This document shows positions 1 through 64,000 of a stretch of 64,000 nucleotides of DNA, piece by piece; the stretch's first letter is position 1; the number at the start of each line of letters is the position of its first letter. A program made the position numbers and the translations under genes. This stretch comes from a virus. Lineage: Duplodnaviria; Caudoviricetes. The notes beneath the pieces were generated by a model. That model was given only the letters and a program-made list of their open reading frames with translations, was not told the origin of the DNA and ran no database searches. Where the stretch lies: positions 7,021 to 71,020 of the IMG/VR virus record IMGVR_UViG_2974630626_000001. The stretch is one strand, 5' to 3'.

Positions 1-2
1 AC

Positions 3-206
3 AACGGCGGACGGGTCCGGGACAAGGGCAAGGCTGCGGCGGCGGCCCCGAAAAAGGGATCCGCTGCGTCTTCCGGGCTGAGTACCCGCAATGCCTTGAG
101 CATGACGGGCGCGGACAAGATCAAGGCCGCCGCAATCATGTTTGGCACTGGCTCGAAACAGCACGCCGCTGCCAAAAAGAAATTCGCAGCAAAGAAAGGC
201 AAATGA
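3..206 (+). CDS. 5'-truncated Lys/Ala-rich basic protein
   Basis: Open frame from the window edge (NGGRVRDKGKAAAAAPKKG...KKKFAAKKGK) to TGA 204-206, one base before the next ATG. Confidence 0.6.
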   Translation, partial: NGGRVRDKGKAAAAAPKKGSAASSGLSTRNALSMTGADKIKAAAIMFGTGSKQHAAAKKKFAAKKGK

Positions 207-207
207 C

Positions 208-594
208 ATGCCGGTAAAACGGGACGCTAACGGGCGGTTCACCACCAGCGGGGGCACCAAGGTGGGCAGCCGGTCAGCGAAGAAAGCCAAGGTGGCTGGA
301 CACAAGAAAGCCGTCCAGGACAACAAAAACGCCCAACACAACCTTGCACAGGTCCGCAAAAAGGCCGAAAAGGACGATGACCGCGCGTGGCGCAAGGGCG
401 ACAAAGAGGCCATGAAAAAGACCGAGGCGCACCTGTCCAAGGTGGGCAAGGGCATGGACAAGCTGCTGGACAAGCAAAAGGCGCTTGGTCAGAAATCCTC
501 CACGGGTGGCCGCAAATTGCTGCCGTTCAAAAAGGAAGTGGCCAACAAAAAGGCGCAGGTCAAGAAACGCCGCGCCCGTCAGGGGAAGGGATAA
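208..594 (+). CDS. Highly basic 128-aa protein with N-terminal RDxxGRF motif, head-module associated
   Basis: ATG 208 directly follows the upstream stop. MPVKRDANGRF..., very Lys/Arg-rich; precedes the protease gene. Confidence 0.7.
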   Translation: MPVKRDANGRFTTSGGTKVGSRSAKKAKVAGHKKAVQDNKNAQHNLAQVRKKAEKDDDRAWRKGDKEAMKKTEAHLSKVGKGMDKLLDKQKALGQKSSTGGRKLLPFKKEVANKKAQVKKRRARQGKG

Positions 595-597
595 GCC

Positions 598-2031
598 GTG
601 AAGTTCGCAACCGTTGAAGGCGTGCCGCTGGTCAAAACCGGCACCTGGTCCGCGTCTACCGGACCCAAGGCTGTGACCAAGGAAGACCTGGCCGCAATCG
701 TGGAGGCCCACGAGTCCAACGTTCTTGACAAGGGCGTGCTAAAAAAGGGCCACCTTGACCCCCGCCATGAGAACCCCACATGGGACGGTGACCCGGCCTA
801 TGGACAGGTGGACAACCTCCGCTTGTCCGAGGACGGCGAAACGCTGCTGGGTGACTACATCAACGTGCCGGAAGACCTGGCCGAGTCCTTGCCGTCCGCG
901 TATCCGAACCGTTCCGCGGAAATCGCGTGGGGCGTGGCGATCAAGGACGCTGCCGGGAAGGTCACCAAGCAATTCAAGGCAGCGCTTGCCGGCGTCGCCC
1001 TGTTGGGACGAACGCCCCCGGCTGTGAAGGGCTTGGGCGGCCCGGTTTCGGCGTTCTCCGCTGCGTCGGTGGAGTACGAAAGCATCGGCGTATTCAGCAT
1101 GGTGTCTGAGTTCTCCTTGCCGGGTGGGCTGACCGCCAACGCGCTGCGGGAAGCTCTGACCACAGCCATTAATGAGGAATTCAAGTCACCCAAGGGTGAC
1201 GGCGAATATGCCGAGTGGCCGTGGATGATCGACTACGACGACACCAAGGCGTGGTTCCGTTCCAACGGCGGCGTGTTCCAGGTGGGATACACCGCGTCCG
1301 AGGCTGGGGAAATCACCCTGAATGACGACGTGACCGAGGTAATCGAAAAGCGCTCATTCGTTCCGGTCCCCGCTTCCGACACGGCAGCCGTCCCACAAAC
1401 GCAGCTTTCTGAAAAGCAAGCTACAGACGTACCAGGTGCTAACGGCACCACCAACGAAGCTACTAGGGAGGAAACCTCCATGTCTGAGTTCCTTATCAAG
1501 CTCCGGGACAAGCTTGGCTTGCCTGACACGGCCACGGAGGAAGAAATCCTTACTGCCGCCGCGTCTGCTGTCCCGGAACCCGCAGAAGACCCCGCCCCGG
1601 CCACTGACAAGGACGGCAAGCCCGTTGTTGAGGTTGCCGACGAAACCAAGGCAAGCGCTGGCCGTCACGCAGCCCCCGCCGATGGTGGCGCCCCCAAGAC
1701 CGTGGCCGTCTCTGAGGTTGCTTTCAATGAGCTCCTGGAGTCCAACCGCGCACAGGGCGCGCAGATTGCTGCGCTCACCCAGAACAACCGCACCCGCGAG
1801 GTCAACGGGCTGGTTGAGGGCTACATGAAGGCCGGGAAGATTCACCCCACGGAAAAGGCGTATTTCGCCGCCGCCCTGGAGTCCAACGAGGCCGCTACCC
1901 GGAAGCTGCTGGACGAACGCCACGGCATCCCGGTGGAACCCATCGGTTCCCAGAACGTCGACAACGTTTCGTTCAGCGAGGGCGAGAACTTCGACGCCGC
2001 TCTCGACGTGTTCAACCTTGGAGGTAAGTAG
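598..2031 (+). CDS. Capsid maturation protease / scaffold (Mu gpI-like)
   Basis: N-terminal motifs GHL, AYGQVDNL, YPNRSAE, LAGVALLG-PPAVKGL. Acidic helical C-terminal scaffold region; sits upstream of the decoration and capsid genes. Confidence 0.85.
   Translation: MKFATVEGVPLVKTGTWSASTGPKAVTKEDLAAIVEAHESNVLDKGVLKKGHLDPRHENPTWDGDPAYGQVDNLRLSEDGETLLGDYINVPEDLAESLPSAYPNRSAEIAWGVAIKDAAGKVTKQFKAALAGVALLGRTPPAVKGLGGPVSAFSAASVEYESIGVFSMVSEFSLPGGLTANALREALTTAINEEFKSPKGDGEYAEWPWMIDYDDTKAWFRSNGGVFQVGYTASEAGEITLNDDVTEVIEKRSFVPVPASDTAAVPQTQLSEKQATDVPGANGTTNEATREETSMSEFLIKLRDKLGLPDTATEEEILTAAASAVPEPAEDPAPATDKDGKPVVEVADETKASAGRHAAPADGGAPKTVAVSEVAFNELLESNRAQGAQIAALTQNNRTREVNGLVEGYMKAGKIHPTEKAYFAAALESNEAATRKLLDERHGIPVEPIGSQNVDNVSFSEGENFDAALDVFNLGGK
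1389..1422 (+). promoter_or_regulatory. Late-type promoter (CGTCCCACA box), internal to protease gene
   Basis: CGTCCCACAA-N18-CAAGCT; same spacing as five other copies. Confidence 0.65.
1480..2031 (+). CDS. Nested in-frame scaffolding protein (183 aa)
   Basis: In-frame ATG 1480 preceded by strong SD GGGAGGAA and by an internal late-type promoter; analogous to Mu gpZ and lambda Nu3. Confidence 0.6.
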   Translation: MSEFLIKLRDKLGLPDTATEEEILTAAASAVPEPAEDPAPATDKDGKPVVEVADETKASAGRHAAPADGGAPKTVAVSEVAFNELLESNRAQGAQIAALTQNNRTREVNGLVEGYMKAGKIHPTEKAYFAAALESNEAATRKLLDERHGIPVEPIGSQNVDNVSFSEGENFDAALDVFNLGGK

Positions 2032-2033
2032 AA

Positions 2034-2414
2034 ATGGCCAAGTACCTCAACGCCACGGATATTGTCCGCGATCCGGCGAAGAACTACACCGCTAAGGCCG
2101 GCGCTTCCGCCGTCCGTGGTCAGCGGTTCGTTTCGTTCATTGCTGGCGGCACCCGCGAGGTTCCCAAGGTGGCTGAGTCCACCGCGACCTCCGCGACTGT
2201 CGGTGTGAGCAAGTACGACTTCGCCGCCAACGACGAGGGCGGCATCATCACGGGCGGTCAGGTTGGCGTTATCGCCGGCGGCGCCGTCGCTGTGGGTGAC
2301 CGCGTTGTTTCCGACGCCCAGGGCCGTGCCGTCAAGGCTGCGGACGGTGCGCCATACGTCGGTGTTGCTTACACCGACGCCGCCCTCGACGCCGTTGTTT
2401 ACATCGCGTTCTAA
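2034..2414 (+). CDS. Capsid decoration/cement protein (DUF2190-like)
   Basis: 126 aa Ala/Gly/Val-rich with GGAVAVGDRVVSDAQGRAV motif; lies between scaffold and major capsid gene. Confidence 0.75.
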   Translation: MAKYLNATDIVRDPAKNYTAKAGASAVRGQRFVSFIAGGTREVPKVAESTATSATVGVSKYDFAANDEGGIITGGQVGVIAGGAVAVGDRVVSDAQGRAVKAADGAPYVGVAYTDAALDAVVYIAF

Positions 2415-2436
2415 GCCAAGAAAGGCATAAGAGAAA

Positions 2437-3333
2437 ATGACTACTCTCACCTACCCGCCGCAGGGTCCTGTCGTCAACGGGCGCGAAATCACCGTTGATT
2501 GGGCTCTCAAGCAGCCGACGTTCATTTCCAAGGCTGTCAGCCTGGCACTGACGGGCCGTTTCATTTCCGACTACATCTTCCGTGCCGGTAACGCCGCTGC
2601 GGGTGCCGTGGTCTACGAACGGACCCTCGGCCCGAACGAGAAATACCCGGTCAAGGGCGACGTCCAGATCGTGGAACCGGGCGACGAGTTCCCGCTCGTT
2701 GACATTGGCGAGGTTTCCCGCGAAACCGCCATGGTTGACAAGTTCGGTGCCGCCGCTCTGATCACCTACGAACAGATTCGGCGCAACCAGCGTGACAAGG
2801 TGACTGAGGCCGTCACCAAGATTGCCAACGCGATCCTCCGCAAGACCGACACCCGCGCCATGGCCGCACTCGCTGCGGACCCGGACAAGCTCACGGTTCC
2901 CGCCGCTGCTGCTTGGGGCACGGGCACCCCTGACCCGTTCGCGGACATTGTGGCCGCTGTGGGTCTTGGCGAAGGTCAGGAACTCGATTACAGCCTGGAT
3001 ACCGTCCTGATCAACCCCACGGACGCCGCCAAGCTGCTCAAGAACCGCGACATTCGCGACCAGTTGCCCCGCGAAAACGCAGCCCTCAACCCGCTGCTGT
3101 CGGGCCGTCTGGAAGGTCTTGCCGGCCTGTCGTGGATTCAGACCAACCGCAAGGCGGCTGGCTCGATCTACATTCTGCAGCGCAACATCACGGGTGTGCA
3201 CGCGGAAGAGCTCAGCACCTACACCCGCAACATTGACGAACCCGTCAATGAGCGCTGGCGGGTTCAGGGCGCGCGCGTTTCCGTGCCCATCATCACCGAT
3301 CCCAAGTCCATCATCGAACTGACGGGAATTTAG
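2437..3333 (+). CDS. Major capsid protein
   Basis: 298 aa with SD AAAGG...GAGAAA; gpE-like features (VEPGDEFP, KFGAAALIT, DTVLINP); synteny. Confidence 0.9.
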   Translation: MTTLTYPPQGPVVNGREITVDWALKQPTFISKAVSLALTGRFISDYIFRAGNAAAGAVVYERTLGPNEKYPVKGDVQIVEPGDEFPLVDIGEVSRETAMVDKFGAAALITYEQIRRNQRDKVTEAVTKIANAILRKTDTRAMAALAADPDKLTVPAAAAWGTGTPDPFADIVAAVGLGEGQELDYSLDTVLINPTDAAKLLKNRDIRDQLPRENAALNPLLSGRLEGLAGLSWIQTNRKAAGSIYILQRNITGVHAEELSTYTRNIDEPVNERWRVQGARVSVPIITDPKSIIELTGI

Positions 3334-3335
3334 TC

Positions 3336-3734
3336 ATGGCCCCCGCACGTCGTAGCGCATCCGATGCCCTCAAAGGCACCGAAGTGAAGCCGGAAGCCGA
3401 GGAAGGCAAGCTGCCCCTGGAAGCCGAGGAAGCCAAGGCATCCGAGGAAACCAAGCAGGACGCCCCCGAGGCAGACAAGGCCGCCGAGCAGGACGCTGAA
3501 AAGCAGACTGACGGCGACGCGGCCCCGGAAGCTCCCGAGGAATCCCCGGAAGCTGACGAGGACGACTCCGAGGACGAAGACGGGCTGGTGGAAGCCGTGG
3601 TGCTGTCCTCCATGTTCAACTACTTTGACGAGGAAGGTTCGCACTGCTCCGCTCTCAAGGGCGCAACGGTGCACCTCACCCACGAGGCCGCCGAGCGCGG
3701 CGTCAAGCTGGGTGCGCTCAAGGTCCAGGACTAA
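3336..3734 (+). CDS. Hypothetical acidic protein (head module)
   Basis: 132 aa, Glu/Asp/Ala-rich N-terminus; tightly packed after the capsid gene. Confidence 0.65.
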   Translation: MAPARRSASDALKGTEVKPEAEEGKLPLEAEEAKASEETKQDAPEADKAAEQDAEKQTDGDAAPEAPEESPEADEDDSEDEDGLVEAVVLSSMFNYFDEEGSHCSALKGATVHLTHEAAERGVKLGALKVQD

Positions 3735-3754
3735 GCCCCGAAAGGCTAACCAAC

Positions 3755-4258
3755 ATGGCTGAGGCCAGCACGTGGGGAGTCAGCGTCGATGATGTATCGG
3801 CGTTGGCCCCCCACATTGCTATTGCAAGCACTGAGGCGGTGCCCCCGGGCACGCCGGACCCATTCAACCAGTCCACGGTTCGGAAGGTCACGAACGGGCA
3901 AGTTGCTGCGTTCATTCAGGACATTTCCGCCATGGTGGACCTCCGATTGCACAGCCGCCACCGCGTCACGGACGCAGCGTTCGCCGCCAAGGTGGACACT
4001 GCCGCCGCGGACATTGTGACCAACGGGGCCGGGTCTTACCTCGTGGCCGCTGCGTTCCCGATCAAGGCGGGTGTCAGTGAGAACACCAACTACAGCGCCG
4101 AACTGTGGCGCCGCTACACCGAGGGGTTGGCGGCACTCGAAAAGGCGCTTGCTGATTTCATCAAGGCCGGAGACGGGGTGACCCCCACGCCGGGGGCTGC
4201 CGGACGTGTCAGCGGATACTTTCCGCCCATCCTGTTCCGGGACGACATGAGGTTTTAG
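3755..4258 (+). CDS. Head-to-tail adaptor
   Basis: SD GAAAGG; 167 aa helical protein; position after the capsid gene. Confidence 0.6.
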   Translation: MAEASTWGVSVDDVSALAPHIAIASTEAVPPGTPDPFNQSTVRKVTNGQVAAFIQDISAMVDLRLHSRHRVTDAAFAAKVDTAAADIVTNGAGSYLVAAAFPIKAGVSENTNYSAELWRRYTEGLAALEKALADFIKAGDGVTPTPGAAGRVSGYFPPILFRDDMRF

Positions 4259-4261
4259 CAC

Positions 4262-4732
4262 ATGAGTGCCATATTGCATTTCAGCGTTGAGGGCGGGGAA
4301 TCGTTCAACGTGATGCTTGACCGTTTTCAGGTCAACTTCACCGAGGCCGAACCCGTTTTCGAGGCCGCCGCCGAACACCAAAAGACCATTTGGCGGCAAC
4401 AGTTCGACCAAGAGGGCGCTTACACCGGAACCAGCCGGTGGTCTTCCTTGTCCCCGGACTATGGCGCGTGGAAGCAACGGCACTACCCCGGCAAGCCAAT
4501 CTTGCAACTCACTGGCGACCTGGTGGAGTCCATGACAGAACGGCCCTTTGGTGTGGACATAATCAGCCACAACCAAATGGTTATTGGCACAGCCGTGCCA
4601 TATGCGAGGTTCCACCAGGACGGCACGGAAAAGATGCCAGCGCGTCCGATTGTGCAAAAGCCGTCAGGGCGCGACCGGCTGCAATTCGCTAAGTACCTTC
4701 AGAACTGGATCGTGAAACGGAGTGTGACGTAA
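4262..4732 (+). CDS. Virion morphogenesis / neck protein (Mu gpG-like)
   Basis: WxxLSPxY...K...ILQLTGDL...IGT..PYARFHQDGT.KMPARP motif set. Confidence 0.75.
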   Translation: MSAILHFSVEGGESFNVMLDRFQVNFTEAEPVFEAAAEHQKTIWRQQFDQEGAYTGTSRWSSLSPDYGAWKQRHYPGKPILQLTGDLVESMTERPFGVDIISHNQMVIGTAVPYARFHQDGTEKMPARPIVQKPSGRDRLQFAKYLQNWIVKRSVT

Positions 4733-5355
4733 TGCTTGGAAGCGAGGGCGTTTCCCGGGCGCTGGTGTACCGGCTAATGGAACGGTTCCCGTCCAAGCTG
4801 CTGGAACTCCGCAACAGGCTGCAAGTGGACGGCTACGAACTGCCGGACGTTCAGCCCGAACACTTCTACCCCACCGAGGTCAACATTTTGGCCATTACCA
4901 CGTTCCCGTGCATTTCGGTGGTGTCCTACGAAACCACGGGCCGGGTTGGTAACCGACAGTTCGAGTCTGACGCGCTCTATGACGAATACAGCTACCGCTA
5001 CCGCATGCGGGTGTTCGTGTGGGGCATGGGCGACGGCGAGGTGGAAACCGACTTGCTGCGGAAGCGGCTGGCGTTGGCCGCCCGTGAGGTGCTGCTTAGC
5101 GGACTGATCCTGCATGATTCCAACGGACAGTATGCCGAGCTTGACCCGCAAACCCTCAAAGAGTCCTACAGCGACGTTGGGGAACGCGCGGCGGCCCAAT
5201 ACTTGGGCGGGGCGTACCTTGAGTTCGAGGTGGCCACGCAAGAGACGCTGGCAGCGCCCCAGGGCGTTGTAAGCGACCAACCGCCAACCATCACCCCGGG
5301 TATATCCCTCGTGGGCGTGGGCGACACGCACCCCGTCCCCCAACCGGAACCGTAG
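4732..5355 (+). CDS. Putative tail terminator / tail completion protein
   Basis: Translationally coupled (TAATG); FPCISVV motif; position just before the sheath gene. Confidence 0.55.
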   Translation: MLGSEGVSRALVYRLMERFPSKLLELRNRLQVDGYELPDVQPEHFYPTEVNILAITTFPCISVVSYETTGRVGNRQFESDALYDEYSYRYRMRVFVWGMGDGEVETDLLRKRLALAAREVLLSGLILHDSNGQYAELDPQTLKESYSDVGERAAAQYLGGAYLEFEVATQETLAAPQGVVSDQPPTITPGISLVGVGDTHPVPQPEP

Positions 5356-5367
5356 ACAAATAACCCT
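5334..5367 (+). promoter_or_regulatory. Late-type promoter, leaderless geometry
   Basis: CGTCCCCCAA-N18-AACCCT-N6-ATG(5374). Confidence 0.6.
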
Positions 5368-5373
5368 AGTGCC

Positions 5374-5676
5374 ATGACTGAAACAGTGAGGGTGTTCAAC
5401 CCCAATGCATTTGAAGTGGTCATTGACCTTGAGGGCCACGCCCTTGACGGCCACACGGCCACCGACGTGGGGCGGGACTCCCTCACGGACCACCTGATCG
5501 ACACCAACCAACTGCTGATTGTCCACCCCCCGGTGGCCGAGCCAGCGCCCCCGGTGTTGGTGGAGGAAACGCCGCCGGCGGACCCGGACGCGGTGGCAGA
5601 AACGCCCAAGCCGACAACCAGGCGGCGAACGAACACCGAGGCCACCGGCACCGGTTCTAAGAATGGAGAGAAGTAA
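5374..5676 (+). CDS. Hypothetical protein preceding sheath
   Basis: 100 aa, Pro-rich C-terminus; stop overlaps the sheath ATG. Confidence 0.65.
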   Translation: MTETVRVFNPNAFEVVIDLEGHALDGHTATDVGRDSLTDHLIDTNQLLIVHPPVAEPAPPVLVEETPPADPDAVAETPKPTTRRRTNTEATGTGSKNGEK

Positions 5677-7121
5677 TGGGAATTGGTGTTGAGGTAAGCA
5701 CCTCTCTGCGTACCGGCCCCACGAACCCGGGCATTGTTTCCGGGCGTCTGCAAATCGCCGGTATCACCGAGCGCGGTAACGCGTTCGAGTCCGTGCTGGT
5801 CCGCTCCCTGGCTCAGTACGAAAGCGCGTTCGGCACCCGTCAGGCATATGCGGCGAATATGTACGATTCCGCGCGCACGTTCTTCGAGGAAGGCGGATCC
5901 GAGCTCGTTGTTTCGCGTGCCGTGGGTCCGGCTGCCACCACGGGGTTCTTGAACATCAAGGACAGCGCCAACGTGGACACCCTCAAGGTGGCTGCGAAGA
6001 ACCCGGGCGCGCATTCGTCCGCGATCACGGTTGAAGTTTCCAACTCCGGTGGCTTTTTCGGCATCACCGTGAAGCGTGGCAGCGAAACCATTGGTTCCTT
6101 CCAGAACCTGTCCACCCCGGCTGACGCCGTGGCCGCTGCGTCCACGAACACGCACGTTGTGATCACGGACCTTGGTTCTGTCACCGCCGCCCCGGGCAAC
6201 CAGCCCAAGATTCTGGTTCCCACGGTCATGTCCGCTGGCACTGACGACCGCGCGAGCGTTACGGCCGCGATTGTGGCCGCCGCGCTGGCGAACCCGGGCG
6301 TGGTCACCAAGGGCGCTGCTGTGGCTGCCCCCGGCTATGCTGCATCGGTCATTGGCTCGCTGCTAATTGCCCACGCCAAGGCCACCAGCAAGGTTGCCTT
6401 GCTGTCCCCGGCTGCCGGTGCTACGGCCTCCGCTGCGGCTGTGGAAGCCAAAGCCCTGGTGGGTGCTGACGGCGCCTATGCTGGCGTGTTCTACCCGCAC
6501 ATTGTCATTCCTGACGGCAACGGCACCCGCACGATTTCCCCGGAAGCCTACATTGGCGCTGTCCGTGCCCGGGCGCACGTCACCACTGGCTTTTGGGCTG
6601 TCCCTGCCGGCGAACGTGCCCTGCCGCGTTGGATCGTTGGCACGGTCACCCCGGTGGACCGCCCCACGAACAACACGCTGGCTGACTCCCAGTTGAACGG
6701 CATCGTGACCGTGGGCGGCAAGCCGCGTCTTTACGGTTGGGCGTCGCTGGCAACTGACCGTGACAACCTTGGGTTGCTGTCCGCCCAGGACTCGCTGAAC
6801 AACCTCACGGTTCAGGTGGAGAACGAACTGGAAGAGTTCGTTTTCTCGACCATCGACGGGCGCGGCATCCTGTTGGGCCGTATCGAATCCGCCGTTACCG
6901 GAATCGTGGATCCCATTGCACAGGCCAATGGTTTCTACCCGGGCAAGCGTGACGGTGAAATTGTTGACCCCGGTTACCGCGTGACCGTGGACGAAACCAT
7001 CAACACCGCCACCAGCTTGGCAAACAACGAGGTCCGTGTGGCCCTCAGCGTTCGCCTTGCCCCCACGGCGGCGCTGATCAAGGCCGAAATCATCAAGGTT
7101 GCCCTGACGGCAGCCGTCTAA
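5676..7121 (+). CDS. Contractile tail sheath protein
   Basis: 481 aa; N-terminal PGV-type region, GITERG, YDSARTFFEEGGSELVVSR, C-terminal VALSVRLAPTAALI sheath-like end. Confidence 0.9.
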   Translation: MGIGVEVSTSLRTGPTNPGIVSGRLQIAGITERGNAFESVLVRSLAQYESAFGTRQAYAANMYDSARTFFEEGGSELVVSRAVGPAATTGFLNIKDSANVDTLKVAAKNPGAHSSAITVEVSNSGGFFGITVKRGSETIGSFQNLSTPADAVAAASTNTHVVITDLGSVTAAPGNQPKILVPTVMSAGTDDRASVTAAIVAAALANPGVVTKGAAVAAPGYAASVIGSLLIAHAKATSKVALLSPAAGATASAAAVEAKALVGADGAYAGVFYPHIVIPDGNGTRTISPEAYIGAVRARAHVTTGFWAVPAGERALPRWIVGTVTPVDRPTNNTLADSQLNGIVTVGGKPRLYGWASLATDRDNLGLLSAQDSLNNLTVQVENELEEFVFSTIDGRGILLGRIESAVTGIVDPIAQANGFYPGKRDGEIVDPGYRVTVDETINTATSLANNEVRVALSVRLAPTAALIKAEIIKVALTAAV

Positions 7122-7141
7122 CCCAAGAAAGGAACTGAGTC

Positions 7142-7549
7142 ATGACAAAGACAACCAAGCGGAATTTTATTAGCACGATCTTGGGTATCCCGGGCACCTG
7201 GTCCACCCACACGGGTGGCGCGTTGAACTCTGACGTGGTGCGCGATTACGACGGCGGGGCCACCACCCCTGACCTGATCGGTGGAGCTCCCACGGCGGAC
7301 GACCTGGAGCTCTCCCGGTCCTTCGACCCGGTGCGTGACCTGGAACTGCTGGCCAAGCTCCGCAAGGAAGTTGGCCGGGGCCGGTACACGATCACCAAAC
7401 AGGCCACTGACGCGACTATGACCAAGGTGGGCAAGCCGTTGACTTACGCCAACTGCTTGCTGCTGTCGGTCAACGACCCAGAATCGGACTCGAATAGCTC
7501 CGATACGTCGCCCATCACGGTGAAGTTCGCCACGACGGGCGCCGTCTAA
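7142..7549 (+). CDS. Tail tube protein
   Basis: 135 aa beta-rich, SD GAAAGGAA; directly follows the sheath gene. Confidence 0.8.
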   Translation: MTKTTKRNFISTILGIPGTWSTHTGGALNSDVVRDYDGGATTPDLIGGAPTADDLELSRSFDPVRDLELLAKLRKEVGRGRYTITKQATDATMTKVGKPLTYANCLLLSVNDPESDSNSSDTSPITVKFATTGAV

Positions 7550-7564
7550 GGACGGGGAAGGTGT

Positions 7565-7722
7565 CCCACCCGGACTGGCTGGGGAACGGGTGGGCTGAAC
7601 AGTGGGGCGGGGTGCGTCCGAGTTGTCCGTGCTTGGACACGCGCCCCGTCCCACACCCATTTAACGAATCGGGCAATCCTTGGTTCAGATCACCCCGCAA
7701 CGGGCTGGGTGGCAAGGACTGA
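7565..7722 (+). other. Structured intergenic region (candidate cis-RNA)
   Basis: CCCACCCG/CGGGTGGG hairpin 7565-7594; long G-U-containing hairpin 7602-7654; TTCAG...CTGAA-closed hairpin 7684-7723. Confidence 0.35.
7647..7680 (+). promoter_or_regulatory. Late-type promoter upstream of tail assembly chaperone
   Basis: CGTCCCACAC-N18-AATCCT. Confidence 0.6.
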
Positions 7723-7737
7723 ACGGACAAACAGGCC

Positions 7738-8313
7738 ATGACTGAGGCAGTAGAAACCACTTACGGCACGATCCCCGCAGCGGCCGGCGCTCACGCCGCC
7801 GCACCGGAACCCCAGCGCGCTGCGTACTTCGCAGAATCCACCCCGGAAGCCCCCGCCCCGGTGGAGCGCGAAGAATCCCCGCTGGACGTGCTGCGTGCCG
7901 AGGCCAAGCGCGAGCTTGAGCGTTTCGTCACCTACAAGGTGGAAGGCCGCGAGGGTTTCGCGGTCAAGTTCTCCACCGTCCTGGAACCGGAAGATATCAA
8001 GCGCTACGGCAAGAATGCGCAGGGCCGGAAAAAGGATCCCAAGGACGCGGACCAGATCATTGCCGCTGGTCAGCCTCTCGTTGAGAACAACCGCGCCATT
8101 CTGCAAAACGGCAAAATCGTGGTTGCCTCTGACGGCGAAGACCTCACCTTCCAGCACAAGGAATTCATCGAACTGTTTGGTGAGTCCCTTGGCGCCGTCC
8201 ACGCCGTCCGCAAGTTCCTGGGACCGGGCCAGCTGCTCTCCATGGGCGGGGAACTGTTCGCGGAAGCTGGCTATGGCTCGGACGTTGAATCCGTGGACCC
8301 TCAGAGGCCCTAA
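7738..8313 (+). CDS. Tail assembly chaperone (G-like)
   Basis: 191 aa between tube and tape measure genes; ends ...VDPQRP. Confidence 0.75.
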   Translation: MTEAVETTYGTIPAAAGAHAAAPEPQRAAYFAESTPEAPAPVEREESPLDVLRAEAKRELERFVTYKVEGREGFAVKFSTVLEPEDIKRYGKNAQGRKKDPKDADQIIAAGQPLVENNRAILQNGKIVVASDGEDLTFQHKEFIELFGESLGAVHAVRKFLGPGQLLSMGGELFAEAGYGSDVESVDPQRP

Positions 8314-8492
8314 TCGACTTCCTTCAGGACGACCACCGATTCCGCCGCATGGCGGTTGAGGCGGACATTCTGAGGCTAGACCCCGTAACCGTGGTGGACG
8401 AACCGAACCGCTTTTACCGGGCGGTAAGGTCCGCCGCGGCTTACGTGGTAGCCGAGTACAGGGCCGAACAAAAGAAACAACAGCAACGATGA
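8289..8492 (+). CDS. -1 frame extension of tail assembly chaperone (GT-like)
   Basis: The -1 frame is open 8289-8492 (SEALIDFLQDDHRFRRMAVEADILRLDP...QKKQQQR), fills the gap to the tape measure gene and lacks a good SD. Confidence 0.55.
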   Translation: MRGPSEALIDFLQDDHRFRRMAVEADILRLDPVTVVDEPNRFYRAVRSAAAYVVAEYRAEQKKQQQR

Positions 8493-8501
8493 TTTGGAGG
8501 G

Positions 8502-11500
8502 GTGCCGGTGGCAACCACTGAGGAACGGGTGGTCCTCACCGTTGAGACTAAGGACCAACTCACGGCACCCCTTCAAAACATGACCAAAAAGGTTGAGGAA
8601 TCAGCCGCGCGAGTAGAACGGGCTTCGCAGCGCGAGGCCACCACCGTGCAACGGGCCATGGACCAGGTGAGCCGGTCCGCGGCCACCACCATGGGCGCCA
8701 CAGACCGCATGGCGCGCGCCTATGACCAAGCGCTTGGCCGGATGGGTTCGAGTTCCGGGCGCGTAGGGTCCACCATCAACACCGCCCTTGGCGGGACAGT
8801 TGAGCGGGTCATGCGCAACGTCACGGCCTCCATTGAACGGGCCACCCCGGGCATTATCGCCGCCGCTGGCCGAATCGGAACCGGGATAGGTTCCGCGCTA
8901 GGCACCGCCGTGAATTCGTCCGTGGCTGTGGGCGACAAAATAGGCACCGCCCTTGGTGGCGGCCTGTCCACGGCTGGCAAGACCCTTGGCGTGGCCGGGG
9001 CCGTCGTGGGCGGCGTCGTGGGCAAAGCCATTTCTGGCGGCATCAACCGCCAACTGAACATTGAAGACGCCCGGGCCAAGCTGTCCGGCCTTGGCACCGA
9101 CGCCGCGACCGTGAACAGCATCATGGATTCGGCGCTGGCAGCCGTCCAGGGCACCGCGTTTGGCTTGGATGGGGCTGCAACCGCTGCGGCGTCTGCTGTG
9201 GCCTCTGGCGTCCAGCCAGGCAAGGATTTGACCCGCACCCTAAAGCTGGTGGGCGACGCCGCAACCATCGCCGGGTCCGACTACGGCGAAATGGCCGCGA
9301 TCTTCAACAAGGTGTCAGCCGGTGGCATGATCCAAGGCGAAGAACTCGCGCAGCTTGGTGACCGAGGGATCCCGATTCTGCAACTCTTGGGCAAGGAACT
9401 TGGCGTAACCGCTGCCGAGGTCCGCGACCTTGCTTCCAAGGGCAAGATTGACTTCGCTACCTTCCAGAACGCCATGGAAAAGGGCATGGGCGGCGCTGCC
9501 CTCAAGTCCGGCGAGACGACCCGCGGTTCCATGGCCAACATGGGCGCGGCACTGTCCCGTGTGGGTGCAACCCTCACGGCTGGGTTCTTCCCGCTGACCG
9601 TGGGCGGCTTCAACCAGATCACCAAGACCCTGGACGGCGTAAACAAGGAACTCAAGCCCTTTGCCACGGCATGGGGTGACGCTTTCGCCAAAAAGGCTGC
9701 CCCCATCATTGCTGGTTTCTCGGACAAGGCCATTGGGGCGTTCAAGGAAATCACGGGCGGATTCGTGGCATTCAAGGCCGCTTACACGGCGGTGGAGGAC
9801 GATATAACCTCGTCCGGCTTCCCGGGCTTCATGGAGTACGTTGGCAACGCCGCGCGCAAGGTCAAGGGCGCCGTAATGGCCATGAACCCGGACATGGAAA
9901 AGCTCAAGGCGCTTGTCCTTCCGCTGGGTGGTCTGTTCCTCTCGCTGGGTTCCGGGATGCTGGGTAACCTGCCGATCATTGGCCGGTTCCTGCCCGTGCT
10001 GTCCCCGTTCCTTGGCATCCTGCTGGGTCTGGTGGCTGCCAGCCCGGAACTGAGGCGCGCCCTTGGTGACGCGTTCGAGGCCATTGTCCCGGCGCTTGGG
10101 TCCGTGGTGGCCGCTTTCGCGCCCCTCGTGCCGATCCTTGCCGAGGTGCTGGCTTGGGGCGTCGACCTGCTGGTCAACTTCCTGGACAAGCTCACGCCAC
10201 TGTTCCCGGTCCTCGTGCCGCTGATCACCGGCTTTGTGATCGTGGCCAAGCTCGCTGGCCCCGCCATGGCCGCCTGGAAGGTAGCCACCATGCTGCTGAC
10301 CGGCGCGCAGGTTGGCTTCCAAGTCGCCATTGGCACCAGCACGGCACTGACTCAGGCGCAGACGGCAGCCACCGAGCGCGGCACCGCTGGCTTTGTGATC
10401 ATGAAAGCGGTCCAGTACGGGGTAACCGCTGGTATCTGGCTCATGACCGCTGCACAGACCGCTTTTGCTATCGCCACGAACGCCGCCGTGTGGCCAATTC
10501 TGGCGATCATTGCCGGCATTGGTCTGCTCGTGGCCGGTGTGATTTGGGCTTACAACAATGTGGGTTGGTTCAAGGACGGCGTAGACGCCGCCATGAAATG
10601 GATTCAGGAAGCATTCGCCAACGTGGTCAGTTGGTGGAACACCGATTTCATGCCCGGGTTGCAAGCCGTAGGCCAGTGGTTCTCGGACCTATTCACCAAC
10701 GTGGGCAACTGGGTGCGCGACTTTGTGGGCATGTTCGTGGATGCCTGGGGCCACGTCACGACGTGGTGGAACACCGTGCTTATGCCGCTCATTTTCGCTG
10801 TGGGTCAGTGGTTCTCGGACTTGTTCACGAATGTGGGTAATTGGGTCCGGGATTTCATCGGCTTTTTCGTTGACGGCTGGGGCATGCTGGTTGATTTCTG
10901 GAACGGCGTTTTCCTCCCGGCCCTGCAAGCCGTAGCTGATTTCTTCGCCCCTATCTTCGATTGGATTCAGCGGCTTATCTGGAACGCCACGACCATTGCC
11001 GTGGCCCTGTTCTACAAGCTGGTGGATTTCTGGAATGGCGTACTGCAGCCAGCCCTCCAAGCCGTGGGTGACTGGTTCCAGTCCATCTTCACGTGGATTT
11101 ACGACAATGTGATCAAGCCCTATATTGACCTGTGGGTTGGGGCTTTCAACATGGTGGTGGACTGGTGGAATCAGACGTTCCTCCCGGCCCTGCAAGCCGT
11201 GGGTAACTGGTTCCGGGATATCTTCACTTGGATATATGAGAACGTAATCAAGCCCACGGTTGACACTTGGGTGTTCGCGTTCAACATGGTTGTGGACTGG
11301 TGGAACAACACCTTTATTCCGGCGCTGCAAGCGTTCGGTCAGTGGATTTCTGATATCTTCACGTGGATTTACGACAACGTAATCAAGCCCACCGTGGACG
11401 TCTGGGTCTTTGCTTTCAACTCAGTGGTGGACTGGTGGAATAACACTTTCCTGCCAGCCCTCCAGGCTGTCGGTCAGTGGTTCAATGACGTGTTCACATG

Positions 11501-12278
11501 GATTTACGAGAACATCATCAAGCCCGTGGTGGACGGGATAATTGCGGCGTTCAACGGTCTAACGGACTGGTGGAACAACACCCTTATGCCAATCATCAAC
11601 GAGGTTGGGCGCTGGTTCTCCGAAACCATCGGCGGGGCCATAAAGGGCGTGTCAGAGTGGATTGACGGCCTGATAAAGGGCTTCCAGGGGTTCATTTCTT
11701 TCTGGTCCGAAAAGCTCAAGCCAGTGGCAGACGCCATATCCAAGATTTTCGGGGATATCGCCAAGGCCGTGGGTGATGCCGTAAAGGGCATCGGTGATTT
11801 CGCGAACAACCCGCTGGGTGGCATTCAGGACTGGCTTGGCATCCAAAAGGACGAAAACGGGCAAGGCGTCATGCCGAACAACAGCGGCGGCGGCGTCTAC
11901 AAGGGCGGCGGCGTGCTGGGTTACGCCGGCGGCGGCACTGTCCTGCCCGGGTTCGGCCCGGGCAAGGACACGATCCCGGCCATGCTGTCCCGTGGCGAGT
12001 CCGTGCTGGTCCCCGAGCTCACAGCGGCCCTTGGCCCCCGCAACATCATGGCGGCCAACCGCGAGGCGTCCGGGGGACGCCCTGCCGGGTCCGGCCCCAC
12101 CGCGTCGCTGGTTTCGGCCATGGGCGGCGGCGGCAAGACCCTTGTCATTTCGCGCGGCGCCGTTGAGGTCAAGGTCGACGTGCAAGGCGGGAACGCTGAC
12201 ACGGCGGCTGACATTGCGGAACAGGTGGAAAAGGCAGTCAACGAACTGTTCGAGGAAATCAAGAGGCGGGGTTACTAA
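8502..12278 (+). CDS. Tape measure protein
   Basis: 1258 aa; tape-measure domain (SAL.AVQGTAFGL, FNKVSAGG.IQGEELAQL), Trp-rich repeats, C-terminal GFGPGKDTIPAMLSRGESV. Confidence 0.95.
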   Translation: MPVATTEERVVLTVETKDQLTAPLQNMTKKVEESAARVERASQREATTVQRAMDQVSRSAATTMGATDRMARAYDQALGRMGSSSGRVGSTINTALGGTVERVMRNVTASIERATPGIIAAAGRIGTGIGSALGTAVNSSVAVGDKIGTALGGGLSTAGKTLGVAGAVVGGVVGKAISGGINRQLNIEDARAKLSGLGTDAATVNSIMDSALAAVQGTAFGLDGAATAAASAVASGVQPGKDLTRTLKLVGDAATIAGSDYGEMAAIFNKVSAGGMIQGEELAQLGDRGIPILQLLGKELGVTAAEVRDLASKGKIDFATFQNAMEKGMGGAALKSGETTRGSMANMGAALSRVGATLTAGFFPLTVGGFNQITKTLDGVNKELKPFATAWGDAFAKKAAPIIAGFSDKAIGAFKEITGGFVAFKAAYTAVEDDITSSGFPGFMEYVGNAARKVKGAVMAMNPDMEKLKALVLPLGGLFLSLGSGMLGNLPIIGRFLPVLSPFLGILLGLVAASPELRRALGDAFEAIVPALGSVVAAFAPLVPILAEVLAWGVDLLVNFLDKLTPLFPVLVPLITGFVIVAKLAGPAMAAWKVATMLLTGAQVGFQVAIGTSTALTQAQTAATERGTAGFVIMKAVQYGVTAGIWLMTAAQTAFAIATNAAVWPILAIIAGIGLLVAGVIWAYNNVGWFKDGVDAAMKWIQEAFANVVSWWNTDFMPGLQAVGQWFSDLFTNVGNWVRDFVGMFVDAWGHVTTWWNTVLMPLIFAVGQWFSDLFTNVGNWVRDFIGFFVDGWGMLVDFWNGVFLPALQAVADFFAPIFDWIQRLIWNATTIAVALFYKLVDFWNGVLQPALQAVGDWFQSIFTWIYDNVIKPYIDLWVGAFNMVVDWWNQTFLPALQAVGNWFRDIFTWIYENVIKPTVDTWVFAFNMVVDWWNNTFIPALQAFGQWISDIFTWIYDNVIKPTVDVWVFAFNSVVDWWNNTFLPALQAVGQWFNDVFTWIYENIIKPVVDGIIAAFNGLTDWWNNTLMPIINEVGRWFSETIGGAIKGVSEWIDGLIKGFQGFISFWSEKLKPVADAISKIFGDIAKAVGDAVKGIGDFANNPLGGIQDWLGIQKDENGQGVMPNNSGGGVYKGGGVLGYAGGGTVLPGFGPGKDTIPAMLSRGESVLVPELTAALGPRNIMAANREASGGRPAGSGPTASLVSAMGGGGKTLVISRGAVEVKVDVQGGNADTAADIAEQVEKAVNELFEEIKRRGY
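10629..11699 (+). repeat. Eight Trp-rich tandem repeats in tape measure (132 then 135 bp)
   Basis: Units begin at 10629, 10761, 10893, 11025, 11160, 11295, 11430, 11565 (xWWN..F.PALQAVG.WF). Confidence 0.85.
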
Positions 12279-12946
12279 TGGTCAGCATCCTGGTGCAAAA
12301 GCCCCAGTATTGGCACACCATGCGGGTGATTACCCGGGATGGGTTCCAGGGGTCCATGCATTCCACCCCTACGGTGTTCAGCTACAGCGACGTGGCCCGG
12401 TTCGGGCAGATCGAACGGGAGGGCAAGAAAGCCATTACCCGGCAGATTTCGCCCGGGCTGCGGCAACTGTCCTTTTCCCAGACCGTGGCGAGCCTGGACT
12501 ACCAGCAAACCATTGAGCCGATTGTCCAGCGCTTCACGAACCTGTCCGCTGCTGGGGTTCAGGTGCGCTTTCCCAACGGGTCCGGCCCGTTCGAGCAACC
12601 CTGCTGGTGGACCATCAAGGACTTGGGCGTCCAGGTGAACCGGCGCGCCGTGGACAACTCCATATCGAACGCCACGATTACGTGGACGCTTGAGGAATGG
12701 GTGGACGTGACCGCCAACGCGATCAAGCCGCGCCCGGTCCCCAAGGCACCCGCCGCCCCGCCCAAGCCCGTGGCCGCCCCCGCTCGCACCTACCGGGTGG
12801 TGTCCGGGGATTGCCTGTGGAACATTGCCGTGCGCTTCCTTGGGAACGGTGCCCGGTGGCCGGAAATCTACAACATGAACCGTGCCATTATCGGCGGCAA
12901 CCCTAACCTGATCTTCCCCGGTCAGGTCTACAGGATTCCGGGGTAA
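12278..12946 (+). CDS. LysM-domain baseplate / tube-initiator protein
   Basis: C-terminal LysM (TYRVVSGDCLWNIAVRFLG...NPNLIFPGQV); follows the tape measure gene. Confidence 0.85.
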   Translation: MVSILVQKPQYWHTMRVITRDGFQGSMHSTPTVFSYSDVARFGQIEREGKKAITRQISPGLRQLSFSQTVASLDYQQTIEPIVQRFTNLSAAGVQVRFPNGSGPFEQPCWWTIKDLGVQVNRRAVDNSISNATITWTLEEWVDVTANAIKPRPVPKAPAAPPKPVAAPARTYRVVSGDCLWNIAVRFLGNGARWPEIYNMNRAIIGGNPNLIFPGQVYRIPG

Positions 12947-12951
12947 CGGGC

Positions 12952-14292
12952 GTGGGAAGCACACTAGACAATAACCGGCTCAAGAACATTTCAGTGACCG
13001 GCAAGGGGTTGGAAGCTGACCTTGTGGACGCTTGCATCAAGGCGAGCTTTTCCACCAGCACCAGCCAGGTAACTGAGTTCTCTTTGACGTTCCTGGACAG
13101 CATGGACCTGTCGACCTTCCGTTCCGGTGTCCTCAGCGCCGGGGCCACGGTGAAGTATGGGGGCTGGCACATGGTCAGCCGCGTGGTGTCCGTGAGTTCG
13201 GGCAGCGCTGGCCCGGAACTGACGGTCAAAGCGCCGTCAGCGTTCGTGGAGGGCTTCAAGTCCGAGGTGGGCGGCAACTCGTGGGGTGATCAGGACGTGG
13301 CCGCATGGGTGGTGGCTCAGGGCAAGCGCCGGGGCATGACTACCGTGGTTCAGCCCGGGCTTGGCCGCCGCACCATCGTGAGGGCTGCCAGCGACGGCGA
13401 GGACAAGGAAAGCACTTGGGACGTGCTGGCCGCGCTCGCGACGGCAACAGGCTGCTGGCTGTACGAATACGGCACCGTGCTGGTGTTCGCGCGCCCGTCC
13501 TGGCTCATGAAAGTTGATTGGGGTGGCCGTCATTGGGAGTTCTACTGGAACAACTGGTTTGACTACTCCGACGCGCTGCAAGGCATGCCACAGTACGGGG
13601 TGGACCCGGGCAGCAACCCGGCTGAGTCCATCACGTTCCGGGTGATTTCCCCGGACGCTGACGAAGCGCGCCCGGGCGACAAAGTGACGCTGACCGGCGC
13701 GGCCGTCGGTTCTATGGCTGGGGATTGGATCGTGGTTGGTGTCAGCTACCCCATGACCGTGGCCGGGGCCGTCACTTTGTCATGCCAGCGGCCCATTGAC
13801 CCGGTGATCCCACCGGAAAACACCGGCACGGGCACCGCCGGCAGTGCCGCGAAGACCACCACCGTGGTGAGCTCAAGCGGCACGGCTGGGGCTGGCAAGA
13901 ACCTGACAGGCGTAGATGGGTGGATGGCTCGCACCAAGGGCAAGTATGTGGACACGGACGGCGCTTATGGTGCGCAGTGCGTGGACTTGGTGAGCCTCTA
14001 CAACACGCAGTTCATTGGCGGCGGCGCGATCTTCGGCAACGGCAACCAGTGGTACGGCAACCCCGCAGCGAACGCCAACTATGTGCGTATCCCGGCTGGC
14101 AGCCGCGCCCAAAAGGGTGACATTGCTTGCTGGGGTTCGTACTACGGCGGCGGCTACGGGCACGTGTGCATTGTTGTGGAAGACCGAGGCGGTCAGCTCT
14201 ACACCTTCACTCAGAATCCCGGCCCCGCCCAATACCAGGTACTCACGAAACAAGGACTGCAAGGCTACCTACGACCGCGAAAGTTCGCCTGA
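12952..14292 (+). CDS. Baseplate hub fused to C-terminal CHAP peptidoglycan hydrolase
   Basis: Hub-like N-terminus. C-terminal DTDGAYGAQCVDL...GNGNQW...GDIACW...GYGHVCIV...TQN with Cys-His intact. Confidence 0.8.
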   Translation: MGSTLDNNRLKNISVTGKGLEADLVDACIKASFSTSTSQVTEFSLTFLDSMDLSTFRSGVLSAGATVKYGGWHMVSRVVSVSSGSAGPELTVKAPSAFVEGFKSEVGGNSWGDQDVAAWVVAQGKRRGMTTVVQPGLGRRTIVRAASDGEDKESTWDVLAALATATGCWLYEYGTVLVFARPSWLMKVDWGGRHWEFYWNNWFDYSDALQGMPQYGVDPGSNPAESITFRVISPDADEARPGDKVTLTGAAVGSMAGDWIVVGVSYPMTVAGAVTLSCQRPIDPVIPPENTGTGTAGSAAKTTTVVSSSGTAGAGKNLTGVDGWMARTKGKYVDTDGAYGAQCVDLVSLYNTQFIGGGAIFGNGNQWYGNPAANANYVRIPAGSRAQKGDIACWGSYYGGGYGHVCIVVEDRGGQLYTFTQNPGPAQYQVLTKQGLQGYLRPRKFA

Positions 14293-14696
14293 TGAAAACC
14301 ATTTGGTCTTGGCTGGTGTTGGCCCGGGTGTCCCGGCTGGTCAGCGACTTGCGCGGCGCTGCCAGCGCTGATGATTCCTACGCGTCCCATGAGGGGCTGC
14401 CGGTGTCCATTGCCGAGGCCGTCAGCCATGCTTGCGCGCCGGAAGGGTGGAATTGGCCGCGTGAGGATCCCAAGTTCTTGGCTGTCCTGGAACGCGACGG
14501 GTTCAGCGTCCCCGTGGATTCTGCCCCATATGGTTCAGTGGTGGAAACGGCGGCGGGGCGGCTCGCGTTGGTCACCAACGGCGGATTGATCGAGTCCCAC
14601 GGCGCCGGGTTGTCCGTGGTTCCTGACGTGCCCGGGCGGCGGGTCCGGGCATGGATGATTCCCGGGGTTTCGTACTTTGAAAGGGCAACGATTTGA
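14292..14696 (+). CDS. Hypothetical baseplate-region protein (134 aa)
   Basis: TGATG coupling upstream and TTGA overlap downstream. Confidence 0.6.
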   Translation: MKTIWSWLVLARVSRLVSDLRGAASADDSYASHEGLPVSIAEAVSHACAPEGWNWPREDPKFLAVLERDGFSVPVDSAPYGSVVETAAGRLALVTNGGLIESHGAGLSVVPDVPGRRVRAWMIPGVSYFERATI

Positions 14697-17176
14697 CCAG
14701 CGCAGTTCAGCAAGCGGTAAAGAGGCAAGGACGGCCTACCGCCCCGGACGCGGTGCCGTCGTTCTTCCGCGCGACCGTCACTGAAGTGCGTTCTGACGGC
14801 ATGGTTTGGGTTCTTATCCCGCGCCTGTCAGGGGAAACCCCCATTGGCCCTATGCCGGCGGCCTCTTACAAGCTGACGGTGGGCGAACGCGTCATGGTTG
14901 GCGCGGTGGAGGACTCCCGCGGTGACCTGATGATCATTTGCCGCGAGTACGGCGATTCGTCCGCGTTCCCGGCGTTCCAGGGCGTGCACCTGGCTGACCC
15001 GCCCACCGGGCCGGATAACGCCGTCCGTAAGGACTACGCGGACGCGCTGGGTTCCATCACGGCGGACCCCAACACCATCACGCGGCGCGGCGCGTCCGGG
15101 TCAATTCTGGTGCAAGAGGCTTACCTCGGCGGCGTCCAGACGGCCAACAACGCCGCGACGCGCAAGAGCTACGTGGACGCCGGGGACACCGCGAGGCTGC
15201 CCAAGAACCCCACCCTGTTGCCGCAAACCGCGCACGACCTCAACGACTACCAGACCCCGGACATTTACCACCAGTCCTTCAATGCCACGGCGGCTATCAG
15301 CGCCAACTACCCGGTGCCGCTGGCCGGGTTGTGCGAGGTGTTCAGCCCGTCCACGTCGTTCATTTATCAGCGGTACACGGTCTACAACACGACCACCCGC
15401 ATGTTTTGGCGCGCCAAGTATTCCACGGGCGCGTTCGGCGGCTGGAAGGAAGTCCAGGACGTTGCCACCGTCACCACGTTGCTGGCCGGTAAAGCCAACA
15501 GCGTGCACACGCACGCGGCCTCCGATATCACCAGCGGCGTCTTTGCTGCTGCCCTGCTGCCAGCGGCCACGAGTGCCGCCCAGGGTGCAATGAGCGCAGC
15601 GGATAAGGCCAAGCTTGACGCTGCTGGCCCCGCTGCTACGGCCAACACGCTGGTCATGCTGGACGCTGCCGGACGGGCCAAGGTAGCGAACCCGTCAGCG
15701 ACCACCGACATTGCGAACAAGACCTATGTGGACACTGGCCTTGCCGGGAAGTCCGACACCGGGCACACCCACAGCGCCGCCGATATCAACACGGGCACGC
15801 TTTCCGCCGCGCGCCTCCCGGCTGCGTCCAGTTCAACAGCCGGGTCCATGTCCGCTGCTGACAAGATCAAATTGGATGCTGCCAGCGCGGCGGCCACGGC
15901 GTCCACCCTTGTCATGCTGGACGCTGCAGGGCGCGCTCAAGTCGCTGCCCCCTCAGTTGCGGCAGATATCGCCAATAAGTCCTACGTGGACACCCAAGTG
16001 GCCACGAAAGCCAACACCAGCCACATGCACACCTACGCGGACATTACGGGCACCGTGCCCACCGCAGCGCTGCCCCCGCTGGCCGTCAATGATGTGTTCA
16101 CCGTGGGCACTCAGGCGGCCATGCTCGCGTTGACAGCACAGCGCGGTGACATGGCCATTAGGTCCGACAACGGCAAGACCTATGCGCTGTCCACGGACAG
16201 CCCGGGCACGCTCGCTGACTGGAAAGAGCTCATGGCCACCGGGCAAGTGGTCAGCGTTGCCGGACAAACGGGCACCGTGGTGCTTGCCAAGGGTGACGTG
16301 GGGCTTGGGAACGTCGACAACACCTCTGACGCGAGCAAGCCCGTAAGCACTGCCACGCAGACCGCGCTCAACGGCAAGGCGAACACCAGCCACACCCACT
16401 TGTGGGCTGACCTGACGGACAAGCCCACCACCTTTACCCCGTCCGCGCACACGCACAGCGCCGCGGACCTGACCAGTGGCACGGTTCCGGTGGCCCGTCT
16501 TCCGCTGGCGACCTCAGCCGCTAACGGCGCCATGTCTGCCGCTGACAAAGCGATTCTGGACGCGGCCACAATCAGCGCCACGGGCAGCACGCTGGCGTTG
16601 CGGAACAGCACCGGCGACCTGACGGCCACCAACTATTACATGCCGTCCGGGCAAGCCCAATCGGCGCTTCCCCAGTCGCTCACGCGCCGGGACTACGTGG
16701 ACGGGGTGGCCGCTGGAAAAGCGAACACCAGCCACACCCATGCCGCGGCGGATATCACCAGTGGAACGCTGGCCGCCGCCCGGTTACCGCTGGCCACCAC
16801 AAGCGCCAACGGCGCCATGTCCGCTGCGGACAAAACCACGCTTGACGCCATATCTGACGACACCGGGTGGGTGAACGTCACCCTTACGGCCCCATGGGTC
16901 AACTACGACACCGGGGTGCATGCCACCTCCCAGGTGCGCCGAATCGGGCAGCGCGTGGAATACAAGGCGTTCATCAAGACCGGCTCATTGGGCACGAACG
17001 TGGCGGTTCTCCCGGCTGGTTACCGGCCTGTTTCTCAGCGCTGGTTCCCGGTTATGTTCCAGTCCGCGAGCATCGGCGCAACGTTCGGCGTGGTCTACCC
17101 GGACGGCACGGTGTACGTCGCCGGCACGGGCGCGGTTACCTACCTTTCCATTGAGGTCAGTTTCCTGTTGGGGTGA
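14693..17176 (+). CDS. Baseplate spike-type OB-fold N-terminus fused to HxH-repeat tail fibre
   Basis: RATVTEV...VWVLIP...LTVGERVMVG N-terminus; 86-aa HTH-containing repeats; C-terminal TGW...RRIG...LPAGYRP receptor-binding-type domain. Confidence 0.8.
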   Translation: MTSAVQQAVKRQGRPTAPDAVPSFFRATVTEVRSDGMVWVLIPRLSGETPIGPMPAASYKLTVGERVMVGAVEDSRGDLMIICREYGDSSAFPAFQGVHLADPPTGPDNAVRKDYADALGSITADPNTITRRGASGSILVQEAYLGGVQTANNAATRKSYVDAGDTARLPKNPTLLPQTAHDLNDYQTPDIYHQSFNATAAISANYPVPLAGLCEVFSPSTSFIYQRYTVYNTTTRMFWRAKYSTGAFGGWKEVQDVATVTTLLAGKANSVHTHAASDITSGVFAAALLPAATSAAQGAMSAADKAKLDAAGPAATANTLVMLDAAGRAKVANPSATTDIANKTYVDTGLAGKSDTGHTHSAADINTGTLSAARLPAASSSTAGSMSAADKIKLDAASAAATASTLVMLDAAGRAQVAAPSVAADIANKSYVDTQVATKANTSHMHTYADITGTVPTAALPPLAVNDVFTVGTQAAMLALTAQRGDMAIRSDNGKTYALSTDSPGTLADWKELMATGQVVSVAGQTGTVVLAKGDVGLGNVDNTSDASKPVSTATQTALNGKANTSHTHLWADLTDKPTTFTPSAHTHSAADLTSGTVPVARLPLATSAANGAMSAADKAILDAATISATGSTLALRNSTGDLTATNYYMPSGQAQSALPQSLTRRDYVDGVAAGKANTSHTHAAADITSGTLAAARLPLATTSANGAMSAADKTTLDAISDDTGWVNVTLTAPWVNYDTGVHATSQVRRIGQRVEYKAFIKTGSLGTNVAVLPAGYRPVSQRWFPVMFQSASIGATFGVVYPDGTVYVAGTGAVTYLSIEVSFLLG

Positions 17177-18800
17177 CACCCTAGCCCGTCCCACAGTCAA
17201 ACGGTCATGACCTCCACCATGGGGGCATGGCCGTTTCAAATTCGCCCCGTCTTGGGCTTGAGCAATACAGTTCCGGCGCCGACCCGCACCCGGGGCGCGT
17301 TAAGTCCAATGACCGGGTGGCCCTTTTGGAGGCGCTGGTGGCTGTCGCTCAACAGGGCACCACAGCGCAGCGCCCCGCCGCTGGCAAAGCCCGGGCGTTC
17401 TACTGGGACACCACCGTCGACCGTCTGTATTTCGACAACGGCACGACGTGGAAAGAGGTAACCACGAACGGCGGCGGCGGTGCCGGGTCCGCGATTGTCC
17501 CGGGTGCTGCGGCGGTTGAGGGCACGTCCGGGAGGTCCGCGCGCGCTGACCACACCCACAGCTTGCCGTTGGCCACCGCAGCCGTTGACGGGGCCATGTC
17601 CAAGACGGACAAGGCCAAGCTGGACGCGGCCAACTCGCTGCCGACGCCCTCAACGCTGGTTATGTTGGACGCCAATGGGCGCACTCAGGTGGCTGCCCCC
17701 TCCGCTGCTGGCGACACGGCCAATAAGAGCTACGTTGACACCCAGGTTGGCACCAAGGCCAACACGTCCCACACGCACGCGGCTGCGGATATCACCAGCG
17801 GCACTTTCGCGACGGCTCGCATTCCCGTGGGAACCACCGCCGCCCCTGGCTCTATGTCCGCGGCTGACAAAACCAAATTGGACGCCGCAAGTGCCGCCGC
17901 CACGCCGTCCACCATCGTCATGCTCGACGCCAACGGACGCGCCCAAGTCGCAACTCCGGCTCTGGCTGCGGAAATCACGAACAAGAGCTATGTGGACACT
18001 CAGGTGGCCACCAAGGCGAACACCAGCCACACCCACGCTTGGGCCGATATCACCAGCGGCGTGCCCACCACCTTTACCCCAGCGGCACACACCCACGCCG
18101 CCGCCGACGTCACTTCCGGGACGTTCGCAGCCGCGAGGCTTCCCGCAGCAACAGGCGCGGCGGCTGGGTCCATGTCTGCCGCTGACAAAACCAAACTGGA
18201 CAACGCCACGGCGCTGGCCACCCCCTCAACGTTGGTGATGCTGGACGCGTCCGGGCGTGCTGCTGTGGCTGCCCCGTCCGGTGGCGGCGATATCGCGAAC
18301 AAGACCTATGTGGACGCCCAAGTGGCAACCAGGGCGGCAAGCTCGCACACGCACCCGTGGACGCAGATAACGAGCCTCCCGGCATCATTCACCCCGTCCG
18401 CGCACACCCATGTTTGGGCTGACCTCACGGACGCCCCGGCGACGTTCACCCCATCGGCGCACACGCACAGCGCTACGGATATCAACACGGGCACCCTGTC
18501 GGCGGCCCGTCTGCCGGCTGCGTCCGGCGCGACCGCTGGCAGCATGAGCGCTGCGGATAAGACCAAGCTGGACAACGCGAGTGCCGCCGCAACCGCCAAC
18601 ACTCTTGTGCTGTTGGACGCTGCGGGGCGCGCCCAGGTGGCGGCGCCGTCTGTGGCGGCGGACATTGCCAATAAGTCCTACGTGGACAGCGTGGCCTCCG
18701 GTAAGGCAGCAACCACGCACACCCACACTTGGGCGCAAATCACGAACCCGCCGGCGACTTACGCGCCGTCCGCGCACACCCACCCGTGGGCGGATATTAC
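15491..18800 (+). repeat. 86-aa (258-bp) and 19-aa HxH fibre modules shared by two fibre genes
   Basis: Unit starts at 15491, 15749, 16007. KANTSHTH...MSAADK.KLD...DIANK.YVD recurs in both genes. Confidence 0.85.
17187..17220 (+). promoter_or_regulatory. Late-type promoter, leaderless geometry
   Basis: CGTCCCACAG-N18-CACCAT-N6-ATG(17227). Confidence 0.7.
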
Positions 18801-19539
18801 GGGCGTCCCCACGGCGTCCGCCACGCAGACCGGCCTCATGTCGTCCGCTGCCTACAACGTCCTTTATGGCGCCACGGCGGTCTACGACACCGGGAACATT
18901 GTCATGCGTGACAACAACGGCAATATCCAGATCAACCGGCCCACCGCTGACATTCACGGCGCTAACAAGCTCTACGTTGACGACCAGATGAACGCCGCCC
19001 GGGCCGGAAAGCTGGACGTTGCCACGTTCACGGCGGCTATCAGCACGAGTGCCACCGCCCGGGCTATCCGGTCCCCTAACGTCGGTTCGTGGATGACTTT
19101 CTACGACAACGGCGTGGTGGAAGCTCCCACGATCTACAGCACGAACGCCGCGAGCGGATCCAACTTCCGGGCCGTGTGGGTGAACTCCACGGGCGGCCTT
19201 GGTTACAACCTGTCGTCTGAGAAATTCAAGACCAACATTCGTGCCTATGAGGTGCCGCTGGAAGTCCTGGACCAGGTGGAACCCAAGCGTTTCCAGTACA
19301 AGGAAAACGTGGAAGAAATGGGCGACGCCGCCCCGTGGCGGGTGAACTTCCTTGCCGAGGATATTCACGACGCCGGACTAACCGAGTACGTCAGCTACGA
19401 CGGCGAGGGCACCGAGCGGGAGAACTGCCAAACGATCAACGAACAACTCATGGTCAATGCGCTTTGGTCCTTTGCCCGTCAACAGCGGGACCAAATCACC
19501 AAGCTGCAGGACCAACTCAACGAATTGGCGGCTAGCTGA
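17227..19539 (+). CDS. Tail fibre with C-terminal intramolecular chaperone (peptidase S74-like)
   Basis: Nine HTH motifs; LSSEKFKTNI (S-x3-K) then VNFLAEDI and a terminal coiled coil. Confidence 0.85.
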   Translation: MAVSNSPRLGLEQYSSGADPHPGRVKSNDRVALLEALVAVAQQGTTAQRPAAGKARAFYWDTTVDRLYFDNGTTWKEVTTNGGGGAGSAIVPGAAAVEGTSGRSARADHTHSLPLATAAVDGAMSKTDKAKLDAANSLPTPSTLVMLDANGRTQVAAPSAAGDTANKSYVDTQVGTKANTSHTHAAADITSGTFATARIPVGTTAAPGSMSAADKTKLDAASAAATPSTIVMLDANGRAQVATPALAAEITNKSYVDTQVATKANTSHTHAWADITSGVPTTFTPAAHTHAAADVTSGTFAAARLPAATGAAAGSMSAADKTKLDNATALATPSTLVMLDASGRAAVAAPSGGGDIANKTYVDAQVATRAASSHTHPWTQITSLPASFTPSAHTHVWADLTDAPATFTPSAHTHSATDINTGTLSAARLPAASGATAGSMSAADKTKLDNASAAATANTLVLLDAAGRAQVAAPSVAADIANKSYVDSVASGKAATTHTHTWAQITNPPATYAPSAHTHPWADITGVPTASATQTGLMSSAAYNVLYGATAVYDTGNIVMRDNNGNIQINRPTADIHGANKLYVDDQMNAARAGKLDVATFTAAISTSATARAIRSPNVGSWMTFYDNGVVEAPTIYSTNAASGSNFRAVWVNSTGGLGYNLSSEKFKTNIRAYEVPLEVLDQVEPKRFQYKENVEEMGDAAPWRVNFLAEDIHDAGLTEYVSYDGEGTERENCQTINEQLMVNALWSFARQQRDQITKLQDQLNELAAS

Positions 19540-19832
19540 TGTTCTCCGATATCCCAGCATGGATCGGCACCGACTTGACCCCTTGGGCAATTGTGGGGCT
19601 GGTTGTGATTTCGATCCTCACGGGCCGGTTCCTGGTTCCAAAGCTCTACTACAACGAAATCAAGGCTGACCGGGATTCCTGGAAGGCCATAGCCGAGTCC
19701 CTGACTGGCGACGTGGGCACCATTGCCCGGGCGCTTCCCGGCGTCCTGGAGGTGGGCAAGTCCATGGATAAGGTCATGACCGCCGTTAGGGAGAAGACGC
19801 AAGCAGACGCCGAAACGGGGGTAGGCGAGTGA
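19539..19832 (+). CDS. Membrane protein (holin-like)
   Basis: One N-terminal TM (LTPWAIVGLVVISILTG) followed by a coiled segment. Confidence 0.65.
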   Translation: MFSDIPAWIGTDLTPWAIVGLVVISILTGRFLVPKLYYNEIKADRDSWKAIAESLTGDVGTIARALPGVLEVGKSMDKVMTAVREKTQADAETGVGE

Positions 19833-20047
19833 ATGCATTTCTCAGCAAGCTGTTTGGTTGGCACAAGTACCACGTAACGGACGCCGATAAAGAGGTGACG
19901 TCCGCAGCCGTGGTGGAAGCGGCACAGGTCAGGCAGTTGGCTGACGCCCTCCATACCGAATCAATCCATGTGGGCGCCCGTCAGCGCACCATTCGGGAGG
20001 AAAACCACTGGACCAAGGGTCTGGAAGCTGTCTTTAGGGGGACATGA
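19829..20047 (+). CDS. Hypothetical lysis-cassette protein
   Basis: GTGA-coupled 72-aa ORF. Confidence 0.6.
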   Translation: MNAFLSKLFGWHKYHVTDADKEVTSAAVVEAAQVRQLADALHTESIHVGARQRTIREENHWTKGLEAVFRGT

Positions 20048-20451
20048 TGAAAAAGGAAATTGGCGTCGGCGTGGGCGTGATGATGCTGGCAGCAATCACG
20101 TTCATGTTCACCGAACACACGACGGTGACCGTGGTCTTGCTTGTCATTCTGGCAAGCTCGCTGGCTGTCCTGACGTACTACTACATGCGCCGAGCTCGCT
20201 GGCAGCACTACCCAGCGGGGCGCGTCTTTCTGTATCTGATTTGGTCTTTTGACTCGCTTATTATCTTCCTGCTGTTCAGCCGGCTGGTGGATTCGCGAGA
20301 GGTCCGAATCACTGTTTACAACGTCCTGATAGCTGGCCTCATTGCGGCTATCTGGCTCATTACTGGCACGTTTTGGAAAGCCCAACGGCGTGCCCGTTTG
20401 GAACGGCTGCGTAAGGCAGCACTCAACGAGAAAGAGGAAAACCAGCCATGA
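20044..20451 (+). CDS. Multi-pass membrane protein (holin candidate)
   Basis: About four hydrophobic segments and a basic C-terminus; coupled to the endolysin gene. Confidence 0.7.
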   Translation: MMKKEIGVGVGVMMLAAITFMFTEHTTVTVVLLVILASSLAVLTYYYMRRARWQHYPAGRVFLYLIWSFDSLIIFLLFSRLVDSREVRITVYNVLIAGLIAAIWLITGTFWKAQRRARLERLRKAALNEKEENQP

Positions 20452-22103
20452 CCCTCACAGCCTCACAGGAACGGTTCCTTACCGGCGCTGCCGGGAACTA
20501 CTACGACCCGGACGGGGTGTATGCATTCCAGTGCGTAGACACCGCCATTGCCTACGCCATGGCGTGCTACCCGGAGGTGTCGTGGGAAACCACGTTTGGC
20601 CGCGGCAACGCCAAGGACCACTACCCCAAGAGCAACGCCTATTTTGATTCGATCCCCAACATTGTGGGTGACCTCAACAGCTACCCGCAGCGCGGTGACA
20701 TTGTGATTTGGGGCGGCGACAACTGGAACCCCTACGGGCACATTGCCGTGGTGCTGTGGGCTGACGCCTACAGCATGACCGTGCTGCAACAGAACGCTGA
20801 CGGTTCCGGGCGGCTTCCCACGCAGAAAGCCACCGTGGGCTATGTGATCCCCGGCGCTGGCGGCGTCGTTGGCTGGCTGCGTCCCAAGGTGTCCGGCACG
20901 ACCGCGCCGGCGCTCCCGGCCCCGGCCACGGGCACGCTCAACGGCATTGACATTTCCATGCACCAGGGCAGCGCGTTGAACATTCGCGGCACGGGTGCGC
21001 AGTTCGTTGGCATCAAGGCCACCGAGGGCGGCGGGTACACGGACCCGGAGTATGTGAACAACGTGGGCAAGGCGCGCCGCGACGGGCTGCCCATCCTTCA
21101 CTACCACTTCGCCCGTCCCTACGCCGATACCGGCAACACCCCACAGGCGGAAGCGGACTGGTTCCTTTCCGTGGTGCGCCCCTACATCGGCCCGGACGAC
21201 ATTCTTGTCCTGGACTTCGAGGCAGAGAACACGCACCGCACCGATTGGGCCAATGACTGGCTGGACCTCGTGGCCGCGGCCACGGAAAAGCGCCCCTGGC
21301 TCTACGCCAACCAGACCGTGGCGAACCAGCCCGGCTGGGACGTGGTGAAAGCCAAGTATCCGCTGTGGTGCGCCCGTTACCCGCTGCCTGTCGTCCAGTC
21401 ATGGTCCCCGCTCAACGCACCGCCGAGCGTTCCAGGCTGGAACCTTGTCATGTGGCAGTACAGCCAGAGCGGCCGGCTGCCCGGTTACGGCGGCGACCTG
21501 GACCTGAATGTGTTCTACGGCGACATGGCCGCGTGGCAGACGTTGGCAGCCGGTGGCCGGTGGGTGGCTATCCTTCCTCCCACGACCACGGCGCCGCCTG
21601 TTGCCGGGACTCCGACGCAGTGCATTGTTGAGCCCGGGGACACGCTCACGGCCATTGCTGCGCAGTTCGGCACGACGGTGGACGCCATTGTGGCTATCAA
21701 CCCGGGGCTGAACGCTGACCTGATCTACCCGGGGCAGGTCTTGAACCTCCCGGGCGGTGGTCCGCTGCAACAGCCGGGTGCCGTGTCTCAGTGCATCGTG
21801 GATGCCGGGGACACCCTGGCCGGGATTGCCGAACAGTTCGGGGTGGACCTCAACGCGCTGGTGGCGCTCAACGGTATTGCCAACCCCAACCTGATCTACC
21901 CCGGTCAGTTGCTCAATCTGCCCACGCAGACGGCCAAGGCAGCCCCGGCCCCGTCCGGGGTGTCTCAGGTGATCGTGGATCCCGGCGACACCTTGGGCGG
22001 TATCGCCTCTCAGTTCGGCGTCAACGTCAATGACCTGGCCCGGGTCAACGGCATCACCAACCCGGACTATATCCAGGCTGGCCAAGTTCTCAACCTCCCG
22101 TAA
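20448..22103 (+). CDS. Endolysin: CHAP + GH25 muramidase + 3 LysM
   Basis: QCVD/PYGHIAVV CHAP; GIDISMHQG, IKATEG, LDFE, WQYS, DLDLN GH25; three VxPGDTL..IA.QFG...NP.LI.PGQ.LNLP repeats. Confidence 0.95.
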   Translation: MTLTASQERFLTGAAGNYYDPDGVYAFQCVDTAIAYAMACYPEVSWETTFGRGNAKDHYPKSNAYFDSIPNIVGDLNSYPQRGDIVIWGGDNWNPYGHIAVVLWADAYSMTVLQQNADGSGRLPTQKATVGYVIPGAGGVVGWLRPKVSGTTAPALPAPATGTLNGIDISMHQGSALNIRGTGAQFVGIKATEGGGYTDPEYVNNVGKARRDGLPILHYHFARPYADTGNTPQAEADWFLSVVRPYIGPDDILVLDFEAENTHRTDWANDWLDLVAAATEKRPWLYANQTVANQPGWDVVKAKYPLWCARYPLPVVQSWSPLNAPPSVPGWNLVMWQYSQSGRLPGYGGDLDLNVFYGDMAAWQTLAAGGRWVAILPPTTTAPPVAGTPTQCIVEPGDTLTAIAAQFGTTVDAIVAINPGLNADLIYPGQVLNLPGGGPLQQPGAVSQCIVDAGDTLAGIAEQFGVDLNALVALNGIANPNLIYPGQLLNLPTQTAKAAPAPSGVSQVIVDPGDTLGGIASQFGVNVNDLARVNGITNPDYIQAGQVLNLP

Positions 22104-22121
22104 GAAAGGGATAAATCAATC

Positions 22122-22577
22122 ATGATTGTTTTCGACGTTCCCCAGTGGCAGTTCTTTGTTCAGTTATTCGGCGGCACGGTCATGACCCTGTTGGTGGGTC
22201 TTGTGACCACTCGCGTGACCCAGCCCGGGACGCGTGGCATCCTGTTGGCGGCGCTGTCGGTGCTGTCGTCCATCGTCACCGAGCTTGTGGCGGCGCTACA
22301 GACCAACACGCCCTACAACTTGGGCACCGCGCTGGCGTTCGGCCTCTTGACGTTCCTTGTGGCCGTTGGCACCCATTACGGTCTGCTCAAGCACACCAAC
22401 CTTGAAACGGCAGCACAGAACACCCTTGTTACGGCGTCCGCTGCCGAGGTCCGCGCACATGAACAAGCTCAAGCCCTGGAACTGCTTGCCAAGGCTGGCG
22501 TCAAGACTCAGGCCACTTCCCCTGACGGCGCGATTCCCGCTATCAAGTACGAACCCCGCCACAGCACCCGCGAGTAG
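22122..22577 (+). CDS. Holin
   Basis: Three hydrophobic segments; directly follows the endolysin gene. Confidence 0.7.
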   Translation: MIVFDVPQWQFFVQLFGGTVMTLLVGLVTTRVTQPGTRGILLAALSVLSSIVTELVAALQTNTPYNLGTALAFGLLTFLVAVGTHYGLLKHTNLETAAQNTLVTASAAEVRAHEQAQALELLAKAGVKTQATSPDGAIPAIKYEPRHSTRE

Positions 22578-22586
22578 GCGAGCATG

Positions 22587-22622
22587 AGAAAAGCCCCCAG
22601 CCAATCGGCTGGGGGCTTTTCT
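22587..22622. terminator. Bidirectional intrinsic terminator
   Basis: AGAAAAGCCCCCAGCC-AATC-GGCTGGGGGCTTTTCT perfect 16-bp stem between convergent genes. Confidence 0.85.
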
Positions 22623-22630
22623 GTTGGGGG

Positions 22631-22840
22631 CTAGTGGACGGTCACCCATTCCATGCATGTCTGTATGAGTTCGTCATACGTTCCCTTGAGGGCTTGGTCA
22701 AAGAACTGCTTGGCTTCCTCACGGTGCCCCGCCCTCTCAAGGGCTTTGCGGACCCGGGCGACGATAAAGAACGCGTTGCCGTCTTCCCCGGTTAGCTGGA
22801 CCTCAACGTCGGGGAACTTGGGGTCTGTGGTGGTGGTCAT
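22631..22840 (-). CDS. Hypothetical 69-aa protein (GEDGNAF family)
   Basis: Compact helical ORF, SD GAAAGG; end of the leftward island. Confidence 0.75.
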   Translation of the reverse strand: MTTTTDPKFPDVEVQLTGEDGNAFFIVARVRKALERAGHREEAKQFFDQALKGTYDELIQTCMEWVTVH

Positions 22841-22854
22841 CGCTGGCGGCCTTT

Positions 22855-23310
22855 CTAGAGTTTTCGGACTTCCACGCGGAACCGCTGGCCGTCAATGTCC
22901 ATGGTCAGCGAGGGGTGCGCGGCGTCGGCGTCGGGGGTGAATTCGGTACTCTCTGCCGTCCCCCATTGGCATTCGTCATGGCTCATTTCGAGCATGGCGT
23001 GGAGTATGTCCCGGACTTGTTCGGGGGTGGACGGTGGCGGGGCTTGCCATGGGTCAAAGGTGGCGTTGAACCGGGCACTGAACTGCTGGTAAACCGCTGA
23101 GTCAAAGGCGGCTTGGGCGTCCTTGGTGGGCTGGTCCTGCGGCGCATGGTTGGCGAGGCATTCCCACACGTCCATGTGGGCGTCCAGCGCCGCCGAGGGG
23201 TAAGCGTGGGCCGGGACTTCCCCGGTGTCCATAAGGCGCTTCACGTCCGCGAGCATGCCGTCCACTGCCTTGGCTATGACTTCCTGCTGGTCCATGGTCA
23301 GTTGGTCCAA
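22855..23310 (-). CDS. Hypothetical protein
   Basis: 151 aa acidic ORF; start TTG 23310 or ATG 23295. Confidence 0.7.
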   Translation of the reverse strand: MDQLTMDQQEVIAKAVDGMLADVKRLMDTGEVPAHAYPSAALDAHMDVWECLANHAPQDQPTKDAQAAFDSAVYQQFSARFNATFDPWQAPPPSTPEQVRDILHAMLEMSHDECQWGTAESTEFTPDADAAHPSLTMDIDGQRFRVEVRKL

Positions 23311-23582
23311 ACCTGCAGGGTGTCGTCAGCCTCTACCTGGAGTATCTGACGGATGCCCTCCACTTCCAAGCCCCAGCGGTCACCGAGCGGGTAGCTTGCC
23401 GTCACGACCTTGGCCATGTTGGGGGATTCGGTGGTGAACACCTTGTCGCCGGGTACGATTTCGCTTGCTTTCTTGGTGTTTTTCATGGCTGCTTTCCTTT
23501 GTTTGTCGTGGCGAATTGCTGATGGGAGGGCTATGGCGAGGCCGCATATCGCGACCAACACCACGATTGTGAGGGCGTGCAC
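23298..23582 (-). CDS. Hypothetical SH3-like small protein
   Basis: KASEIVPGDKV motif. Start is GTG 23582 (adds a TM anchor) or ATG 23486 (SD AAGGAAA). Confidence 0.65.
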   Translation of the reverse strand: MHALTIVVLVAICGLAIALPSAIRHDKQRKAAMKNTKKASEIVPGDKVFTTESPNMAKVVTASYPLGDRWGLEVEGIRQILQVEADDTLQVWTN

Positions 23583-23584
23583 GG

Positions 23585-24187
23585 TTAGACCTCAACGGCC
23601 CAAGTGCAACGGTCATTGGACTGGACTTGCCACGTCCGGGTGCCGTCTTCCGCGCGCCCCATGTAGCTGTTCGGGAAGCCGTTGGACACCGCTTCCTCCG
23701 GGTTCAGGACGGTGCCCGTGGAGTAGTAGACAAGCGGGGCGTGGCCCTCAGCTTTGAGGGATTCCTCTTGCCCGTAGGCGGGGGCGGTGAAGACCTCAGC
23801 CAAGCGGACGCGAAGCTGGTAGGCGTGCACCACGTCCCCCCGCTTGAGTTCCGAGGCTTTGACGGTCTTGGTGGCTGGGGCTGCCTCACCCTTGCGTTCG
23901 CGGTAGGCTGCGGCGGCTTCAGCCGCGATAGTGGCGGCGGACGTGTGGGGTTCGATCCATACGGCGTCGGAGTCTTCCTCGCCGTCTGCCGTGTAGAACC
24001 CGTAAGACAGTTCGGTGGTGTCGAATCCCTCACCGATAACGCCCGGGCCAACCTGCAACGCGCCGCCGTCAACGATCAGGGTAGCGCAGCCGCCGCCCGT
24101 GTCTTCCACGGCGGCGTTGATGCCCTCAGCGGCAAAGGCTTCGATCAGTTCGGAGAACGTAATTTCGGTGCTGAATTCGGTAGACAT
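23585..24187 (-). CDS. Hypothetical early protein (200 aa)
   Basis: SD GAAAGGG; first gene after the TTGCAT/TACATT promoter; C-terminal KASELKRGDVV motif. Confidence 0.8.
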   Translation of the reverse strand: MSTEFSTEITFSELIEAFAAEGINAAVEDTGGGCATLIVDGGALQVGPGVIGEGFDTTELSYGFYTADGEEDSDAVWIEPHTSAATIAAEAAAAYRERKGEAAPATKTVKASELKRGDVVHAYQLRVRLAEVFTAPAYGQEESLKAEGHAPLVYYSTGTVLNPEEAVSNGFPNSYMGRAEDGTRTWQVQSNDRCTWAVEV

Positions 24188-24225
24188 TTCTTACCCTTTC
24201 GTTGTGGCTGGTTGCTACAGAAAGA

Positions 24226-24255
24226 AATGTAGCACCCCGCTACAGACTTATGCAA
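24226..24255 (-). promoter_or_regulatory. sigA-like promoter with palindromic operator in spacer
   Basis: Minus strand TTGCAT-N18-TACATT. Operator TGTAGCACCCCGCTACA at 24228-24244; degenerate copy TGTGGCTGGTTGCTACA at 24203-24219. Confidence 0.8.
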
Positions 24256-24466
24256 CCTTTGCGAATCCACCGGGCTTGCCCGTGCGCTGGACATGCTCAA
24301 TGAACGGTTGGATTGTCTGCGGCTTCCACCCCGGGGAATGACTGATTTCAAAGTCAGGCACGGGCATGAGGCCGCGCATTTTCCAAGCTCGCACAGCCTT
24401 GGGTTCCACATGGAGGGTTTTGGCTATCAGGTTGTAGTCCACGAGGCGAACAGGTTTCTTGGGCAT
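24248..24466 (-). CDS. Small HTH DNA-binding protein (MerR/AlpA/excisionase-like)
   Basis: LVDYNLIAKTLHVEPKAVRAWKMRGLMPVPD...GW; SD GAAAGG; flanked by two operator copies. Confidence 0.8.
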   Translation of the reverse strand: MPKKPVRLVDYNLIAKTLHVEPKAVRAWKMRGLMPVPDFEISHSPGWKPQTIQPFIEHVQRTGKPGGFAKVA

Positions 24467-24496
24467 GGGGTGCCTTTCGGTAGTTGTGGTCATTCA

Positions 24497-24525
24497 ACTG
24501 TAGCGGGGTGCTACTAGAGCCGCAA
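24497..24525 (-). promoter_or_regulatory. sigA-like promoter of HTH gene overlapped by operator
   Basis: Minus strand TTGCGG-N17-TACAGT; operator TGTAGCGGGGTGCTACT at 24499-24515. Confidence 0.7.
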
Positions 24526-24533
24526 CGGCGCAC

Positions 24534-24567
24534 CGTCCCACAGCCGCCCCGCCCCGGCTGCCATGCT
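24534..24567 (+). promoter_or_regulatory. Late-type promoter, leaderless geometry
   Basis: CGTCCCACAG-N18-CATGCT-N6-ATG(24574). Confidence 0.7.
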
Positions 24568-24573
24568 TGCGCC

Positions 24574-24915
24574 ATGGCTACTGGTCCCCTCTCTATACCC
24601 TTCCGGCTGAACCCGGACGGCACCGCCGCCACGGTGGGCTATGGCACTGACCGCGAGGTTGACGAAGCCATTGTGGCTTTGGTGCTGACCCACATGGGCG
24701 AGCGGCAAATGAACCCGGCCTTTGGCGTGCCCGATCCTGCTTTTGCGGGGTTGGACACGGGCGATATTCAGGTGGGCTTGGACCAGTACGGACCAGCCGG
24801 AATAACCATTCAATCGGTCACCAGCGAGCCGGTAGACGGCTCTGACCAGGTTGTGCGCGCCGTCGTGGCGTGGCAACGCGATTCTGACGGAACAGGAACC
24901 CAAAACAATGGCTGA
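24574..24915 (+). CDS. Baseplate wedge protein (gp25/gpW-like)
   Basis: PFRL...LT..GER.M.P.FG motif. Confidence 0.85.
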   Translation: MATGPLSIPFRLNPDGTAATVGYGTDREVDEAIVALVLTHMGERQMNPAFGVPDPAFAGLDTGDIQVGLDQYGPAGITIQSVTSEPVDGSDQVVRAVVAWQRDSDGTGTQNNG

Positions 24916-26029
24916 CGTACCCGAATACGAGGCGTTGAACCTGCTCAACTACGGCACGGAACCGGACCTTGTGGCGGCGGCGACGGCCTACGCCATGGCC
25001 GCACTGCCGGAATGGCAGCCACGCACGGGCAACACTGAAATGGTCCTCATTGAGTCCCTGGCGGTGATGCTGGGGCCGGAAATTCTGGCTATCCAAATGC
25101 TGCCCGGGCAGATCGTGGAACAGTTGATGAAGCTCTACGGTGTGGCCCGGAACCCGGGCGCGCCTGTCACGGGCCGGGTCCAGTTCACGGTTACGAACAG
25201 TGCCCCCACGCAGACCATACCGGCTGGCACGAGGCTGCGGCTTCCGATCCCCGGCACGGGCGAAACCGTGGATTTCCTGACCAAGGACCAGCTGGAAATC
25301 ATCGTTTCCGAGGGCACCACCGGGCAAGTGGACGTGTACTCCGAATACTTGGGCGCGGTGGGCAACTCCACCCCGGGCGGCACGACCATGGAAGTTGTGG
25401 ACACCCTGCAATTCGTTGAGGGTGTCGTCACCGTTGGTGCCCTGTCTGGTGGCGCTGGCCCGGAAGCTGACCAAGAGTTCCAGGGGCGCGCGTCCGCGAC
25501 GCTGGCCCGGTTGACCTCCACGCTGGTGCTGCCGGAATCCTTCCAGTTCGCTGCCGCGTCCCGGCCCGAGGTGGGGCGCGCTAAGGTCTTTGACCTCTAC
25601 AACCCGGCCCAACCGCTGGTGAACCCCGCCGTGGGCTATGTGACCGTGGCCCTGGCCGACGCCAACGGCGCCGCGCTGCCCGGAACCGTGACAGCGGATA
25701 TTGCAAGCTGGCTGGCCGGTCAGGCGTTGAGCTCGCTCAAGGTCAGCGTCATTGACCCCACTTACACCACGGTGAATATCACCGTGAGCGTGAAAGCGTC
25801 CTTTGGGTTCACCGCGGCACAGGTCCAGGCGAACGTTGCGGCCACCCTTGCTGACTGGCTGAACGCCAAGACGTGGGACTGGAACCCCGTGGTGGGCCAA
25901 TACGCGATTGTGGCCAAGGTGGCTGCCACCGCTGGCGTGGCTGAGGTGACCAGCGCCCCGGCGAACATTGCACTTGCTGGCAAGGCGCCGTTGCCGATTC
26001 TTGGCACGGTCACCGTGAACGTGGTCTAA
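24908..26029 (+). CDS. Baseplate J-like protein
   Basis: ARNPGAPVTGRVQFT, IPAGTRL, GGAGPEADQEF, GYVTVALAD motifs. Confidence 0.9.
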   Translation: MADVPEYEALNLLNYGTEPDLVAAATAYAMAALPEWQPRTGNTEMVLIESLAVMLGPEILAIQMLPGQIVEQLMKLYGVARNPGAPVTGRVQFTVTNSAPTQTIPAGTRLRLPIPGTGETVDFLTKDQLEIIVSEGTTGQVDVYSEYLGAVGNSTPGGTTMEVVDTLQFVEGVVTVGALSGGAGPEADQEFQGRASATLARLTSTLVLPESFQFAAASRPEVGRAKVFDLYNPAQPLVNPAVGYVTVALADANGAALPGTVTADIASWLAGQALSSLKVSVIDPTYTTVNITVSVKASFGFTAAQVQANVAATLADWLNAKTWDWNPVVGQYAIVAKVAATAGVAEVTSAPANIALAGKAPLPILGTVTVNVV

Positions 26030-26039
26030 GGGGACTGGC

Positions 26040-27896
26040 ATGGCTATTTTGAGGAACCGGAACACCAACCCGGACATGGTGGGCAGCGCTGGGACCACCA
26101 CGGTGTTGACCAACTTCATTGGCAACTCGCGTGGTTTCGCGTCGCTGGCTTGGTGGAATGTTTCCGCTGGCCTTGGTGGTGCCGCCGTGAACTCGCTTGT
26201 GGCCTCCGGTGGCCCGGATACGCGGATCCCTGACGGTGGGCCGTTCATCCGTTACACGCAGACCACCGCGAACACGGCCAACAGTTGCGGCCCGTACTAC
26301 CGGGACACTGCAGGGCAGACTCCGGGGGTTGCTGGGGACACGAGGACGTGGCAAGCGTGGGTTCGCCCCTCCATCACCAGGAATATGCGCTTGTCTGGGA
26401 ACTTCAAGGCCGCTGACGCGTCGGACGTAACCACGGGCAGCGGTGCCACGGTTTCATGCACGGGCGGCGAATGGACCCAGCTGCCCCCCGTGACGATAAC
26501 CGCCACGGGTGATTACGTGAAGCTCCAAGCGTGGCCGGTAGCCACTGGCCCGGTAGACGTGGGCGAGACAATCGACGTGGTTGTCTGGGTTACTGCCGTA
26601 CCTTGGCCGTTCTTTGACGGCAACGTACCCAACGACGCTGAATTCACTTATTCATGGTCTGGAACGGCTGGCCTGTCACTAACGAACATGACAGCCAACA
26701 CCGTGACTGGCTCAAGCAACAGCGCCGGAACAGGCGGTGCGCTGCGAATCTGGCAATCCACGGACGCGCCCATGAGTTCGAGCCGTTCGCTCAAATCCGT
26801 GCAAACTGTGGCGAGCACGGGCGGTTCCGCGGGTGTCATTCACCAGTCCAGCACCCCGGGCAGCGCGGGGGTGATATCGGCAAGCATGTGGGTGAAATAC
26901 AACATCGACCGCTACGTGCGTCCGCTGCTGCGTGCCCGGAACGGCACAACTCAGGTGTCCACGGACATATCCAACAACACCGTCTTTGTGCCGGCCAACA
27001 CGTGGCAGGAACTTCGCATTGAGGGTGTTCAGGTCAACAACGATTACACCAACATTCAGGTGTGGCCGTGGATTCAGGCGCCAACCGGGCTGCTTGCACC
27101 CGGAGACACCATGCAGTTGGCCCGGGTGCTGATTGTGGACGGCCCCAAGCTGCCCCCGGATGGGTGGTGGGACGGGGACGAACCCGGCAACGGCAAGTAC
27201 ATTTACGCGTGGGACGGCGTGGCCAACCTATCGAGCTCCACGCGCATGGACCGGATAGACATAATCCACTGGTGGACCAGGATGTGGTTCAGCCGGTTGC
27301 CGGTTGCCTATCAGGAAATGGACGCGGTGACCGGGCCGGACAAGGGCGCGTTCCCGCTGCTGAGGTACATGGACGGCCCCGGGCAAGTGTCCGGACGTAT
27401 TCGCGACCTCTCCGACTCCATGCTCAATGGGACGTTCATGGACCCCAACACCACCCCGGACTATGCCCTGCGTTGGATTGCGCAGCTTATGGGCGTGAAC
27501 GCTTCGCAGCGTGCCATTGCGTCCACTGACCTCCGGGCGTACCTATTGGACCTCGTGGCGTCCGGGCGTCCGGCTGTGGGCACGACTCAGAGCATTGTGG
27601 ACGCGGCCAAGCGGTTCCTGATTGGTGACCGACAGGTGACGGTGATCCCTTCGCCCACGGCGGCCCACACCATTGTGGTGCTGGCCCGGGCGGACGAAGT
27701 GCCGGGGACGCTGGCAACGCTGGTAACTCAGATCAGGTCCACGGGTGTCATACCGGCTGGCCACAACCTTGTGGCGCAATACGCCATTGCTACATGGGAC
27801 CAGTACGAGGCCGCCGTGGGCACGACCTGGACGGCTGCCGAGCAGAACCAGCCGACGTGGCGAGCCGCTGAAAGCCTTGGTATTACGTTGGACTGA
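26040..27896 (+). CDS. Baseplate wedge (P2 gpI-like C-terminus) with two N-terminal carbohydrate-binding-like domains
   Basis: Duplicated beta-sandwich blocks ending in (F/W)DG...Y.W.G.A.LS; C-terminal RLP..Y...DP.TTP..ALRWIAQLMGV. Confidence 0.7.
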   Translation: MAILRNRNTNPDMVGSAGTTTVLTNFIGNSRGFASLAWWNVSAGLGGAAVNSLVASGGPDTRIPDGGPFIRYTQTTANTANSCGPYYRDTAGQTPGVAGDTRTWQAWVRPSITRNMRLSGNFKAADASDVTTGSGATVSCTGGEWTQLPPVTITATGDYVKLQAWPVATGPVDVGETIDVVVWVTAVPWPFFDGNVPNDAEFTYSWSGTAGLSLTNMTANTVTGSSNSAGTGGALRIWQSTDAPMSSSRSLKSVQTVASTGGSAGVIHQSSTPGSAGVISASMWVKYNIDRYVRPLLRARNGTTQVSTDISNNTVFVPANTWQELRIEGVQVNNDYTNIQVWPWIQAPTGLLAPGDTMQLARVLIVDGPKLPPDGWWDGDEPGNGKYIYAWDGVANLSSSTRMDRIDIIHWWTRMWFSRLPVAYQEMDAVTGPDKGAFPLLRYMDGPGQVSGRIRDLSDSMLNGTFMDPNTTPDYALRWIAQLMGVNASQRAIASTDLRAYLLDLVASGRPAVGTTQSIVDAAKRFLIGDRQVTVIPSPTAAHTIVVLARADEVPGTLATLVTQIRSTGVIPAGHNLVAQYAIATWDQYEAAVGTTWTAAEQNQPTWRAAESLGITLD

Positions 27897-27973
27897 CTTG
27901 GCAAAACGTATAGCCCCCCTCTATAGTCTTTTTCAGACCCGCGGCAGTATGCTGAGGGTAGGGGTGAGACAGC

Positions 27974-28014
27974 AAAAAGCCCCCGCGCTGGACACACCAG
28001 CGCAGGGGCTTTTT
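27974..28014. terminator. Intrinsic terminator ending the structural region
   Basis: AAAAAGCCCCCGCGCTGG...CCAGCGCAGGGGCTTTTT. Confidence 0.8.
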
Positions 28015-28071
28015 CAGTAATCGCCACAACTACTGGTGTCAGTTTATCAGTGGCACCACAAGATATGCCGT

Positions 28072-28100
28072 TTGACCGAATCGCCACATTCGACTACATA
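28072..28100 (+). promoter_or_regulatory. sigA-like promoter
   Basis: TTGACC-N17-TACATA; the spacer contains AATCGCCACA, repeated at 28019 and 30296. Confidence 0.55.
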
Positions 28101-28116
28101 GAAAGGCCACTTGGCC

Positions 28117-28353
28117 ATGTCAAAGCTTCGCAATTGCTTTGCCCGGTTCGCGTCCTGGTTCGCCGGCGCGGCACCTGTTCAGCCGGTCCCGGAACCCAAG
28201 ACCCGGTTGGAAGAACTCCACGACCAGAGGCTGCAGGGCGTCTTCGCCCGGGGCATGAACGCGTTGGAGTCGCGCCCCGCCAACATGACTGACCGGGACC
28301 GGGAAATCCTTGGTCATTCCATTGCCAACATGCTGGCCCGGAACGTCGCATGA
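28117..28353 (+). CDS. Hypothetical protein
   Basis: SD GAAAGG; 78 aa. Confidence 0.65.
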   Translation: MSKLRNCFARFASWFAGAAPVQPVPEPKTRLEELHDQRLQGVFARGMNALESRPANMTDRDREILGHSIANMLARNVA

Positions 28354-28577
28354 TCACCGCCCAACTGCTGGGTGGCCCGTGCGACGGGCGCACCATCCAA
28401 CTTGCCGATGACATGCAAGCGTTCCACGTCCCTTGCACCGTGATCACGGACAACCCGGACATGCAGGGTGAGTTCGTTGGCCCGGGCTTCCCATGCGTGG
28501 CCACATACGCCTTTTTCCAGACCCTTCCCAGCGGCACCAAAGTGTTCCGGTTGTCCGGGATTCACAGCAACGCATGA
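28350..28577 (+). CDS. Hypothetical protein
   Basis: ATGA-coupled; LLGGPCDG motif; 75 aa. Confidence 0.7.
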   Translation: MITAQLLGGPCDGRTIQLADDMQAFHVPCTVITDNPDMQGEFVGPGFPCVATYAFFQTLPSGTKVFRLSGIHSNA

Positions 28578-28741
28578 TTGCCCGGGAAGCCGAGGTGGTG
28601 CGCAAGAGTAACCACCAGCTTGGCAAGGTGCTGGGGTATGTCCCGGGCGGCTATGAGGTCATGTGGAACGGAACCAAGGCCATTAGCTATGAAGACGAAA
28701 CGACCATTGAACCCCGATTTGAGGAAGACAGCGAGGAACCC

Positions 28742-29983
28742 ATGAAAGTGATTGCCCTGCAAGCCGAGAACGTCAAGCGGCTGCGTGCCGTGTCCCTTGC
28801 CTTTGACGGCACCTTGCAAGTCATTGGCGGTGACAACGGCGAAGGCAAGTCGTCAGTGTTGGATGCCATTTGGCTGGCCATTGGTGGCCGTCAGGCGACC
28901 AACGAAACGCAGACCACCCGCCCCATTCACGACGGCGAGGACGAAGCAAAGGCCACGGTGGACCTTGGGGAAATCATCGTCACCCGGACGTGGAAGCGCG
29001 GCAAGCCCGGGGCGGTGAAGGTCACCACCCGCGAGGGCGCGGAACACAAGTCCCCGCAAGCGATTCTGGACGCCCTCACGGCCAAGGTGGGCATTGACCC
29101 GCTGGCGTTCACTCAGTTGTCCGCCAAGGAACAGATGAAACAGCTTTTGGCGCTAGTCGACCTCCCGTTCGACCCGGCCAAGCTGGACGCCGAGGCTGCG
29201 GAAATCTTCACCGAGCGCACGGCGGTGAACCGTCGCGTGAACGAGGTGGACGCCCGTTTGAAGGGCTTTCCGCTCCCGGCCCCTGGATTGCCCGAACAAG
29301 AGATTGACGTGGCCGAACTGGTGGACTCGCTGCGGCGCATTGACTCGATCAACGCCGCCGTGATCCGCGCCAACGAACGGGTAACCGAGGCGGTGGCATC
29401 GGTTCAGTATTTCGAGGAAAAGCTGGAGGCCGCCAAGTCCGAGCAAAAGGCCGCCGAGGTTGCCCGGGCGGACGCTTACAACCTTGCGCAAGCGTCCCCC
29501 AACGCGGACGAATTGCGCGCCAAGCTGGACACCGTGAGCGAGACAAACAAGGCCGTGCGTGTGGAGCTTGAGCGCCAACAAGGCGTGAAGGTGCTGGCGC
29601 AACTCAAGGCCAAGTCTGACGAACTCACGGGGAAGCTTACAAGCATTCAGGACACCAAAGCCGAGGGGCTGGCCAAGGCCGCTTGGCCCATCCAGGGGTT
29701 GGGGTTCGACGCTGACGGGCTGACCTACAACGACGTGCCGTTCAATCAGGCGTCCAGCGCGGAACAGATCAGGGTGAGCATGGCCATGGCCATGGCTTTG
29801 CAGCCCAAGCTCAAGACCCTGTTTATTCGCGACGGCTCGCTGTTGGACGGCAAGAACATGCGTTTGGTGGCCGACATGGCAGCCGCTCAGGGCTACCAGG
29901 TGATCATGGAACGCGTGGGCGACCATGACAAGGGCGCAATCATCATTTCTGACGGCGAAGTAAAGGCAGACACGGACAAATGA
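28742..29983 (+). CDS. SMC/SbcC-like AAA ATPase
   Basis: ENVKRL, Walker A GDNGEGKSS, long coiled coil, ASSAEQ signature, FIRDGSLLD. SD GAGGAA. The frame is also open from ATG 28574. Confidence 0.85.
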   Translation: MKVIALQAENVKRLRAVSLAFDGTLQVIGGDNGEGKSSVLDAIWLAIGGRQATNETQTTRPIHDGEDEAKATVDLGEIIVTRTWKRGKPGAVKVTTREGAEHKSPQAILDALTAKVGIDPLAFTQLSAKEQMKQLLALVDLPFDPAKLDAEAAEIFTERTAVNRRVNEVDARLKGFPLPAPGLPEQEIDVAELVDSLRRIDSINAAVIRANERVTEAVASVQYFEEKLEAAKSEQKAAEVARADAYNLAQASPNADELRAKLDTVSETNKAVRVELERQQGVKVLAQLKAKSDELTGKLTSIQDTKAEGLAKAAWPIQGLGFDADGLTYNDVPFNQASSAEQIRVSMAMAMALQPKLKTLFIRDGSLLDGKNMRLVADMAAAQGYQVIMERVGDHDKGAIIISDGEVKADTDK

Positions 29984-30234
29984 CACTCAAAGTTGACCCG
30001 GGCGAGGCCAAGCGGCTGCTGTCCGATGTGACACGGGGGACAGCACGCAGCGAACGGCTGCGGGGTATCGCTGAGAGGCGTTACAAGCGCGACCTTGCCC
30101 GGGCCAACGAACCCCGCCGCAAGGCCGTGCTGGCGGCCAAGGAAGCTGGCGTGAAGCGCGAGGATATCGCCCACGCGGCGGGGGTGTCTGTGGCCCGTCT
30201 TTACCAGATTATTGAGGGTTCCCCGGACACCTAA
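29980..30234 (+). CDS. HTH DNA-binding protein
   Basis: C-terminal REDIAHAAGVSVARLYQII. Confidence 0.8.
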   Translation: MTLKVDPGEAKRLLSDVTRGTARSERLRGIAERRYKRDLARANEPRRKAVLAAKEAGVKREDIAHAAGVSVARLYQIIEGSPDT

Positions 30235-30252
30235 AACGTCAAGGGGGGGACT

Positions 30253-30281
30253 TTGTAAATGTCAGCCCCTTGCACTACTGT
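30253..30281 (+). promoter_or_regulatory. sigA-like promoter of recombination operon
   Basis: TTGTAA-N17-TACTGT. Confidence 0.6.
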
Positions 30282-30327
30282 GAAACCGTTCCACCAATCG
30301 CCACAAACTACAAAGGAAGTGATCCAC

Positions 30328-30705
30328 CTGGACACGGATAAAACCCTTTATCTGAACCTCTTTGAGGTCTGCCACAACATCCCAAGCGTGACCCGCGAAA
30401 CAGGCGCCGAAATCGTGCTGGAAGCCCTCCGGGTGACCTACGAGGATTTGCCAGCGGACGCCCCCATTGATCAGACGGCCCGGGTTGTGGCCTTGTGTCT
30501 GCGGGGCGAGGTGGCAGCAAATGAGTTGTTCGCCGCGTTTGAACTGTGGATGCTGCGGCACCAAATCGCGGACCCGCAAGGTGACCTTGAATGGTTGCTT
30601 GACCTACCGAACACCGAGGCCAACCGGGAACGCGAGGTGGTCAACGCTGAGGGCAACCTCATGGCCGCCGTGAACGCCATTTTGGACAAGGCGGGTGTGA
30701 AGTGA
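30328..30705 (+). CDS. Hypothetical protein (start uncertain: CTG 30328, GTG 30319 or ATG 30259)
   Basis: Helical acidic ORF coupled to the exonuclease gene; SD-like GGAAGTGAT 4 nt before CTG. Confidence 0.65.
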   Translation: MDTDKTLYLNLFEVCHNIPSVTRETGAEIVLEALRVTYEDLPADAPIDQTARVVALCLRGEVAANELFAAFELWMLRHQIADPQGDLEWLLDLPNTEANREREVVNAEGNLMAAVNAILDKAGVK

Positions 30706-31655
30706 CGGCGGCGGCTGAGGTCACGCAGTACGTCGACCACTCGATCCCCGGACACAAGCCCGGTAGTGAGGAATGGGTGAAGTTCCTCACGGCGTCCAAA
30801 ATCGCGGCAATCATGGGGCACAGCACCTATGACAGCTATTTCAGCATGTGGCACCGCATGGCCGGGAATATCGACCCGGACCCCGCGAGCGAGGAAGCCC
30901 TGCGCGGCCACTACCTGGAACCCGCCATTGCCCACTGGTTCGCGGACCAAATGCCCGATTACGAAATGATGCCCACGGGCATGTGGGTGGCCAAGGACGC
31001 CCCGCGCTTCGCCGCCACCCCTGACCGTTTCATGGTCCCGAAGAATCCGGGCATGCTGCTGTCATTGGGTGAGGTCAAGAGCTCAAACAACGATTGGGAG
31101 TGGGGGACCGAGGACACCGAGGAAGTGCCCCTCGGCTACTACGACCAGACCCAATGGCAAATGCGCTGCATCCGAACCCACTACCCGGAAATTGAGGGCG
31201 TCCACGTCCCGGTGCTGACCACGGGGCTGAACTTCGCCAAGTATTACGTCCCCTGGGACCCCGATTATGTGGAAATCCTGGAAGCGAAGGCCACCGAGTT
31301 TATGGACGCTTTGGAGGCTGGCCGGACACCCAGCATTGACCCGCTGGACGGGCACCTGCAGACCTACTCCGCGATTCGGAAGCTCCACCCGGACATTGAA
31401 CCCGGATCCGTGGACCTCACGGACGATGAAGCCCGGGCGTTCTTCGAGACGCACGCAGCGGACAAGGAACTTGCCCTGCGGCTGCAAGCGGCCAAGAACG
31501 TGATTGCCGCCAAGATGGGCAACACCCAAACAGCCAAGTGGCGGGGCCGGAAGGTATTCACCCGCATGTCCAAACAGGGCGGCACGCCGTACCTGACCGC
31601 AGCCCGGGGACTTCCCACGGCTGACCTACTCCTAGAAATGGAACCCGCAGCATGA
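30702..31655 (+). CDS. YqaJ/RecE-like exonuclease
   Basis: LTASKIAAIMG, RGHYLEP, ATPD, EVKS, Y..Q.QWQM motifs. Confidence 0.9.
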   Translation: MTAAAEVTQYVDHSIPGHKPGSEEWVKFLTASKIAAIMGHSTYDSYFSMWHRMAGNIDPDPASEEALRGHYLEPAIAHWFADQMPDYEMMPTGMWVAKDAPRFAATPDRFMVPKNPGMLLSLGEVKSSNNDWEWGTEDTEEVPLGYYDQTQWQMRCIRTHYPEIEGVHVPVLTTGLNFAKYYVPWDPDYVEILEAKATEFMDALEAGRTPSIDPLDGHLQTYSAIRKLHPDIEPGSVDLTDDEARAFFETHAADKELALRLQAAKNVIAAKMGNTQTAKWRGRKVFTRMSKQGGTPYLTAARGLPTADLLLEMEPAA

Positions 31656-32599
31656 GCACCGCCGCTAACGAACGCGCCCTAGTAGTTCAGGAACAAGTCC
31701 GGGGGCTGCTGCTGCACCACCGCCGCCAACTGACCAGCACGCTGCCCTCCCACCTCAAGGACAAGGGCGACGCGTGGCTCTCCGGGGCACTCGCTGCGCT
31801 GCAACGGGATAACAACCTTGCCCAAGCCGCGCTGGCCAACCCGGACACCCTCATTTCGGCGCTGTCCGAGGCCGCGCAAAAGGGTTTGAACCCTGGAACG
31901 CCGGAATACTATTTGACCTCACGCCGGGACAAGAACCGTGGACAGATCGTTTTGGGCATCACCGGATACCAGGGTGAAATTGAGCTCATTTTCCGGGCCG
32001 GGGCTGTGGCCACCATCGTGGCTGAGGTGGTCCACGAAAACGACACTTACACCTACGTGCGAGGCGTGAACGACCGTCCCATCCATGAGATTCCAGGCGG
32101 CAACTTTGGCCGCGCCGCTAACCGTGGGGACATGATCGGCGTTTACGCCTACTGCATCATGAAGGACGGCAGCGTGTCCCGCATCATCGAACACGGCGCA
32201 GACCACATAGCGAAGGTCAAGGCCGAGGCGCAAGGCGCGGACGGCAACTATTCCCCATGGAAAAAGTGGGAGGACCAGATGTGGCTCAAGACCGCCGTGC
32301 ACAGTCTCAGCAAGTGGGTTCCCACGTCCGCCGAGTACGTGCGCGAGCAAGCCCGTGCCGTGGCCATTGGGAACGCTACGGCCGTTCCAGTCGCCGCCGT
32401 GGGCAACGCCGGGGGCGCACCTGTTGCCGACACGCCACGTCAGGCACCGGACAATATCAACGACGCGCCGGACCAGGGCGCACAATATGAAGACCTTGGC
32501 GAGAACCAGACCGTGGACCAGTCCAACGGCGAAGTGTTCGGCCAAGACCCGGTGGCCGAGTCTTGGGGACTCAGCGACCCGGAACCGCAACAAAACTAA
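31652..32599 (+). CDS. recT: RecT-like single-strand annealing protein
   Basis: AQKGLNP...YYL, LGITGYQGEIELIFRAG, PW..W.DQMWLKT..H.LSKWVP; coupled to the exonuclease gene. Confidence 0.9.
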   Translation: MSTAANERALVVQEQVRGLLLHHRRQLTSTLPSHLKDKGDAWLSGALAALQRDNNLAQAALANPDTLISALSEAAQKGLNPGTPEYYLTSRRDKNRGQIVLGITGYQGEIELIFRAGAVATIVAEVVHENDTYTYVRGVNDRPIHEIPGGNFGRAANRGDMIGVYAYCIMKDGSVSRIIEHGADHIAKVKAEAQGADGNYSPWKKWEDQMWLKTAVHSLSKWVPTSAEYVREQARAVAIGNATAVPVAAVGNAGGAPVADTPRQAPDNINDAPDQGAQYEDLGENQTVDQSNGEVFGQDPVAESWGLSDPEPQQN

Positions 32600-32631
32600 A
32601 CGCCACAACTCAAAGAACGGAACAGCTACAA

Positions 32632-32781
32632 ATGTCTGGGGAAACCAACGTATTGGTGGGAGTTCGTGACTCCCGCACATGGCCGCGTCACAAGACCAAG
32701 GCCGTAGCTCGCAAGGCCGCCCGTAAGAGCATTGCCCGGGCAGCGCAGCGCAAGCGCGACGCCGTGCGAGGTGAAAAGTGA
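32632..32781 (+). CDS. Small basic protein (49 aa)
   Basis: Fills the gap; GTGA-coupled to the next gene. Confidence 0.55.
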   Translation: MSGETNVLVGVRDSRTWPRHKTKAVARKAARKSIARAAQRKRDAVRGEK

Positions 32782-33038
32782 GCTACGGGACCATGAGCCA
32801 AGTTTTGCGCGCGAACCTTGGGGGTTCGTCCACAAGCTTCCGGGGCACGTCCGCGCCCATCACGGATAAGGAACTGCGCATTGCGGACAACTCGTTCCTC
32901 AAGTGCTGCCGCCGCTGCGGCGGTATCTATGAGACGAAAACCCGCCGTCAGCCGGTAATGAAGCTCTGCCAGGATTGCAAGGACGTGTTGCCGGCTGTTG
33001 AGCGCCGGGGATACATGGACCGGGCGGCGCGAGCATGA
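32778..33038 (+). CDS. Zinc-ribbon protein
   Basis: CRRC...CQDC. Confidence 0.65.
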   Translation: MSYGTMSQVLRANLGGSSTSFRGTSAPITDKELRIADNSFLKCCRRCGGIYETKTRRQPVMKLCQDCKDVLPAVERRGYMDRAARA

Positions 33039-33361
33039 GCGAGGAACCGCGGACAGAGAAAACCAAGCCTGTTTGGCGTGGGGCTGGACCCCACAGCGTC
33101 AAGGGCGTGGCGTATGAGAAAGGCGAGGACGCTATCCGCGCGGCCTACACGGAAGCCAGGGCGGCGGTGGCAAGTCTCATGCCCCGCCGTGAAGAGCTCA
33201 CGGAAAAGGTGACGTTCCTCCGAGGCAAGACCGAGTACACGCTGAATTATGAGGTGTGTGGCGGCTTGTCCGACATTGAGAAATTGGTATTGGCCCATGG
33301 TGGGCTGCCCCCGTTCGGTGGGGTTGTGCACGGCATCCGGGTGACTGTCTACAACGACTGA
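33035..33361 (+). CDS. Hypothetical protein
   Basis: ATGA-coupled, 108 aa. Confidence 0.65.
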   Translation: MSEEPRTEKTKPVWRGAGPHSVKGVAYEKGEDAIRAAYTEARAAVASLMPRREELTEKVTFLRGKTEYTLNYEVCGGLSDIEKLVLAHGGLPPFGGVVHGIRVTVYND

Positions 33362-33502
33362 CCCGGCGCCACACGCACGACCATCTAGACCACCAGCACG
33401 ACACAAAACAGGGGGGACTCCATGCCATTGCACAACCATGCTGTGGAGTCCTCCACTGTGTCGCGCCCACGCTCGCTCAACAGCGGGGGAAAGACGCCGC
33501 CA

Positions 33503-33946
33503 ATGTCAGGCAAAGACACACGCGCCTACATCACCGTGACAAACGAACTATTCGACCACCCCAAGTTCAAGCGGATCCGTGATCCTTGGGCACGGTTGCA
33601 CCTCATTGAACTGTGGACGTACTGCAACAGGTACAAAACCGATGGAGTGATTGACGAGGACGCCCTCATGGAAAAGGGCGACAACGTGGGCGAGGAACTG
33701 CTAAAGCGGGGATGGGTCCACGGCCCGGACCAGGACGGCAACTATCAGATGCACGACTACCTCAAGCACCAGAAATCCAAGGCTGAGATTGAGGGACTGA
33801 CCAAGAGCCGAACCGTGGCCGCTGGCTACGGAAACCACAAGCGCTGGCATGAGGCTAACGAGGTCTTCGAGGCGTCTTGCGGGTACTGCACCGGGGAACT
33901 GGAACCACCCAAACGGAAAACCAGCCAAAAGCCCACTTCCAGCTAA
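33503..33946 (+). CDS. Replication initiator-like protein, N-terminal domain only
   Basis: YITVTNELFDHPK, LWTYCNRYKTDGVI, Y.MHDYLKHQ, G...NHKRWH...C.YC motifs; 147 aa; SD GGGGGAAAG. Confidence 0.75.
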   Translation: MSGKDTRAYITVTNELFDHPKFKRIRDPWARLHLIELWTYCNRYKTDGVIDEDALMEKGDNVGEELLKRGWVHGPDQDGNYQMHDYLKHQKSKAEIEGLTKSRTVAAGYGNHKRWHEANEVFEASCGYCTGELEPPKRKTSQKPTSS

Positions 33947-34020
33947 CTCCCAGCCGCCTTGGGGAATCTCACAGGAAACTCCAAGGCGGTTTTCCACACC
34001 CAAAAACCCCTAGAATCCGC

Positions 34021-34141
34021 CGATCTATCGCAAATGGGATCGCATGTGTGATCGCAATTGTGATCGCAAAACGATCGCAAACGTATCGCAAAACCGTCGC
34101 ACCATAACCAGAACCAAAACCAGAACCAGAACCAGAACCAA
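34021..34141 (+). repeat. Iteron-like array and AACCAG microsatellite (candidate origin of replication)
   Basis: ATCGCA at 34027, 34039, 34051, 34063, 34074, 34085 and GTCGCA at 34096; (AACCAR)x6 at 34106-34141. Confidence 0.75.
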
Positions 34142-34242
34142 CAAAACAGTGTTAACTCACCTATCGCTGTTGTTGAGGTGCTGAGAGATTCAAAACGTCA
34201 ACTAAGTAACGCGCAAGCGCGCGAGCCGAAAGGGCAACCACC

Positions 34243-34464
34243 GTGGAGAGCATGACCAACAACCAAGCCGCGCTAACAGCCGTCTGCGCAGCCAACGCCA
34301 ACAGGATCGTAAGCAACCGCGACCTGGTAGTGGGCACCATCGAGTTCGCCAAGCTGCTGGACCAACTGGACCACGAGCGTGACGCCAAGGCAGCACGCTG
34401 GAAGACAGCCAAAGGCACCCGCATGCAAAGCCGGTATCAAACCACACGAGGCGCAACGAAATGA
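34243..34464 (+). CDS. Hypothetical protein
   Basis: SD GAAAGGG, 73 aa. Confidence 0.6.
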   Translation: MESMTNNQAALTAVCAANANRIVSNRDLVVGTIEFAKLLDQLDHERDAKAARWKTAKGTRMQSRYQTTRGATK

Positions 34465-34796
34465 CCACCAACGCCCAAGCCGCCCTACTCGCTGCCGCCA
34501 CCGTGCACAAGGGACGCAAGACCCCACCCGCCGCCGTCAAGCTACTTGCGGAGTCATTCAAGAACTGGCTGGACTGGCAAGACACCCAACAGGCTGAGGC
34601 AGACAAGGCCGCACTGATTCAGATCTACCCCGGTTATTGCCTCCAACACCTCAAAGACCAATACGCGAGCTACTGGGGACCACCAGACGGGCACCTAGCC
34701 GTCCGCCTCATAAACCCCGGCGAACAATGCAACACCCGCGAATGCTTCCAAGACGACCCCACCAACCCCCACGCACGAAAGGCCACAGACAAATGA
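34461..34796 (+). CDS. Hypothetical protein
   Basis: ATGA-coupled, 111 aa. Confidence 0.65.
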   Translation: MTTNAQAALLAAATVHKGRKTPPAAVKLLAESFKNWLDWQDTQQAEADKAALIQIYPGYCLQHLKDQYASYWGPPDGHLAVRLINPGEQCNTRECFQDDPTNPHARKATDK

Positions 34797-35500
34797 CAAC
34801 CCCCACAAACCACAACCCCGCCGCGTCCCCACTTGACCCATCCACAGACGTGGAAAACCCTGTGGAAAACCTCCTAGCCCACCTCACCACGCAAGCACTC
34901 ACCCCAGCCAAAGCCCTGGATTTCACCACCGAGGTCTTGACCGCACTGGCGGAAGCCATGCCAGTGGACGCCCGGGAACGGCTGTCGCGGCTTTCTGAGG
35001 CAATTACGGGTAAGGGTGACACCGAGGCTCTGCGATACCGGGAAATCGCCTCTGAGAGGTTGGAGGCTGCGAAGTTCAAGAACAGGGCTGGGCTGTACCA
35101 GGCAAGGGCCGATGCCCTGGAAGCCATGGAACCGGACGAATGGCGGCTGCATGTCGCCAAGCGTGAGGCCGAACAAGCGAAGCGCAGCGCGGAACGCGAG
35201 GTTATCCGGGACGGGTCCGTGGTAGTGGATATCACCACCGAGGTGTCCGACACCGTGCGCGTAGAGCGCCACGAGCTTACGGCTGCCGGCTGGCACCACG
35301 AGGCGGATTGCAAGACGGGGGTCACGGACACTGTGGGCGCGGAAGAGCTCAACGCCATGCGCGCCGCTACTCACCACGCCCTCCAGGACTGGCACGACAG
35401 GGCGCACGGCCTCATTTCGTGGGCTGGGTGCCCTCATGAGCCTTGCCGGTTGCTGCCGGAAGCCGCGAAGACCTACAAGGTGGGAGGTGCCCGGGCGTGA
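34793..35500 (+). CDS. Hypothetical protein (235 aa)
   Basis: ATGA-coupled; helical; C-terminal WHD..HG...W..CPHEPC. Confidence 0.7.
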   Translation: MTTPTNHNPAASPLDPSTDVENPVENLLAHLTTQALTPAKALDFTTEVLTALAEAMPVDARERLSRLSEAITGKGDTEALRYREIASERLEAAKFKNRAGLYQARADALEAMEPDEWRLHVAKREAEQAKRSAEREVIRDGSVVVDITTEVSDTVRVERHELTAAGWHHEADCKTGVTDTVGAEELNAMRAATHHALQDWHDRAHGLISWAGCPHEPCRLLPEAAKTYKVGGARA

Positions 35501-35970
35501 GCATCAACAGCTACGAAATGCACGACGTTGTGGAGAGAATCAACGACCTGTTGGCGTCCGGCGAGCTCACGGGCATCTATTCCGTGGAAACCAACGGGTT
35601 CCCCGACTCCGGGTTCGTGACTGTCCGCACTGAGGCGAGCATTTACCGGCGCGACTTCACCGCGGACCAGGCGGCAATTGACGTGATCACCCGGGCGTTC
35701 CCGGGCGGGTCCGTTCAACGGCTGCATGTGGCGCACCGGGGCAGCAAGTTGAGCCTACGCGCGGACAAAGCCCGGTACAGCGTGGACGTGGGGCCGGTAT
35801 TGCTCCGGTTCGAGTACCACGTACCCCACGAGTGCCAAGATTTCGTTGGCAAGGCGTCCATGGGCGGCACGCCCAAGTGGTGGTGTAACGGCTGCAAGCG
35901 GCCCGTGACCACAACGGCCGCCCGGTCCATGGGCTTGCTGCCACCACTTGTGCGCAAGGGGGCAAAGTGA
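35497..35970 (+). CDS. Hypothetical protein with C-terminal Zn motif
   Basis: GTGA-coupled; H.C...CNGC. Confidence 0.65.
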   Translation: MSINSYEMHDVVERINDLLASGELTGIYSVETNGFPDSGFVTVRTEASIYRRDFTADQAAIDVITRAFPGGSVQRLHVAHRGSKLSLRADKARYSVDVGPVLLRFEYHVPHECQDFVGKASMGGTPKWWCNGCKRPVTTTAARSMGLLPPLVRKGAK

Positions 35971-36146
35971 GGATTCAGCGCGTCCGCGACGGCGAACTAG
36001 ACCAGACCGAGGCGCTGGACGTTCCCATGGGCACTGAGGTGTTCGTGACCACCCGCATGGGCACGCTCAAGCTTGTGGAGGACGAATTTAGCGGGGTGCT
36101 GTATGTCTCTCACATACGCGGCGGCATTGTCGTGACCGACGAATAA
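35967..36146 (+). CDS. Hypothetical protein (59 aa)
   Basis: GTGA-coupled VRIQRVRDGELD...VVTDE; below the ORF-track cutoff. Confidence 0.55.
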   Translation: MRIQRVRDGELDQTEALDVPMGTEVFVTTRMGTLKLVEDEFSGVLYVSHIRGGIVVTDE

Positions 36147-36169
36147 CGGCCAATCCGGGGGCGTGGGCG

Positions 36170-36195
36170 AAAACAGGCACACGCCCCCATAGGCT
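36170..36195 (+). promoter_or_regulatory. Middle-type promoter box
   Basis: AAAACAGGCACA-N8-TAGGCT; the box lies inside the inverted repeat GGGGGCGTG/CACGCCCCC. Confidence 0.75.
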
Positions 36196-36232
36196 CGAAA
36201 TATCAAGTACCGCCACAACGAAAGCCGGACCA

Positions 36233-36691
36233 ATGAGGATTACCAAGCGTCAAGGCATCACTGATGCAATCGAACTGGACGACGACCCCACCATCGGGAC
36301 ACCAATCACCATCCACATGCGCAACGGCGCCGCCGTCTCGATCACCGAAACGGACGCCCACGAACTGCTCATTGTGGAAACCAGCCACCGAACCCTCCGG
36401 GTAGCCCCTGGAACGGCCAACAGCCTCACAATCACCACCGTGGACAGCTTCCTTGAGGCAGAGGCCCCCATGATCCCGATTCCCAGCGTTGCCGAGCTCT
36501 GCAAGGTGCCCACGGGATCCAAGCTCTACAGCGTGGCCACCAAGACCGTGTGGACCTGGCACGGCGGCGGACTCGACCAAATCACCAAGGAAGGGTTCAT
36601 TGTCACCAACACCGCCGATGATTCCGGCTTTGCGACCACCCCCGAATTCTGGCAGCGTTGCGCGCCCCTCCTGCTGGCAGCAACGCCATGA
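36233..36691 (+). CDS. Hypothetical protein
   Basis: 152 aa, downstream of a promoter box. Confidence 0.7.
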   Translation: MRITKRQGITDAIELDDDPTIGTPITIHMRNGAAVSITETDAHELLIVETSHRTLRVAPGTANSLTITTVDSFLEAEAPMIPIPSVAELCKVPTGSKLYSVATKTVWTWHGGGLDQITKEGFIVTNTADDSGFATTPEFWQRCAPLLLAATP

Positions 36692-37119
36692 CCGGACTCA
36701 AGGGGTACGACCGCGCCCAAGCCGTCGCCAAGCTCACCGAGGACATAGAGGCCACCAAAATGGTTGCCCGGGAAGCCCCGGACCCGTTCAATAACGTGTG
36801 GCAGGAAGCCCACGTCGGCGTCATACTCGTGCCCCCGGCCCAAGTCATAGCTGAGGCCGTCCTAATCCACCTCCACCCCATCATTGAAGACCAGGAAGCC
36901 CTAGACCGGCTTGGTGTGGGGTCCGTGGTCATTGACAGCTACCGGGCACCCCTCAACGGCGACGTGTACCGTTCCGCACTCAGCAACGGGCGCGTGGTCT
37001 GGTTCCAGGCTGGCCCACAAGGCGAATTCCACACCGTCTGTTTCCCCGCCATGGTCCTCCACAAAAGCACCCTGGCATCCACAACCGAACTCTTTCTGGA
37101 AGGACTCATAAGCGAATGA
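36688..37119 (+). CDS. Hypothetical protein
   Basis: ATGA-coupled, 143 aa. Confidence 0.7.
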   Translation: MTGLKGYDRAQAVAKLTEDIEATKMVAREAPDPFNNVWQEAHVGVILVPPAQVIAEAVLIHLHPIIEDQEALDRLGVGSVVIDSYRAPLNGDVYRSALSNGRVVWFQAGPQGEFHTVCFPAMVLHKSTLASTTELFLEGLISE

Positions 37120-37298
37120 CTTGGGCAACCCACACAGACGGCAGCCCCGTGCACGTTTGGCCGCTGGAAGACACCATCGAACACCACCTTGAGGGCACTG
37201 GCTGCCCATGCGAACCCAAGACCGAGGAAGTGCCCCGCGAGGACGGCACCACAGGCGTCATGATCAGCCACAACGCAATGGACGGACGCCCCGAATGA
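37116..37298 (+). CDS. Small His/Cys protein
   Basis: HVWP..D.IEH....CPC.P...H; coupled at both ends. Confidence 0.7.
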   Translation: MTWATHTDGSPVHVWPLEDTIEHHLEGTGCPCEPKTEEVPREDGTTGVMISHNAMDGRPE

Positions 37299-37774
37299 CT
37301 TACGACCTCACACCCCTGGACGGCATGCGCGAGCGCACCAAGTCCGATGCCAGCCACCTGTTGCGGACCCTCAACGTGGAAGCCAACCCCTTGGCGAAGC
37401 ACTACGCCGTGATGCTGGACGCCAACCGGCTCAACGTGCTGGCCATGTTCGAGAACACCAACCGGGCCGGTACGTTCACCACCCCCGTTATCTCAGTCGA
37501 AAACGCGGAAGCCATTGTGGCCGCCGCCCGGGACGCCCACAACCTGGTCCACCTCGTGGACGGAATCCGCGCCAAATTCGAGCATGAGGCCAAGCAACTG
37601 CAAGCCACGTCAGCGCAGCTATCCCGCGAGGCCATACGCCCCGGACTGTCCAAAGCAGACCGAAAAGCCGCATGCGAGGAATCCGAGCGATACCGGAATT
37701 ACTCCACATGGGCGGACAGCGTTGTGCGCACCCTGGACAAGACCATTGCCGAGCTCCTGAACCCGGAAGGCTGA
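37295..37774 (+). CDS. Hypothetical protein
   Basis: ATGA-coupled, 159 aa. Confidence 0.7.
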   Translation: MTYDLTPLDGMRERTKSDASHLLRTLNVEANPLAKHYAVMLDANRLNVLAMFENTNRAGTFTTPVISVENAEAIVAAARDAHNLVHLVDGIRAKFEHEAKQLQATSAQLSREAIRPGLSKADRKAACEESERYRNYSTWADSVVRTLDKTIAELLNPEG

Positions 37775-37777
37775 ACC

Positions 37778-39004
37778 ATGACACTTGACCACCTCACAGA
37801 CCCCCAAGGCATCAAAGCCACGGCCCGGGCAATCTACGAGGGAGGCCGCGAACACCCCCTTGCTGACCTTGCGCGCCTGATCGACGGGGCACGCCGCGAC
37901 GCCGAATTCCAAGGACTCGCTGAATACGACGTCGCCCGGTGGATAGCCCACGTAATCACCGAGGACCAGAAACTGCGCATTGCCAACAACGACCTGACGG
38001 CACCCCACGGCCAATTCGTGCCCAACCCGCCCAAGCTTGTGGCCGGTGAAGACCTCCCGGAAGGCAGCAACCTGGTGGTCAACCCCAGCATGGGCAAGGT
38101 CAACCCCGCTGTGGGCGTAGTGCCGGACTACCTGAACCCGCCGCCCCCCGTGATCGAACTGGAACACCTCAGCCACAGCATGCGGCAAGCCCTGTTGAAC
38201 CCCCACCCGGGCGAGAACGCCCGGTGGATCATTGACCACATGGCCCCCGGCGCGTTCGACCAACTCAAGGAAATGGCCGTTCCCGAAACCGAGTACCCCA
38301 GCAAGACCGCTGAGGACTTCCTGCAGGGGCGCAAGCTCCACATAACCACCCCCGCCGAACCCAAGCCCGGACTGTTCGACTTCCTCAAAGACCTGCCCAC
38401 ACTGCCCCGGGTGGACCTTGGCGACCAACCCAACATGTTCGAGGCATTCAAGGCCGGCAAGCTCACCTATGGCGAAATGCCCGAACTGCCCAAGTTTGAG
38501 CTTTCAGAGGAAGCCCGGGAAAACCTCAACGAGGCTGGGAAGCGCATTGGGGAAGTCCTCAAGGAAGCCGCCCAAGAGGTCACCCGGCGCACCCGCCAAG
38601 CCCGTGAGGAACAGCTACGCAGCTACTACCAGAACACCGAGCATGAACACGTCTTTGGGCGCGGGTCCAACGGTATTTGCCAGTTGTGTGGGGCTGAATC
38701 GAACAGCCGCCGCGCGAGGGCCAAGCGCCGCGCGATCCACAACGAACAGGCCAAGGCCGCCCGTCAATACCCGCAGCACCAACGCGGCGAAACCGTCACC
38801 GCTACTGGCATCGACGCCGAGGGCGCGCGAGTCGCCAAACGCGGCACTGTCCTGAACCCCGCAGACCACACCGGCTGTGTTGGCGTGGTCTGGGAAGACC
38901 AGGAACCCGGCACGCATTCCCTTGTTCACGTCCACAGCCTCAGCGCCCCCATGTCCAACCTTCACGAGGCACTGAAAGCCAAGGGTGACGGCATTGACGG
39001 CTAA
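37778..39004 (+). CDS. Hypothetical multidomain protein (408 aa)
   Basis: Long ORF with GC3 bias; HEHVF...CQLCG Zn motif and a C-terminal SH3-like segment. Confidence 0.8.
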   Translation: MTLDHLTDPQGIKATARAIYEGGREHPLADLARLIDGARRDAEFQGLAEYDVARWIAHVITEDQKLRIANNDLTAPHGQFVPNPPKLVAGEDLPEGSNLVVNPSMGKVNPAVGVVPDYLNPPPPVIELEHLSHSMRQALLNPHPGENARWIIDHMAPGAFDQLKEMAVPETEYPSKTAEDFLQGRKLHITTPAEPKPGLFDFLKDLPTLPRVDLGDQPNMFEAFKAGKLTYGEMPELPKFELSEEARENLNEAGKRIGEVLKEAAQEVTRRTRQAREEQLRSYYQNTEHEHVFGRGSNGICQLCGAESNSRRARAKRRAIHNEQAKAARQYPQHQRGETVTATGIDAEGARVAKRGTVLNPADHTGCVGVVWEDQEPGTHSLVHVHSLSAPMSNLHEALKAKGDGIDG

Positions 39005-39131
39005 CGTTCAGGAAGCCCTCTATGCGTGGTGCGCGGATTGCTCCATGGGGTCCGAGGTAGGCATATTGCGCGCCGAGGCTGAGGCATGGGCGGACGAACA
39101 CGACGCCCTCAACCATGTGGAGGAACCATGA
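38994..39131 (+). CDS. Small Zn-finger-like protein (45 aa)
   Basis: TTG start; AWCADC...AEAWADEHDALNH; ATGA-coupled to the next gene. Confidence 0.5.
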   Translation: MTANVQEALYAWCADCSMGSEVGILRAEAEAWADEHDALNHVEEP

Positions 39132-39319
39132 TCGTGGCGACTTTCTGGCTGAATGTCGCGTGCTCGCTGGCCTTGTGCGTGGCCGCCGTACTGGCGTTTC
39201 GTGCTGCCTGGTTCAGCCGGAAGCCTAAGCCTGTTTGGGGTGACAAAAGCACCGCAGGGGCTCTCTTGGTGGCTTGCGTCCTTGGTGTCGCCGCGTTCAT
39301 CACAAGGGTGCTTGCATGA
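39128..39319 (+). CDS. Two-TM membrane protein
   Basis: SD GGAGGAA; two hydrophobic helices. Confidence 0.7.
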   Translation: MIVATFWLNVACSLALCVAAVLAFRAAWFSRKPKPVWGDKSTAGALLVACVLGVAAFITRVLA

Positions 39320-39783
39320 CCCAGGAAATCCCGGGGTTGTGGGGCGACGGCGGCGGGGACGCTTTGGGCGACCTTGCCGCCGCCGCGGACCACATCAAGA
39401 ACATGCCTTACGAGGCTTTCGTGCCGTGGGAACCGCCCACCGAACAGGACAAGCTACTTGAGGCCGTGAACGTTCCCCGGGCGTTGCCGGTGTCGTGGGA
39501 CGGCATCCCCATGGAATGGCGCGAATGGCACGCAGAGAACCAAATCACGATATGCCCACCCATCCCCCGCGAGCCGTGCCCACACTGCGGCTTTGACGAC
39601 GCGCCCCGGTCCATGTGCCGGGGCGTCCGGGTGGGTTCCAGGCTGCTGGGGCCACTCTTTGCGTTCCGCTGCCAAGCATGCGGCGGGGACACCGTGCACG
39701 ACCTCCAAGCCGGCGATACGTGGATCCTTGAGCTAGACGACTACGGCCCGGACGGGTCCACAGAGGTTCGGATTATCGACTAA
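39316..39783 (+). CDS. Zinc-ribbon protein
   Basis: CPHC...CQAC; ATGA-coupled. Confidence 0.7.
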   Translation: MTQEIPGLWGDGGGDALGDLAAAADHIKNMPYEAFVPWEPPTEQDKLLEAVNVPRALPVSWDGIPMEWREWHAENQITICPPIPREPCPHCGFDDAPRSMCRGVRVGSRLLGPLFAFRCQACGGDTVHDLQAGDTWILELDDYGPDGSTEVRIID

Positions 39784-39807
39784 AACAGGCACGCCCGGGG
39801 GCAAACT
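39782..39807 (+). promoter_or_regulatory. Middle-type promoter, leaderless geometry
   Basis: AAAACAGGCACG-N8-CAAACT-N6-ATG(39814). Confidence 0.85.
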
Positions 39808-39813
39808 GAGGAT

Positions 39814-40056
39814 ATGACCCTTTCTGACGACTCCCGCCGCATCCCGTTGGCTCAATGCCCGGAATGCCCCAAGCTCATGCCAACCGGCCAAGCCAGGTGC
39901 CAAGCCCATGACGTAAAAGCCGAGGTGGAGAAAACCACGGTGCGCAACCGATACCGGGCATACTGCGAAGCCCACCAAGACGGCTGGAACGGCACCAAAC
40001 GAACCGCCGAAAAATGGGCCACCGAACACAACAACGAACACCACAAGGACGCCTGA
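39814..40056 (+). CDS. Zn-binding small protein
   Basis: CPEC...C..H and C..H...AEKWATEHNNEHH. Confidence 0.75.
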   Translation: MTLSDDSRRIPLAQCPECPKLMPTGQARCQAHDVKAEVEKTTVRNRYRAYCEAHQDGWNGTKRTAEKWATEHNNEHHKDA

Positions 40057-40058
40057 CC

Positions 40059-40394
40059 ATGACCAGCGAACGGCCCCCGATAGGGGCAAAGGTCACTATC
40101 AATTCACCCGGCCATTTCCGGCACGGCGCCACCGGGGTGGTGAGCTACCACGGCACCATGCTGGGAACCATTGGCGTGACCGTCCGCGGCATCCAGTACG
40201 GGCTAATGCCGGGAGAGGTCACCCTGGTGGCTAAACCCGTCTGCCGGAACTGTGGGCGCCCCATCACCAGGAACACCCAGCCCCAGCACAGGTGGGCGCG
40301 GCGCATGCCCAAACGGGAATGGCTGCACAACGCCACCGATTTCGACCCCAAGAAACCAATGGATTGCTTCGACCCAGAACCCAAGGAAGACTAG
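40059..40394 (+). CDS. KOW/SH3-like plus Zn-ribbon protein
   Basis: IGAKVTI..PGHFRHGATGVV; CRNCG...W.H. Confidence 0.65.
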   Translation: MTSERPPIGAKVTINSPGHFRHGATGVVSYHGTMLGTIGVTVRGIQYGLMPGEVTLVAKPVCRNCGRPITRNTQPQHRWARRMPKREWLHNATDFDPKKPMDCFDPEPKED

Positions 40395-40396
40395 CC

Positions 40397-40912
40397 ATGC
40401 CTGAATTCGCCACAGCACGCCAACGCATCAACGAGTACCTACGGCAGCGCAAGGGCCAAAAAGGTCTTGACCGCGAGGTGATCCACAACAGCTTCACGGA
40501 CCCCAACGCCGCCGTTGCACCCCTCCTGATTGCGGACCTTGAGGAAGTCATGCAGACCTCAACAGGGCTGGACTCATGGACCTATTTCTATGCGTTCCAC
40601 GCCGCTTTTTCCGTTCTCAGAGTCCATGAGGCATGGACCATGGGACCAGGGGAAGACCTCAACGGAACTGGCAAGTTCCTTTCCCACAAAGTCACCTGTG
40701 TGGGCTGCCCCGCCGGCTGGCACACCTACGCGCTGAGTGCTGAGGACGCGCGCGAGCTATTCACCGGCCACCAAGCCAACGTTGTGGCCACCCGTTTGCG
40801 GGACAGTTTCCAGAACCCAGACAAGGCAGAGGAACAACAGCTAATCCTTGACCGGGTATGGCATGAGGGCTGGGACGCCAACGACGGCGACACAAGCCCC
40901 TACCAGCCATGA
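40397..40912 (+). CDS. Hypothetical protein
   Basis: 171 aa in operon. Confidence 0.65.
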   Translation: MPEFATARQRINEYLRQRKGQKGLDREVIHNSFTDPNAAVAPLLIADLEEVMQTSTGLDSWTYFYAFHAAFSVLRVHEAWTMGPGEDLNGTGKFLSHKVTCVGCPAGWHTYALSAEDARELFTGHQANVVATRLRDSFQNPDKAEEQQLILDRVWHEGWDANDGDTSPYQP

Positions 40913-41100
40913 GCCGCTACCTGGTCTGTGACGTTTGCGGCGGCAAGCTCCACTTGCCCACCACCCCGGCCCTTGCCGAGGGCTGGCAACGCCACAGCGT
41001 AGGCAGCGGCAACACGCTGGAAATCCGTTACACATGCCCCAAATGCAACCCCGCCAAGATCAAAGCCATTATGGAGGCTCGCAATGTCCGCCGTTCTTGA
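40909..41100 (+). CDS. Zinc-ribbon protein
   Basis: CDVCG...CPKC. Confidence 0.7.
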   Translation: MSRYLVCDVCGGKLHLPTTPALAEGWQRHSVGSGNTLEIRYTCPKCNPAKIKAIMEARNVRRS

Positions 41101-41944
41101 AGTCCTGAAAGCCCACCCCGATTGGAATTACGGCCCCGCCCCAGAGGGCAGAAATGGGGTGGCCAAATGCGCTGGCCCCGGCTGCGAATGGGAAGCCGTC
41201 AGCCCTCCACTTACGACCCGGGTAGAGGACTTGCACCGCGCCCACGTGGCTGAGGAAATCGCGCGGCTTGACGCACCTGTTGAGCTCAAAACCGAGCCGC
41301 TGAACACCTACAGCACGCAGCGCGAGGAAATGCTGCGCGGGTTCAACGCTGACGTGGCCGGCGGCAAGCTCACGCTGGTGCATGACAAGGGTCTTCACCG
41401 CTATCTGACGTTCCGGCCCCGCAGCGGTAATTTCTGCTGGTTCGATATCATCACCAGCCCCGGGCAACTCACCATTAGGGGCGACATGGGCGACTACATG
41501 TTCGCCCGGGAACCGGACATGCTCCGGGATTTCTTCCACCGGAACGTGAACCCGTCCTATTGGGCCGAAAAGGTGCTTGCCCAGGACGTGAACAGCCCCG
41601 TGCGTGAATACAGCCTCGATAGGTACAAGGCAAGCGTGCTGCATGACTTCTGGCACGCCCGGGAGGACTACACCCCCGCCGACGCCAAAGAGCTATGGCG
41701 CGAAATCCGCACCAGCGGCCCCCTGAACGACTACGCCGACTATCTGCACCCCAACGGCGCCATAAACGAACTTGAAACATTCAGTTCCGAGGTGGCCAAA
41801 GATTTCCGTTTCGACACGCACGGATATGACGATTTCGAGGACTACGGACACCACTTCCTTTGGTGCTGCCACGCCGTCCTGTTCGCCGCCCGGGCATATC
41901 GTGAACATGACAAAGCCAAGACCCTGGAAGGGGCCGAATCATGA
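41084..41944 (+). CDS. Conserved-looking phage hypothetical protein (286 aa)
   Basis: HDKGLHRYL.F...WFDIIT.PG.L.I.GD.GDY.F...VNP.YWAEK motif run. Confidence 0.8.
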   Translation: MSAVLEVLKAHPDWNYGPAPEGRNGVAKCAGPGCEWEAVSPPLTTRVEDLHRAHVAEEIARLDAPVELKTEPLNTYSTQREEMLRGFNADVAGGKLTLVHDKGLHRYLTFRPRSGNFCWFDIITSPGQLTIRGDMGDYMFAREPDMLRDFFHRNVNPSYWAEKVLAQDVNSPVREYSLDRYKASVLHDFWHAREDYTPADAKELWREIRTSGPLNDYADYLHPNGAINELETFSSEVAKDFRFDTHGYDDFEDYGHHFLWCCHAVLFAARAYREHDKAKTLEGAES

Positions 41945-42360
41945 CCATTGCACCCATCACCGCCCAAGAAATCGGCAACGTGACCGTGACCCGTGAGGGC
42001 AGCACGTTGCGAGCCACCACGGACCTGCTCAAGGTCACTGCCAACATGTCCGATGATCCGGCGACGCTGCGAACCAGGGCCACCATGGTGCTTGCGCTGG
42101 CCACCTACATTGACAGCCCACCGGCCCCGCCGTTCGAGTTCCCGCAGAACCACGCGGCCGTGCTGCTCGCTGACGGCCCCATGCAAGACGGCGTGGCGCC
42201 CGTGGCCCGATTCACCCGCATTGAAGACCGGGGCTGGTTCTCAGCAACCTACGGCTGGCAAACCGAGGCGTTCCTGTTGAAGGACTTCACGAATCTGCGG
42301 GTGATATCCGAGGGCATCCCCGGAACCGCCCCGGACACGATCCCGGACCCCACCGAATAA
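41941..42360 (+). CDS. Hypothetical protein
   Basis: ATGA-coupled, 139 aa. Confidence 0.7.
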   Translation: MTIAPITAQEIGNVTVTREGSTLRATTDLLKVTANMSDDPATLRTRATMVLALATYIDSPPAPPFEFPQNHAAVLLADGPMQDGVAPVARFTRIEDRGWFSATYGWQTEAFLLKDFTNLRVISEGIPGTAPDTIPDPTE

Positions 42361-42364
42361 CCCA

Positions 42365-42413
42365 CAACGCCCCGTGACGCATCCCACACTGTCACGGGGC
42401 GTTGCCATATCGT
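42365..42413 (+). promoter_or_regulatory. 14-bp perfect hairpin whose loop holds a late-type box
   Basis: CAACGCCCCGTGAC/GTCACGGGGCGTTG; CATCCCACAC(42380)-N18-TATCGT. Confidence 0.55.
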
Positions 42414-42442
42414 CAGCCCACCAGCGAACAAAGAGGTTGACC

Positions 42443-42664
42443 ATGGCAAAGACGCCGCACCGAGTTATACACCTGAAACAGTGCTATGACTGTTCCACCC
42501 TGGTGGAGGAACCCTGCAGGGGCGCATTCGAGATAGCCCTATGCGCCAAACACCGGGATTGCGTTGGCTGCCCAATTCTGAGATTCCGACAAAAACAGGC
42601 ACGCGTGCTGACACTGTTGGAATATGACAACCAAGCAGAACCCGCCACAGCCCAAGCCGCGTAA
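42443..42664 (+). CDS. Cys-rich small protein
   Basis: SD AAGAGG; CYDC...C...C..H.DC.GC; overlaps the next gene by 41 nt. Confidence 0.45.
   Translation: MAKTPHRVIHLKQCYDCSTLVEEPCRGAFEIALCAKHRDCVGCPILRFRQKQARVLTLLEYDNQAEPATAQAA
42592..42617 (+). promoter_or_regulatory. Middle-type promoter, leaderless geometry
   Basis: AAAACAGGCACG-N8-CACTGT-N6-ATG(42624). Confidence 0.85.
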
Positions 42665-43067
42665 CCCCCGCGCCGAACTGATCAACCGCGCCCGTACCGC
42701 CGGCGATCCCAACTGGTCCTTGTCCATAGCCCCAGAGGTAAAAGACCTGATCAACGCCCTTGCCGAACAGGTGGCCATTTCCATGCCACCCCCGCAAGTG
42801 GTCATTCCAGAGGACAAGCCCACGGATCCGGTGGTCACGCTCGCACGCAGCGCCAAGAACTACGTGGACTATCGCCGGGGAAAGCTTGAGGACACCCTCA
42901 AGAACCTGGAACGCTCCATTGAGGACTTGCGCCGGTACCCGGGCGCTGACGGGGTGAACATGCTCACCCGCGCCGCTGAGGCAGCCAGCGCCGCCACTCA
43001 ACTGCAAGACGCCCTAGAGCATGCCGAACAATTCGCCTACCTCGTGGGAGAACGCACCAATGACTAA
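42624..43067 (+). CDS. Hypothetical coiled-coil protein
   Basis: 147 aa; ATG 20 nt after the box. Confidence 0.75.
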   Translation: MTTKQNPPQPKPRNPRAELINRARTAGDPNWSLSIAPEVKDLINALAEQVAISMPPPQVVIPEDKPTDPVVTLARSAKNYVDYRRGKLEDTLKNLERSIEDLRRYPGADGVNMLTRAAEAASAATQLQDALEHAEQFAYLVGERTND

Positions 43068-43608
43068 GCGCCAATTCCTTGTGACCGTGGAGGACAGCGA
43101 GCAATCAGACGACATGGTGGGCACCCTCATGCGGGGCGTCCTGGACGGGCATGTGATCGTGGAACGACTCGCTGACAAGGTGGCCGGTATCCCAGCCCAC
43201 TGGGACGCTAACGCACCGCGTGGCCAAGTGACGCTTGTCCAGAACCCCCCGGAACAGTTCACCGGCGAGAATTACGGACCCACCCCGGAACAATGGGACA
43301 TGCTGCGGGACCGCGTAAAGTCCATGATCTTGGGCAGACCCTACGGGCATGTGGAGGTAGTCCAGGACGACGGCACCAGCCGCCGCCCCGAACCCGGCGA
43401 AATCCTGACTATCGACGGTCTGCAGCAAGGGTTCAACTACCCGGAACGGTTCAGCGTAGGAACTGCTGACGGCGCCACCGTGGGCCGGTTCCGCACCCGC
43501 GAGCAAGCCGACAAAGCCGCCGAACGCTGGAACCAACAGGACACGGTGAACGAGGTATACCCCGCGACCGTGCGCGACCTCAGAGAGGAAACCACCAATG
43601 AGGACTGA
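43060..43608 (+). CDS. Hypothetical protein
   Basis: SD GGGAG; 182 aa. Confidence 0.7.
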   Translation: MTKRQFLVTVEDSEQSDDMVGTLMRGVLDGHVIVERLADKVAGIPAHWDANAPRGQVTLVQNPPEQFTGENYGPTPEQWDMLRDRVKSMILGRPYGHVEVVQDDGTSRRPEPGEILTIDGLQQGFNYPERFSVGTADGATVGRFRTREQADKAAERWNQQDTVNEVYPATVRDLREETTNED

Positions 43609-44158
43609 ACCGCTGCCCCATGAGGACAAGGCCACGTTCGAGCTCGCAAAAGACGTGTTCGAGGTGGACAACGCCGCGTCACTGTTCCCGGCAACGGAAT
43701 GGGCGGAAGTCCCGGAAGCCAACACCGCGTATGCGTTCGGTATCGCTGCCGGTCTGATCCGGCGCGGCTACCACAAAACCCCGGAAGACCTTGTGGGAGT
43801 GGAGGAAGTCCGGCCCATCATTGGCGACCTGGTGGACCCTGACCCGTGCCAGCGAGACATGAACGGCGGCTGCCAAACTCACCTTTACCTTTCCCTCAAG
43901 CCTGACGACCGATGCCCCCAGCAAGTCGCCAAGACCTGGCTACAGGACCACCCCGAACCAGTCAAAACACCCGGCCCGGGCGACCTCTTGTGCGCTGGCA
44001 ACTGCGGACGGTTCATCCCATGGGCTTATGCCACCAAGGAAAGCGGCTGGAAGGTCACCAGCGCCACTGGCCCGGACACCAACGACGCTGGCGCGCATAT
44101 CCGTGTTTGGTGCCCTGTCTGCGGACCATGGGGTGGGCAGTACATTGCCACGCATTGA
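43598..44158 (+). CDS. Hypothetical Cys-containing protein
   Basis: SD GAGGA; DPC..D..GGC..H, CAGNC, CPVC. Confidence 0.7.
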   Translation: MRTEPLPHEDKATFELAKDVFEVDNAASLFPATEWAEVPEANTAYAFGIAAGLIRRGYHKTPEDLVGVEEVRPIIGDLVDPDPCQRDMNGGCQTHLYLSLKPDDRCPQQVAKTWLQDHPEPVKTPGPGDLLCAGNCGRFIPWAYATKESGWKVTSATGPDTNDAGAHIRVWCPVCGPWGGQYIATH

Positions 44159-44300
44159 GCTTGTGAAAGACCACCGTGGCCACATCGTTGGGCATGTGGC
44201 CACGGTGACCAAGGAAGAACAAGAGGAAGCCGACAGGCGCGCCGCCGCGCTCCGGGAATCCCAAACAGAAAGCGACTTTGAGGAATGGATCGACTGGTGA
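44145..44300 (+). CDS. Small hypothetical protein
   Basis: TTG start; fills the gap; GTGA overlap with the next gene. Confidence 0.45.
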   Translation: MPRIELVKDHRGHIVGHVATVTKEEQEEADRRAAALRESQTESDFEEWIDW

Positions 44301-44824
44301 AAATCCTGACAAGCGGACGCGAATGGTGCGCCGCGATAACAGCCGCCGCAATCGTCATGTTCGCACTTGCGATATGGCAAGGCGACGGACGATATGCCGG
44401 AATCGGCTGGCTCTGCGTCGTGGCCGCGCTCATAGCCGGTGTCGTGGGCATAAGCCAGGCAGTAGGCCGGGAAGGGCGCGAACTCAAGAAACACCTTGCC
44501 TTGTCTGATTATCGAACGCTTGAGTTCACGGACACGGCAACCCTCCCGGACAGCGCCGTGCTGGTGGACGCCACCGGGGTGCTGTGGCAGAAATGGACGC
44601 GCCCCGAAATCGGCGGCCCGTACCCCGTGTTCTTCCGCCCCGGCGCCATTGACCCCATCACCCTGACCGAGCTATTCGCCCATGGCCCTCTCAAGCTGCT
44701 GCGGGAGTCCACCGGGCAAGCCGAGTTTCACCCCCACCCCGATGCTGCCGCCTACACCCGGCACCCCTCAGAGCAAGCCCTGTACCAGGGCGGCGCAAAA
44801 CAGGCACGCGAGGGGCGAGAGTAG
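44297..44824 (+). CDS. Two-TM membrane protein with soluble C-terminal domain
   Basis: Two N-terminal hydrophobic helices; LPDSAVLVDATGVLWQK. Alternative start ATG 44285. Confidence 0.7.
   Translation: MKILTSGREWCAAITAAAIVMFALAIWQGDGRYAGIGWLCVVAALIAGVVGISQAVGREGRELKKHLALSDYRTLEFTDTATLPDSAVLVDATGVLWQKWTRPEIGGPYPVFFRPGAIDPITLTELFAHGPLKLLRESTGQAEFHPHPDAAAYTRHPSEQALYQGGAKQAREGRE
44797..44822 (+). promoter_or_regulatory. Middle-type promoter, leaderless geometry
   Basis: AAAACAGGCACG-N8-GAGAGT-N6-ATG(44829); embedded in the upstream CDS. Confidence 0.85.
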
Positions 44825-44828
44825 ACAC

Positions 44829-45020
44829 ATGGACAGCAACCACCCTGATATCCCAACCATGTCCCCCCTGGAACAAGACGCCCTTGGTGTCGTGTCTGTC
44901 GTGGAAGCCCTCACGAAAGCCGGTTTCACCGAGGACCAGAGCATGAAATATGTGGCGATCCGTTCCGCGGTGTCGCCCATCAACACGGACGCGTGCCCGA
45001 ACTGCGGCCACAAGCCATGA
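44829..45020 (+). CDS. Hypothetical protein (63 aa)
   Basis: ATG 20 nt after the box; terminal CPNCG. Confidence 0.7.
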   Translation: MDSNHPDIPTMSPLEQDALGVVSVVEALTKAGFTEDQSMKYVAIRSAVSPINTDACPNCGHKP

Positions 45021-45616
45021 ACGTGCGCGACTTCGACCCCAAACCCGCCGGCGAGGTGGTGCCCGATCCATTCGTGGACGGCACCACCAACAGGTGGATG
45101 CCCTTTGACCCCATCAAGGCCGCCATGGGCTACCACGCAGCCAGGGCATGGGCTTACGAACTCCAAACCCAGGAAGAACCAGAGAACACCAGCGCCGCCG
45201 CGCTCATGCTCGCTGAATACCACATTGCGGGGCTGTACTACGCCCATGTAACCGGGGGAATCCGGCCACGAGGCATTGCCGGTTGGAACCGAGGCATGAG
45301 GGAACGCCCCCACATCATTTCCTACAACATCCGGCACATGCTGGGATACCTTGGCATCGACAACCGCGACATAGCCCCATTCAAGTCCCGGGAACGCATC
45401 CAACGCGAGGCACTGGAAAAGCTTGTGCTGGACCTGCTCCACCACCAGGACATTGAGGGCGAGGCCGTGGACGTGCGCGGCCCCCATGGCTGGTACGACG
45501 TCGTTTCCGTGATCCAAGGGGCACTTCACCCCGACGCCCGAAAGGGTGACCCCAGCCTTATGCCCGGAATCCGCGAAAAGCTCGCAAACCTCACAGACAA
45601 GGAACCCACCGAATGA
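45017..45616 (+). CDS. Hypothetical protein
   Basis: ATGA-coupled, 199 aa. Confidence 0.7.
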   Translation: MNVRDFDPKPAGEVVPDPFVDGTTNRWMPFDPIKAAMGYHAARAWAYELQTQEEPENTSAAALMLAEYHIAGLYYAHVTGGIRPRGIAGWNRGMRERPHIISYNIRHMLGYLGIDNRDIAPFKSRERIQREALEKLVLDLLHHQDIEGEAVDVRGPHGWYDVVSVIQGALHPDARKGDPSLMPGIREKLANLTDKEPTE

Positions 45617-46590
45617 GCAACTGCATTGACCTGATCAAAGAGGCACGCCCGAACGCGCCCAAGGGTTCGTTCTACTCCTGCCCTCATGGCCGCGTGTACC
45701 GGCTCAAGCGCGGCGGCTGGAAGCTGCTTCGCAATCCGTGGCTTATCCGACGTGTGGAGCGGCAGCGCCGGGAAGCCCTCATGGAACGCGTCTTTGATGA
45801 ACTCTTGAGGACGTGCGAGGCCGCCGCCGAACGGGAAGCCGAACGCGAGGCACGCGCGGAAGCCAACCGAGAACACAACGCCAAGGCACGCAAACAGGCC
45901 CGGGACAAGTCACGCGCGGAATGGCAAGCCAAGCGCGAGGACGCCACGGACGGCAAGGGCAATGGCTACGTCAGCAACACCACCCCATGGTGGGCTGAGG
46001 AAGGGGACATTGACCCGGAAGCCTTGGCGGCCAACCTGGAACCCACCATTGGGCTGGAACGCGAGGACCACAAGCGCCGCGTCCTTGGGGTATTCCACGC
46101 CGCACGCCGCGCCGGCCGATCCTACAACGAGGCCGTGGACTACTCCGTGGAGCGCTACGCCGAAAACAACCACCTGAACAAGCACCTGGTCCACAACATG
46201 CTGCTTGAGGCTTACAACGAGGGCGCGGAAGCTTGGCCGCCCCGGGTGTCCCTGATCAAGGACGACGGCACCGACAAAACCCCGGAAGAAATCCGGGCCG
46301 ACGCCGCCGAAATCAACGCAGCCGTGGCCGAATTCAAGGCAGCACGAGGCGGCGAAATCAAGCCGATTATCGGCGTTGAAATTGAGGAAGACGGCAATGG
46401 AGGTTTCCGGGAAACGGGAAACATCAAGGTGGAGCTATCCCCCGCTGTGGCCGTGGATGCTGACGGCACCCGCCGCCCCGCCCCGGTAATCAGTGTCAAC
46501 CTGTCCGGCGTCGCCCCGGAAGACCGGGAAGCTGCGGCCCGTGCCGCTGCTGACGCCGCCATTGAGGAACAGATACGGCGTGGGCTGTAA
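45613..46590 (+). CDS. Hypothetical protein (325 aa)
   Basis: ATGA-coupled; charged helical segment. Confidence 0.75.
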   Translation: MSNCIDLIKEARPNAPKGSFYSCPHGRVYRLKRGGWKLLRNPWLIRRVERQRREALMERVFDELLRTCEAAAEREAEREARAEANREHNAKARKQARDKSRAEWQAKREDATDGKGNGYVSNTTPWWAEEGDIDPEALAANLEPTIGLEREDHKRRVLGVFHAARRAGRSYNEAVDYSVERYAENNHLNKHLVHNMLLEAYNEGAEAWPPRVSLIKDDGTDKTPEEIRADAAEINAAVAEFKAARGGEIKPIIGVEIEEDGNGGFRETGNIKVELSPAVAVDADGTRRPAPVISVNLSGVAPEDREAAARAAADAAIEEQIRRGL

Positions 46591-46688
46591 GCTGAACCCA
46601 AGTGGTTCCCCAACCGTGGGGCCGGGGCAATGGACGAACTCACACCCCGGTTGAATGGCCCGGGCGGCACCCCAACGCGGAACCATCA

Positions 46689-46728
46689 GAAAGACCCCCG
46701 GAAGTTCTAGACACTCCGGGGGTCTTTC
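46689..46728 (+). terminator. Intrinsic terminator-like hairpin
   Basis: GAAAGACCCCCGGA/TCCGGGGGTCTTTC perfect 14-bp stem. Confidence 0.75.
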
Positions 46729-46821
46729 GCTGCCCGGACATGTAAAGAATCAGCCCGTTTTCTTACACTTCGCGGCAAATTGTAAAGATTGCTTACACGT
46801 TCCTACCGGCGAGCCCTGACA

Positions 46822-46847
46822 AAAACAGGCACGGCAGCCCAGAGAAT
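46822..46847 (+). promoter_or_regulatory. Middle-type promoter, leaderless geometry
   Basis: AAAACAGGCACG-N8-GAGAAT-N6-ATG(46854). Confidence 0.85.
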
Positions 46848-46853
46848 GGGGAT

Positions 46854-47660
46854 ATGCAACCCATCTACCCCATAGACGCCCTATGTGACCTGATCCGATC
46901 ACATGGCCATGAGCTCCCGGACGAACTCACCAGCGCTGAACTGTTCGCCGGCTACGGCGGCCTAGCGCAAGCAATTGAACGAGGATTCAAAGCACGCACC
47001 ATATGGCTTAGCGAGTTCGAGCCAGCACCGTCCAAGATTCTGGCCCACCACTTCCCGGACGCCCCGAACCACGGCGATGTAACAAAGATCGACTGGGACA
47101 GGGTGGAGCGCCCCAACCTCATGGGCGGCGGGTTCCCGTGCCAGGACGTGAGCCTTGCCGGTCTGCGCAAGGGCTTGACCGCCGACACCCGCTCCGGTCT
47201 GTGGTTCCACTTCCTCAAGGGAATCGTGGCACTGCAGCCCGAATTCGTGCTATTCGAGAACGTCCGCGGCATCCTTTCCGCCAAGTCCGTGAGGGACATG
47301 GAAAGCACCCCGGAAGTCCTGGACCTTGACGCCGAACTGCTCGAACTGACCAACGCCCGTGACGCCCTCCACACAGAATTGGATGCCCTCTATGACCACG
47401 CAAGCCACGCTGAATTCAACGCCATTGAAGCCCGTCTTTCTGGCCTCCTGGAACAGCGAGAGGGGATTGTGGGAGGGGAACCAGATGGACCTATTCAGCG
47501 GGCTCTCGGAACCGTACTCGGAGACTTGGCCGATGCAGGGTATGACGCGCAATGGTGTGGCCTACGCGCTGCCGACGTGGGCGCCCCACATGGGCGTTTC
47601 CGGGTTTTCGGGCTCGGAGTCCGACGCGACCTCCTCAACCCTGTTGAAGACGCCCACTAG
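46854..47660 (+). CDS. C5-cytosine DNA methyltransferase, catalytic part (motifs I-VIII)
   Basis: ELFAGYGG (I), GGFPCQD (IV), FENVRG (VI), AADVGAPHGRFRVF (VIII); motifs IX-X absent. Confidence 0.9.
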   Translation: MQPIYPIDALCDLIRSHGHELPDELTSAELFAGYGGLAQAIERGFKARTIWLSEFEPAPSKILAHHFPDAPNHGDVTKIDWDRVERPNLMGGGFPCQDVSLAGLRKGLTADTRSGLWFHFLKGIVALQPEFVLFENVRGILSAKSVRDMESTPEVLDLDAELLELTNARDALHTELDALYDHASHAEFNAIEARLSGLLEQREGIVGGEPDGPIQRALGTVLGDLADAGYDAQWCGLRAADVGAPHGRFRVFGLGVRRDLLNPVEDAH

Positions 47661-48972
47661 CCAACTCGCTACCAACGGCGGCAGCCAGCACCCGGACAAG
47701 CGCAAAGCCGGTGGCCACGGCCCCACCCTTGCTGACGAAGTGGAACACAAGATTCTGCCCACCCCACGAGGCAGCGACGGGCTGGCCGGACCTGACCCCC
47801 TGGAACGCCCCGAATACCGGGACGACGTGGCCACCCGCGTGAAACGACACCTCACCCCCGTGGAACCCGTGCCGGAAGAATCCCTTTTGCTCACCCCGGT
47901 GGCCATTGAGGGCACGAAACCCAGCAACGTCATGGGCGTGGACCGTCGCCTTTCCACCGGGCAGCTGTTCCTCACCAATCAGATTGTCAGCCTCATGGGG
48001 CTGGACCCGTCCGAGGAAGCCGCCAAGCTGCTGCCGACGCCCACGACTCAGGAAACGAAGTCGGGGCCGTCTCAGGCGAGCCGCAACACGCCCCCGCTCA
48101 ACTCAGTGGTTACGGACTTACTGCCAACCCCCATTGCATCCGATGGGAAGGGCACGGGGCCGGCTGACCTCAACCGGGAAACCGTCCAGTTGCGAGCTAT
48201 CACCGGGCTGCTGCCCACGCCCATGTGTGGGGACGCCAAACAGGCGCGCAACAGCACCGCCAACCGCAACAAAATACCGCCCACCGGGGTGCACGCCGGC
48301 GACACCCTCACTGACGTGCTGGTGCCCAACGGCAATACCCCGATCCTGCCCACACCCAAGGGCAGCGACGGCGAAAAGGGCGGCCCCAACCAGCGCGGAA
48401 GCTCCGGGGATTACGCCCTACCGGCCATTGGCCACCTCCTGCCAACCCCGGCAGCCAACGACAGTGGCAACACCCCGGAAGAACACCTGCGGAAGAAACC
48501 CGGGCGCACCCAAGTGACCAGCCTCCAGGTCATAGCCGACCATGGCCTCATTGAAACCGGGGGCAAGATTCTGCCCACCCCCACTGTGGGGAACGCGACG
48601 GGCGGGAACGCGCAACGCGGCGGTGACAGGTCCGATGAAAAGCTGTTGCCCGGGCTGGCCGTCGAAATGAGCGAGGAACCCGGCGCGATCAACTGGGGCG
48701 CCTATGCCCCGGCCATTGAGCGGTGGGAACGCGTCCTCGGTTCCCCGGCCCCAGCCCCCACGATCCCCACCGGACGCGACGGCGCGCAACGCCTCAACCC
48801 CGCCTTTGTGGAATGGATGATGGGCTTGGACTCCGGGCACGTCACTGGGGTGGAAATCCCCCGTTCTGCCATGCTCAAAGCCCTTGGCAACGGCGTTTGC
48901 CCCCAGCAAGCCGAAACCGCCATTCATCATCTGCTGTGGGGATTCGTGCGAGCATACGGACTGGCCGCATGA
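47425..48972 (+). CDS. C5-cytosine methyltransferase second part (variable region + motifs IX-X), overlapping frame
   Basis: RLNPAFVEWMMGL and MLKALGNGVCPQQA; nine xLPTP repeats. Start uncertain (47359, TTG 47425, or ATG 47485 with SD GGGAGGGG). Confidence 0.85.
   Translation: MKPVFLASWNSERGLWEGNQMDLFSGLSEPYSETWPMQGMTRNGVAYALPTWAPHMGVSGFSGSESDATSSTLLKTPTSQLATNGGSQHPDKRKAGGHGPTLADEVEHKILPTPRGSDGLAGPDPLERPEYRDDVATRVKRHLTPVEPVPEESLLLTPVAIEGTKPSNVMGVDRRLSTGQLFLTNQIVSLMGLDPSEEAAKLLPTPTTQETKSGPSQASRNTPPLNSVVTDLLPTPIASDGKGTGPADLNRETVQLRAITGLLPTPMCGDAKQARNSTANRNKIPPTGVHAGDTLTDVLVPNGNTPILPTPKGSDGEKGGPNQRGSSGDYALPAIGHLLPTPAANDSGNTPEEHLRKKPGRTQVTSLQVIADHGLIETGGKILPTPTVGNATGGNAQRGGDRSDEKLLPGLAVEMSEEPGAINWGAYAPAIERWERVLGSPAPAPTIPTGRDGAQRLNPAFVEWMMGLDSGHVTGVEIPRSAMLKALGNGVCPQQAETAIHHLLWGFVRAYGLAA
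47641..48660 (+). repeat. Nine tandem [L/I]LPTP modules
   Basis: Starts at 47641, 47752, 47884, 48028, 48118, 48208, 48343, 48436, 48568. Confidence 0.8.
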
Positions 48973-49019
48973 CATACTGGTGTTGCTGCTGACGCAAACA
49001 CTAAGCCCCTCAAGGCTGG

Positions 49020-49049
49020 AAAGCCCCCCGCTCCAACGGGGGGCTTTTC
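49020..49049 (+). terminator. Intrinsic terminator
   Basis: AAAGCCCCCCG/CGGGGGGCTTTT. Confidence 0.8.
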
Positions 49050-49057
49050 GTTGCGCA

Positions 49058-49083
49058 AAAACAGGCACGCGCCGGGACAGAAT
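49058..49083 (+). promoter_or_regulatory. Middle-type promoter, leaderless geometry
   Basis: AAAACAGGCACG-N8-CAGAAT-N6-ATG(49090). Confidence 0.85.
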
Positions 49084-49089
49084 GGGATC

Positions 49090-50679
49090 ATGACCATTGA
49101 AACCCCAGACTTTGCCGCTGTCGCTGACGCCCTGAACCGTGACAACGAAATCCCGATGCCAGCCCCGGAAATCCACTACCAGGACGCCAACGTGACCTTG
49201 TGGCATGGCGATTGTGTGGACGTACTCAAGCAACTGCCTGACAACAGCGTCGACGCCGTCGTCACGGACCCGCCGTATGGCATCCGGTTTATGGGCAAGG
49301 CATGGGACGGCGAGGACATAGAGGAAATGACCGCCAAGCGTCGCGCGTCCGCGCCCATGCCGGACGGCACAGGCGGCCCGAACGGCGGATATCAGTCCGC
49401 AAGCACCGAGGCCGGACGCTACCGGCAGAACCTCACAGCCAACCAAGCCTTTGGCGAATGGTGCCTTGAATGGACCCGCGAGTGCTTCCGAGTCCTGAAA
49501 CCGGGCGGCCACATTCTCGCGTTCGGCGGTTCCAGGACGTGGCACCGGCTCGCATCGGCTGTGGAAGATGCCGGGTTTGAGATTCGCGACTCAATCGCAT
49601 GGCTCTACGGATCCGGGTTCCCCAAGTCCATGGATATCAGCAAGGCAATCGACAAAATGCGCCACGAGGGGCCGGACAAGCTCAAAGTCACCACCTGGCT
49701 GGCCGATCAAGCCGAGGCCAACGGCATCACCCGCCGAATGCTGGACATTGCCATGGGAACCAGCGACATGGGCGGCTGGTGGCTTTCCCGTCTCGAACAC
49801 CGCTGCCAAGTGCCCACCATGGAGCAAATCCCCCGCGTGCTGGCCACCCTTGGCGTGGAAGCTGAGGACGTGCCGGAAGATATCCAAGCCCTGATATTCG
49901 AGCTCAACGGCGCCAAGGGCACCCCGGGCAAGGCATGGCTGGAACGCGAGGTAATCGGCACCCGCGAAACCGGGGACGCCCTGGGTTGGCTGCAATCCAC
50001 TGGCAGCACCACCAAGACCGTGGACGTGACGGCCGCAGCATCCGACGCAGCCAAGCAATGGGAAGGCTGGGGCACGACGTTGAAGCCGTCCTTTGAGCCT
50101 GTCGTGGTAGGCCGCAAGCCCATGCGCCTGACGACGGCGGCCAACGTCATGAAGCACGGGACCGGGGGCATGAACATTGCCGCCACCCGGGTGGGCGAGG
50201 AAGAACGCACCAACAAAGCCGGCAGTGAGTCCAGCTTGCACCGCTTCACCCGCGTGGAACAGGGCTACCGGGACACCCCCACCGTCTTTGCCGAGGGCGA
50301 AGCCGAAACCGTGGAAGGCCGCTGGCCAACCAACGTGATCTTGGATCCGTTCACCGCTGGCATGCTCCACCAGCAAGAGGCCGACGCCCACCAGTTCTTC
50401 CCGATCTTCGAGTATGAGGCCAAAGCCCCCGCCAAGGAACGCCCCACCGTCGACGGCGTATCCCACCCCACAGTGAAGCCCCTGGACCTCATGCGCTGGC
50501 TTATCCGGCTCGTGACCCCGCCCGGTGGCACCATCCTGGAACCCTTCGCCGGGTCCGGCACCACAGCCGAGGCCGCCGTCATGGAGGGCATGCAGTGCAT
50601 AGCCGTGGAACGGGAAACCGACTATCTGCCCCTGATCCGGCACCGGCTCGAAAAGCCCATTGCCGTGGCCATGTTCTAG
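49090..50679 (+). CDS. N6-adenine/N4-cytosine DNA methyltransferase (beta class) with inserted HTH-like domain
   Basis: LWHGDC, VTDPPY, HPTVKPLDLM, ILEPFAGSGTT; the catalytic-motif-before-SAM-motif order indicates beta class. Confidence 0.9.
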   Translation: MTIETPDFAAVADALNRDNEIPMPAPEIHYQDANVTLWHGDCVDVLKQLPDNSVDAVVTDPPYGIRFMGKAWDGEDIEEMTAKRRASAPMPDGTGGPNGGYQSASTEAGRYRQNLTANQAFGEWCLEWTRECFRVLKPGGHILAFGGSRTWHRLASAVEDAGFEIRDSIAWLYGSGFPKSMDISKAIDKMRHEGPDKLKVTTWLADQAEANGITRRMLDIAMGTSDMGGWWLSRLEHRCQVPTMEQIPRVLATLGVEAEDVPEDIQALIFELNGAKGTPGKAWLEREVIGTRETGDALGWLQSTGSTTKTVDVTAAASDAAKQWEGWGTTLKPSFEPVVVGRKPMRLTTAANVMKHGTGGMNIAATRVGEEERTNKAGSESSLHRFTRVEQGYRDTPTVFAEGEAETVEGRWPTNVILDPFTAGMLHQQEADAHQFFPIFEYEAKAPAKERPTVDGVSHPTVKPLDLMRWLIRLVTPPGGTILEPFAGSGTTAEAAVMEGMQCIAVERETDYLPLIRHRLEKPIAVAMF

Positions 50680-50681
50680 CC

Positions 50682-50831
50682 ATGAAGTGCGCAAACTGTG
50701 GCGTGGAACTGAACGCAGACGGAACCCGGCACCACAACGACATTCTGTTCTGCGCATTCGCATCATGGCCGATTGACTGGTACGACCAGCGGACAGCGAA
50801 ACAGGCACCAACGGACATAGGCTCGGAATAA
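50682..50831 (+). CDS. Small Cys/His protein (49 aa)
   Basis: MKCANCG...HH...C. Confidence 0.55.
   Translation: MKCANCGVELNADGTRHHNDILFCAFASWPIDWYDQRTAKQAPTDIGSE
50798..50823 (+). promoter_or_regulatory. Middle-type promoter (degenerate box)
   Basis: GAAACAGGCACC-N8-TAGGCT; leadered, upstream of 50852. Confidence 0.65.
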
Positions 50832-50851
50832 GCCACAACGAAAGGACCACC

Positions 50852-51469
50852 ATGGCATTGAGCGAGACATACACGGACGGGGCAGCCGCCCCCGAATGGG
50901 TCAAGGAAGGCGGCACCGTAGCCGTCTGCCAGCGCACCCACTACGGCGTATCGCATTCCGTGAACAAAGGCTATGTGGAGCGACTGACCAAAACCCAAGT
51001 GATCCTGAACGACGGGCGCCGGTTCAGTCTCAAGAACGGGTTACGCCAAGTAGGTGACTCGAAACGCGACCCTTACGGACCCGGGCCGTTGTTCCTGGCT
51101 GATTGGGACAGCACCGCCGTGAAGGAAGCTTTGCGGGAACAGTTCCTGCGGAACACCGCCGATCAGATCGGGGCGAAAGCCCGGGCGTTCGCCTCCGAAC
51201 CAGACGGCAAGAAAGCCGTTGAGCTCATAGACCTGCTTAGCCGGTGGGCAAAGCGGGACGGCATGGAGGTGCCCAACGAACTGGCCGCCGAACTCAAGGA
51301 AGCCCGGGCGAAGCTCAACCCGGACCCGGACATGGTGGACGCCATGGCCGCTGACCTGGCCGAGGCGTTCAACTTCCCAAGCAAGCGCTACGCACGCCAA
51401 GAAGTCCGCTTTGTGCTGGCCCTAGCGAGAGGGGAAGACCCAAATGGCAGTGACGTGCGAATCCTGTAA
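50852..51469 (+). CDS. Hypothetical protein (205 aa)
   Basis: SD GAAAGGA; VERLTKTQV motif. Confidence 0.8.
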   Translation: MALSETYTDGAAAPEWVKEGGTVAVCQRTHYGVSHSVNKGYVERLTKTQVILNDGRRFSLKNGLRQVGDSKRDPYGPGPLFLADWDSTAVKEALREQFLRNTADQIGAKARAFASEPDGKKAVELIDLLSRWAKRDGMEVPNELAAELKEARAKLNPDPDMVDAMAADLAEAFNFPSKRYARQEVRFVLALARGEDPNGSDVRIL

Positions 51470-51671
51470 GCCTGACCTCTCCGGTGCCCCGTGGTGCCGT
51501 CAGCACCGTTGTGATTGCAACATTATGTGTGGCCACCGGGGCTTTGAACGGCCCCACATATTCGCCCCCGGGGAATGGTGTGGCGGCAATGATGTGACAT
51601 GGCGGGAACGCCGCGCGTTCGGCAACTGCCGGGTGCACGAAACCAGCGAAGAAAGGCCAACCAATGCGTGA
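51444..51671 (+). CDS. Cys-rich small protein
   Basis: 75 aa with eight Cys and several His. Confidence 0.55.
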   Translation: MAVTCESCKPDLSGAPWCRQHRCDCNIMCGHRGFERPHIFAPGEWCGGNDVTWRERRAFGNCRVHETSEERPTNA

Positions 51672-52089
51672 CAGTCACACCATCCGGGTCCGGGTGTCCC
51701 TGACGTTCGAGGAATTGGACCAGAACGGCACCGTGGTGCGCCGGTCAAATGACCGTTTCGGGGTAAGCCACGACCTGACCACCACCAGCGAGGTCATGGC
51801 ACGCTTTCCCCACATGCCAGCCACCTACGCGGCCAACAAGGTGGGTCACAGTATCGCGGACGCCCTGAATCAGGTATTGCCGCCGTTCCTGGACGGCAAG
51901 ACCGGGCAAGCGTTCTGCCCCTCCACGATCCACGAGGGCAAAGAGGTGGCCGCGCCTGTTGGCGGTCTGTTCATCAACCATTGGAACCCCGAACGAAACG
52001 CCCGGGTTTGGTACTGCGAGGAATGCGCCGCCATGGGCGAGCTCACAGGCTTGTTCGAGCGAGACAAGGGCAACGAAAATGGCGGCTGA
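51664..52089 (+). CDS. Hypothetical protein
   Basis: SD GAAAGG; 141 aa; C..CEEC. Confidence 0.7.
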   Translation: MRDSHTIRVRVSLTFEELDQNGTVVRRSNDRFGVSHDLTTTSEVMARFPHMPATYAANKVGHSIADALNQVLPPFLDGKTGQAFCPSTIHEGKEVAAPVGGLFINHWNPERNARVWYCEECAAMGELTGLFERDKGNENGG

Positions 52090-52375
52090 GGTCCACACGC
52101 CCGTGCCCGTGCAAGCGCACAAGATGAAGCCCGATATTGAGATTGACGAAGACGGGGTTACCTGGCTGTTCGTGGAAACGCAGTATGGCAAGTACAAAGC
52201 GAACCACGCCGTCATGACCGCCCCGCCGTTCTCCACTGTTGCGGACCCAATCACCCGCAACCTTGGCTTTGACCCCGGGACTATCGACCCGTCAGGGGTT
52301 CGGTGGTCCAGCACGATCTACAGCGACATGGCTTTCAAGCCGCAGCCCGGGCCAATCCGGTTTGACGTGCTGTGA
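52079..52375 (+). CDS. Hypothetical protein
   Basis: 98 aa; overlaps the upstream stop region. Confidence 0.65.
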   Translation: MAAEVHTPVPVQAHKMKPDIEIDEDGVTWLFVETQYGKYKANHAVMTAPPFSTVADPITRNLGFDPGTIDPSGVRWSSTIYSDMAFKPQPGPIRFDVL

Positions 52376-52474
52376 CCGAGAAACCCGGCCCCCGGCCCGT
52401 AACGAACCCCTACCAAGACCCTGTTGGCCGCGCCCTGGTCAACGGCATCATCAAACGAAAGAGAGAGCGAGACA

Positions 52475-52759
52475 ATGCAGAACCCAACGTACCCGGACCC
52501 CGCGAACGCGCCCCTGAACACGGACCCCGTGACACTCCCGGAAGTGGGGGACTTGGTGCTGTACAACACCAAGATGGGCGGCGGCGTGAAAGTGCCAGCC
52601 GTCGTGACGGCGCTCATTGACGACCGGGTGTGTCTCAACATCATGTACCCGCCCCACATCGTGGAAGACCCCATCGACTTCGAGCAGACCGAGGTCAAGG
52701 GAACCATCACTTACCGGCCCGGTTCCGGGATCCCAGGACGCTGGGAACCGCGCCCGTAA
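52475..52759 (+). CDS. Hypothetical SH3-like protein
   Basis: LPEVGDLVLY...PAVVT...V.LNI; 94 aa. Confidence 0.65.
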   Translation: MQNPTYPDPANAPLNTDPVTLPEVGDLVLYNTKMGGGVKVPAVVTALIDDRVCLNIMYPPHIVEDPIDFEQTEVKGTITYRPGSGIPGRWEPRP

Positions 52760-52784
52760 AAACAGGCACGCCGCTGCTTAGTGT
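52759..52784 (+). promoter_or_regulatory. Middle-type promoter, leaderless geometry
   Basis: AAAACAGGCACG-N8-TAGTGT-N6-ATG(52791). Confidence 0.85.
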
Positions 52785-52790
52785 GAGGGT

Positions 52791-53174
52791 ATGACGAACA
52801 CTTACCCCGAACTGTTGCAGGAAATCGCCACGCTCGTGGTCCTGGAACAGCACACATGGCAGACGGAAGACGACCTGCAGAACTCCATAGCTGAATGCCT
52901 CAAGGCCGCCGGCCTAGACGTTACCCGCGAGGTGACCCTAGACGGTGGCCTTGGGCGTATCGACCTCATGATCGACGGCAAGGGCATTGGCATTGAGGTG
53001 AAGGTAAAGGGTTCGTGGCAGCAACTCACCCGTCAGGTCATGCGCTACTCACGCGCCCCCGAAATCAAAGCCCTGTTGGTGGCCACCACCAAGCCAGCGC
53101 ACGCCATGCACACCCCCGTGGCCGCCAACGGCGTGCCCATCCTTACCGTGGTCCTTGGCGGTGGCCTCTCGTGA
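52791..53174 (+). CDS. PD-(D/E)XK nuclease-like protein
   Basis: E..LQ...REV...GRIDLMI...IGIEVK...Q..RY. Confidence 0.75.
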   Translation: MTNTYPELLQEIATLVVLEQHTWQTEDDLQNSIAECLKAAGLDVTREVTLDGGLGRIDLMIDGKGIGIEVKVKGSWQQLTRQVMRYSRAPEIKALLVATTKPAHAMHTPVAANGVPILTVVLGGGLS

Positions 53175-54916
53175 CCGTCCAGCTTGAGCTACCCGCCGCC
53201 CCGCCACGCACCTATGGGACGTACTCCTACGAACTCGACGGCGGCCGCGGTAAATGGGTGCTGCGCATGGAACCCGCCGTGACCGTCCGGGCGAAGCGCA
53301 TCTTTGCCCGGGTCCGCTGGACCCACGCCGGGGTGATTGAGGTAGCCGACTCGCTGGACGTGACCCGTGACCTGGAATGGCTCATGGAACGGTGGCCCCT
53401 GGAACCAGCGAACCCGGAAGCCGCCGCGCACCTCTACCGGCAAGCCAACGCGCACCGCCGCCGTGAGGCCACCATCCACAAAGTGGTGACGGGCCAACGC
53501 CGTCTTGAGCTCCCGCGCGAGCCAGCGAAGAAACCCCGCGATTACCAGCTTGTGGCCGTGGACCTGCTCCGCTCCACGGGCCGGTTGCTGCTCACTGACT
53601 CCCGGGGCTTGGGTAAGACGTTCACCGGGCTGCTGAACGGCACCCATGAGGACGCCCTGCCCATGCTCGTGGTCCCTCCCGCGCACCTCCCGGGCCGGTG
53701 GGCGCATGAGGCAGCCGAGGCGTTCCCGTTCCTCAACTTCCAGATAGCGAAAAAGGGCACCCCACCAGAGAACTGGACCCCGGACGACATGCCCGACGTC
53801 ATGATCGTGCCCTATTCCAAGCTGGCCGGGTGGGCCAACCACTTGGCCGGGAACTTCAAGACCATCGTGTTTGACGAAGTGCAAGAACTCCGAACTGGCC
53901 GCTACACCCGCAAGGGCATGGCCGCCGCCGTCCTCTGCGAGGGTGCCAACTACCGGCTGGGACTGACCGCCACCCCGATTTACAACTACGGCGGCGAAAT
54001 CTGGAACATTCTGGACATTCTGGCGCCCGGGGAACTGGGAACCAGCGAGGAATTCAGCCGCGAATGGGGGTCTGCGTCCTACAACGGCAAGGTCAGGATC
54101 AAGGATCCCGCCGCCCTGGGTAACTACCTCCGCGAGGAAGGGCTAATGCTTGGCCGCAACAGGCGCGACGTTGGCCGCGAGCTACCGCCCCATGTGACCG
54201 TGAACGTGACCGTGGAAAGCGACCCGGAAGCACTCGAAAAGGTCAAGGGCGACGCCCAAGCCATGGCCAAGCTGATCCTGGCCGCCGACACGTCCAGTTG
54301 GGACCGCATGAAAGCCGCCGGCGACCTGGACTGGAAACTACGGGAAGCCACGGGCATTGGCAAAGCGCCCTACGTTGCCGAGTTCGTGCGCTTGCTGCTT
54401 GAGTCCGAAGACAAGATTGTGCTGTTTGGGTGGCACCGTGCCGTGTATGACATTTGGCAAGACCTCTTGGCCGAGTTCAACCCGGCCATGTATACCGGCA
54501 GCGAGTCAGCCACCCAAAAGGACGCCGCCGCCAAGGCATTCACCACTGACCCCGAATGCCGGGTACTGCTCATGTCGCTGCGTTCCGGGTCCGGCGTGGA
54601 CGGGCTGCAAGAGGTGTCCAAGGTGTGCGTGTTCGGGGAACTGGACTGGTCCCCACAAGTGCACTTGCAAGGCATCGGGCGTCTTGACCGTGACCCCGCA
54701 GACCCCACTGTCGACCTCACCCAAGTTGACCCCACCGTGGCCTATTACCTGACCACCGAGGACGGCAGCGACCCCGTGCTGGTGGAAACCCTTGGGATCA
54801 AACGTAATCAGTCCGAACCGATGCTGAACCCTGACGGGAAGCTCACGCCAACCGCCGCGCCGGACGCTGGCCGCGCTCGTGCCCTTGCAATGCAAATACT
54901 GGGAGAAACCAAATGA
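53171..54916 (+). CDS. SNF2-family helicase
   Basis: PRDYQ, DSRGLGKT, DEVQ, LTATP, SGSGVDGLQ, WSP..H.QGIGRLDR. Confidence 0.9.
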   Translation: MTVQLELPAAPPRTYGTYSYELDGGRGKWVLRMEPAVTVRAKRIFARVRWTHAGVIEVADSLDVTRDLEWLMERWPLEPANPEAAAHLYRQANAHRRREATIHKVVTGQRRLELPREPAKKPRDYQLVAVDLLRSTGRLLLTDSRGLGKTFTGLLNGTHEDALPMLVVPPAHLPGRWAHEAAEAFPFLNFQIAKKGTPPENWTPDDMPDVMIVPYSKLAGWANHLAGNFKTIVFDEVQELRTGRYTRKGMAAAVLCEGANYRLGLTATPIYNYGGEIWNILDILAPGELGTSEEFSREWGSASYNGKVRIKDPAALGNYLREEGLMLGRNRRDVGRELPPHVTVNVTVESDPEALEKVKGDAQAMAKLILAADTSSWDRMKAAGDLDWKLREATGIGKAPYVAEFVRLLLESEDKIVLFGWHRAVYDIWQDLLAEFNPAMYTGSESATQKDAAAKAFTTDPECRVLLMSLRSGSGVDGLQEVSKVCVFGELDWSPQVHLQGIGRLDRDPADPTVDLTQVDPTVAYYLTTEDGSDPVLVETLGIKRNQSEPMLNPDGKLTPTAAPDAGRARALAMQILGETK

Positions 54917-55125
54917 TCAAGCTCTTTCGCCGCCGCCGCTACGTCGTCCAGGCGTTCCACCCCTCCGACTATGGCCCCTTTGGGCAGGTCCGGTTCCATG
55001 AGCTCTACCAGGTGCAAGACCACATGTCCATGGTTCGCCGCAGCTACCCCCACACTGAGTTCCTGATTTACGACAGGGTAAACCGCTACACCGTGGGCGA
55101 CTACCCCGCCAAGAATGACCGCTGA
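54913..55125 (+). CDS. Hypothetical protein
   Basis: ATGA-coupled, 70 aa. Confidence 0.6.
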   Translation: MIKLFRRRRYVVQAFHPSDYGPFGQVRFHELYQVQDHMSMVRRSYPHTEFLIYDRVNRYTVGDYPAKNDR

Positions 55126-55474
55126 CACCTGGCCCCGGGACGCTGCCGGCAACATACGCATGGTGCTGTATGTTGCCGGTCCCATGTCCGGGCTACCAGA
55201 GTACAACCGCCCCAAATTCAACGAGGTAACCGAGGAATTACGACGGTGTGGTTACTACGTGTTAAATCCGGCACGGCAGCCGTTAGGTTTGGAATATAAC
55301 GACTACATGAGGCGTGGACTGTACGACGTTTCCCGGGCCGATGGGCTGGCAATGCTGCCCGGTTGGGAAGACTCGAACGGTGCACGCATCGAACACCGTT
55401 TAGCCCTCAAAATGGGGCTGGAATGCAGACCCCATGACGAATGGGAAAACCTCTACGAAAGGCCACAACTATGA
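55115..55474 (+). CDS. DUF4406 / nucleoside 2-deoxyribosyltransferase-like protein
   Basis: YVAGPMSG...N...F, VLNPA, MLPGWEDSNGARIE. Confidence 0.85.
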   Translation: MTADTWPRDAAGNIRMVLYVAGPMSGLPEYNRPKFNEVTEELRRCGYYVLNPARQPLGLEYNDYMRRGLYDVSRADGLAMLPGWEDSNGARIEHRLALKMGLECRPHDEWENLYERPQL

Positions 55475-56049
55475 GCAAGCCACTGGTTCAGTACGCCGAA
55501 TTCACCAACGGCAACAGGGCGCTGGCAATCGACGCGAAAGCCCCCAACGGCGTCCGCATCAAGATCAAATCCACCAAGTCCGGCAGCGCCCTTGGCGTGT
55601 TCCAGGTGCCCCACGCTGACCTCCCAGCGGTCATGTTTGAGCTCACGGGCGGCCACCCCACGGACAAGGAAGTGGACGACGCCCGGGAAATCGTGGACGG
55701 GTTCATTGACGAAACCAACACCCCGCAGAACGTCGCCGCCCTCACCCGTCGCCTGTTGCTGGCCCTCCACATCAACAATCAGGCCGTTGCGGCGGCAACC
55801 GCTGCCGGGGCGCCCATGGACCATGACGCCACTGGCTGCATGGGCTGCGCAATCACCGAGGAAGCCCCGGAAGTGCTGCAAGACCCGGACTATGACCCCA
55901 CCGCCACGGAACTGGATGGGCTGATTGACCCCAACGAGGTGCCGGACACTGACCCCAACATTGTGGCCGCGCTGGCACGGGAGAACGCACACTTGCGCCA
56001 AAAGCTGGCCGCCATTGAAGCCCTCACCAACCCGGAAGTGACGCTGTAA
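55471..56049 (+). CDS. Hypothetical protein
   Basis: SD GAAAGG; ATGA-coupled; 192 aa. Confidence 0.7.
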   Translation: MSKPLVQYAEFTNGNRALAIDAKAPNGVRIKIKSTKSGSALGVFQVPHADLPAVMFELTGGHPTDKEVDDAREIVDGFIDETNTPQNVAALTRRLLLALHINNQAVAAATAAGAPMDHDATGCMGCAITEEAPEVLQDPDYDPTATELDGLIDPNEVPDTDPNIVAALARENAHLRQKLAAIEALTNPEVTL

Positions 56050-56297
56050 TGCCAGTTGCAGGACGCCCCCAGCCCCTTGCCAAGCCCCGTGGGAACTGCA
56101 TCAACCCCGAATGCGCGCACCCCATCAAGTCAGGCGGCAACCTGACAGCCGAAACCGAGGGCATGCGCCGCGCCAACCGTGAGGGCGTGTGTTTTGTCTG
56201 CAAGAAAGCCGGATTTGGGGAATTCCAGTGGACCCCGGAACTGATGGACGAAACCATCCGGCACGCCATGGGGGAACTGTTCCATGATGTTGCATAA
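56049..56297 (+). CDS. Zn-binding small protein
   Basis: C...C...C..C; TAATG coupling. Confidence 0.65.
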   Translation: MPVAGRPQPLAKPRGNCINPECAHPIKSGGNLTAETEGMRRANREGVCFVCKKAGFGEFQWTPELMDETIRHAMGELFHDVA

Positions 56298-56694
56298 CCC
56301 CGCCCTCACCATCATGGTGACCATCCCCATGACCAAGGCGCTCAACATGAATAAGGGGATGCATTGGTCAAAAGAGAGTCCCATTATCAAAGAGCTACGC
56401 GAGCAAGGCGGCTGGCTCATGCGCGAAAAGCACAAGGGCCGGAATCCATACTTTGACCGCTGCCACGTCAACGCTTGGGTGTACTTCCCGGACGAATCCC
56501 GACGCCGGGACACCATGAATTGGCTACCCACAGCCAAAGCACTGCAAGACGGCTTTGTTGACGGGAAGCTTGCCCCGGACGATAACGAGCGGTTCGTAAT
56601 TGGCCCACACTTGTGGCCCACCTATGAGCTATCCGGCATCAAGGGCATGTTGAAGCTGAGGTTTGAAATCACCCACCTTGAGCCCATCCAATGA
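56284..56694 (+). CDS. rusA: RusA-like Holliday junction resolvase
   Basis: LNMN...HW, RRRDTMN..PTAKALQDG.V....PDD. Confidence 0.75.
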   Translation: MMLHNPALTIMVTIPMTKALNMNKGMHWSKESPIIKELREQGGWLMREKHKGRNPYFDRCHVNAWVYFPDESRRRDTMNWLPTAKALQDGFVDGKLAPDDNERFVIGPHLWPTYELSGIKGMLKLRFEITHLEPIQ

Positions 56695-56888
56695 GTGACC
56701 ACATAGCCGCTATCCGCGCTGACCTGGACCGCGAGCGTTTGCGCTTGCTGGAACAGGTCAGCGCGGAATGCCACCAGACCGAACACCCCCAGAACAGGGC
56801 AGAACGCGCCGCCGGCAACCACCGCGCGCGGATCCTTGTTCGCGAAAACGCAGCGTTCTACGCCCAAAGAAAGGCCAAAACCCCATGA
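56691..56888 (+). CDS. Hypothetical protein
   Basis: ATGA-coupled at both ends. Confidence 0.6.
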   Translation: MSDHIAAIRADLDRERLRLLEQVSAECHQTEHPQNRAERAAGNHRARILVRENAAFYAQRKAKTP

Positions 56889-57268
56889 GCATGCACTACA
56901 GCCGCCACCAGCGCCGCCACGACCGCAACAAAGGGCTGATGATTGGCACTTTCCTGCTCGTGGCCTTGGTGATTGTGGGCGTCGCCGCCGTCGTCCAGGG
57001 CGCGAGCAAGCAAACCCAGACATGCACCGTGGGCAGCAAGTACATGACCACCGACGTGCACGACGGCAAGAGTGTGCGCGTCTACCAGGTGGAAACCAAG
57101 GACTGTGGGGTGCTGCGGGTGGAGGACAACGCCCTGCAGGGTGTCTTCAACTCCGCTGACCTGTTCGCGGCCCTCAACGAGGGGCAGCGCTACCGCTTCA
57201 CCACAGTGGGGTGGCGGGTGCCGTTCCTCTCCGCATTCCCCACCATCGTGAAAGTGGAAAGTGCCTAA
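56885..57268 (+). CDS. Membrane-anchored beta-barrel (OB-fold-like) protein
   Basis: Single TM then CTV..K...Y.VET.DCGV..VED...GQRY.F...GWR.PF.S.FP.I. Confidence 0.75.
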   Translation: MSMHYSRHQRRHDRNKGLMIGTFLLVALVIVGVAAVVQGASKQTQTCTVGSKYMTTDVHDGKSVRVYQVETKDCGVLRVEDNALQGVFNSADLFAALNEGQRYRFTTVGWRVPFLSAFPTIVKVESA

Positions 57269-57722
57269 GCCCGGGCCGGTGGAACGATTCTGGGCGAAGG
57301 TAGACCAGCGCGAGGACCACGAGTGCTGGCCATGGCGTGCCGGTATCGCCAAGGAAACCGGGTACGGCATCTTTCACCCCGCCACGGACGTGACCAAGCT
57401 GGCCCACCGCTTCGCCTATGAGCTCGCGAACGGCCCCATACCGGCTGGCCTTGTCCTGGACCACACTTGCCACAACGAGGCCGTGTGCATCGGCAAGTGT
57501 GTGCACCGCGCCTGTGTGAACCCAGCCCACACGGTCCCCCGGACCAGGCAAGACAACACCAACTTGGCGCCGTTCGCCAACATCAAGAAAACCCATTGCC
57601 CACGAGGGCATGAGTACACCCCAGAGAACACTTACCGGGCACCGTCCCGGCCCAAGTCCCGGCGCTGCAAACGGTGCTGGAAGTATCACGGGCGGACAGC
57701 CCAACAGAAAGAGGCAGCATAG
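57261..57722 (+). CDS. HNH (His-Me finger) endonuclease
   Basis: RFWAKV..CWPW, GYG, AHR.AYEL, LDHTC...CVNPAH...[10 protein letters not shown]. Confidence 0.9.
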
Positions 57723-58264
57723 TGGCCGGCGAGACAACCATTACCGTTATCGGCAACCTGACCAATGACCCGGAATTGCGTTTTACCCCGTCCGGGTCCG
57801 CCGTCGCCAACTTCACGATTGCCAGCACTCCGCGGACGTTCGATAAGCAGTCCAATGAGTGGAAGGACGGGGAAACCCTCTTTCTGCGTGCGAGCATTTG
57901 GCGGGACGCTGCCGAGAACGTGGCCGAGTCCCTGACCAAGGGAATGCGCGTGATCGTGTCCGGGCGCCTCAAGTCCCGGAGCTACGAAACCAAAGAGGGC
58001 GAAAAGCGAACCGTCATAGAGCTTGAGGTGGACGAAATTGGCCCCTCTCTGAGGTACGCCCAAGCCAAGGTGAACAGGACCCAGCGCAACGGCGGCGGGT
58101 TCGGCGGCAACAACGCGTCACAAGGCGGGAACCAGGGCGGCGGCGGATACAATCAGGGGGGCGGTTTCGGTGGCGGTGCAAATTCCGCGCCGGCCGATGA
58201 TCCGTGGGCCACCCAGGCTAGCAATGGTTGGGCGAATGGCCCGGACAGTGAGCCGCCCTTTTAG
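57722..58264 (+). CDS. ssb: Single-stranded DNA-binding protein
   Basis: [30 protein letters not shown]; Gly-rich linker; acidic EPPF tail. Confidence 0.95.
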
Positions 58265-58411
58265 CTTCCAGTTGGTCCGGTTAGGTGCGTTTGGGTGCGA
58301 GCGGGAATAGTACACCGTGAGTTCTCCAAGATGATGTAGACGTTGCCAGCGATCCGGTTAGCCAACAGGTGTGGTGGAGGACGTAGGGCGTTACGTTGGA
58401 AGCCAAACGGG

Positions 58412-58446
58412 AAAGCCCCGGTGCACGCTCGCGCCGGGGCTTTTTT
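58412..58446 (+). terminator. Intrinsic terminator
   Basis: AAAGCCCCGGTGC/GCGCCGGGGCTTTTTT. Confidence 0.85.
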
Positions 58447-58468
58447 GTGCCCTCTTTTGGAAATGTGG

Positions 58469-58498
58469 TTGCACTTTCGTGTAGCGAGGTGCTACATT
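58469..58498 (+). promoter_or_regulatory. sigA-like promoter with palindromic operator
   Basis: TTGCAC-N18-TACATT; operator TGTAGCGAGGTGCTACA at 58480-58496; near twin of 24226-24255. Confidence 0.8.
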
Positions 58499-58538
58499 CT
58501 TTCTAACGCAGTAACCGCCACAGCAAAGGACCAGGATC

Positions 58539-59645
58539 ATGACTTACGAAGTGACCAACCGCGACGTTTACCAAGGCGCGACAATGACCAACACCGAGAC
58601 GGGCCACAGCATCAAGGCTGCCGACTATGTGACCATTGGCAAGTCCAAAAACGAGTGGTTCGTTAGCGCAGTGCTGCATAACGGCTTTGTGGAGCTTGAA
58701 CGCCAAGCCCCGGGACGCACACGCGGAATCACCCGCCGCCGCATGAACATTGACGCCCTTACTCGCGTCTCTGACGCCCCCGCCGCCGCTGAGGAAGCCG
58801 CGCCCTCTGCGGAACGCTTGCGCTACCTCTATGACCTCATTCAGTCCCGTTCGGGCAAGTCCGTGGACGCTACCCCCGCCGAGTGGGAGGCATTGAAGAC
58901 GTTCAACCCGAACGCTGAGGAATCGGACGACTTCACCCCTTGCAACGGCGCTGGCCTTGCGTGCACGAACCCCCGCCACGCCCATGAGGCTGGGGACGAA
59001 GACGACCGCACCACTGACGGCGCGCTGCTTTGCCGCGAGTGTGGCGCACCCGCCCATTGGGATGAAGCTGGGGATTACCAGCATGACGACCCCGCCGCGC
59101 CGGGTTGCTTCCTGATCCCCGCCAAAACGGATGGGTGGCCCACTGCCGCTGATCTTGTGGCCCTCATGCGCAACCTGATTGACAGCGGCGAGGCTGTGGA
59201 CGCTGAGGACGCCGCAGAGTGCGCCGACGAGTTGTTCCCGGAAGTCCCGGACGGCGACGCCGAACGCGCGGCATTCCACGCCCGGGCGGAAGCAATCATG
59301 AATGAGGCTTTGGCGGCCATGCGGGAGGCATCGGTGGACACCCCCACGGCCTTGCTGCACCCCAAGCTTGACGTGTTCGACGTGAAGGCCGCCAAAGAGG
59401 GCACCAGCGAGGTGCTGGAAGTGATCACGGTCAAGGGTGATATCAACCGGGCGCGTTCGGTAGCCGCCATGCTGGGTTGCAAGCATGGGTTCGGGCCACT
59501 GCACATTGACTACCAAACCAGCACCCTGGAATGGCACGCCGGGAACGGCGGCGGCGTTGAGATTGAGGACATGGACCCGGACGACCCCTACCAGTGGGGG
59601 CCGTGGGTCCGTGAAATTGCCTACGAAATGGAACTGAGGGACTGA
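58539..59645 (+). CDS. Acidic multidomain early protein (368 aa)
   Basis: SD AAAGGA/AGGA; single-gene unit between a promoter and a terminator; central Cys/His cluster. Confidence 0.8.
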   Translation: MTYEVTNRDVYQGATMTNTETGHSIKAADYVTIGKSKNEWFVSAVLHNGFVELERQAPGRTRGITRRRMNIDALTRVSDAPAAAEEAAPSAERLRYLYDLIQSRSGKSVDATPAEWEALKTFNPNAEESDDFTPCNGAGLACTNPRHAHEAGDEDDRTTDGALLCRECGAPAHWDEAGDYQHDDPAAPGCFLIPAKTDGWPTAADLVALMRNLIDSGEAVDAEDAAECADELFPEVPDGDAERAAFHARAEAIMNEALAAMREASVDTPTALLHPKLDVFDVKAAKEGTSEVLEVITVKGDINRARSVAAMLGCKHGFGPLHIDYQTSTLEWHAGNGGGVEIEDMDPDDPYQWGPWVREIAYEMELRD

Positions 59646-59671
59646 ATCAAGTACCCGTCAAGTAAGCAGAT

Positions 59672-59696
59672 AGCCACCCTACGGGGTGGCTTTTTT
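59672..59696 (+). terminator. Intrinsic terminator
   Basis: AGCCACCC-TACG-GGGTGGCT followed by a T-run. Confidence 0.85.
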
Positions 59697-59708
59697 GCTG
59701 CCCGGGGA

Positions 59709-59734
59709 AAAACAAGCACGCACCACCACAGAAT
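59709..59734 (+). promoter_or_regulatory. Middle-type promoter, leaderless geometry
   Basis: AAAACAAGCACG-N8-CAGAAT-N6-ATG(59741). Confidence 0.8.
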
Positions 59735-59740
59735 TGGGTT

Positions 59741-59977
59741 ATGAACGCTTACGAGTACAAGACCGTCAAGGTGCCGAGGTCAGGCAAGGCGCGCACCAAG
59801 GCGCTGAATGCCTACGGCGCGCAAGGCTGGGAACTCACGAACACCACCGACGCGTGGCAACACACTGTCACCGTGTCTTTGCGGCGTCCGCTGGCGGCTG
59901 AGGCCGTCGTGAAGCCGAAACCGCCAAGCTTGCTTGGTCTGATCTTCCAAGCACTCGCAAACCGCACCGCCAAGTAA
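59741..59977 (+). CDS. DUF4177-like small protein
   Basis: YEYKTV...LNAYGAQGWEL. Confidence 0.7.
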   Translation: MNAYEYKTVKVPRSGKARTKALNAYGAQGWELTNTTDAWQHTVTVSLRRPLAAEAVVKPKPPSLLGLIFQALANRTAK

Positions 59978-59988
59978 AGGAACCCACT

Positions 59989-61095
59989 TTGAAGCTCACT
60001 ATTGATTCCAGCGCATTGAACGAGTCCGTGGCGTTCGCTGCCCGGGCCGTGAACCCACGCCATGCCCAGCCGATCCTCACGGGCATTTGGCTGGAAGCTA
60101 CGGGCGGTGTCCTGACCGTCCGGGGGTTCGATCAGGTCAACTCGAATGCCGTCCAGGTGGCCGCCGATATTGAGGAAGACGGCACCGCGCTGCTGCCGGG
60201 TGCCGTGCTGGCCAATATCCTCAAGACCTTGCCGAACAGCAAGCCCCTGGACCTCAGCATTGACGACAGGGCCACGTTGAAGGTGGGGCGCGCGAAGTTC
60301 TCGACCCAGAAAATGGACGCTTCGCAGTATCCGCAAATGCCGGGGCTGCCCAAGCGTCTGGGGTCCGTGGACAGCAACCTATTCGCGGGGGCCGTCGCCC
60401 AGGTCCAGCACGCTGCCGGGAAGAACACCACCCCGCCCGTGTTGAATGGCATCAAGGTGGAGCTCAGGGGCAACGTGTTGAGCCTATTGGCCACTGACCG
60501 CTACCGCATGGCCTACGCCGAATTGCCGATTGACCGATACGAGGACAGTCAGGACGACATGGACTTCCTTGTGGCCCCGGAGGTGCTGACCGGCGCCGCC
60601 CGGGCGAACAGCGGCAAGCTGGACGTGTTGGGTTCGGACCAGCGCATGGGCTTTGTGTCCGCCACGAGGGCCACCACGTCCAACGTCATGGGCGGGGACT
60701 TCCCTAACGTCCGGGCACTGTTCCCGTCCGCTGCGCAGCTTGTCTATGAGTGCACCGTCGACACCGCGGACCTGTTGTCCGCCGTCACGCGCGCCGCCGT
60801 CGTCATTGAGGGGCAAGACCCGGTTCGTTTGAACTTCCGTCAGGGCGAGGTTGTGGTGGACGCCGGCGGGTTGGATTCCAACGCGGGTGAGGAAGCGCTG
60901 GAAGCGTTCCACACATTCGAGGAAGACCAAGCGGTTGGGTTCAATGCGGCGTTCCTTGCCGAGGCGTTGCGCGCCCTGACCGCCGATCAGGTGGTGTTCG
61001 GATTCCAGGGCGGGGTAAACGTCAGGCCGGTGCTGATCCGGGAAAAGGGCGGCACGTTCAACCAGCAACTCATTATGCCTATTCGCCTCACGTAG
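59989..61095 (+). CDS. dnaN: DNA polymerase III beta sliding clamp homologue
   Basis: PILTGI, LLATDRYRMA, GDFPNV, VGFNAAFLAEAL, QQLIMPIRL; 368 aa; SD AAAGGAA with TTG start. Confidence 0.9.
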   Translation: MKLTIDSSALNESVAFAARAVNPRHAQPILTGIWLEATGGVLTVRGFDQVNSNAVQVAADIEEDGTALLPGAVLANILKTLPNSKPLDLSIDDRATLKVGRAKFSTQKMDASQYPQMPGLPKRLGSVDSNLFAGAVAQVQHAAGKNTTPPVLNGIKVELRGNVLSLLATDRYRMAYAELPIDRYEDSQDDMDFLVAPEVLTGAARANSGKLDVLGSDQRMGFVSATRATTSNVMGGDFPNVRALFPSAAQLVYECTVDTADLLSAVTRAAVVIEGQDPVRLNFRQGEVVVDAGGLDSNAGEEALEAFHTFEEDQAVGFNAAFLAEALRALTADQVVFGFQGGVNVRPVLIREKGGTFNQQLIMPIRLT

Positions 61096-61139
61096 TGCTG
61101 TGTTAATCTAAAGCTCTCCTTTCGAGTGGGGTTGCTGGG

Positions 61140-61171
61140 AAAAGCCCGGGTCTGAGTCGCCCGGGCTTTTT
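61140..61171 (+). terminator. Intrinsic terminator
   Basis: AAAAGCCCGGG/CCCGGGCTTTTT. Confidence 0.85.
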
Positions 61172-61179
61172 CGCGCCCA

Positions 61180-61205
61180 AAAACAGGCACGGCCACCCAT
61201 ACGGT
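61180..61205 (+). promoter_or_regulatory. Middle-type promoter (leadered)
   Basis: AAAACAGGCACG-N8-TACGGT. Confidence 0.8.
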
Positions 61206-61233
61206 TGGGAATGTAACCAACGAAAGGCTAGAC

Positions 61234-61650
61234 ATGATCCCCGTAGATCAGGACATTTTGCACACCGAGGAAACGGTGGGTAACTGCTGGCAAGCGTGCG
61301 TTGCGTCGCTGCTGGACTTGCCCCTTGACCAGGTGCCCCATTTCATCCTGCATGAGGACTGGTGGGAGGCCACCAAAGCGTTCGTTGCCGTGCACAAGCC
61401 CGGGTGGACCATGGAGCACTACGACGTCACGTTCCCGGTCTACGTCCCCCATGACCACGAGGGTGCCCCGCAGCACGTCATTGGGTCCGGCCAATCACCC
61501 CGGGGCGACTTCCTGCATGCGGCCATTGTGTCCGCCGTGACAGGCGAGCTTGTGCACGACCCGCACCCTTCCCGGGCCGGGTTCGCCGGGGACATGGACA
61601 GCATGTTCGTGCTGATCCCCAAGCCCGAAACCGTGGAGGCTGCCAAGTGA
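61234..61650 (+). CDS. Hypothetical protein (GNCWQACVASLL family)
   Basis: SD GAAAGG; G.SPRG...HA....HDPHPSR.G. Confidence 0.8.
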   Translation: MIPVDQDILHTEETVGNCWQACVASLLDLPLDQVPHFILHEDWWEATKAFVAVHKPGWTMEHYDVTFPVYVPHDHEGAPQHVIGSGQSPRGDFLHAAIVSAVTGELVHDPHPSRAGFAGDMDSMFVLIPKPETVEAAK

Positions 61651-61994
61651 GCTACGACATTGACGCGCAAGTACCGGCGCGCGAGGGCTGCTGTGCATGC
61701 CACGGCAGCGAATGGGTGGAGTTGGGGAACATGACCAGCAACGTTGCCCCGCTGTGGCGCCACGCAGCCCCGCAGACCGATGGGCTGGCCGATATCGACG
61801 GCAAGACGGGGGGCGAGGTGGCCGCGTATCTGCGCACGTCCCTGGAACACATGAAAGCCCACCGGGCAGAGTATGAGCCGCTGGTGCGCGGCGGCGGCTC
61901 GTGGGGCACCTACGAACACGCGGTGGAGTACATGACCACGGTGGTGGAGTTTGCCGAGGCGAACCCCGCCGCGCGGTTCCGTGTTGGCCGGTAA
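61647..61994 (+). CDS. Hypothetical protein
   Basis: GTGA-coupled; NMTSNV..LW...WGTYE. Confidence 0.75.
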   Translation: MSYDIDAQVPAREGCCACHGSEWVELGNMTSNVAPLWRHAAPQTDGLADIDGKTGGEVAAYLRTSLEHMKAHRAEYEPLVRGGGSWGTYEHAVEYMTTVVEFAEANPAARFRVGR

Positions 61995-62018
61995 AACAGG
62001 CACATGCCATGTGACGCT
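61993..62018 (+). promoter_or_regulatory. Middle-type promoter (leadered)
   Basis: AAAACAGGCACA-N8-GACGCT. Confidence 0.75.
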
Positions 62019-62056
62019 TGAACTAAGAAAATAACCCACAAGAAAGACCCGTTCCC

Positions 62057-62422
62057 ATGGATTTGCTCACTGTTTGGTTCCACCTGTTCCCCTGGCTCTC
62101 GCTGGTGGCCGTTATCTGCCTTGTGGCTATCACGGTTTGGATGTGGGTTCCACGCCCCAACGCCGCCGCCCGGTCCTTTCAGGACGGCTTTGGCGAGGGC
62201 TACAAGACCGGCCACAAGGAAGGCATCAAAGAGGGCTACGCAGCCGGTGCCGAGGACAACCACCTCGAGGAAGGGCACTTTATCAAGTGCCCCGAATGCG
62301 ACCACGCTATCCACATTCCCACCATCCTGCATGTGACCGGGGAACCGGGCGAACAGTTGATTGATTGCGAGCCTGACACCACGGAATTGTGGGTCCACAT
62401 GAACAGCCACAAAGATGCCTGA
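62057..62422 (+). CDS. Membrane-anchored Zn-binding protein
   Basis: N-terminal TM, G(Y/F)xxG repeats, CPEC...H. Confidence 0.7.
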   Translation: MDLLTVWFHLFPWLSLVAVICLVAITVWMWVPRPNAAARSFQDGFGEGYKTGHKEGIKEGYAAGAEDNHLEEGHFIKCPECDHAIHIPTILHVTGEPGEQLIDCEPDTTELWVHMNSHKDA

Positions 62423-62552
62423 CAAAAAGCGACCCCTTGAGATACCGCCCGGGCCGATCACGGAACCGAGCTATTGCGAGCATTGCGGCCAAGGCTATGT
62501 GTTGCCGCAGTTCGCTGAGGAATGCCCCTGCAGAGAGGAACCCAAGCCGTGA
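62415..62552 (+). CDS. Small Cys protein (45 aa)
   Basis: CEHC...CPC; below the ORF-track cutoff. Confidence 0.5.
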   Translation: MPDKKRPLEIPPGPITEPSYCEHCGQGYVLPQFAEECPCREEPKP

Positions 62553-62692
62553 AAATCACCTACGCGAGTACCAACGACGACTTGAAGTTCCTCACCCGGC
62601 TGGGGGTGCCCCTGGACGACGTGGCCAACCGTATGGGCCGATCAGAGGACGCCGTCCAAGCCATGCTGACCAAAGACGAACCGGAGGACTGA
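62549..62692 (+). CDS. Small HTH protein (47 aa)
   Basis: GTGA-coupled, SD GAGGA; LTRLGVPLDDVANRMGRSEDAVQAML. Confidence 0.65.
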   Translation: MKITYASTNDDLKFLTRLGVPLDDVANRMGRSEDAVQAMLTKDEPED

Positions 62693-62696
62693 ACCA

Positions 62697-63005
62697 ATGC
62701 CAGGACAACACCAGTGGAGCGCCGAAACCAAAAGGTTGAGGCAGGAAGCCCACGACGCCATAGACAAGCTGGCCCGTTCCATGCACAAGGACCGCGGCGA
62801 CTGGGGACGCCGGGACGACTGGACCGACGAAGAACGCGCGGCCGTGGACCTCACGGACCAGCACCTGACCGCGTGGGTGGTCCAAACCCACTACCAGGGG
62901 TTCAGTGACCCGGAGGACGCCGTGGAAGTCGCTGTGGCGTCCGGTGCCGCCCCGGCAACGCTGCGAGGGCTGGCCGAGTCGCTGGCCGACGCCTATTCCG
63001 AATAA
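62697..63005 (+). CDS. Hypothetical protein
   Basis: SD GGAGG; 102 aa. Confidence 0.7.
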   Translation: MPGQHQWSAETKRLRQEAHDAIDKLARSMHKDRGDWGRRDDWTDEERAAVDLTDQHLTAWVVQTHYQGFSDPEDAVEVAVASGAAPATLRGLAESLADAYSE

Positions 63006-63023
63006 CGAGAGAGGAACCCAGCA

Positions 63024-63605
63024 ATGCATTTCATGAAGGACCTGTTTTTGAGGGCCACAGGCCGGAACCGTAAGCGCGTTCTCAAGTTCGACAACCCGGC
63101 CCCCGTGAACCCGGATGCTGTCAGCACGTCGGAAGCCGAGGACGCCATGGCCGCCGCCGCCGCTGAACCACGGGGCGAGCGGGAAAAGCGCCTGTATTAC
63201 GAACTCATGGTGTCCGCGTTCTTCAAATTCCATGAGGGCAAGGACTCCGAAAACGGCACATTCGGGCCACAGTCCCCGGCGCTCATTCAAGAGTTCATGC
63301 AGACGTTCCAGCCCGGGTGGCAGTGGGGGCCATACAACGCCGCTGACCTGGCGGACCACCCCGAAGACTTGGCGCCGTGGTTCTTCCCTGTTCCGCCGCA
63401 GTCCCCCACCCGCATGGGTGACATTGTGGTGTTCGGGAAGCATGACCATCTACGGCCATTCGGGAACGTCGCCATTATGGCCGGGGACGCGATCACGGAC
63501 GGTTACGCCAAGGTGTTCACGCAGACATGGACCAAGGGCTGCACGTTCGTAATTGAGCCGGCCGAGTTCACGGCGGTGTTCAGGCGGGACCACACCCGTG
63601 CGTAG
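63024..63605 (+). CDS. CHAP-fold protein with substituted catalytic residues
   Basis: GTFGPQSPAL...NAAD...GDIVVFG...PFGNVAIM...VFTQ aligns by eye with the two intact CHAP domains in this genome. Confidence 0.75.
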   Translation: MHFMKDLFLRATGRNRKRVLKFDNPAPVNPDAVSTSEAEDAMAAAAAEPRGEREKRLYYELMVSAFFKFHEGKDSENGTFGPQSPALIQEFMQTFQPGWQWGPYNAADLADHPEDLAPWFFPVPPQSPTRMGDIVVFGKHDHLRPFGNVAIMAGDAITDGYAKVFTQTWTKGCTFVIEPAEFTAVFRRDHTRA

Positions 63606-63948
63606 GTACACCAAGGACATGTACCCCTTGGACCTGGAGCAACAGACCCATTACGTCAAGGACCGGGTGGTGGTTGAGGGGGACCACCATATTTGGCAGC
63701 TTGGCATTCATAAGGTCTGGGGATACCCCCGGGGCGGCGCGCCTATTGGGTTCAAGATTGCCTACCGGGCAGCGTGGGAGGTGGAGCATGGCGAGCGTTT
63801 GCCGTCCGACGTTCTGATCATTCCCACATGCGACCGGGTGGAGTGCGTGAACCCGGCGCACATGGTCAGCATGAGGTGCTTACCCAACCAGGTGCCCAAG
63901 ATGAACAAGGCGCGCCGTGAAAGGCTTCAACCAGCCACGGGCTGTTAA
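63598..63948 (+). CDS. HNH-fold protein lacking the catalytic His
   Basis: HHIW...GY...AYRAAWE..HG..LP...IIPTCDRVECVNPAH. Confidence 0.7.
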   Translation: MRRYTKDMYPLDLEQQTHYVKDRVVVEGDHHIWQLGIHKVWGYPRGGAPIGFKIAYRAAWEVEHGERLPSDVLIIPTCDRVECVNPAHMVSMRCLPNQVPKMNKARRERLQPATGC

Positions 63949-64000
63949 GATAAATGTCAAGACCACCCGTTGAATAACCGAGAGCATGAGAGGCGGTGAC

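What the first reader, a model, noticed from the sequence alone, without database searches (positions are those of the whole stretch)
1389..42413. Second promoter class, CGTCCCACA box, marking the structural genes
Seen in the sequence: CGTCCCACAA 1389, CGTCCCCCAA 5334, CGTCCCACAC 7647, CGTCCCACAG 17187, CGTCCCACAG 24534 and CATCCCACAC 42380. Each is followed after exactly 18 nt by NANNNT (CAAGCT, AACCCT, AATCCT, CACCAT, CATGCT, TATCGT). Three have an ATG exactly 40 nt from the box start (5374, 17227, 24574). Five of six head virion-gene blocks (scaffold/capsid, sheath, chaperone/tape measure, fibre/lysis, baseplate). Inference: these are late promoters read by host RNA polymerase with a phage activator or phage-altered sigma specificity, comparable in logic to Mu C- or P2 Ogr-dependent late promoters.
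Basis: partly seen in the sequence, partly recalled or inferred. Interest (0 to 1): 0.82.

Follow-up and report, generated by a model that had tools for sequence, protein, structure and literature searches.

The report
Late promoters of Arthrobacter myophages
A ten-base box (CCGTCCCACA) set at a fixed distance from a minimal -10 element marks seven promoters that head every block of virion genes in this Arthrobacter phage and its relatives. Most start the message exactly at the ATG, and the protein that reads the box is still unknown.

Summary
All six listed sites exist with the stated geometry: box, 18 nt, NANNNT, 6 nt, then +1.

In the whole 71-kb genome the composite occurs 9 times on the + strand and never on the - strand, against about 0.06 expected.

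A matrix trained on other genomes separates seven core sites at 27-39 bits from a background below 9. They lie at the portal, gp7, inside the scaffold gene, before the sheath, the chaperone/tape measure, the fibre/lysis block and the baseplate wedge.

The 42380 copy (loop of a stable hairpin, CATCCCACA) and a copy inside the MRE11-like gene are weak variants. The 17765 copy is coding.

Box, A-11, T-7 and C-1/A+1 are conserved while spacers drift. This holds in five Klausavirus genomes, two other genera (Abba, BarretLemon; seven sites each) and several uncultured lineages.

Predicted starts coincide with independently annotated start codons.

Host genomes of the same family do not use the signal. 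The phage has no recognisable sigma, Mor/C, Ogr, MotA, AsiA, WhiB or GcrA homologue.

Best reading: phage-specific late promoters read by host RNA polymerase plus an unidentified phage factor. This scan noted the same motif earlier on related DNA (e1-5795391, e1-5849509).

The parts
1388..1429 (+). Class-2 promoter inside the protease/scaffold gene: C-41 at 1388, box 1389-1397, -10 CAAGCT 1417-1422, predicted +1 G at 1429; upstream GACAC 1378-1382
   Evidence: 29.5 bits with a matrix trained on other genomes. Conserved at the orthologous place in all relatives examined.
1466..2031 (+). Nested scaffold reading frame served by the 1389 promoter: SD GGGAGGAA 1466-1473, in-frame ATG 1480, stop 2029-2031 (183 aa)
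   Evidence: An in-frame ATG or GTG with an SD lies 31-52 nt after the predicted +1 in five Klausavirus genomes, Abba, BarretLemon, L174 and L175.
5333..5374 (+). Class-2 promoter before gp17 and the sheath/tube genes: box CGTCCCCCA 5334-5342, -10 AACCCT 5362-5367, +1 = A of ATG 5374. The stop of the preceding gene (5353-5355) lies in the spacer.
   Evidence: 31.3 bits. The annotated starts of the orthologues in DrYang, PrincessTrina, ArV1 and Colucci equal box start + 40.
7646..7687 (+). Class-2 promoter before the chaperone/tape-measure block: box 7647-7655, -10 AATCCT 7675-7680, +1 A 7687, 51-nt leader to ATG 7738
   Evidence: 27.5 bits. Conserved from the GACAC element (7635-7639) through the -10 in five phages and G004.
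17186..17227 (+). Class-2 promoter before the 770-aa fibre gene and the lysis genes: box 17187-17195, -10 CACCAT 17215-17220, +1 = ATG 17227
   Evidence: 38.9 bits. Annotated orthologue starts equal box start + 40.
24533..24574 (+). Class-2 promoter before the baseplate wedge / J genes: box 24534-24542, -10 CATGCT 24562-24567, +1 = ATG 24574
   Evidence: 29.9 bits. DrYang and PrincessTrina wedge starts equal box start + 40.
42365..42420 (+). Doubtful member: 15-bp hairpin 42365-42404 whose 10-nt loop is the variant box CATCCCACAC (42380-42389); TATCGT 42408-42413; predicted +1 A 42420; SD-led ATG 42443
   Evidence: 19.8 bits. Hairpin -28.4 kcal/mol, z -6.0. Loop, stem and -10 are conserved in five phages. 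It lies in the non-structural region, about 200 nt before a class-1 box.
29492..29536 (+). Weak copy inside the MRE11-like ATPase gene: CGTCCCCCA 29493-29501, CAAGCT 29521-29526, in-frame GTG 29534
   Evidence: 16.1 bits. Kept in 4 of 5 Klausavirus genomes, but it encodes S-P-N, so a protein constraint cannot be excluded.
17765..17773 (+). Exact box copy that is not a promoter (inside the fibre gene, no A/T hexamer at the right distance)
   Evidence: 14.3 bits, hexamer CACCAG. Reads N-T-S-H-T-H in frame.

Best explanation
These are the late (virion-gene) promoters of a lineage of Arthrobacter myophages. Each has a box CCGTCCCACA at -41..-32, an unconserved 18-19 nt spacer, a minimal -10 (A at -11, T at -7, first base usually C, A or G rather than T), and a C-1/A+1 start.

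At the portal, pre-sheath, fibre and wedge genes the +1 is the A of the ATG, so the mRNAs are leaderless. At gp7 and the chaperone genes there is a short leader. At the internal scaffold promoter a 51-nt leader carries an SD and an in-frame ATG for a nested scaffold protein.

Inferred mechanism: host RNA polymerase with its primary sigma reads the -10. A phage-encoded protein made earlier binds the box, which replaces a usable -35 (CCCACA gives only 3 of 6 matches to TTGACA, at a 19-nt spacing), and recruits or remodels the polymerase.

Shown: the sequence architecture, its conservation and its gene context. Inferred: the start sites, late timing and the existence of a phage factor. Unknown: which protein it is.

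My odds: real promoters 0.85; dependent on a phage-encoded factor 0.6.
For: Statistics:
- Composite 9 on + and 0 on - against 0.06 expected.
- A matrix trained without this genome gives seven sites at 27-39 bits, all in the virion module and all on +, with background below 9.

Footprint across six genomes:
- Mean pairwise identity is 0.98 in the box, 1.0 at A-11 and T-7, and 0.93 at -1/+1.
- It is 0.69 in the spacer and 0.5-0.7 in the flanks.

Features that were not in the search pattern are conserved: C-41 in 14/15, C-1 in 14/15, A+1 in 12/15.

Predicted +1 equals the annotated start codon:
- Portal, gp17 and gp27 genes in DrYang, PrincessTrina, ArV1 and Colucci, and the wedge gene in DrYang and PrincessTrina.
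- 5 of 7 sites each in Abba and BarretLemon.

Wider conservation:
- Abba and BarretLemon, from other genera, have exactly seven sites each at the orthologous places and none elsewhere.
- Uncultured relatives keep the design. Distant ones show drifted boxes, CCTCCCACC and CGTCCCCCAC, with the same geometry.
- An IMG/VR scan found 62 stretches with the correct spacing and 4 with the spacing off by one.

Other promoters and polymerases:
- No canonical sigma-70-type promoters in the virion region: 1 found against 3.1 expected.
- A strong terminator lies just upstream of the gp7 site.
- No sigma70 r2/r4 domain in six frames at E<=10.

Host use:
- The full composite occurs 3 times in 121 genomes of the host's family, control 1.
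- The CACCAT..ATG form gives 8 scattered hits in 185,579 species genomes.
Against: - No transcript data exist. +1 positions, timing and factor dependence are inferred from sequence only.
- The factor is unidentified. Pfam, PHROGs, profile, fold and atlas searches of candidates gave nothing specific.
- All genomes carrying the motif share a homologous virion module, so the many copies are not independent inventions.
- Two sites lie in coding sequence (1389, 5334), where protein constraint adds to conservation.
- Actinobacterial promoters often lack a clear -35, so weak factor-independent activity is possible.
Confidence: 0.6

Rival explanations
1. The promoters are read by host RNA polymerase with the primary sigma alone. 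The box would be a lineage-specific -35/upstream element, and expression would be constitutive or set only by template copy number.
For: The -10 keeps the A-11/T-7 signature of primary sigma factors, and CCCACA shares ACA with TTGACA. No phage regulator was identified.
Against: - Ten contiguous bases, six of them upstream of any -35 equivalent, are held invariant at seven sites across three genera. Sigma region 4 contacts would not demand that.
- The -35-like part sits at a poor 19-nt spacing.
- The first -10 base is never T in the core sites.
- Host genomes of the family do not use the composite.
Confidence: 0.12
2. A host alternative sigma factor or host activator reads the box, and the phage borrows a host regulon signal.
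For: The box is identical in phages of Arthrobacter sp. ATCC 21022 and A. globiformis. It changes slightly in a Paeniglutamicibacter-associated relative, which could follow the host.
Against: - The full composite occurs 3 times in 121 genomes of the host's family, against 1 for the reversed control.
- It is at background density in 301 Actinomycetota genomes.
- The -10 is of the A-11/T-7 type, not the CGTC/GTT type of ECF sigmas (established knowledge).
- A fixed -35-like element upstream of CGTC, which an ECF reading would need, is absent.
Confidence: 0.1
3. A cryptic, highly diverged phage sigma factor replaces the host sigma at these promoters.
For: Diverged phage sigmas such as T4 gp55 and SPO1 gp28/gp34 escape standard domain models (established knowledge). 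Many phage ORFs here have no known family.
Against: - No Sigma70_r2, r4 or r4_2 match at E<=10 in six frames.
- The same A-11/T-7 hexamer and the same hexamer-to-start distance serve the other promoter class of this phage, which points to one shared -10 reader.
Confidence: 0.1
4. The boxes are not promoters. They would be oriented protein-binding or RNA-level sites, such as stoperator-like repressor sites, processing sites or antitermination signals.
For: Oriented short repeats in actinophage genomes can be repressor sites (cluster A stoperators, established knowledge). One copy sits in the loop of a conserved RNA hairpin.
Against: - Exact spacing to an A-11/T-7 hexamer, to C-1/A+1 and to SD-less start codons.
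- The off-by-one spacing control collapses from 62 hits to 4.
- No conserved RNA structure at the core sites. The spacers vary, and the two upstream flanks that were folded, before the portal and chaperone sites, are unremarkable (z -0.8 and -1.6).
- These are lytic phages without an annotated repressor or integrase.
Confidence: 0.05

Closest known systems
Phage T4 middle promoters (MotA box with AsiA-remodelled sigma-70)
   Same: A phage-specific box takes the place of the -35 element while a sigma-70-type -10 is kept. Host polymerase is redirected without a new polymerase.
   Different: The box is centred near -36.5 and ends 19 nt before the -10, not centred at -30 and 11-13 nt from it. No AsiA or MotA C-terminal domain in six frames. 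It serves late virion genes, not middle genes. The other box class of this phage (AAAACAGGCACG, 8 nt before the -10) is geometrically closer to MotA boxes.
Phage Mu late promoters (Plys, PI, PP, Pmom) with activator C, and Pm with Mor
   Same: Late promoters with a usable -10 and no functional -35, switched on by a phage activator bound over the -35 region.
   Different: C and Mor bind dyad-symmetric sites centred near -43.5. This box is asymmetric and strictly oriented. No Mor family match.
P2/P4 late promoters with the Ogr/Delta zinc-finger activators
   Same: One small phage protein turns on several late operons that share an upstream element. A zinc-ribbon protein (the gp1-like family) is conserved in the complete and near-complete genomes that cover its region.
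   Different: The Ogr site is a TGT-N12-ACA dyad near -55. No such dyad is conserved here, and there is no Ogr_Delta match.
Leaderless-mRNA promoters of Actinobacteria
   Same: The -10 ends 6 nt before an ATG or GTG that is both transcription start and start codon, with no SD.
   Different: Ordinary host leaderless promoters carry TANNNT and no conserved 10-bp upstream box.
Lambda C/Nu3 type nested scaffold genes
   Same: A C-terminal scaffold protein is read in frame from an internal start inside the protease/scaffold gene.
   Different: Here the nested frame has its own promoter as well as its own SD, conserved in five lineages.

Membership tests
Sigma-70-family (primary sigma) promoter | -10 hexamer with A at position 2 and T at position 6, 6-8 nt before the start | tested here: met
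   A-11 and T-7 in 15/15 diverse sites, although both letters were part of the pattern that selected the sites. Their identity across orthologues is 1.0.
Sigma-70-family (primary sigma) promoter | Pyrimidine at -1 and purine at +1 | tested here: met
   C-1 in 14/15 and A+1 in 12/15. Neither was in the search pattern.
Sigma-70-family (primary sigma) promoter | -35 hexamer close to TTGACA at 16-18 nt | tested here: not met
   The best equivalent is CCCACA (3 of 6) at 19 nt. The consensus scan finds no enrichment in the virion region.
Sigma-70-family (primary sigma) promoter | Mapped primary 5' end | not testable with these tools
   No transcript data were available.
Mu C / Mor-dependent promoters | Phage encodes a Mor/C family activator | tested here: not met
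   PF08765: no match at E<=10 in six frames.
Mu C / Mor-dependent promoters | Dyad-symmetric activator site over -30..-55 | tested here: not met
   The box is asymmetric and found on one strand only. No dyad appears in the position table.
P2 Ogr / P4 Delta-dependent promoters | Ogr/Delta zinc-finger protein | tested here: not met
   PF04606: no match at E<=10.
P2 Ogr / P4 Delta-dependent promoters | TGT-N12-ACA element centred near -55 | tested here: not met
   The only conservation upstream of -47 is a partial GACAC at about -52..-48.
T4 middle promoters (MotA/AsiA) | AsiA and MotA homologues | tested here: not met
   PF09010 and PF09158: no match.
T4 middle promoters (MotA/AsiA) | Box centred at -30, 11-13 nt from the -10 | tested here: not met
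   The box spans -41..-32.
ECF sigma promoters | AAC-type -35 about 16-17 nt upstream of a CGTC-type -10 | tested here: not met
   Nothing is conserved 16-17 nt upstream of CGTC, whereas a conserved A/T hexamer and start lie downstream.
WhiB-like or GcrA-like sigma cofactors | Phage encodes a Wbl or GcrA domain | tested here: not met
   PF02467 and PF07750: no match. The atlas lead to GcrA for the 47-aa HTH scored 0.86, below the useful range.

The most novel reading that the evidence does not exclude
The box is read by a new, two-part phage system with no relative among known late regulators. One part would be the conserved zinc-ribbon protein (gp1-like: N-terminal CPAC...CxVC, basic linker, invariant RGLPxLSAxGHPSHLAR motif), which would bind CCGTCCCACA. 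The other would be the conserved acidic ~100-aa protein (gp6-like), which would act on the host polymerase in the way AsiA or gp33 do in T4.

The gp6-like gene has its own non-late promoter and terminator in the middle of the late module. Outside the virion and DNA-metabolism genes, only these two proteins of unknown function turned up in every lineage whose sequenced DNA covers the region where each is encoded.
Probability: 0.12. Interest if true: 0.8.

Novelty: new member of a known kind. Interest (0 to 1): 0.5.

Why it matters
How actinobacteriophages switch on their late genes is largely unknown. They carry no RNA polymerase and rarely a recognisable sigma or activator.

This finding gives seven precisely placed, deeply conserved promoters with base-level predictions of the start sites. 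It also gives a clean negative control (spacing off by one) and a short list of candidate readers, so the question can be tested directly in a tractable host, Arthrobacter sp. ATCC 21022.

It also improves annotation:
- Start codons of the portal, pre-sheath, fibre and wedge genes are fixed at box + 40.
- A nested scaffold gene with its own promoter and SD is revealed.
- The virion region divides into seven transcription units.

If the reader protein is found, the pair would be an orthogonal, infection-dependent expression switch for Micrococcaceae.

As a kind of system it is not new. Activator-dependent late promoters are textbook, and this scan has met similar box-plus-leaderless designs in other phage lineages.

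Tried and rejected
Literature:
- No promoter description was found for cluster AR phages in the held library.
- The ArV1 paper (J Virol 2017, PMC5375659) is not held, so prior description there cannot be excluded.
- A full-text search for the 9-mer gave only unrelated primers.

Other readings of the box:
- ECF-type reading (CGTC as the -10): rejected for lack of an upstream -35 and because of the conserved downstream hexamer and start.
- GACAC at -52..-48 as a displaced -35: no usable -10 at 16-19 nt, so rejected. It remains an unexplained auxiliary element, absent at portal sites.

- A Pfam screen of 74 non-virion ORFs (E<=0.01, repeated at E<=0.5) showed no sigma or known activator family among the 25 families listed each time; 34 and 93 families matched in all. 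The PHROGs screen was likewise uninformative.
- A Pfam search of ten named candidates at E<=1 gave only weak generic HTH hits.
- 47-aa HTH (62549-62692): lineage-restricted. AlphaFold gives a three-helix bundle with pLDDT 74. Only generic HTH matches in the PDB. Weak match to a G001 ORF, hhalign probability 17%. Present in Abba but not detected in BarretLemon.
- gp6-like protein: model pLDDT 80, no PDB match at E<=0.001.
- gp1-like protein: no Pfam or atlas hit.
- A QLSF-like stretch in the gp1-like linker resembles a sliding-clamp-binding motif but is not conserved in distant members. Not pursued.

Not used:
- No complex prediction was run. No host sigma sequence was at hand, and no pair had a strong enough prior.

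Errors and chance hits:
- My first IMG/VR pattern had the spacing wrong by one. I kept it as a control.
- The GACAC-N7-box scan gave mostly chance hits.


Full report
**What the window is.** The window is bases 7021-71020 of a 71,020-bp virus record. Its closest named relatives are Arthrobacter myophages of the genus Klausavirus (SEA-PHAGES cluster AR): DrYang at about 80% identity, then PrincessTrina, ArV1 and Colucci. Their annotation gives the gene map used here: terminase, portal, MuF-like, protease/scaffold, decoration, capsid, sheath, tube, chaperone, tape measure, hub, fibres, lysis, a short leftward operon, baseplate wedge/J, then about 40 kb of non-structural genes. None of the four fully annotated relatives has an annotated sigma factor or RNA polymerase.

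**The observation.** All six sites and their letters are as stated, as are the 18-nt gap to NANNNT and the three ATGs at +40.
- A loose test (one mismatch, both strands) shows no enrichment: 25 found against 28 expected.
- The exact 9-mer is enriched: 5 in the window, all on +, against 1.0 expected. There are 7 on + and 0 on - in the genome.
- The composite C[GA]TCCC[AC]CA-N19-NANNNT occurs 9 times on + and never on -. Simulations gave a mean of 0.06 and a maximum of 1.
- The two extra exact copies lie just left of the window. One is at genome 2797, with CACCAT and the portal ATG at +40. The other is at 6647, before gp7 and directly after a strong terminator hairpin (-37 kcal/mol, then UUUUU).

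**Which copies belong.** A position matrix (-41..+2) built only from other genomes separates three groups.
- Seven sites score 27-39 bits: portal, gp7, scaffold-internal 1389, pre-sheath 5334, chaperone 7647, fibre 17187 and wedge 24534.
- A middle group contains the hairpin copy 42380 (19.8), the copy inside the MRE11-like gene 29493 (16.1), one - strand hit at genome 46522 (15.2) and the coding copy 17765 (14.3, no -10).
- Background lies below 9.

The 42380 copy has A for G at -39. It is the 10-nt loop of a 15-bp hairpin (-28.4 kcal/mol, z -6.0), conserved with its stem in five phages. It lies in the non-structural region about 200 nt before a class-1 box. I treat it as a doubtful member.

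**Anatomy.** Pooling 15 diverse sites gives this picture.
- C at -41 (14/15) and CGTCCCACA at -40..-32.
- No information in the spacer.
- A-11 and T-7.
- C at -1 (14/15) and A at +1 (12/15).

C-41, C-1 and A+1 were not in the pattern used to collect the sites. A pyrimidine-purine start 7 nt after the T of a -10 is what a transcription start looks like (established knowledge of sigma-70-type promoters).

The first -10 base is C, A or G in the core sites, never T. The -35 equivalent, CCCACA, matches TTGACA at 3 of 6 positions with a 19-nt spacer. A partial GACAC lies at about -52..-48 in most sites but not at portal sites. Its role is unexplained.

**Phylogenetic footprint.** At the seven orthologous places in five Klausavirus genomes and the uncultured relative G004, mean pairwise identity is as follows.

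| Region | Identity |
|---|---|
| Box | 0.98 |
| A-11 and T-7 | 1.0 |
| -1/+1 | 0.93 |
| Spacer | 0.69 |
| -6..-2 | 0.67 |
| Far upstream | 0.5 |

The predicted +1 coincides with the start codon chosen independently by the annotators. This holds for portal, gp17 and gp27 in all four named Klausavirus genomes, and for the wedge gene in two of them. These four genes have no properly spaced SD, which fits leaderless translation, common in Actinobacteria.

**Reach beyond the genus.** An IMG/VR scan with CCGTCCCACA-N20-ANNNT-N5-CATG found 62 stretches. The same pattern with the gap one base shorter, sent by mistake, found 4. That is a useful control on the spacing.
- The hits include about 50-kb Arthrobacter myophages of other genera.
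- Abba (Ayohtrevirus) and BarretLemon (Marthavirus) each carry exactly seven sites. All are on + and lie at the portal, scaffold start, inside scaffold, pre-sheath, chaperone, fibre and wedge genes. Five of the seven predicted starts fall on annotated start codons.
- Uncultured contigs with 30-50% protein identity keep the same design.
- Two distant relatives were found through the gp1-like protein. One lies in a Paeniglutamicibacter genome contig, the other in a 99-kb metagenome contig. Both keep the geometry but with drifted boxes: C[CG]TCCCAC[CG] and CGTCCC[AC]C[AC]C.
- The other box class of this phage (AAAACAGGCACG, 8 nt, NANNNT, 6 nt, ATG; 11 copies; note e1-5795428) is absent from Abba, BarretLemon and G001. 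Class 2 is therefore the older and wider signal.

**The internal scaffold promoter.** Site 1389 lies in codon ~277 of the 477-codon protease/scaffold gene. Its predicted +1 (1429) is followed by a 51-nt leader, an SD (GGGAGGAA, 1466-1473) and an in-frame ATG (1480) opening a 183-residue C-terminal protein. The same arrangement recurs in all five Klausavirus genomes, Abba, BarretLemon, L174 and L175, with an in-frame ATG or GTG and an SD at +31 to +52. This looks like a nested scaffold gene of the lambda C/Nu3 type with its own promoter. It also boosts transcription of the decoration and capsid genes downstream.

**Who reads it.**
- The phage has no large ORF that could be an RNA polymerase, and no Sigma70_r2, r4 or r4_2 match at E<=10 in six frames. 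Host polymerase must therefore be used.
- The A-11/T-7 hexamer and the hexamer-to-start distance are shared by both box classes. This points to one -10 reader, most simply the host primary sigma.
- The host does not seem to own the signal. The full composite occurs 3 times in 121 genomes of the family that holds Arthrobacter and Paeniglutamicibacter, against 1 for the reversed control.
- The shorter composite occurs roughly 450 times in 301 Actinomycetota genomes, about the same order as its control.
- The CACCAT..ATG form has 8 scattered hits in 185,579 species genomes.
- The count includes 12 genomes flagged unpublished (G006, G007, G024, G054, G088, G094, G126, G154, G180, G232, G245, G274). 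Only aggregate counts are used from them.

A phage-encoded factor is thus the most economical reading. Known types are absent: Mor/C, Ogr/Delta, AsiA, MotA C-terminal domain, WhiB and GcrA.

**Candidates (leads only).**
- Among the complete genomes, the non-virion, non-DNA-metabolism proteins shared by Klausavirus, Abba and BarretLemon are few. They are a TerS-like HTH protein, a gp1-like protein and a gp6-like protein.
- The gp1-like protein (genome 1-657) has an N-terminal zinc ribbon, a basic linker and an invariant RGLPxLSAxGHPSHLAR motif.
- The gp6-like protein (genome 6280-6585) is acidic and 101 aa long. In Klausavirus it has its own class-1 promoter and a terminator inside the late module. 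Its model is confident but matches nothing solved.
- The gp6-like protein also occurs in G003, G004, L174 and L175, and the gp1-like protein in G005, L174 and L175.
- The 47-aa HTH at 62549-62692 is as conserved as the terminase (77% in G005) and lies after a class-1 box. It was found in Abba but not in BarretLemon.
- Because all these phages share ancestry, co-occurrence proves nothing.

**Verdict.** The finding is a real, well-defined promoter class of a phage lineage, very probably the late class. The kind is known (activator- or appropriator-type late promoters), but this box and its reader are not described in anything I could search. The ArV1 paper could not be read. The same motif was noted earlier in this scan on related genomes (e1-5795391, e1-5849509).

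Noticed in passing
outside the window: genome 6250-6585 (window -771 to -435): A class-1 box (AAAACAGGCACG, 8 nt, GACAAT, 6 nt, ATG) drives a single acidic 101-aa gene (gp6-like) in the middle of the late virion module. A strong terminator and the class-2 promoter of gp7 follow it. The gene keeps this position in Abba, BarretLemon, G003, G004, L174 and L175. In L174 it has a TAGAAT-type leaderless promoter.
   Followed up: partly
outside the window: genome 1-657; relatives Abba gp64, BarretLemon gp68, P0013-P0032: A conserved family of ~200-220-aa proteins with an N-terminal zinc ribbon (CPAC...CxVCxGxG), a variable Pro-rich/basic linker and an invariant RGLPxLSAxGHPSHLAR motif. No Pfam or atlas match. 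One member lies in a Paeniglutamicibacter genome contig next to terminase and portal genes.
   Followed up: partly
window 1466-2031: Nested in-frame scaffold gene (SD plus ATG 1480) inside the protease/scaffold gene, not annotated in any relative and conserved in five lineages.
   Followed up: yes
window 29493-29536: The weak class-2-like copy inside the MRE11-like ATPase gene is followed by an in-frame GTG at the predicted start. This could be a leaderless C-terminal isoform, or a coincidence of an S-P-N coding stretch.
   Followed up: partly
window 42365-42404: A very stable conserved hairpin whose loop sequence CATCCCACAC is invariant in five phages. In the relatives it has the A-tract/U-tract form of a two-way terminator.
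   Followed up: partly
window 27898-27927: The best canonical sigma-70-type match in the window (TTGGCA, 18 nt, TATAGT). It lies right after the last virion gene, at the head of the recombination-gene operon.
   Followed up: no
Actinomycetota genomes: The string CGTCCCACAC-CTGCGGGCG-N-CGCTCGACCAT recurs once per genome in many Actinomycetota. It looks like the antisense of a conserved gene start, not a promoter, and it inflates the background count of the short composite.
   Followed up: no
window 17765 and Colucci 22616 (L014): The exact box inside fibre genes reads N-T-S-H-T-H, part of the HxH fibre repeats. This is a coding source of chance copies.
   Followed up: partly
window 56049-56297: An 82-aa protein with CxxC-N27-CxxC and no family match, conserved at 33% in G005. 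It is similar in size and metal-site layout to small zinc-finger late activators, but nothing links it to the box.
   Followed up: no

Follow-up and report, generated by a model that had tools for sequence, protein, structure and literature searches.

Small repressors that act on early phage promoters are known from lambda and P22, the Cro proteins of which comprise about 60-70 aa and recognise 17-bp near-palindromic operators lying over the early promoters at OR and OL. In lytic growth, they repress their own unit and another one. A different group of small DNA-binding proteins is formed by stand-alone domains of the MerR type, for instance Xis and BldC, which usually sit on direct repeats in a head-to-tail arrangement and not on palindromes; RacA is a known exception, with one domain on each arm of a GC-rich inverted repeat. 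The locus analysed here resembles the Cro systems in that a small protein is found together with 17-bp palindromes which overlap promoters, including its own, at separate loci. It differs from them by the absence of a CI partner, of tripartite operators and of lysogeny, and also by the protein itself, which is a winged helix of the MerR/Xis type with weak sequence links to Cro. With the MerR regulators BmrR, CueR, SoxR and NmlR it shares the DNA-binding fold and a dyad located within the promoter spacer, but it has neither their dimerisation coiled-coil nor a sensor domain, and the spacer measures 17-18 bp instead of 19-20 bp. Since the dyad is moreover shifted onto the -10 element, occlusion of the promoter would be expected here rather than a MerR-like remodelling of the spacer. 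RdfS, the GIsul2 Xis, BldC and the DNA-binding domain of RacA are similar in size and fold. In contrast to the Xis and BldC systems, however, the palindromes are embedded in promoters, and integrase and att site are absent. Judged by analogy, the direct repeats usually bound by domains of the Xis/BldC type count against reading the palindromes as sites of a repressor.

The window, that is, the whole stretch of 64,000 nucleotides under study, corresponds to bases 7021-71020 of the 71,020 bp genome of a lytic Arthrobacter myophage, which belongs to the genus Klausavirus (SEA-PHAGES cluster AR). Five relatives with 75-77% ANI were available for comparison; across all six genomes ANI ranges from 75 to 87%. 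An earlier note on this DNA had seen no integrase in view. This is in agreement with the annotation of the relative DrYang, where neither an integrase nor an immunity repressor is among the 105 genes, and with the description of cluster AR as being without lysogeny functions (PMC5513430). For the same two reasons the idea that the small protein is an excisionase or recombination directionality factor was rejected. Genes for an RNA polymerase or a sigma factor are likewise missing from the DrYang annotation. In the literature searched, no mention of Klausavirus or of the 17-bp motif was found, and an IMG/VR search for further lineages suitable for a covariation test yielded only four phages, all of them already known. 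The single match from a metagenome scan was false, as it lies within an amidohydrolase gene but not in its reading frame.

The features of the locus are collected in Table 1. When up to one mismatch is allowed, the palindrome has four matches, which are exactly the four sites named in the earlier note. The mean in 100 dinucleotide shuffles was 0.05 and in none of them were four matches reached. The core GTAGY-N5-GCTAC occurs at three sites compared to 0.03 expected, and no additional copy of the palindrome is present in the 7 kb by which the genome exceeds the window. These data support a non-random motif, whose place within the three sigA-like promoters is constant.

Table 1. Positions of sites, promoters, genes and terminators, numbered from the first base of the window
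Feature	Position	Strand	Description
O1'	24203-24219	minus	1-mismatch copy in the P_O1 leader
O1	24228-24244		Exact TGTAGC-N5-GCTACA, within P_O1; syntenic in 5 relatives
O2	24499-24515		Palindrome with one outer mismatch, within P_O2, the HTH gene's own promoter
O3	58480-58496		Exact palindrome, within P_O3; 34 kb from the other two sites
P_O1	24226-24255	minus	-35 TTGCAT 24250-24255; 18-nt spacer; extended -10 TGc; -10 TACATT 24226-24231
P_O2	24497-24525	minus	-35 TTGCGG 24520-24525; 17-nt spacer; -10 TACAGT 24497-24502
Start region downstream of P_O2	ATG at 24466	minus	RBS GAAAGG
P_O3	58469-58498	plus	-35 TTGCAC 58469-58474; 18-nt spacer; extended -10 TGc; -10 TACATT 58493-58498
CGTCCCACA box	24534-24542	plus	Putative late-class promoter element for baseplate genes; conserved in relatives
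Candidate regulator gene	24248-24466	minus	72 aa, MerR/Xis-type winged helix
Leftward cassette	22631-24187	minus	Downstream of P_O1; four orphan genes
Cassette ORF, 200 aa	23585-24187	minus	
Cassette ORF, 94 aa	23298-23582	minus	
Cassette ORF, 151 aa	22855-23310	minus	
Cassette ORF, 69 aa	22631-22840	minus	
Bidirectional terminator	22587-22622		Perfect, 16-bp arms, 4-nt loop; between holin gene and cassette end
Upstream operon terminator	58407-58448	plus	Strong intrinsic, -32.9 kcal/mol, z -5.0; ends rightward operon
Orphan gene	58539-59645	plus	368 aa; sole gene between P_O3 and next terminator
Terminator-like hairpin and T-run	59672-59691	plus	Closes the P_O3 unit

The hexamers could be read directly at all three promoters, and each main copy of the palindrome overlaps the spacer and the -10 element, as had been claimed before. 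The register is identical in the three cases: bases 14-17 of the palindrome are bases 1-4 of the -10 element. The dyad takes up two thirds of the spacer, on its downstream side, together with these four bases and has its centre at about -17. The centres of the two arms are separated by 11 bp, and the left arm falls at about -24 to -21, a stretch that is not contacted by sigma at the level of bases. The near-identity of P_O1 and P_O3, also pointed out in the earlier note, extends from the palindrome through the -10 element and the subsequent CTTTCT. A search with a sigA-like pattern recovers P_O1 in all six genomes. The sigA-like hexamers, accompanied by an extended -10 in P_O1 and P_O3, are distinct from two other classes of boxes in the genome. 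A putative late-class element, the CGTCCCACA box, stands back-to-back with the -35 of P_O2. Judged solely by their likeness to host promoters, the three promoters are presumably early and used by the host polymerase. Another sigA-like promoter at 28072 was not counted; its -35 is not kept in the relatives.

All six lineages keep the three sites, which are syntenic in the five relatives, and in each of the six genomes the HTH gene has O2 on one side and O1 on the other. All 18 sites share the arms GTAG..CTAC without any change, and the spacer has a length of 17-18 bp in all 18 promoters. Variable among the genomes are the five central nucleotides and the 5 nt that separate the palindrome from the -35. 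For O2 the entire core GTAGC-N5-GCTAC is invariant, and in four genomes the symmetry of O1 and O3 is imperfect (TGTAGT..GCTACA). The earlier note had proposed to look for co-variation of operator and HTH sequence. Such a case does exist: in one branch both O1 and O3 carry a C->T change at arm position 6, and residue 22, the predicted start of the recognition helix, is changed from P to V. However, it is a single branch and confounded by phylogeny. A promoter-plus-leader module of about 80 bp is conserved, and the first ORFs behind it differ from lineage to lineage; paralogy between the genes that come first after P_O1 and P_O3 was rejected on comparison. With one genome per species from 185,579 prokaryote species, the promoter-plus-palindrome pattern gave 46 scattered matches, which is about the chance number, and none of them was in Arthrobacter or its family.

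The gene for the 72-aa protein is situated between the first two operators, and the overlap of its stop codon (24248-24250) with a -35, reported in the earlier note, amounts to one base in common with that of P_O1. An AF2 model (pLDDT 88.8) has helices at residues 11-18, 22-30 and 49-62 and strands at 39-41 and 44-47, and the predicted order of the fold is strand, helix 1, helix 2 (recognition), beta-hairpin wing, helix 3. Helix 3, with 14 residues, is followed in the model by nothing but a disordered tail; a coiled-coil dimerisation helix and an effector region are absent. The top structural matches are without exception DNA-binding domains of the MerR family, RdfS, RacA and BldC, at a middling level (VIA Z 5-6.8 over 53-67 residues). 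At the sequence level the protein matches phrog_597, "DNA binding protein", with 8e-19. Against Pfam MerR_1 the protein itself remains below the cut-off (E 0.16, 12.6 bits; cut-off 21.6), whereas among 44 aligned homologues 24 match MerR_1 and 19 match HTH_17 (E up to 0.01). The best PDB match of the family profile is the AlpA-family protein 8c3t (2.6e-4), followed by Xfaso Cro 3bd1 (1.2e-3) and P22 Cro (0.57). In many of the remote homologues the domain is repeated in tandem, with 2-9 copies, suggesting that it functions in pairs. Taken together, sequence and model support a real, conserved gene of the DNA-binding type with one site in its own promoter. A distant homologue in phage Aoka was uninformative (34% identical, 114 aa, different context and without informative palindromes).

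The candidate regulon consists of the HTH gene, the four-gene leftward cassette with the bidirectional terminator at its end, and one orphan gene with a terminator of its own. From relative to relative the cassette differs in the genes it contains, and none of the cassette proteins other than the HTH protein has a DNA-binding signature. At the distant locus, the terminator of the preceding operon ends 20 nt before the -35 of P_O3. Only five homologues of the 368-aa protein were found, and the part shared with them is the C-terminal half alone. With regard to the function of the regulated genes, nothing usable was obtained from Pfam, NCBIfam, PHROGs, a PDB sequence search or the ESM Atlas. The putative early regulon at two loci described in the earlier note is partly supported, in that three promoters carry sites, but it is small and at least one further sigA-like promoter (27898-27927) is without operator.

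From these features we infer binding, sign and timing of a repressor that resembles Cro, limits its own production and acts on three early units, a reading to which we assign a probability of about one half. According to this proposal, the 72-aa protein would be produced from P_O2 and bind the dyad as a dimer, with one recognition helix per arm, and the bound dimer would block RNA polymerase at the -10 element. With rising amounts of the protein, its own promoter P_O2 would be turned down, and so would the stronger, internal P_O1, which drives the four orphan genes of the cassette, and P_O3 at a distance of 34 kb, which drives one orphan gene. What the earlier note had called an autoregulated repressor is consistent with the motif, its geometry and conservation, the fold and the site in the own promoter; its fourth site is likely to be part of a leader. 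The proposed circuit would be an ordinary kind of phage switch, newly described for this phage group, and leaves the general understanding of phage gene regulation unchanged. If it works as proposed, it would be the first defined regulatory circuit for cluster AR (Klausavirus) phages and would offer a compact set of promoter, operator and repressor for the genus Arthrobacter, where genetic tools are scarce. It would furthermore add to the instances in which a palindrome is read by a MerR-type domain standing alone. The five orphan genes would then be probable early genes and therefore candidates for functions in host take-over or anti-defence.

The tie between protein and DNA consists of position and the one confounded covariation, and more small HTH proteins are annotated elsewhere in the genomes of the relatives. 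The palindrome may hence be a true operator bound by a host regulator or another phage protein, the HTH gene being merely regulated. We consider this unlikely, though worth serious thought: two of the three sites flank the HTH gene in all six lineages, the other cassette proteins offer no DNA-binding signature, and the promoter-plus-palindrome module is absent from the genomes of the host family in the scan for promoter and palindrome together. An improbable alternative is suggested by the MerR-type fold and by the location of the sites within spacers of 17-18 bp, namely that the protein activates transcription or serves as a dual switch. It would either remodel over-long 18-bp spacers like MerR or, similar to p4 of phi29, repress P_O2 and activate or unmask the late baseplate promoter, whose CGTCCCACA box and an upstream element abut the -35 of P_O2. 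However, the protein stops after helix 3 without coiled-coil or effector domain, the dyad is centred near -17 on the -10 and TGn and not in the middle of a 19-20 bp spacer, the promoters already possess a usable -35, extended -10 and -10, and a divergent late box is absent at O1 and O3. Quite doubtful, too, is a combination in which the 72-aa domain, as a temporal switch, silences three early promoters via inverted repeats fused to the -10 and at O2 in addition frees or activates the late-class baseplate promoter; a dual function like that of phi29 p4 would then reside in a domain that differs from Xis and BldC in reading an inverted repeat.

O1 and O3 appear in a terminator scan, each hairpin being followed by TTTCTTTCT, and the sole change in the arms, C->T, would retain a G-U pair in the transcribed orientation. 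Yet it is very improbable that the palindromes are RNA hairpins, serving with their U-rich run as weak terminators or attenuators of read-through transcripts, when they reach -6.3 to -8.4 kcal/mol (z -0.2 to -1.6) compared to -31 to -33 kcal/mol (z -5 to -8) for the real terminators. Furthermore, a U-run is missing at O2 on both strands, a strong terminator stands 30 nt ahead of O3, compensatory double changes are absent, no Rfam family was matched, and the conserved -35 at its fixed distance of 5 nt would be left without a role. Hardly to be expected at all is an antiterminator of the Q/AlpA type, which would load at the promoter element and carry polymerase past the two terminators at 59672 and 22587. 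The element does lie between -35 and -10 like QBE and ABE (PMC9371919), both units end in terminators and the best PDB profile match is named AlpA-family. But the AlpA described from P. aeruginosa has eight helices and an N-terminal ring that inserts into the exit channel for RNA, and its asymmetric 6-bp element is recognised by a single molecule (PMC9371919), quite unlike a single winged helix of 72 aa and a symmetric 17-mer; read-through beyond 22587 would, moreover, run antisense into the lysis genes.

Compared with the three main sites the fourth copy, O1', appears to be of a different nature. It had been listed as a degenerate copy of the operator and is indeed a true match with one mismatch, but fits better as a segment of a conserved leader. 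The leader motif conserved among the genomes is YGYAGYAACC(N)GCCACA(A/G)C plus GAAAGG. Only the right half of the O1'-type site is retained in the P_O1 leader of DrYang and, throughout the six genomes, in the leader of P_O3. Judged from this comparison, O1' is more likely a piece of the conserved leader ...AACC(N)GCCACAAC-GAAAGG than an operator.

The palindrome TGTAGC-N5-GCTACA is well supported as a cis-element. All four copies claimed in an earlier note were found, three of them within promoters (O1, O2 and O3) and a degenerate fourth (O1'). Against these four matches at no more than one mismatch only 0.05 would be expected, and none of 100 shuffles attained four; the 5+5 core occurs three times (0.03 expected). 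The 7 kb of the genome outside the window hold no copy (the virus record is 71,020 bp long, the window covering bases 7021-71020). A description of the motif was not found in the literature searched, which did not take in the ArV1 paper.

Features of the palindrome promoters and their surroundings (window coordinates unless marked genome)
Feature	Position	Strand	Sequence or description
O1	24228-24244		exact palindrome
O1'	24203-24219		one mismatch
O2	24499-24515		one mismatch
O3	58480-58496		exact palindrome
P_O1		minus	TTGCAT-18-TACATT
P_O2		minus	TTGCGG-17-TACAGT
P_O3		plus	TTGCAC-18-TACATT
HTH gene	24248-24466	minus	72 aa
Terminator	22587-22622		perfect, bidirectional; 16-bp arms, 4-nt loop; directly after holin gene
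Terminator	58407-58448		strong; -32.9 kcal/mol, z -5.0
Orphan gene behind P_O3	58539-59645		368 aa
Terminator	59672-59691		after orphan gene
AAAACAGGCAC(G) boxes	36172, 39784, 42594, 44799, 46824, 49060, 50800, 52761, 61182, 61995 and others	plus	
CGTCCC(A/C)CA boxes	1389, 5334, 7647, 17187, 24534 (to 24542); genome 2797, 6647		
GCCACA(A/G)C + GAAAGG	24208, 58517, 36212, 50832, 28023, 28090	minus (24208)	leader motif
Candidate small RNA	27898-28014		sigA-like promoter TTGGCA-18-TATAGT, ~45 nt, strong terminator
Its terminator	27974-28014		-30.7 kcal/mol, z -7.9

The closest relatives, DrYang, Lymara, PrincessTrina, Colucci and ArV1, belong to the Arthrobacter myophage genus Klausavirus (SEA-PHAGES cluster AR). 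Since it shares only 75-77% whole-genome identity with each of them (75-87% among the relatives themselves), the source phage is a separate species. All five have the palindrome at the same three places. In the 18 sites of the six genomes the arms read GTAG..CTAC without exception, whereas the five bases at the centre and the five separating the -35 from the palindrome vary. The left arm lies at about -24 to -21, a stretch that sigma does not contact base-specifically; therefore its conservation is not explained by the promoter alone. A putative symmetric binder does account for it.

The hexamers that the note had assigned to the sigA-like promoters P_O1, P_O2 and P_O3 are present, and in all three the first four bases of the -10 are bases 14-17 of the palindrome. 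P_O1 and P_O3 have an extended -10, with TG one base upstream of the hexamer, which accounts for the constancy of T11 of the motif there. Searched with a moderately strict sigA-like pattern, all six genomes gave exactly these three promoters; the one further recurrent match is antisense inside the endolysin gene. Also kept in all six is a module of ~80 bp common to P_O1 and P_O3, consisting of -35, palindrome, -10, CTTTCT and a leader that closes with GCCACA(A/G)C, GAAAGG and ATG. The proteins encoded downstream of the module have a different N-terminus in each lineage; they are not paralogues, and hardly any homologues of them exist.

For the HTH gene the reading of 72 aa holds: a longer, 81-aa start does not stay in frame in the relatives, and the annotation of DrYang gp38 has the same 72 aa. 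The protein itself stays below the Pfam threshold (MerR_1, E 0.16) but matches phrog_597 at 8e-19. An exhaustive search gave 76 relatives; 24 of 44 aligned ones match MerR_1 and 19 HTH_17. The family profile matches 8c3t (an AlpA-family protein or excisionase; 2.6e-4), RppC, Xfaso Cro 3bd1 (1.2e-3), RacA and BldC. An AF2 model (pLDDT 88.8) has the order strand, helix, helix, wing, helix. Its top Foldseek and VIA matches are exclusively MerR-family DNA-binding domains, RdfS, the pSK1 Par DNA-binding domain, RacA and BldC, with middling scores (Z 5-6.8 over nearly the whole chain) but a homogeneous list. Closest in fold are stand-alone MerR-type domains. Many remote relatives carry the domain in 2-9 tandem copies, which would fit a domain acting in pairs; such single polypeptides reach 1435 aa (P0007, P0009, P0011, P0012, P0014).

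A circuit in which the 72-aa protein acts at the palindromes is a plausible candidate. The arm centres are 11 bp apart, that is one helical turn, so that one face of the DNA would accommodate two recognition helices. A bound dimer would lie over both the -10 and the TGn element, with repression as the expected outcome; closest in function would be Cro of lambda and P22 at early promoters. The main alternative is that another factor binds the palindrome. In the clade Lymara/PrincessTrina/Colucci/ArV1, O1 and O3 both have T at arm position 6, and the recognition helix starts with V (residue 22); the source phage and DrYang have C in both sites and P at this residue. Within a genome O1 and O3 do not have identical central bases, which makes recent gene conversion unlikely. 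The covariation proposed as a check was thus seen, but on one branch only, which permits no statistical test; it is a hint linking protein and sites.

MerR-like activation would suit the fold, but the protein is without coiled-coil and sensor, and the dyad lies on the -10 with a spacer of 17-18 bp. Protein and sites likewise lack the defining features of canonical MerR activators, of excisionases and of Q/AlpA antiterminators. We give hardly any credence to Q/AlpA-like antitermination: AlpA is larger, with eight helices and a ring at its N-terminus, and its binding element is asymmetric and 6 bp long (PMC9371919). That the palindromes are RNA hairpins or terminators is very improbable, as the hairpins have little stability (-6.3 to -8.4 kcal/mol, z -0.2 to -1.6) and match no Rfam family, O2 has no U-run, and the conserved -35 would be left without a role. 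Against a host regulon, matches to the promoter-plus-palindrome pattern in genomes of 185,579 species numbered 46 and were scattered, with none in Micrococcaceae.

Nearly all genes are oriented rightward, the exception being a leftward cassette flanked by the holin gene and a baseplate wedge gene (for the layout of cluster AR see PMC5513430). Among the 105 annotated genes of DrYang there is no integrase, in agreement with the note, nor an immunity repressor, sigma factor or RNA polymerase. The leftward unit begins at P_O2, followed by the HTH gene; the -35 of P_O1 falls within the final two codons and the stop codon of this gene, the overlap already remarked upon. P_O1 is the stronger promoter of the two; downstream of it lie four ORFs without assigned function and the bidirectional terminator, which serves the rightward lysis genes as well. 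P_O3 is placed 20 nt past a strong terminator, and its unit consists of the orphan gene alone. This gene is a mosaic with a different N-terminus in each relative, only the C-terminal half being common to Colucci gp105 and a few metagenomic proteins.

The fourth site is a true one-mismatch match, but its right half (GCCACA) alone is kept in the P_O3 leaders and the DrYang P_O1 leader. Furthermore, two start codons that lie behind another class of promoter, at 36212 and 50832, also have GCCACAAC followed by GAAAGG upstream. We therefore read O1' as a probable leader element and not as a degenerate operator copy. It may still be an auxiliary operator at P_O1; its centre is 25 bp from that of O1, out of helical phase. 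The leader motif lies 12-16 nt ahead of the ATG with which the first gene of leadered transcription units starts.

Two other box classes occur in the genome, and thus the palindrome promoters form a distinct, host-like class; on this sole ground we infer that they would be early. The AAAACAGGCAC box has ~13 plus-strand copies, mostly with an ATG ~21 nt downstream, and has the look of a promoter class specific to the phage, whose mRNAs would be leaderless or nearly so. The copies at 36172 and 50800 instead carry CATAGGCTCG and a GCCACAACGAAAGG leader. CGTCCC(A/C)CA boxes, with a GACAC-like element upstream, stand ahead of blocks of structural genes. The copy at 24534-24542, back-to-back with the -35 of P_O2, serves the baseplate genes. 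The candidate small RNA has neither an Rfam match nor a palindromic operator; its unit is conserved in all six Klausavirus genomes.

Follow-up and report, generated by a model that had tools for sequence, protein, structure and literature searches.

Thirteen near-identical sites in the 71 kb genome of an Arthrobacter Cluster AR (Klausavirus) myophage most probably (about 0.7) constitute a promoter class private to Klausavirus, in which a sigmaA-type -10 element is preceded by a box that stands in place of the -35 element, is bound by a factor and directs mostly leaderless transcripts.

Results

The box, AAAACAGGCACG, is a 12-mer that occupies positions -32 to -21 relative to the predicted start. 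In the window, i.e. the whole stretch of 64,000 nt that was analysed, eleven copies were found (seven exact, three with one mismatch and one with two), all on the + strand. These copies had been reported in a preliminary description of this DNA, and every coordinate was re-verified. Its further observations, that a hexamer with A at position 2 and T at position 6 lies exactly 8 nt past the box in all eleven and that an ATG follows 6 nt beyond the hexamer at seven positions, were reproduced, with the hexamers in the same order (Table 1). The whole genome includes 13 sites, every one co-oriented with the genes; the two additions are a twelfth copy outside the window and a thirteenth variant inside a gene. 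Allowing up to two mismatches, the 12-mer alone gave 22 matches against 7.06 expected, a count reached in 0 of 100 shuffles, and the full pattern, box+N8+NANNNT, gave 12 against 0.48 expected, with a shuffle maximum of 3.

Table 1 Sites with the box, adjacent terminators and a candidate box-binding protein. Positions are those of the window unless stated otherwise; the hexamer lies 8 nt past the box and the triplet at +1 lies 6 nt past the hexamer.
Feature	Position	Strand	Box	Hexamer	Triplet at +1	Details
P1	genome position 6248, 772 nt before the window				ATG	same geometry as the window copies
P2	36170..36204	+	AAAACAGGCACA	TAGGCT	ATC	predicted start about 36202, 31-nt leader, GAAAG Shine-Dalgarno, ATG 36233
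P3	39782..39816	+	exact	CAAACT	ATG (39814)	80-aa ORF
P4	42592..42626	+	exact	CACTGT	ATG (42624)	147-aa ORF; in-frame stop 15 nt upstream
P5	44797..44831	+	exact	GAGAGT	ATG (44829)	63-aa ORF
P6	46822..46856	+	exact	GAGAAT	ATG (46854)	C5 DNA methyltransferase
P7	49058..49092	+	exact	CAGAAT	ATG (49090)	N6/N4 DNA methyltransferase
P8	50798..50832	+	GAAACAGGCACC	TAGGCT	AAG	predicted 22-nt leader, GAAAGG Shine-Dalgarno, ATG 50852
P9	52759..52793	+	exact	TAGTGT	ATG (52791)	127-aa ORF (PD-(D/E)XK endonuclease by annotation in relatives), then helicase
P10	55264..55298	+	variant AAATCCGGCACG	TAGGTT	ATA	inside 119-aa gene
P11	59709..59743	+	AAAACAAGCACG	CAGAAT	ATG (59741)	DUF4177 protein, then beta sliding clamp
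P12	61180..61214	+	exact	TACGGT	TGT	predicted 22-nt leader, GAAAGG Shine-Dalgarno, ATG 61234
P13	61993..62027	+	AAAACAGGCACA	GACGCT	AAG	predicted 32-nt leader before ATG 62057
Terminator upstream of P6	46692..46728	+				-28.2 kcal/mol, z -4.6
Terminator, end 6 nt before P7 box	49020..49052	+				-26.4 kcal/mol, z -4.0
Terminator, end 12 nt before P11 box	59672..59697	+				-16.9 kcal/mol, z -4.3
Terminator, end 7 nt before P12 box	61140..61173	+				-24.8 kcal/mol, z -3.3
84-aa helix-turn-helix protein, candidate box-binding factor	29980..30234	+				in the box-free early block

Strong intrinsic terminators were found directly 5' of four sites (P6, P7, P11 and P12), and P1 forms with its gene and a terminator a self-contained cassette within the virion operon. 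The earlier statement that three copies lie inside coding sequence holds only approximately. By crude gene calls the site at 55264 alone is truly gene-internal; several boxes, among them those at 39782, 44797, 52759 and 61993, touch or run into the 3' end, or the stop codon, of the gene before them, and the box at 42592 falls within a weak ORF. The first bases of the P3 box are overlapped by the stop codon of the upstream gene, the P5 promoter overlaps the 3' end of the preceding gene, and a strong hairpin (36157-36188) contains the P2 box in its loop and 3' arm. P10 probably acts as an internal promoter, as synonymous positions are constrained inside the element: 11 of 12 third codon positions are invariant there, against 48 of 108 outside (Fisher p = 0.0017). 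It is less secure than the other sites.

Five sequenced relatives each include 11-12 boxes in the forward orientation and none in the reverse. The six genomes hold 75 full-geometry sites, none of which is on the minus strand, and L084, a metagenomic relative of about 70% identity, has 6-7 sites on a single strand. A motif scan of the full genome and its relatives, proposed in the preliminary description as a check on spacing, demonstrated that the spacing is held across orthologous sites. Pairwise identity of orthologous sites was 0.946 in the box and 0.985 at A-11/T-7; outside these it was 0.62 in the spacer, 0.67 at the other -10 positions, 0.56 in the upstream flank and 0.52 downstream. All 75 sites carry A-11 and T-7, this being a criterion by which they were selected. 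Preferences were also seen at positions free of site selection, namely G-5/G-4, a pyrimidine at -1 (71 of 75), A+1 (66 of 75) and T+2 (59 of 75). They persist even in leadered copies, as would be expected of a start-site context. No information content was found at -38 to -34 across the collected sites, i.e. no -35 element. Comparison with six related genomes supports the proposal that the sites form a promoter class restricted to this phage lineage, whose geometry is fixed and which combines a sigmaA-like -10 (A-11/T-7) with leaderless starts and no -35.

At most sites no in-frame start codon is possible upstream of the ATG at +1. This ATG matches the annotated start in relatives, although some annotated starts (Colucci gp72 and gp78) disagree. 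In eight of the 13 promoter groups the predicted start coincides with the A of the ATG, so that leaderless mRNA is expected; in four groups a leader of 22-32 nt that has a ribosome site of the GAAAGG type is predicted. One point against the proposed reading is that the G-rich hexamer ahead of the ATG could also act, on transcripts that read through, as a Shine-Dalgarno at very short distance. In Actinobacteria, TANNNT 7-12 nt upstream of the start without a -35 is known, and leaderless mRNAs are common (PMC3898074). Leaderless promoters of this kind in Actinobacteria and Deinococcus-Thermus resemble the phage sites in having the -10 hexamer 6-7 nt before the start codon, mRNA from the A of the ATG and a pyrimidine at -1; as described (PMC3898074; PMC12340547), however, they have no common upstream box, whereas the phage sites carry one 12-mer at a fixed distance.

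A six-frame search of the phage genome gave no match at E <= 1 to the sigma factor domains Sigma70_r2 and r4_2 (PF04542, PF08281), which a very divergent sigma could escape, or to the WYL domain. MotA and AsiA (PF09158 and PF09010) had no match in the phage, and it has no WhiB gene. No enrichment of the box was found across 185,579 species genomes, nor in 401 Actinomycetota genomes, where 8 matches compare with 10 for the control. Because sigma, WYL, MotA, AsiA and WhiB genes are missing and the box is not enriched in bacterial genomes, a phage factor is likely to lie behind the box promoters. A small or degenerate regulon of the host strain itself may still use the box. The 84-aa early protein has a predicted structure of a long helix and a small helix-turn-helix. 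If the long helix mediates dimerisation, a dyad site would suit this protein better than the asymmetric box. Two other early ORFs gave no informative match on a closer look. The searchable literature includes no transcript 5'-end or expression data for Cluster AR phages; the ArV1 paper (PMC5375659) is outside its coverage.

Discussion

We propose that host RNA polymerase with its principal sigma factor would read the weak -10 element (A-11, T-7, then a G-rich discriminator), and that a sequence-specific protein on the 12-bp box would substitute for the -35 contact. The box has the position of the -26 element in actinobacterial "sigma adaptation" promoters. Transcription would begin 7 nt past the hexamer. 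The putative box-binding factor is most likely encoded by the phage in its box-free early block, in which case the box class would be switched on after the sigmaA-consensus promoters. The "middle" timing suggested in the preliminary description is hinted at only by the promoter types that co-exist in this genome, TTGCAY-18-TACATT and TTGGCA-18-TATAGT.

The PafBC "RecA-NDp" promoters (PMC8635444) and the SiwR promoters (PMC10693628) are hybrids of a similar kind, in which a sigmaA TANNNT -10 is paired with a specific element at about -26 and the -35 is missing, and PafBC is known from the same host phylum, Actinobacteria. In the PafBC motif, tGTCgg(N10)tA(N3)T, the element is at -28 to -23 without a -35 (PMC8635444), followed by N10, whereas the core of the phage box, CAGGCACG, spans -28 to -21 and ends 8 nt before the hexamer. 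In position the phage sites agree with PafBC sites, with a box at -32 to -21, an 8-nt spacer, NANNNT and no -35 information. The box sequence, however, is unrelated: neither strand contains the GTC triplet of PafBC sites (tGTCgg). The box also reaches 4 nt further on the upstream side, where it forms an A-tract. The PafBC activator is of the wHTH-WYL-WCX type, and the six-frame search gave no phage match to a WYL domain at E <= 1; in sigma adaptation the factor sits between domain 4 of sigmaA and the DNA. The sites are best read as having a geometry of the known sigma-adaptation kind, with a box sequence that differs from that of PafBC sites. More tentatively, a small Cluster AR protein without known relatives may be a viral "sigma adaptor" that binds the box at about -26, docks on domain 4 of the principal sigma and redirects the host polymerase, itself unmodified, to about 13 leaderless promoters of the phage. 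If true, the PafBC mechanism would have its first counterpart in a virus.

The comparison with T4 MotA made in the preliminary description stands as a functional analogy only. T4 middle promoters also have a phage-specific box that replaces the -35 before a host-type -10, and they too serve DNA-metabolism and accessory genes; a host-type -10 is evident here from A-11/T-7, held in 98.5% of orthologous pairs. However, T4 has its MotA box, (a/t)(a/t)(a/t)TGCTTtA, about 12-13 bp away from the -10 with the centre at -30, while the box described here is centred at about -26.5 and differs from it in sequence, and MotA and AsiA genes are absent. T4 middle transcripts are generally leadered.

The promoter reading would be unchanged if the box were read by a borrowed host protein, e.g. 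a -26-type activator of the WYL family switched on by ssDNA. We consider this unlikely, although PafBC and SiwR promoters share the geometry, the phage has no recognisable activator, sigma or WYL gene, and its RecE/RecT, made early, could generate ssDNA; the box is missing the GTC triplet, which PafBC sites strictly conserve, and in the bacterial genomes searched, Micrococcaceae included, the full pattern never rises above a chance single copy. Slightly less probable still is a divergent sigma, either a phage protein not recognisable from its sequence or an alternative sigma of the host, that would read the hexamer together with the box as its upstream element. Profile searches can miss phage sigma factors, many of the 150-400-aa ORFs are without a family match, and the AAAAC of the box is similar to the AAC at the core of ECF -35 elements. 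Yet neither Sigma70_r2 nor r4_2 was matched at E <= 1 in six frames, the interior of the hexamer is as loose as that of sigmaA TANNNT while alternative sigmas are usually strict at the -10, and the spacer from AAAACA to the hexamer is 14 bp, below the 16-19 bp usual in sigma70-family promoters.

The stoperators of Cluster A mycobacteriophages, which are temperate, are asymmetric repressor sites of 13-14 bp, present in many copies, co-oriented and near gene ends. The phage sites are likewise asymmetric, about 12 bp long, co-oriented with transcription and near gene boundaries, with 12-13 copies per genome and none on the minus strand, and could thus be operators on constitutive -10-only promoters, without an activating role. 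We regard this as improbable. Unlike stoperators, which have no fixed spacing to a -10 or start codon, the boxes keep their distance to both fixed to the base, which counts against operators because an elongation block needs no such spacing. There is also no -35 or extended -10 that would give the promoters strength alone, and the full annotations of PrincessTrina and Colucci include no integrase, ParAB or gene named repressor. Least probable of all is that the element is no promoter but works at the RNA level, where it would signal the processing or translation of read-through transcripts. Any read-through from the upstream operons would carry the box into RNA, and P2 lies within a stable hairpin. 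P2 aside, however, inspection of the flanks showed no evident stem that includes the box, terminators directly upstream would remove read-through RNA, and the hexamer with its invariant A2/T6, like the Y-1/A+1 context, is a signature of a DNA promoter.

Sigma adaptation has been proposed to be widespread in Actinobacteria (PMC8635444). Here a virus has 13 near-identical sites at the sigma-adaptation position, and a short list of early ORFs is available for factor screening. As a Klausavirus promoter class, the sites would provide a predicted, base-accurate transcription map for about twenty sequenced SEA-PHAGES isolates, most of whose non-structural genes are without known function, and would correct or confirm start codons, as box+32 is the predicted start of about eight genes per genome. 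They would also supply compact promoter parts, orthogonal by prediction, for Arthrobacter and other Actinobacteria. A lead only is the conserved early-promoter family of the Streptomyces phage phiC31, reportedly described by Ingham and colleagues in 1993, which would likewise be a repeated non-consensus promoter sequence of an actinophage, with lytic activation.

Phage relatives and genome layout

The nearest relatives of this Arthrobacter phage are the Cluster AR myophages of the genus Klausavirus, among them PrincessTrina, Colucci, ArV1, Lymara, DrYang and about fifteen others, with ~80% nucleotide identity over ~50–66% of a 10-kb query. Nearly all genes of the phage genome read rightward. 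The virion genes are followed by a block that includes a repair ATPase, RecE/RecT and a replication initiator, and 3' of the RecE/RecT block lies a long series of methyltransferases, a helicase, SSB, a sliding clamp and many ORFs of unknown function.

The box and its distances are conserved

All eleven copies of the 12-mer box claimed in the preliminary description were recovered in place on the + strand. Exactly 8 nt 3' of the box an NANNNT hexamer, the putative −10 element, is present in 11/11, and each of the seven claimed ATGs lies exactly 6 nt 3' of the hexamer. With up to two mismatches allowed, box+N8+NANNNT has 12 matches in the window, compared with 0.48 expected from shuffles; the twelfth is a two-mismatch variant inside a gene, at 55264. 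A further copy, spaced in the same way and with its own ATG, is found at genome position 6248, just 5' of the window, which covers bases 7021–71020 of the 71,020-bp virus record.

The motif scan that had been proposed for the full genome and its relatives showed that the distances are conserved at orthologous sites. Each of five relatives carries 11–12 forward-strand boxes (≤1 mismatch) and none on the reverse strand. When both box and hexamer were required, 75 sites were found over six genomes, with 0 on the minus strand, forming 13 orthologous groups (P1–P13; P1 is the copy at genome 6248 and P10 the one at 55264). Numbering the hexamer −12 to −7 places the predicted start (+1) at box+32. 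Pairwise identity at orthologous sites is 94.6% for the box and 98.5% for A−11/T−7, while it is 62% in the 8-nt spacer, 67% at the other four hexamer positions, 56% in the 20 nt upstream and 52% in the 20 nt downstream. Selection therefore acts on the box, the two hexamer bases and the distances, and not on the neighbourhood. L084, a syntenic 16.5-kb metagenomic contig that is ~70% identical, carries six to seven boxes, all on one strand, and in two of these the spacer is 9 nt long. In Colucci the hexamer of one site is shifted by one base and the box-to-ATG distance is still 20 nt.

Start context, leaders and terminators

Positions −5 to +2 were not used in selecting the 75 sites. Conserved among them are G−5, G−4 and A−3, together with a pyrimidine at −1 (71/75), A at +1 (66/75) and T at +2 (59/75), and this conservation persists in groups that have no start codon at +1. 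Such a G-rich discriminator and pyrimidine/purine start context match those reported in mycobacteria (PMC3898074).

In eight groups (P1, P3–P7, P9 and P11) an ATG at +1 opens an ORF. At most of these sites no earlier start is possible after the in-frame stop, and relatives are annotated with the same start, as in PrincessTrina gp6, gp65, gp72, gp77, gp83, gp90 and gp104. Transcripts from the box promoters are predicted to be mostly leaderless. The annotated starts of Colucci (NC_042000) gp72 and gp78, 47961 and 50162, differ from the box+32 ATGs at 48030 and 50117, respectively; these are likely mis-called start codons, as the box+32 ATG is backed by the geometry of the promoter and by the other genomes. 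P2, P8, P12 and P13 have a 22–32-nt leader with a GAAAGG-type ribosome site 7–11 nt before the ATG. Several start codons, behind box-type and sigmaA-type promoters alike, are preceded by a common leader, CCACAACGAAAGG, which constitutes a conserved region for translation initiation.

Four of the boxes have a strong intrinsic terminator on their 5' side (−17 to −28 kcal/mol, z −3.3 to −4.6); it ends 6–12 nt before the box in P7, P11 and P12 and ~90 nt before it in P6, the C5 methyltransferase group. P1 is followed by a single gene ('immunity protein' in the PrincessTrina annotation) and then by its own terminator, a self-contained cassette within the virion operon. In P10, third codon positions of the 35-nt element are invariant in 11/12 cases vs 48/108 in the flanks (p = 0.0017). 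At P2, a GC-rich hairpin holds the box in its loop and 3' arm; its arms co-change in relatives, and it stands where the early block gives way to the first box-driven operon.

The P11 promoter, 5' of the sliding clamp, is conserved. The clamp protein is only ~63% identical to those of other Cluster AR phages and the surrounding DNA is ~80% identical, which looks like a mosaic gene replacement behind a fixed promoter. A search for related loci via the clamp found no more distant phages; its next relatives by tblastn are temperate Richie-like phages, which lack the box.

Probable promoter type

The box spans −32 to −21. There is no information at −38 to −34 and no TGn extension, and a −35 contact is therefore missing. 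The hexamers resemble weak sigmaA sites, with a loose interior and T−12 frequently absent. The closest precedent is the actinobacterial PafBC regulon, tGTCgg(N10)tA(N3)T, in which a '−26 element' at −28 to −23 takes the place of the −35; PafBC enters between the DNA and domain 4 of sigmaA, a mode termed 'sigma adaptation' (PMC8635444), and SiwR likewise needs the −26 region (PMC10693628). The core of the phage box lies at exactly the same positions as the PafBC element, but its sequence is different and lacks the GTC triplet.

Two other promoter types were considered and rejected. GGCACG resembles a sigma54 −24 element, yet no TTGC follows 4–5 nt downstream, and Actinobacteria are not known to have sigma54, which also counts against this reading. 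As for a promoter of a phage RNA polymerase, no ORF is sufficiently large and a variable spacer splits the conserved parts. The comparisons above give good support to the reading of the box sites as putative phage-private promoters of a known general kind, in which the box would replace the −35 element from the actinobacterial −26 position. The promoter part of the preliminary description stands, well supported by comparative evidence in the relatives; that an activator serves these promoters and that the class has 'middle' timing is what we infer.

No published description of the motif was found in the searchable literature, where the only texts with its string are unrelated primer lists, and Klyczek 2017 has nothing on promoters. 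A match to the PafBC/RecA-NDp consensus within the holin gene is kept in all six genomes and is probably coincidental, owing to conservation of the coding sequence.

Candidate factors

A six-frame search of the phage gave no match to sigma region 2, sigma region 4_2, WhiB, WYL, MotA (MotCF) or AsiA. The full pattern, searched in exact form in 185,579 prokaryote species genomes, gave 84 matches, which is chance level, with at most one per genome and none in Micrococcaceae; an 11-mer version gave 8 matches in 401 Actinomycetota genomes vs 10 for a reversed control. As the phage has no homologue of these known factors and bacteria show no enrichment, a phage-encoded reader of the box is favoured, and a host factor whose regulon is small or degenerate would be a possible alternative.

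Pfam and PHROGs scans of early and large ORFs yielded only four candidate proteins, listed in the table. The box-free early block comprises window positions 28111–36146 and, on the minus strand, 22631–24493. In the confident AlphaFold model of the 84-aa protein, a small HTH comes after a long helix. Foldseek of this model against the PDB found nothing at E ≤ 0.001, and the protein is at most a candidate for the box-binding factor. ESM Atlas gave no informative match for two early ORFs. The same box is kept in every relative found, L084 included, so co-variation cannot single out a candidate.

Candidate proteins and sequence features (window coordinates unless marked genome)
Feature	Position	Remark
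84-aa HTH protein	early block	Pfam/PHROGs scan; confined to Cluster AR phages
81-aa DNA-binding protein	next to probable dyad operators	Pfam/PHROGs scan
86-aa zinc-ribbon-like protein		weak match in Pfam/PHROGs scan
47–56-aa protein	downstream of P13	unknown-function PHROG match only; HTH annotation in relatives
TGTCGGTG-N8-CATCGT	22255–22276	PafBC-like match in holin gene
Leader CCACAACGAAAGG	36219–36230, 50833–50845, 61217–61227, 24190–24205 (−)	
P2 hairpin	36157–36188	−24.6 kcal/mol; no T run
Sliding clamp	59989–61095	P11 group, with DUF4177
TTGCAT/TTGCAC-18-TACATT	24228 (−), 58480	promoter with −35
TTGGCA-18-TATAGT	27898	promoter with −35, 5' of box-free early block
Promoter and terminator-like hairpin	27898–28015	
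Dyad TGTAGCGNGGTGCTACA, 17 bp	24228–24244 (−), 24499–24515 (+), 58480–58496 (+)	weaker at 24203, 36087
GACAC-N5-6-CGTCCCACA	genome 2797, 6647, 8409, 12354, 14667, 24207, 31554	
GACAC-N5-6-CGTCCCACA, the last five of these in window coordinates	1389, 5334, 7647, 17187, 24534	
GACAC-N5-6-CGTCCCACA, further copy	42380	looks like a hairpin loop instead

Other promoter signals

The dyad TGTAGCGNGGTGCTACA has 5 matches (≤3 mismatches) vs 0.47 expected; two of them overlap full promoters of the sigmaA type (TTGCAT/TTGCAC, 18 nt, TACATT). The dyad adjoins the gene of the 81-aa protein and probably serves as an operator for early promoters. GACAC-N5-6-CGTCCCACA is a third repeated signal, recurring at orthologous sites among the virion genes in each of the six genomes and possibly representing a third (late) promoter class. 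With box, −35-type and GACAC signals together in the genome, several promoter types co-exist, which is compatible with a temporal programme. About 45 nt past TTGGCA-18-TATAGT, the region's best sigma70-like promoter, lies a strong hairpin with a T run that resembles a terminator; the arrangement could give a short transcript or act as an attenuator before the early block.
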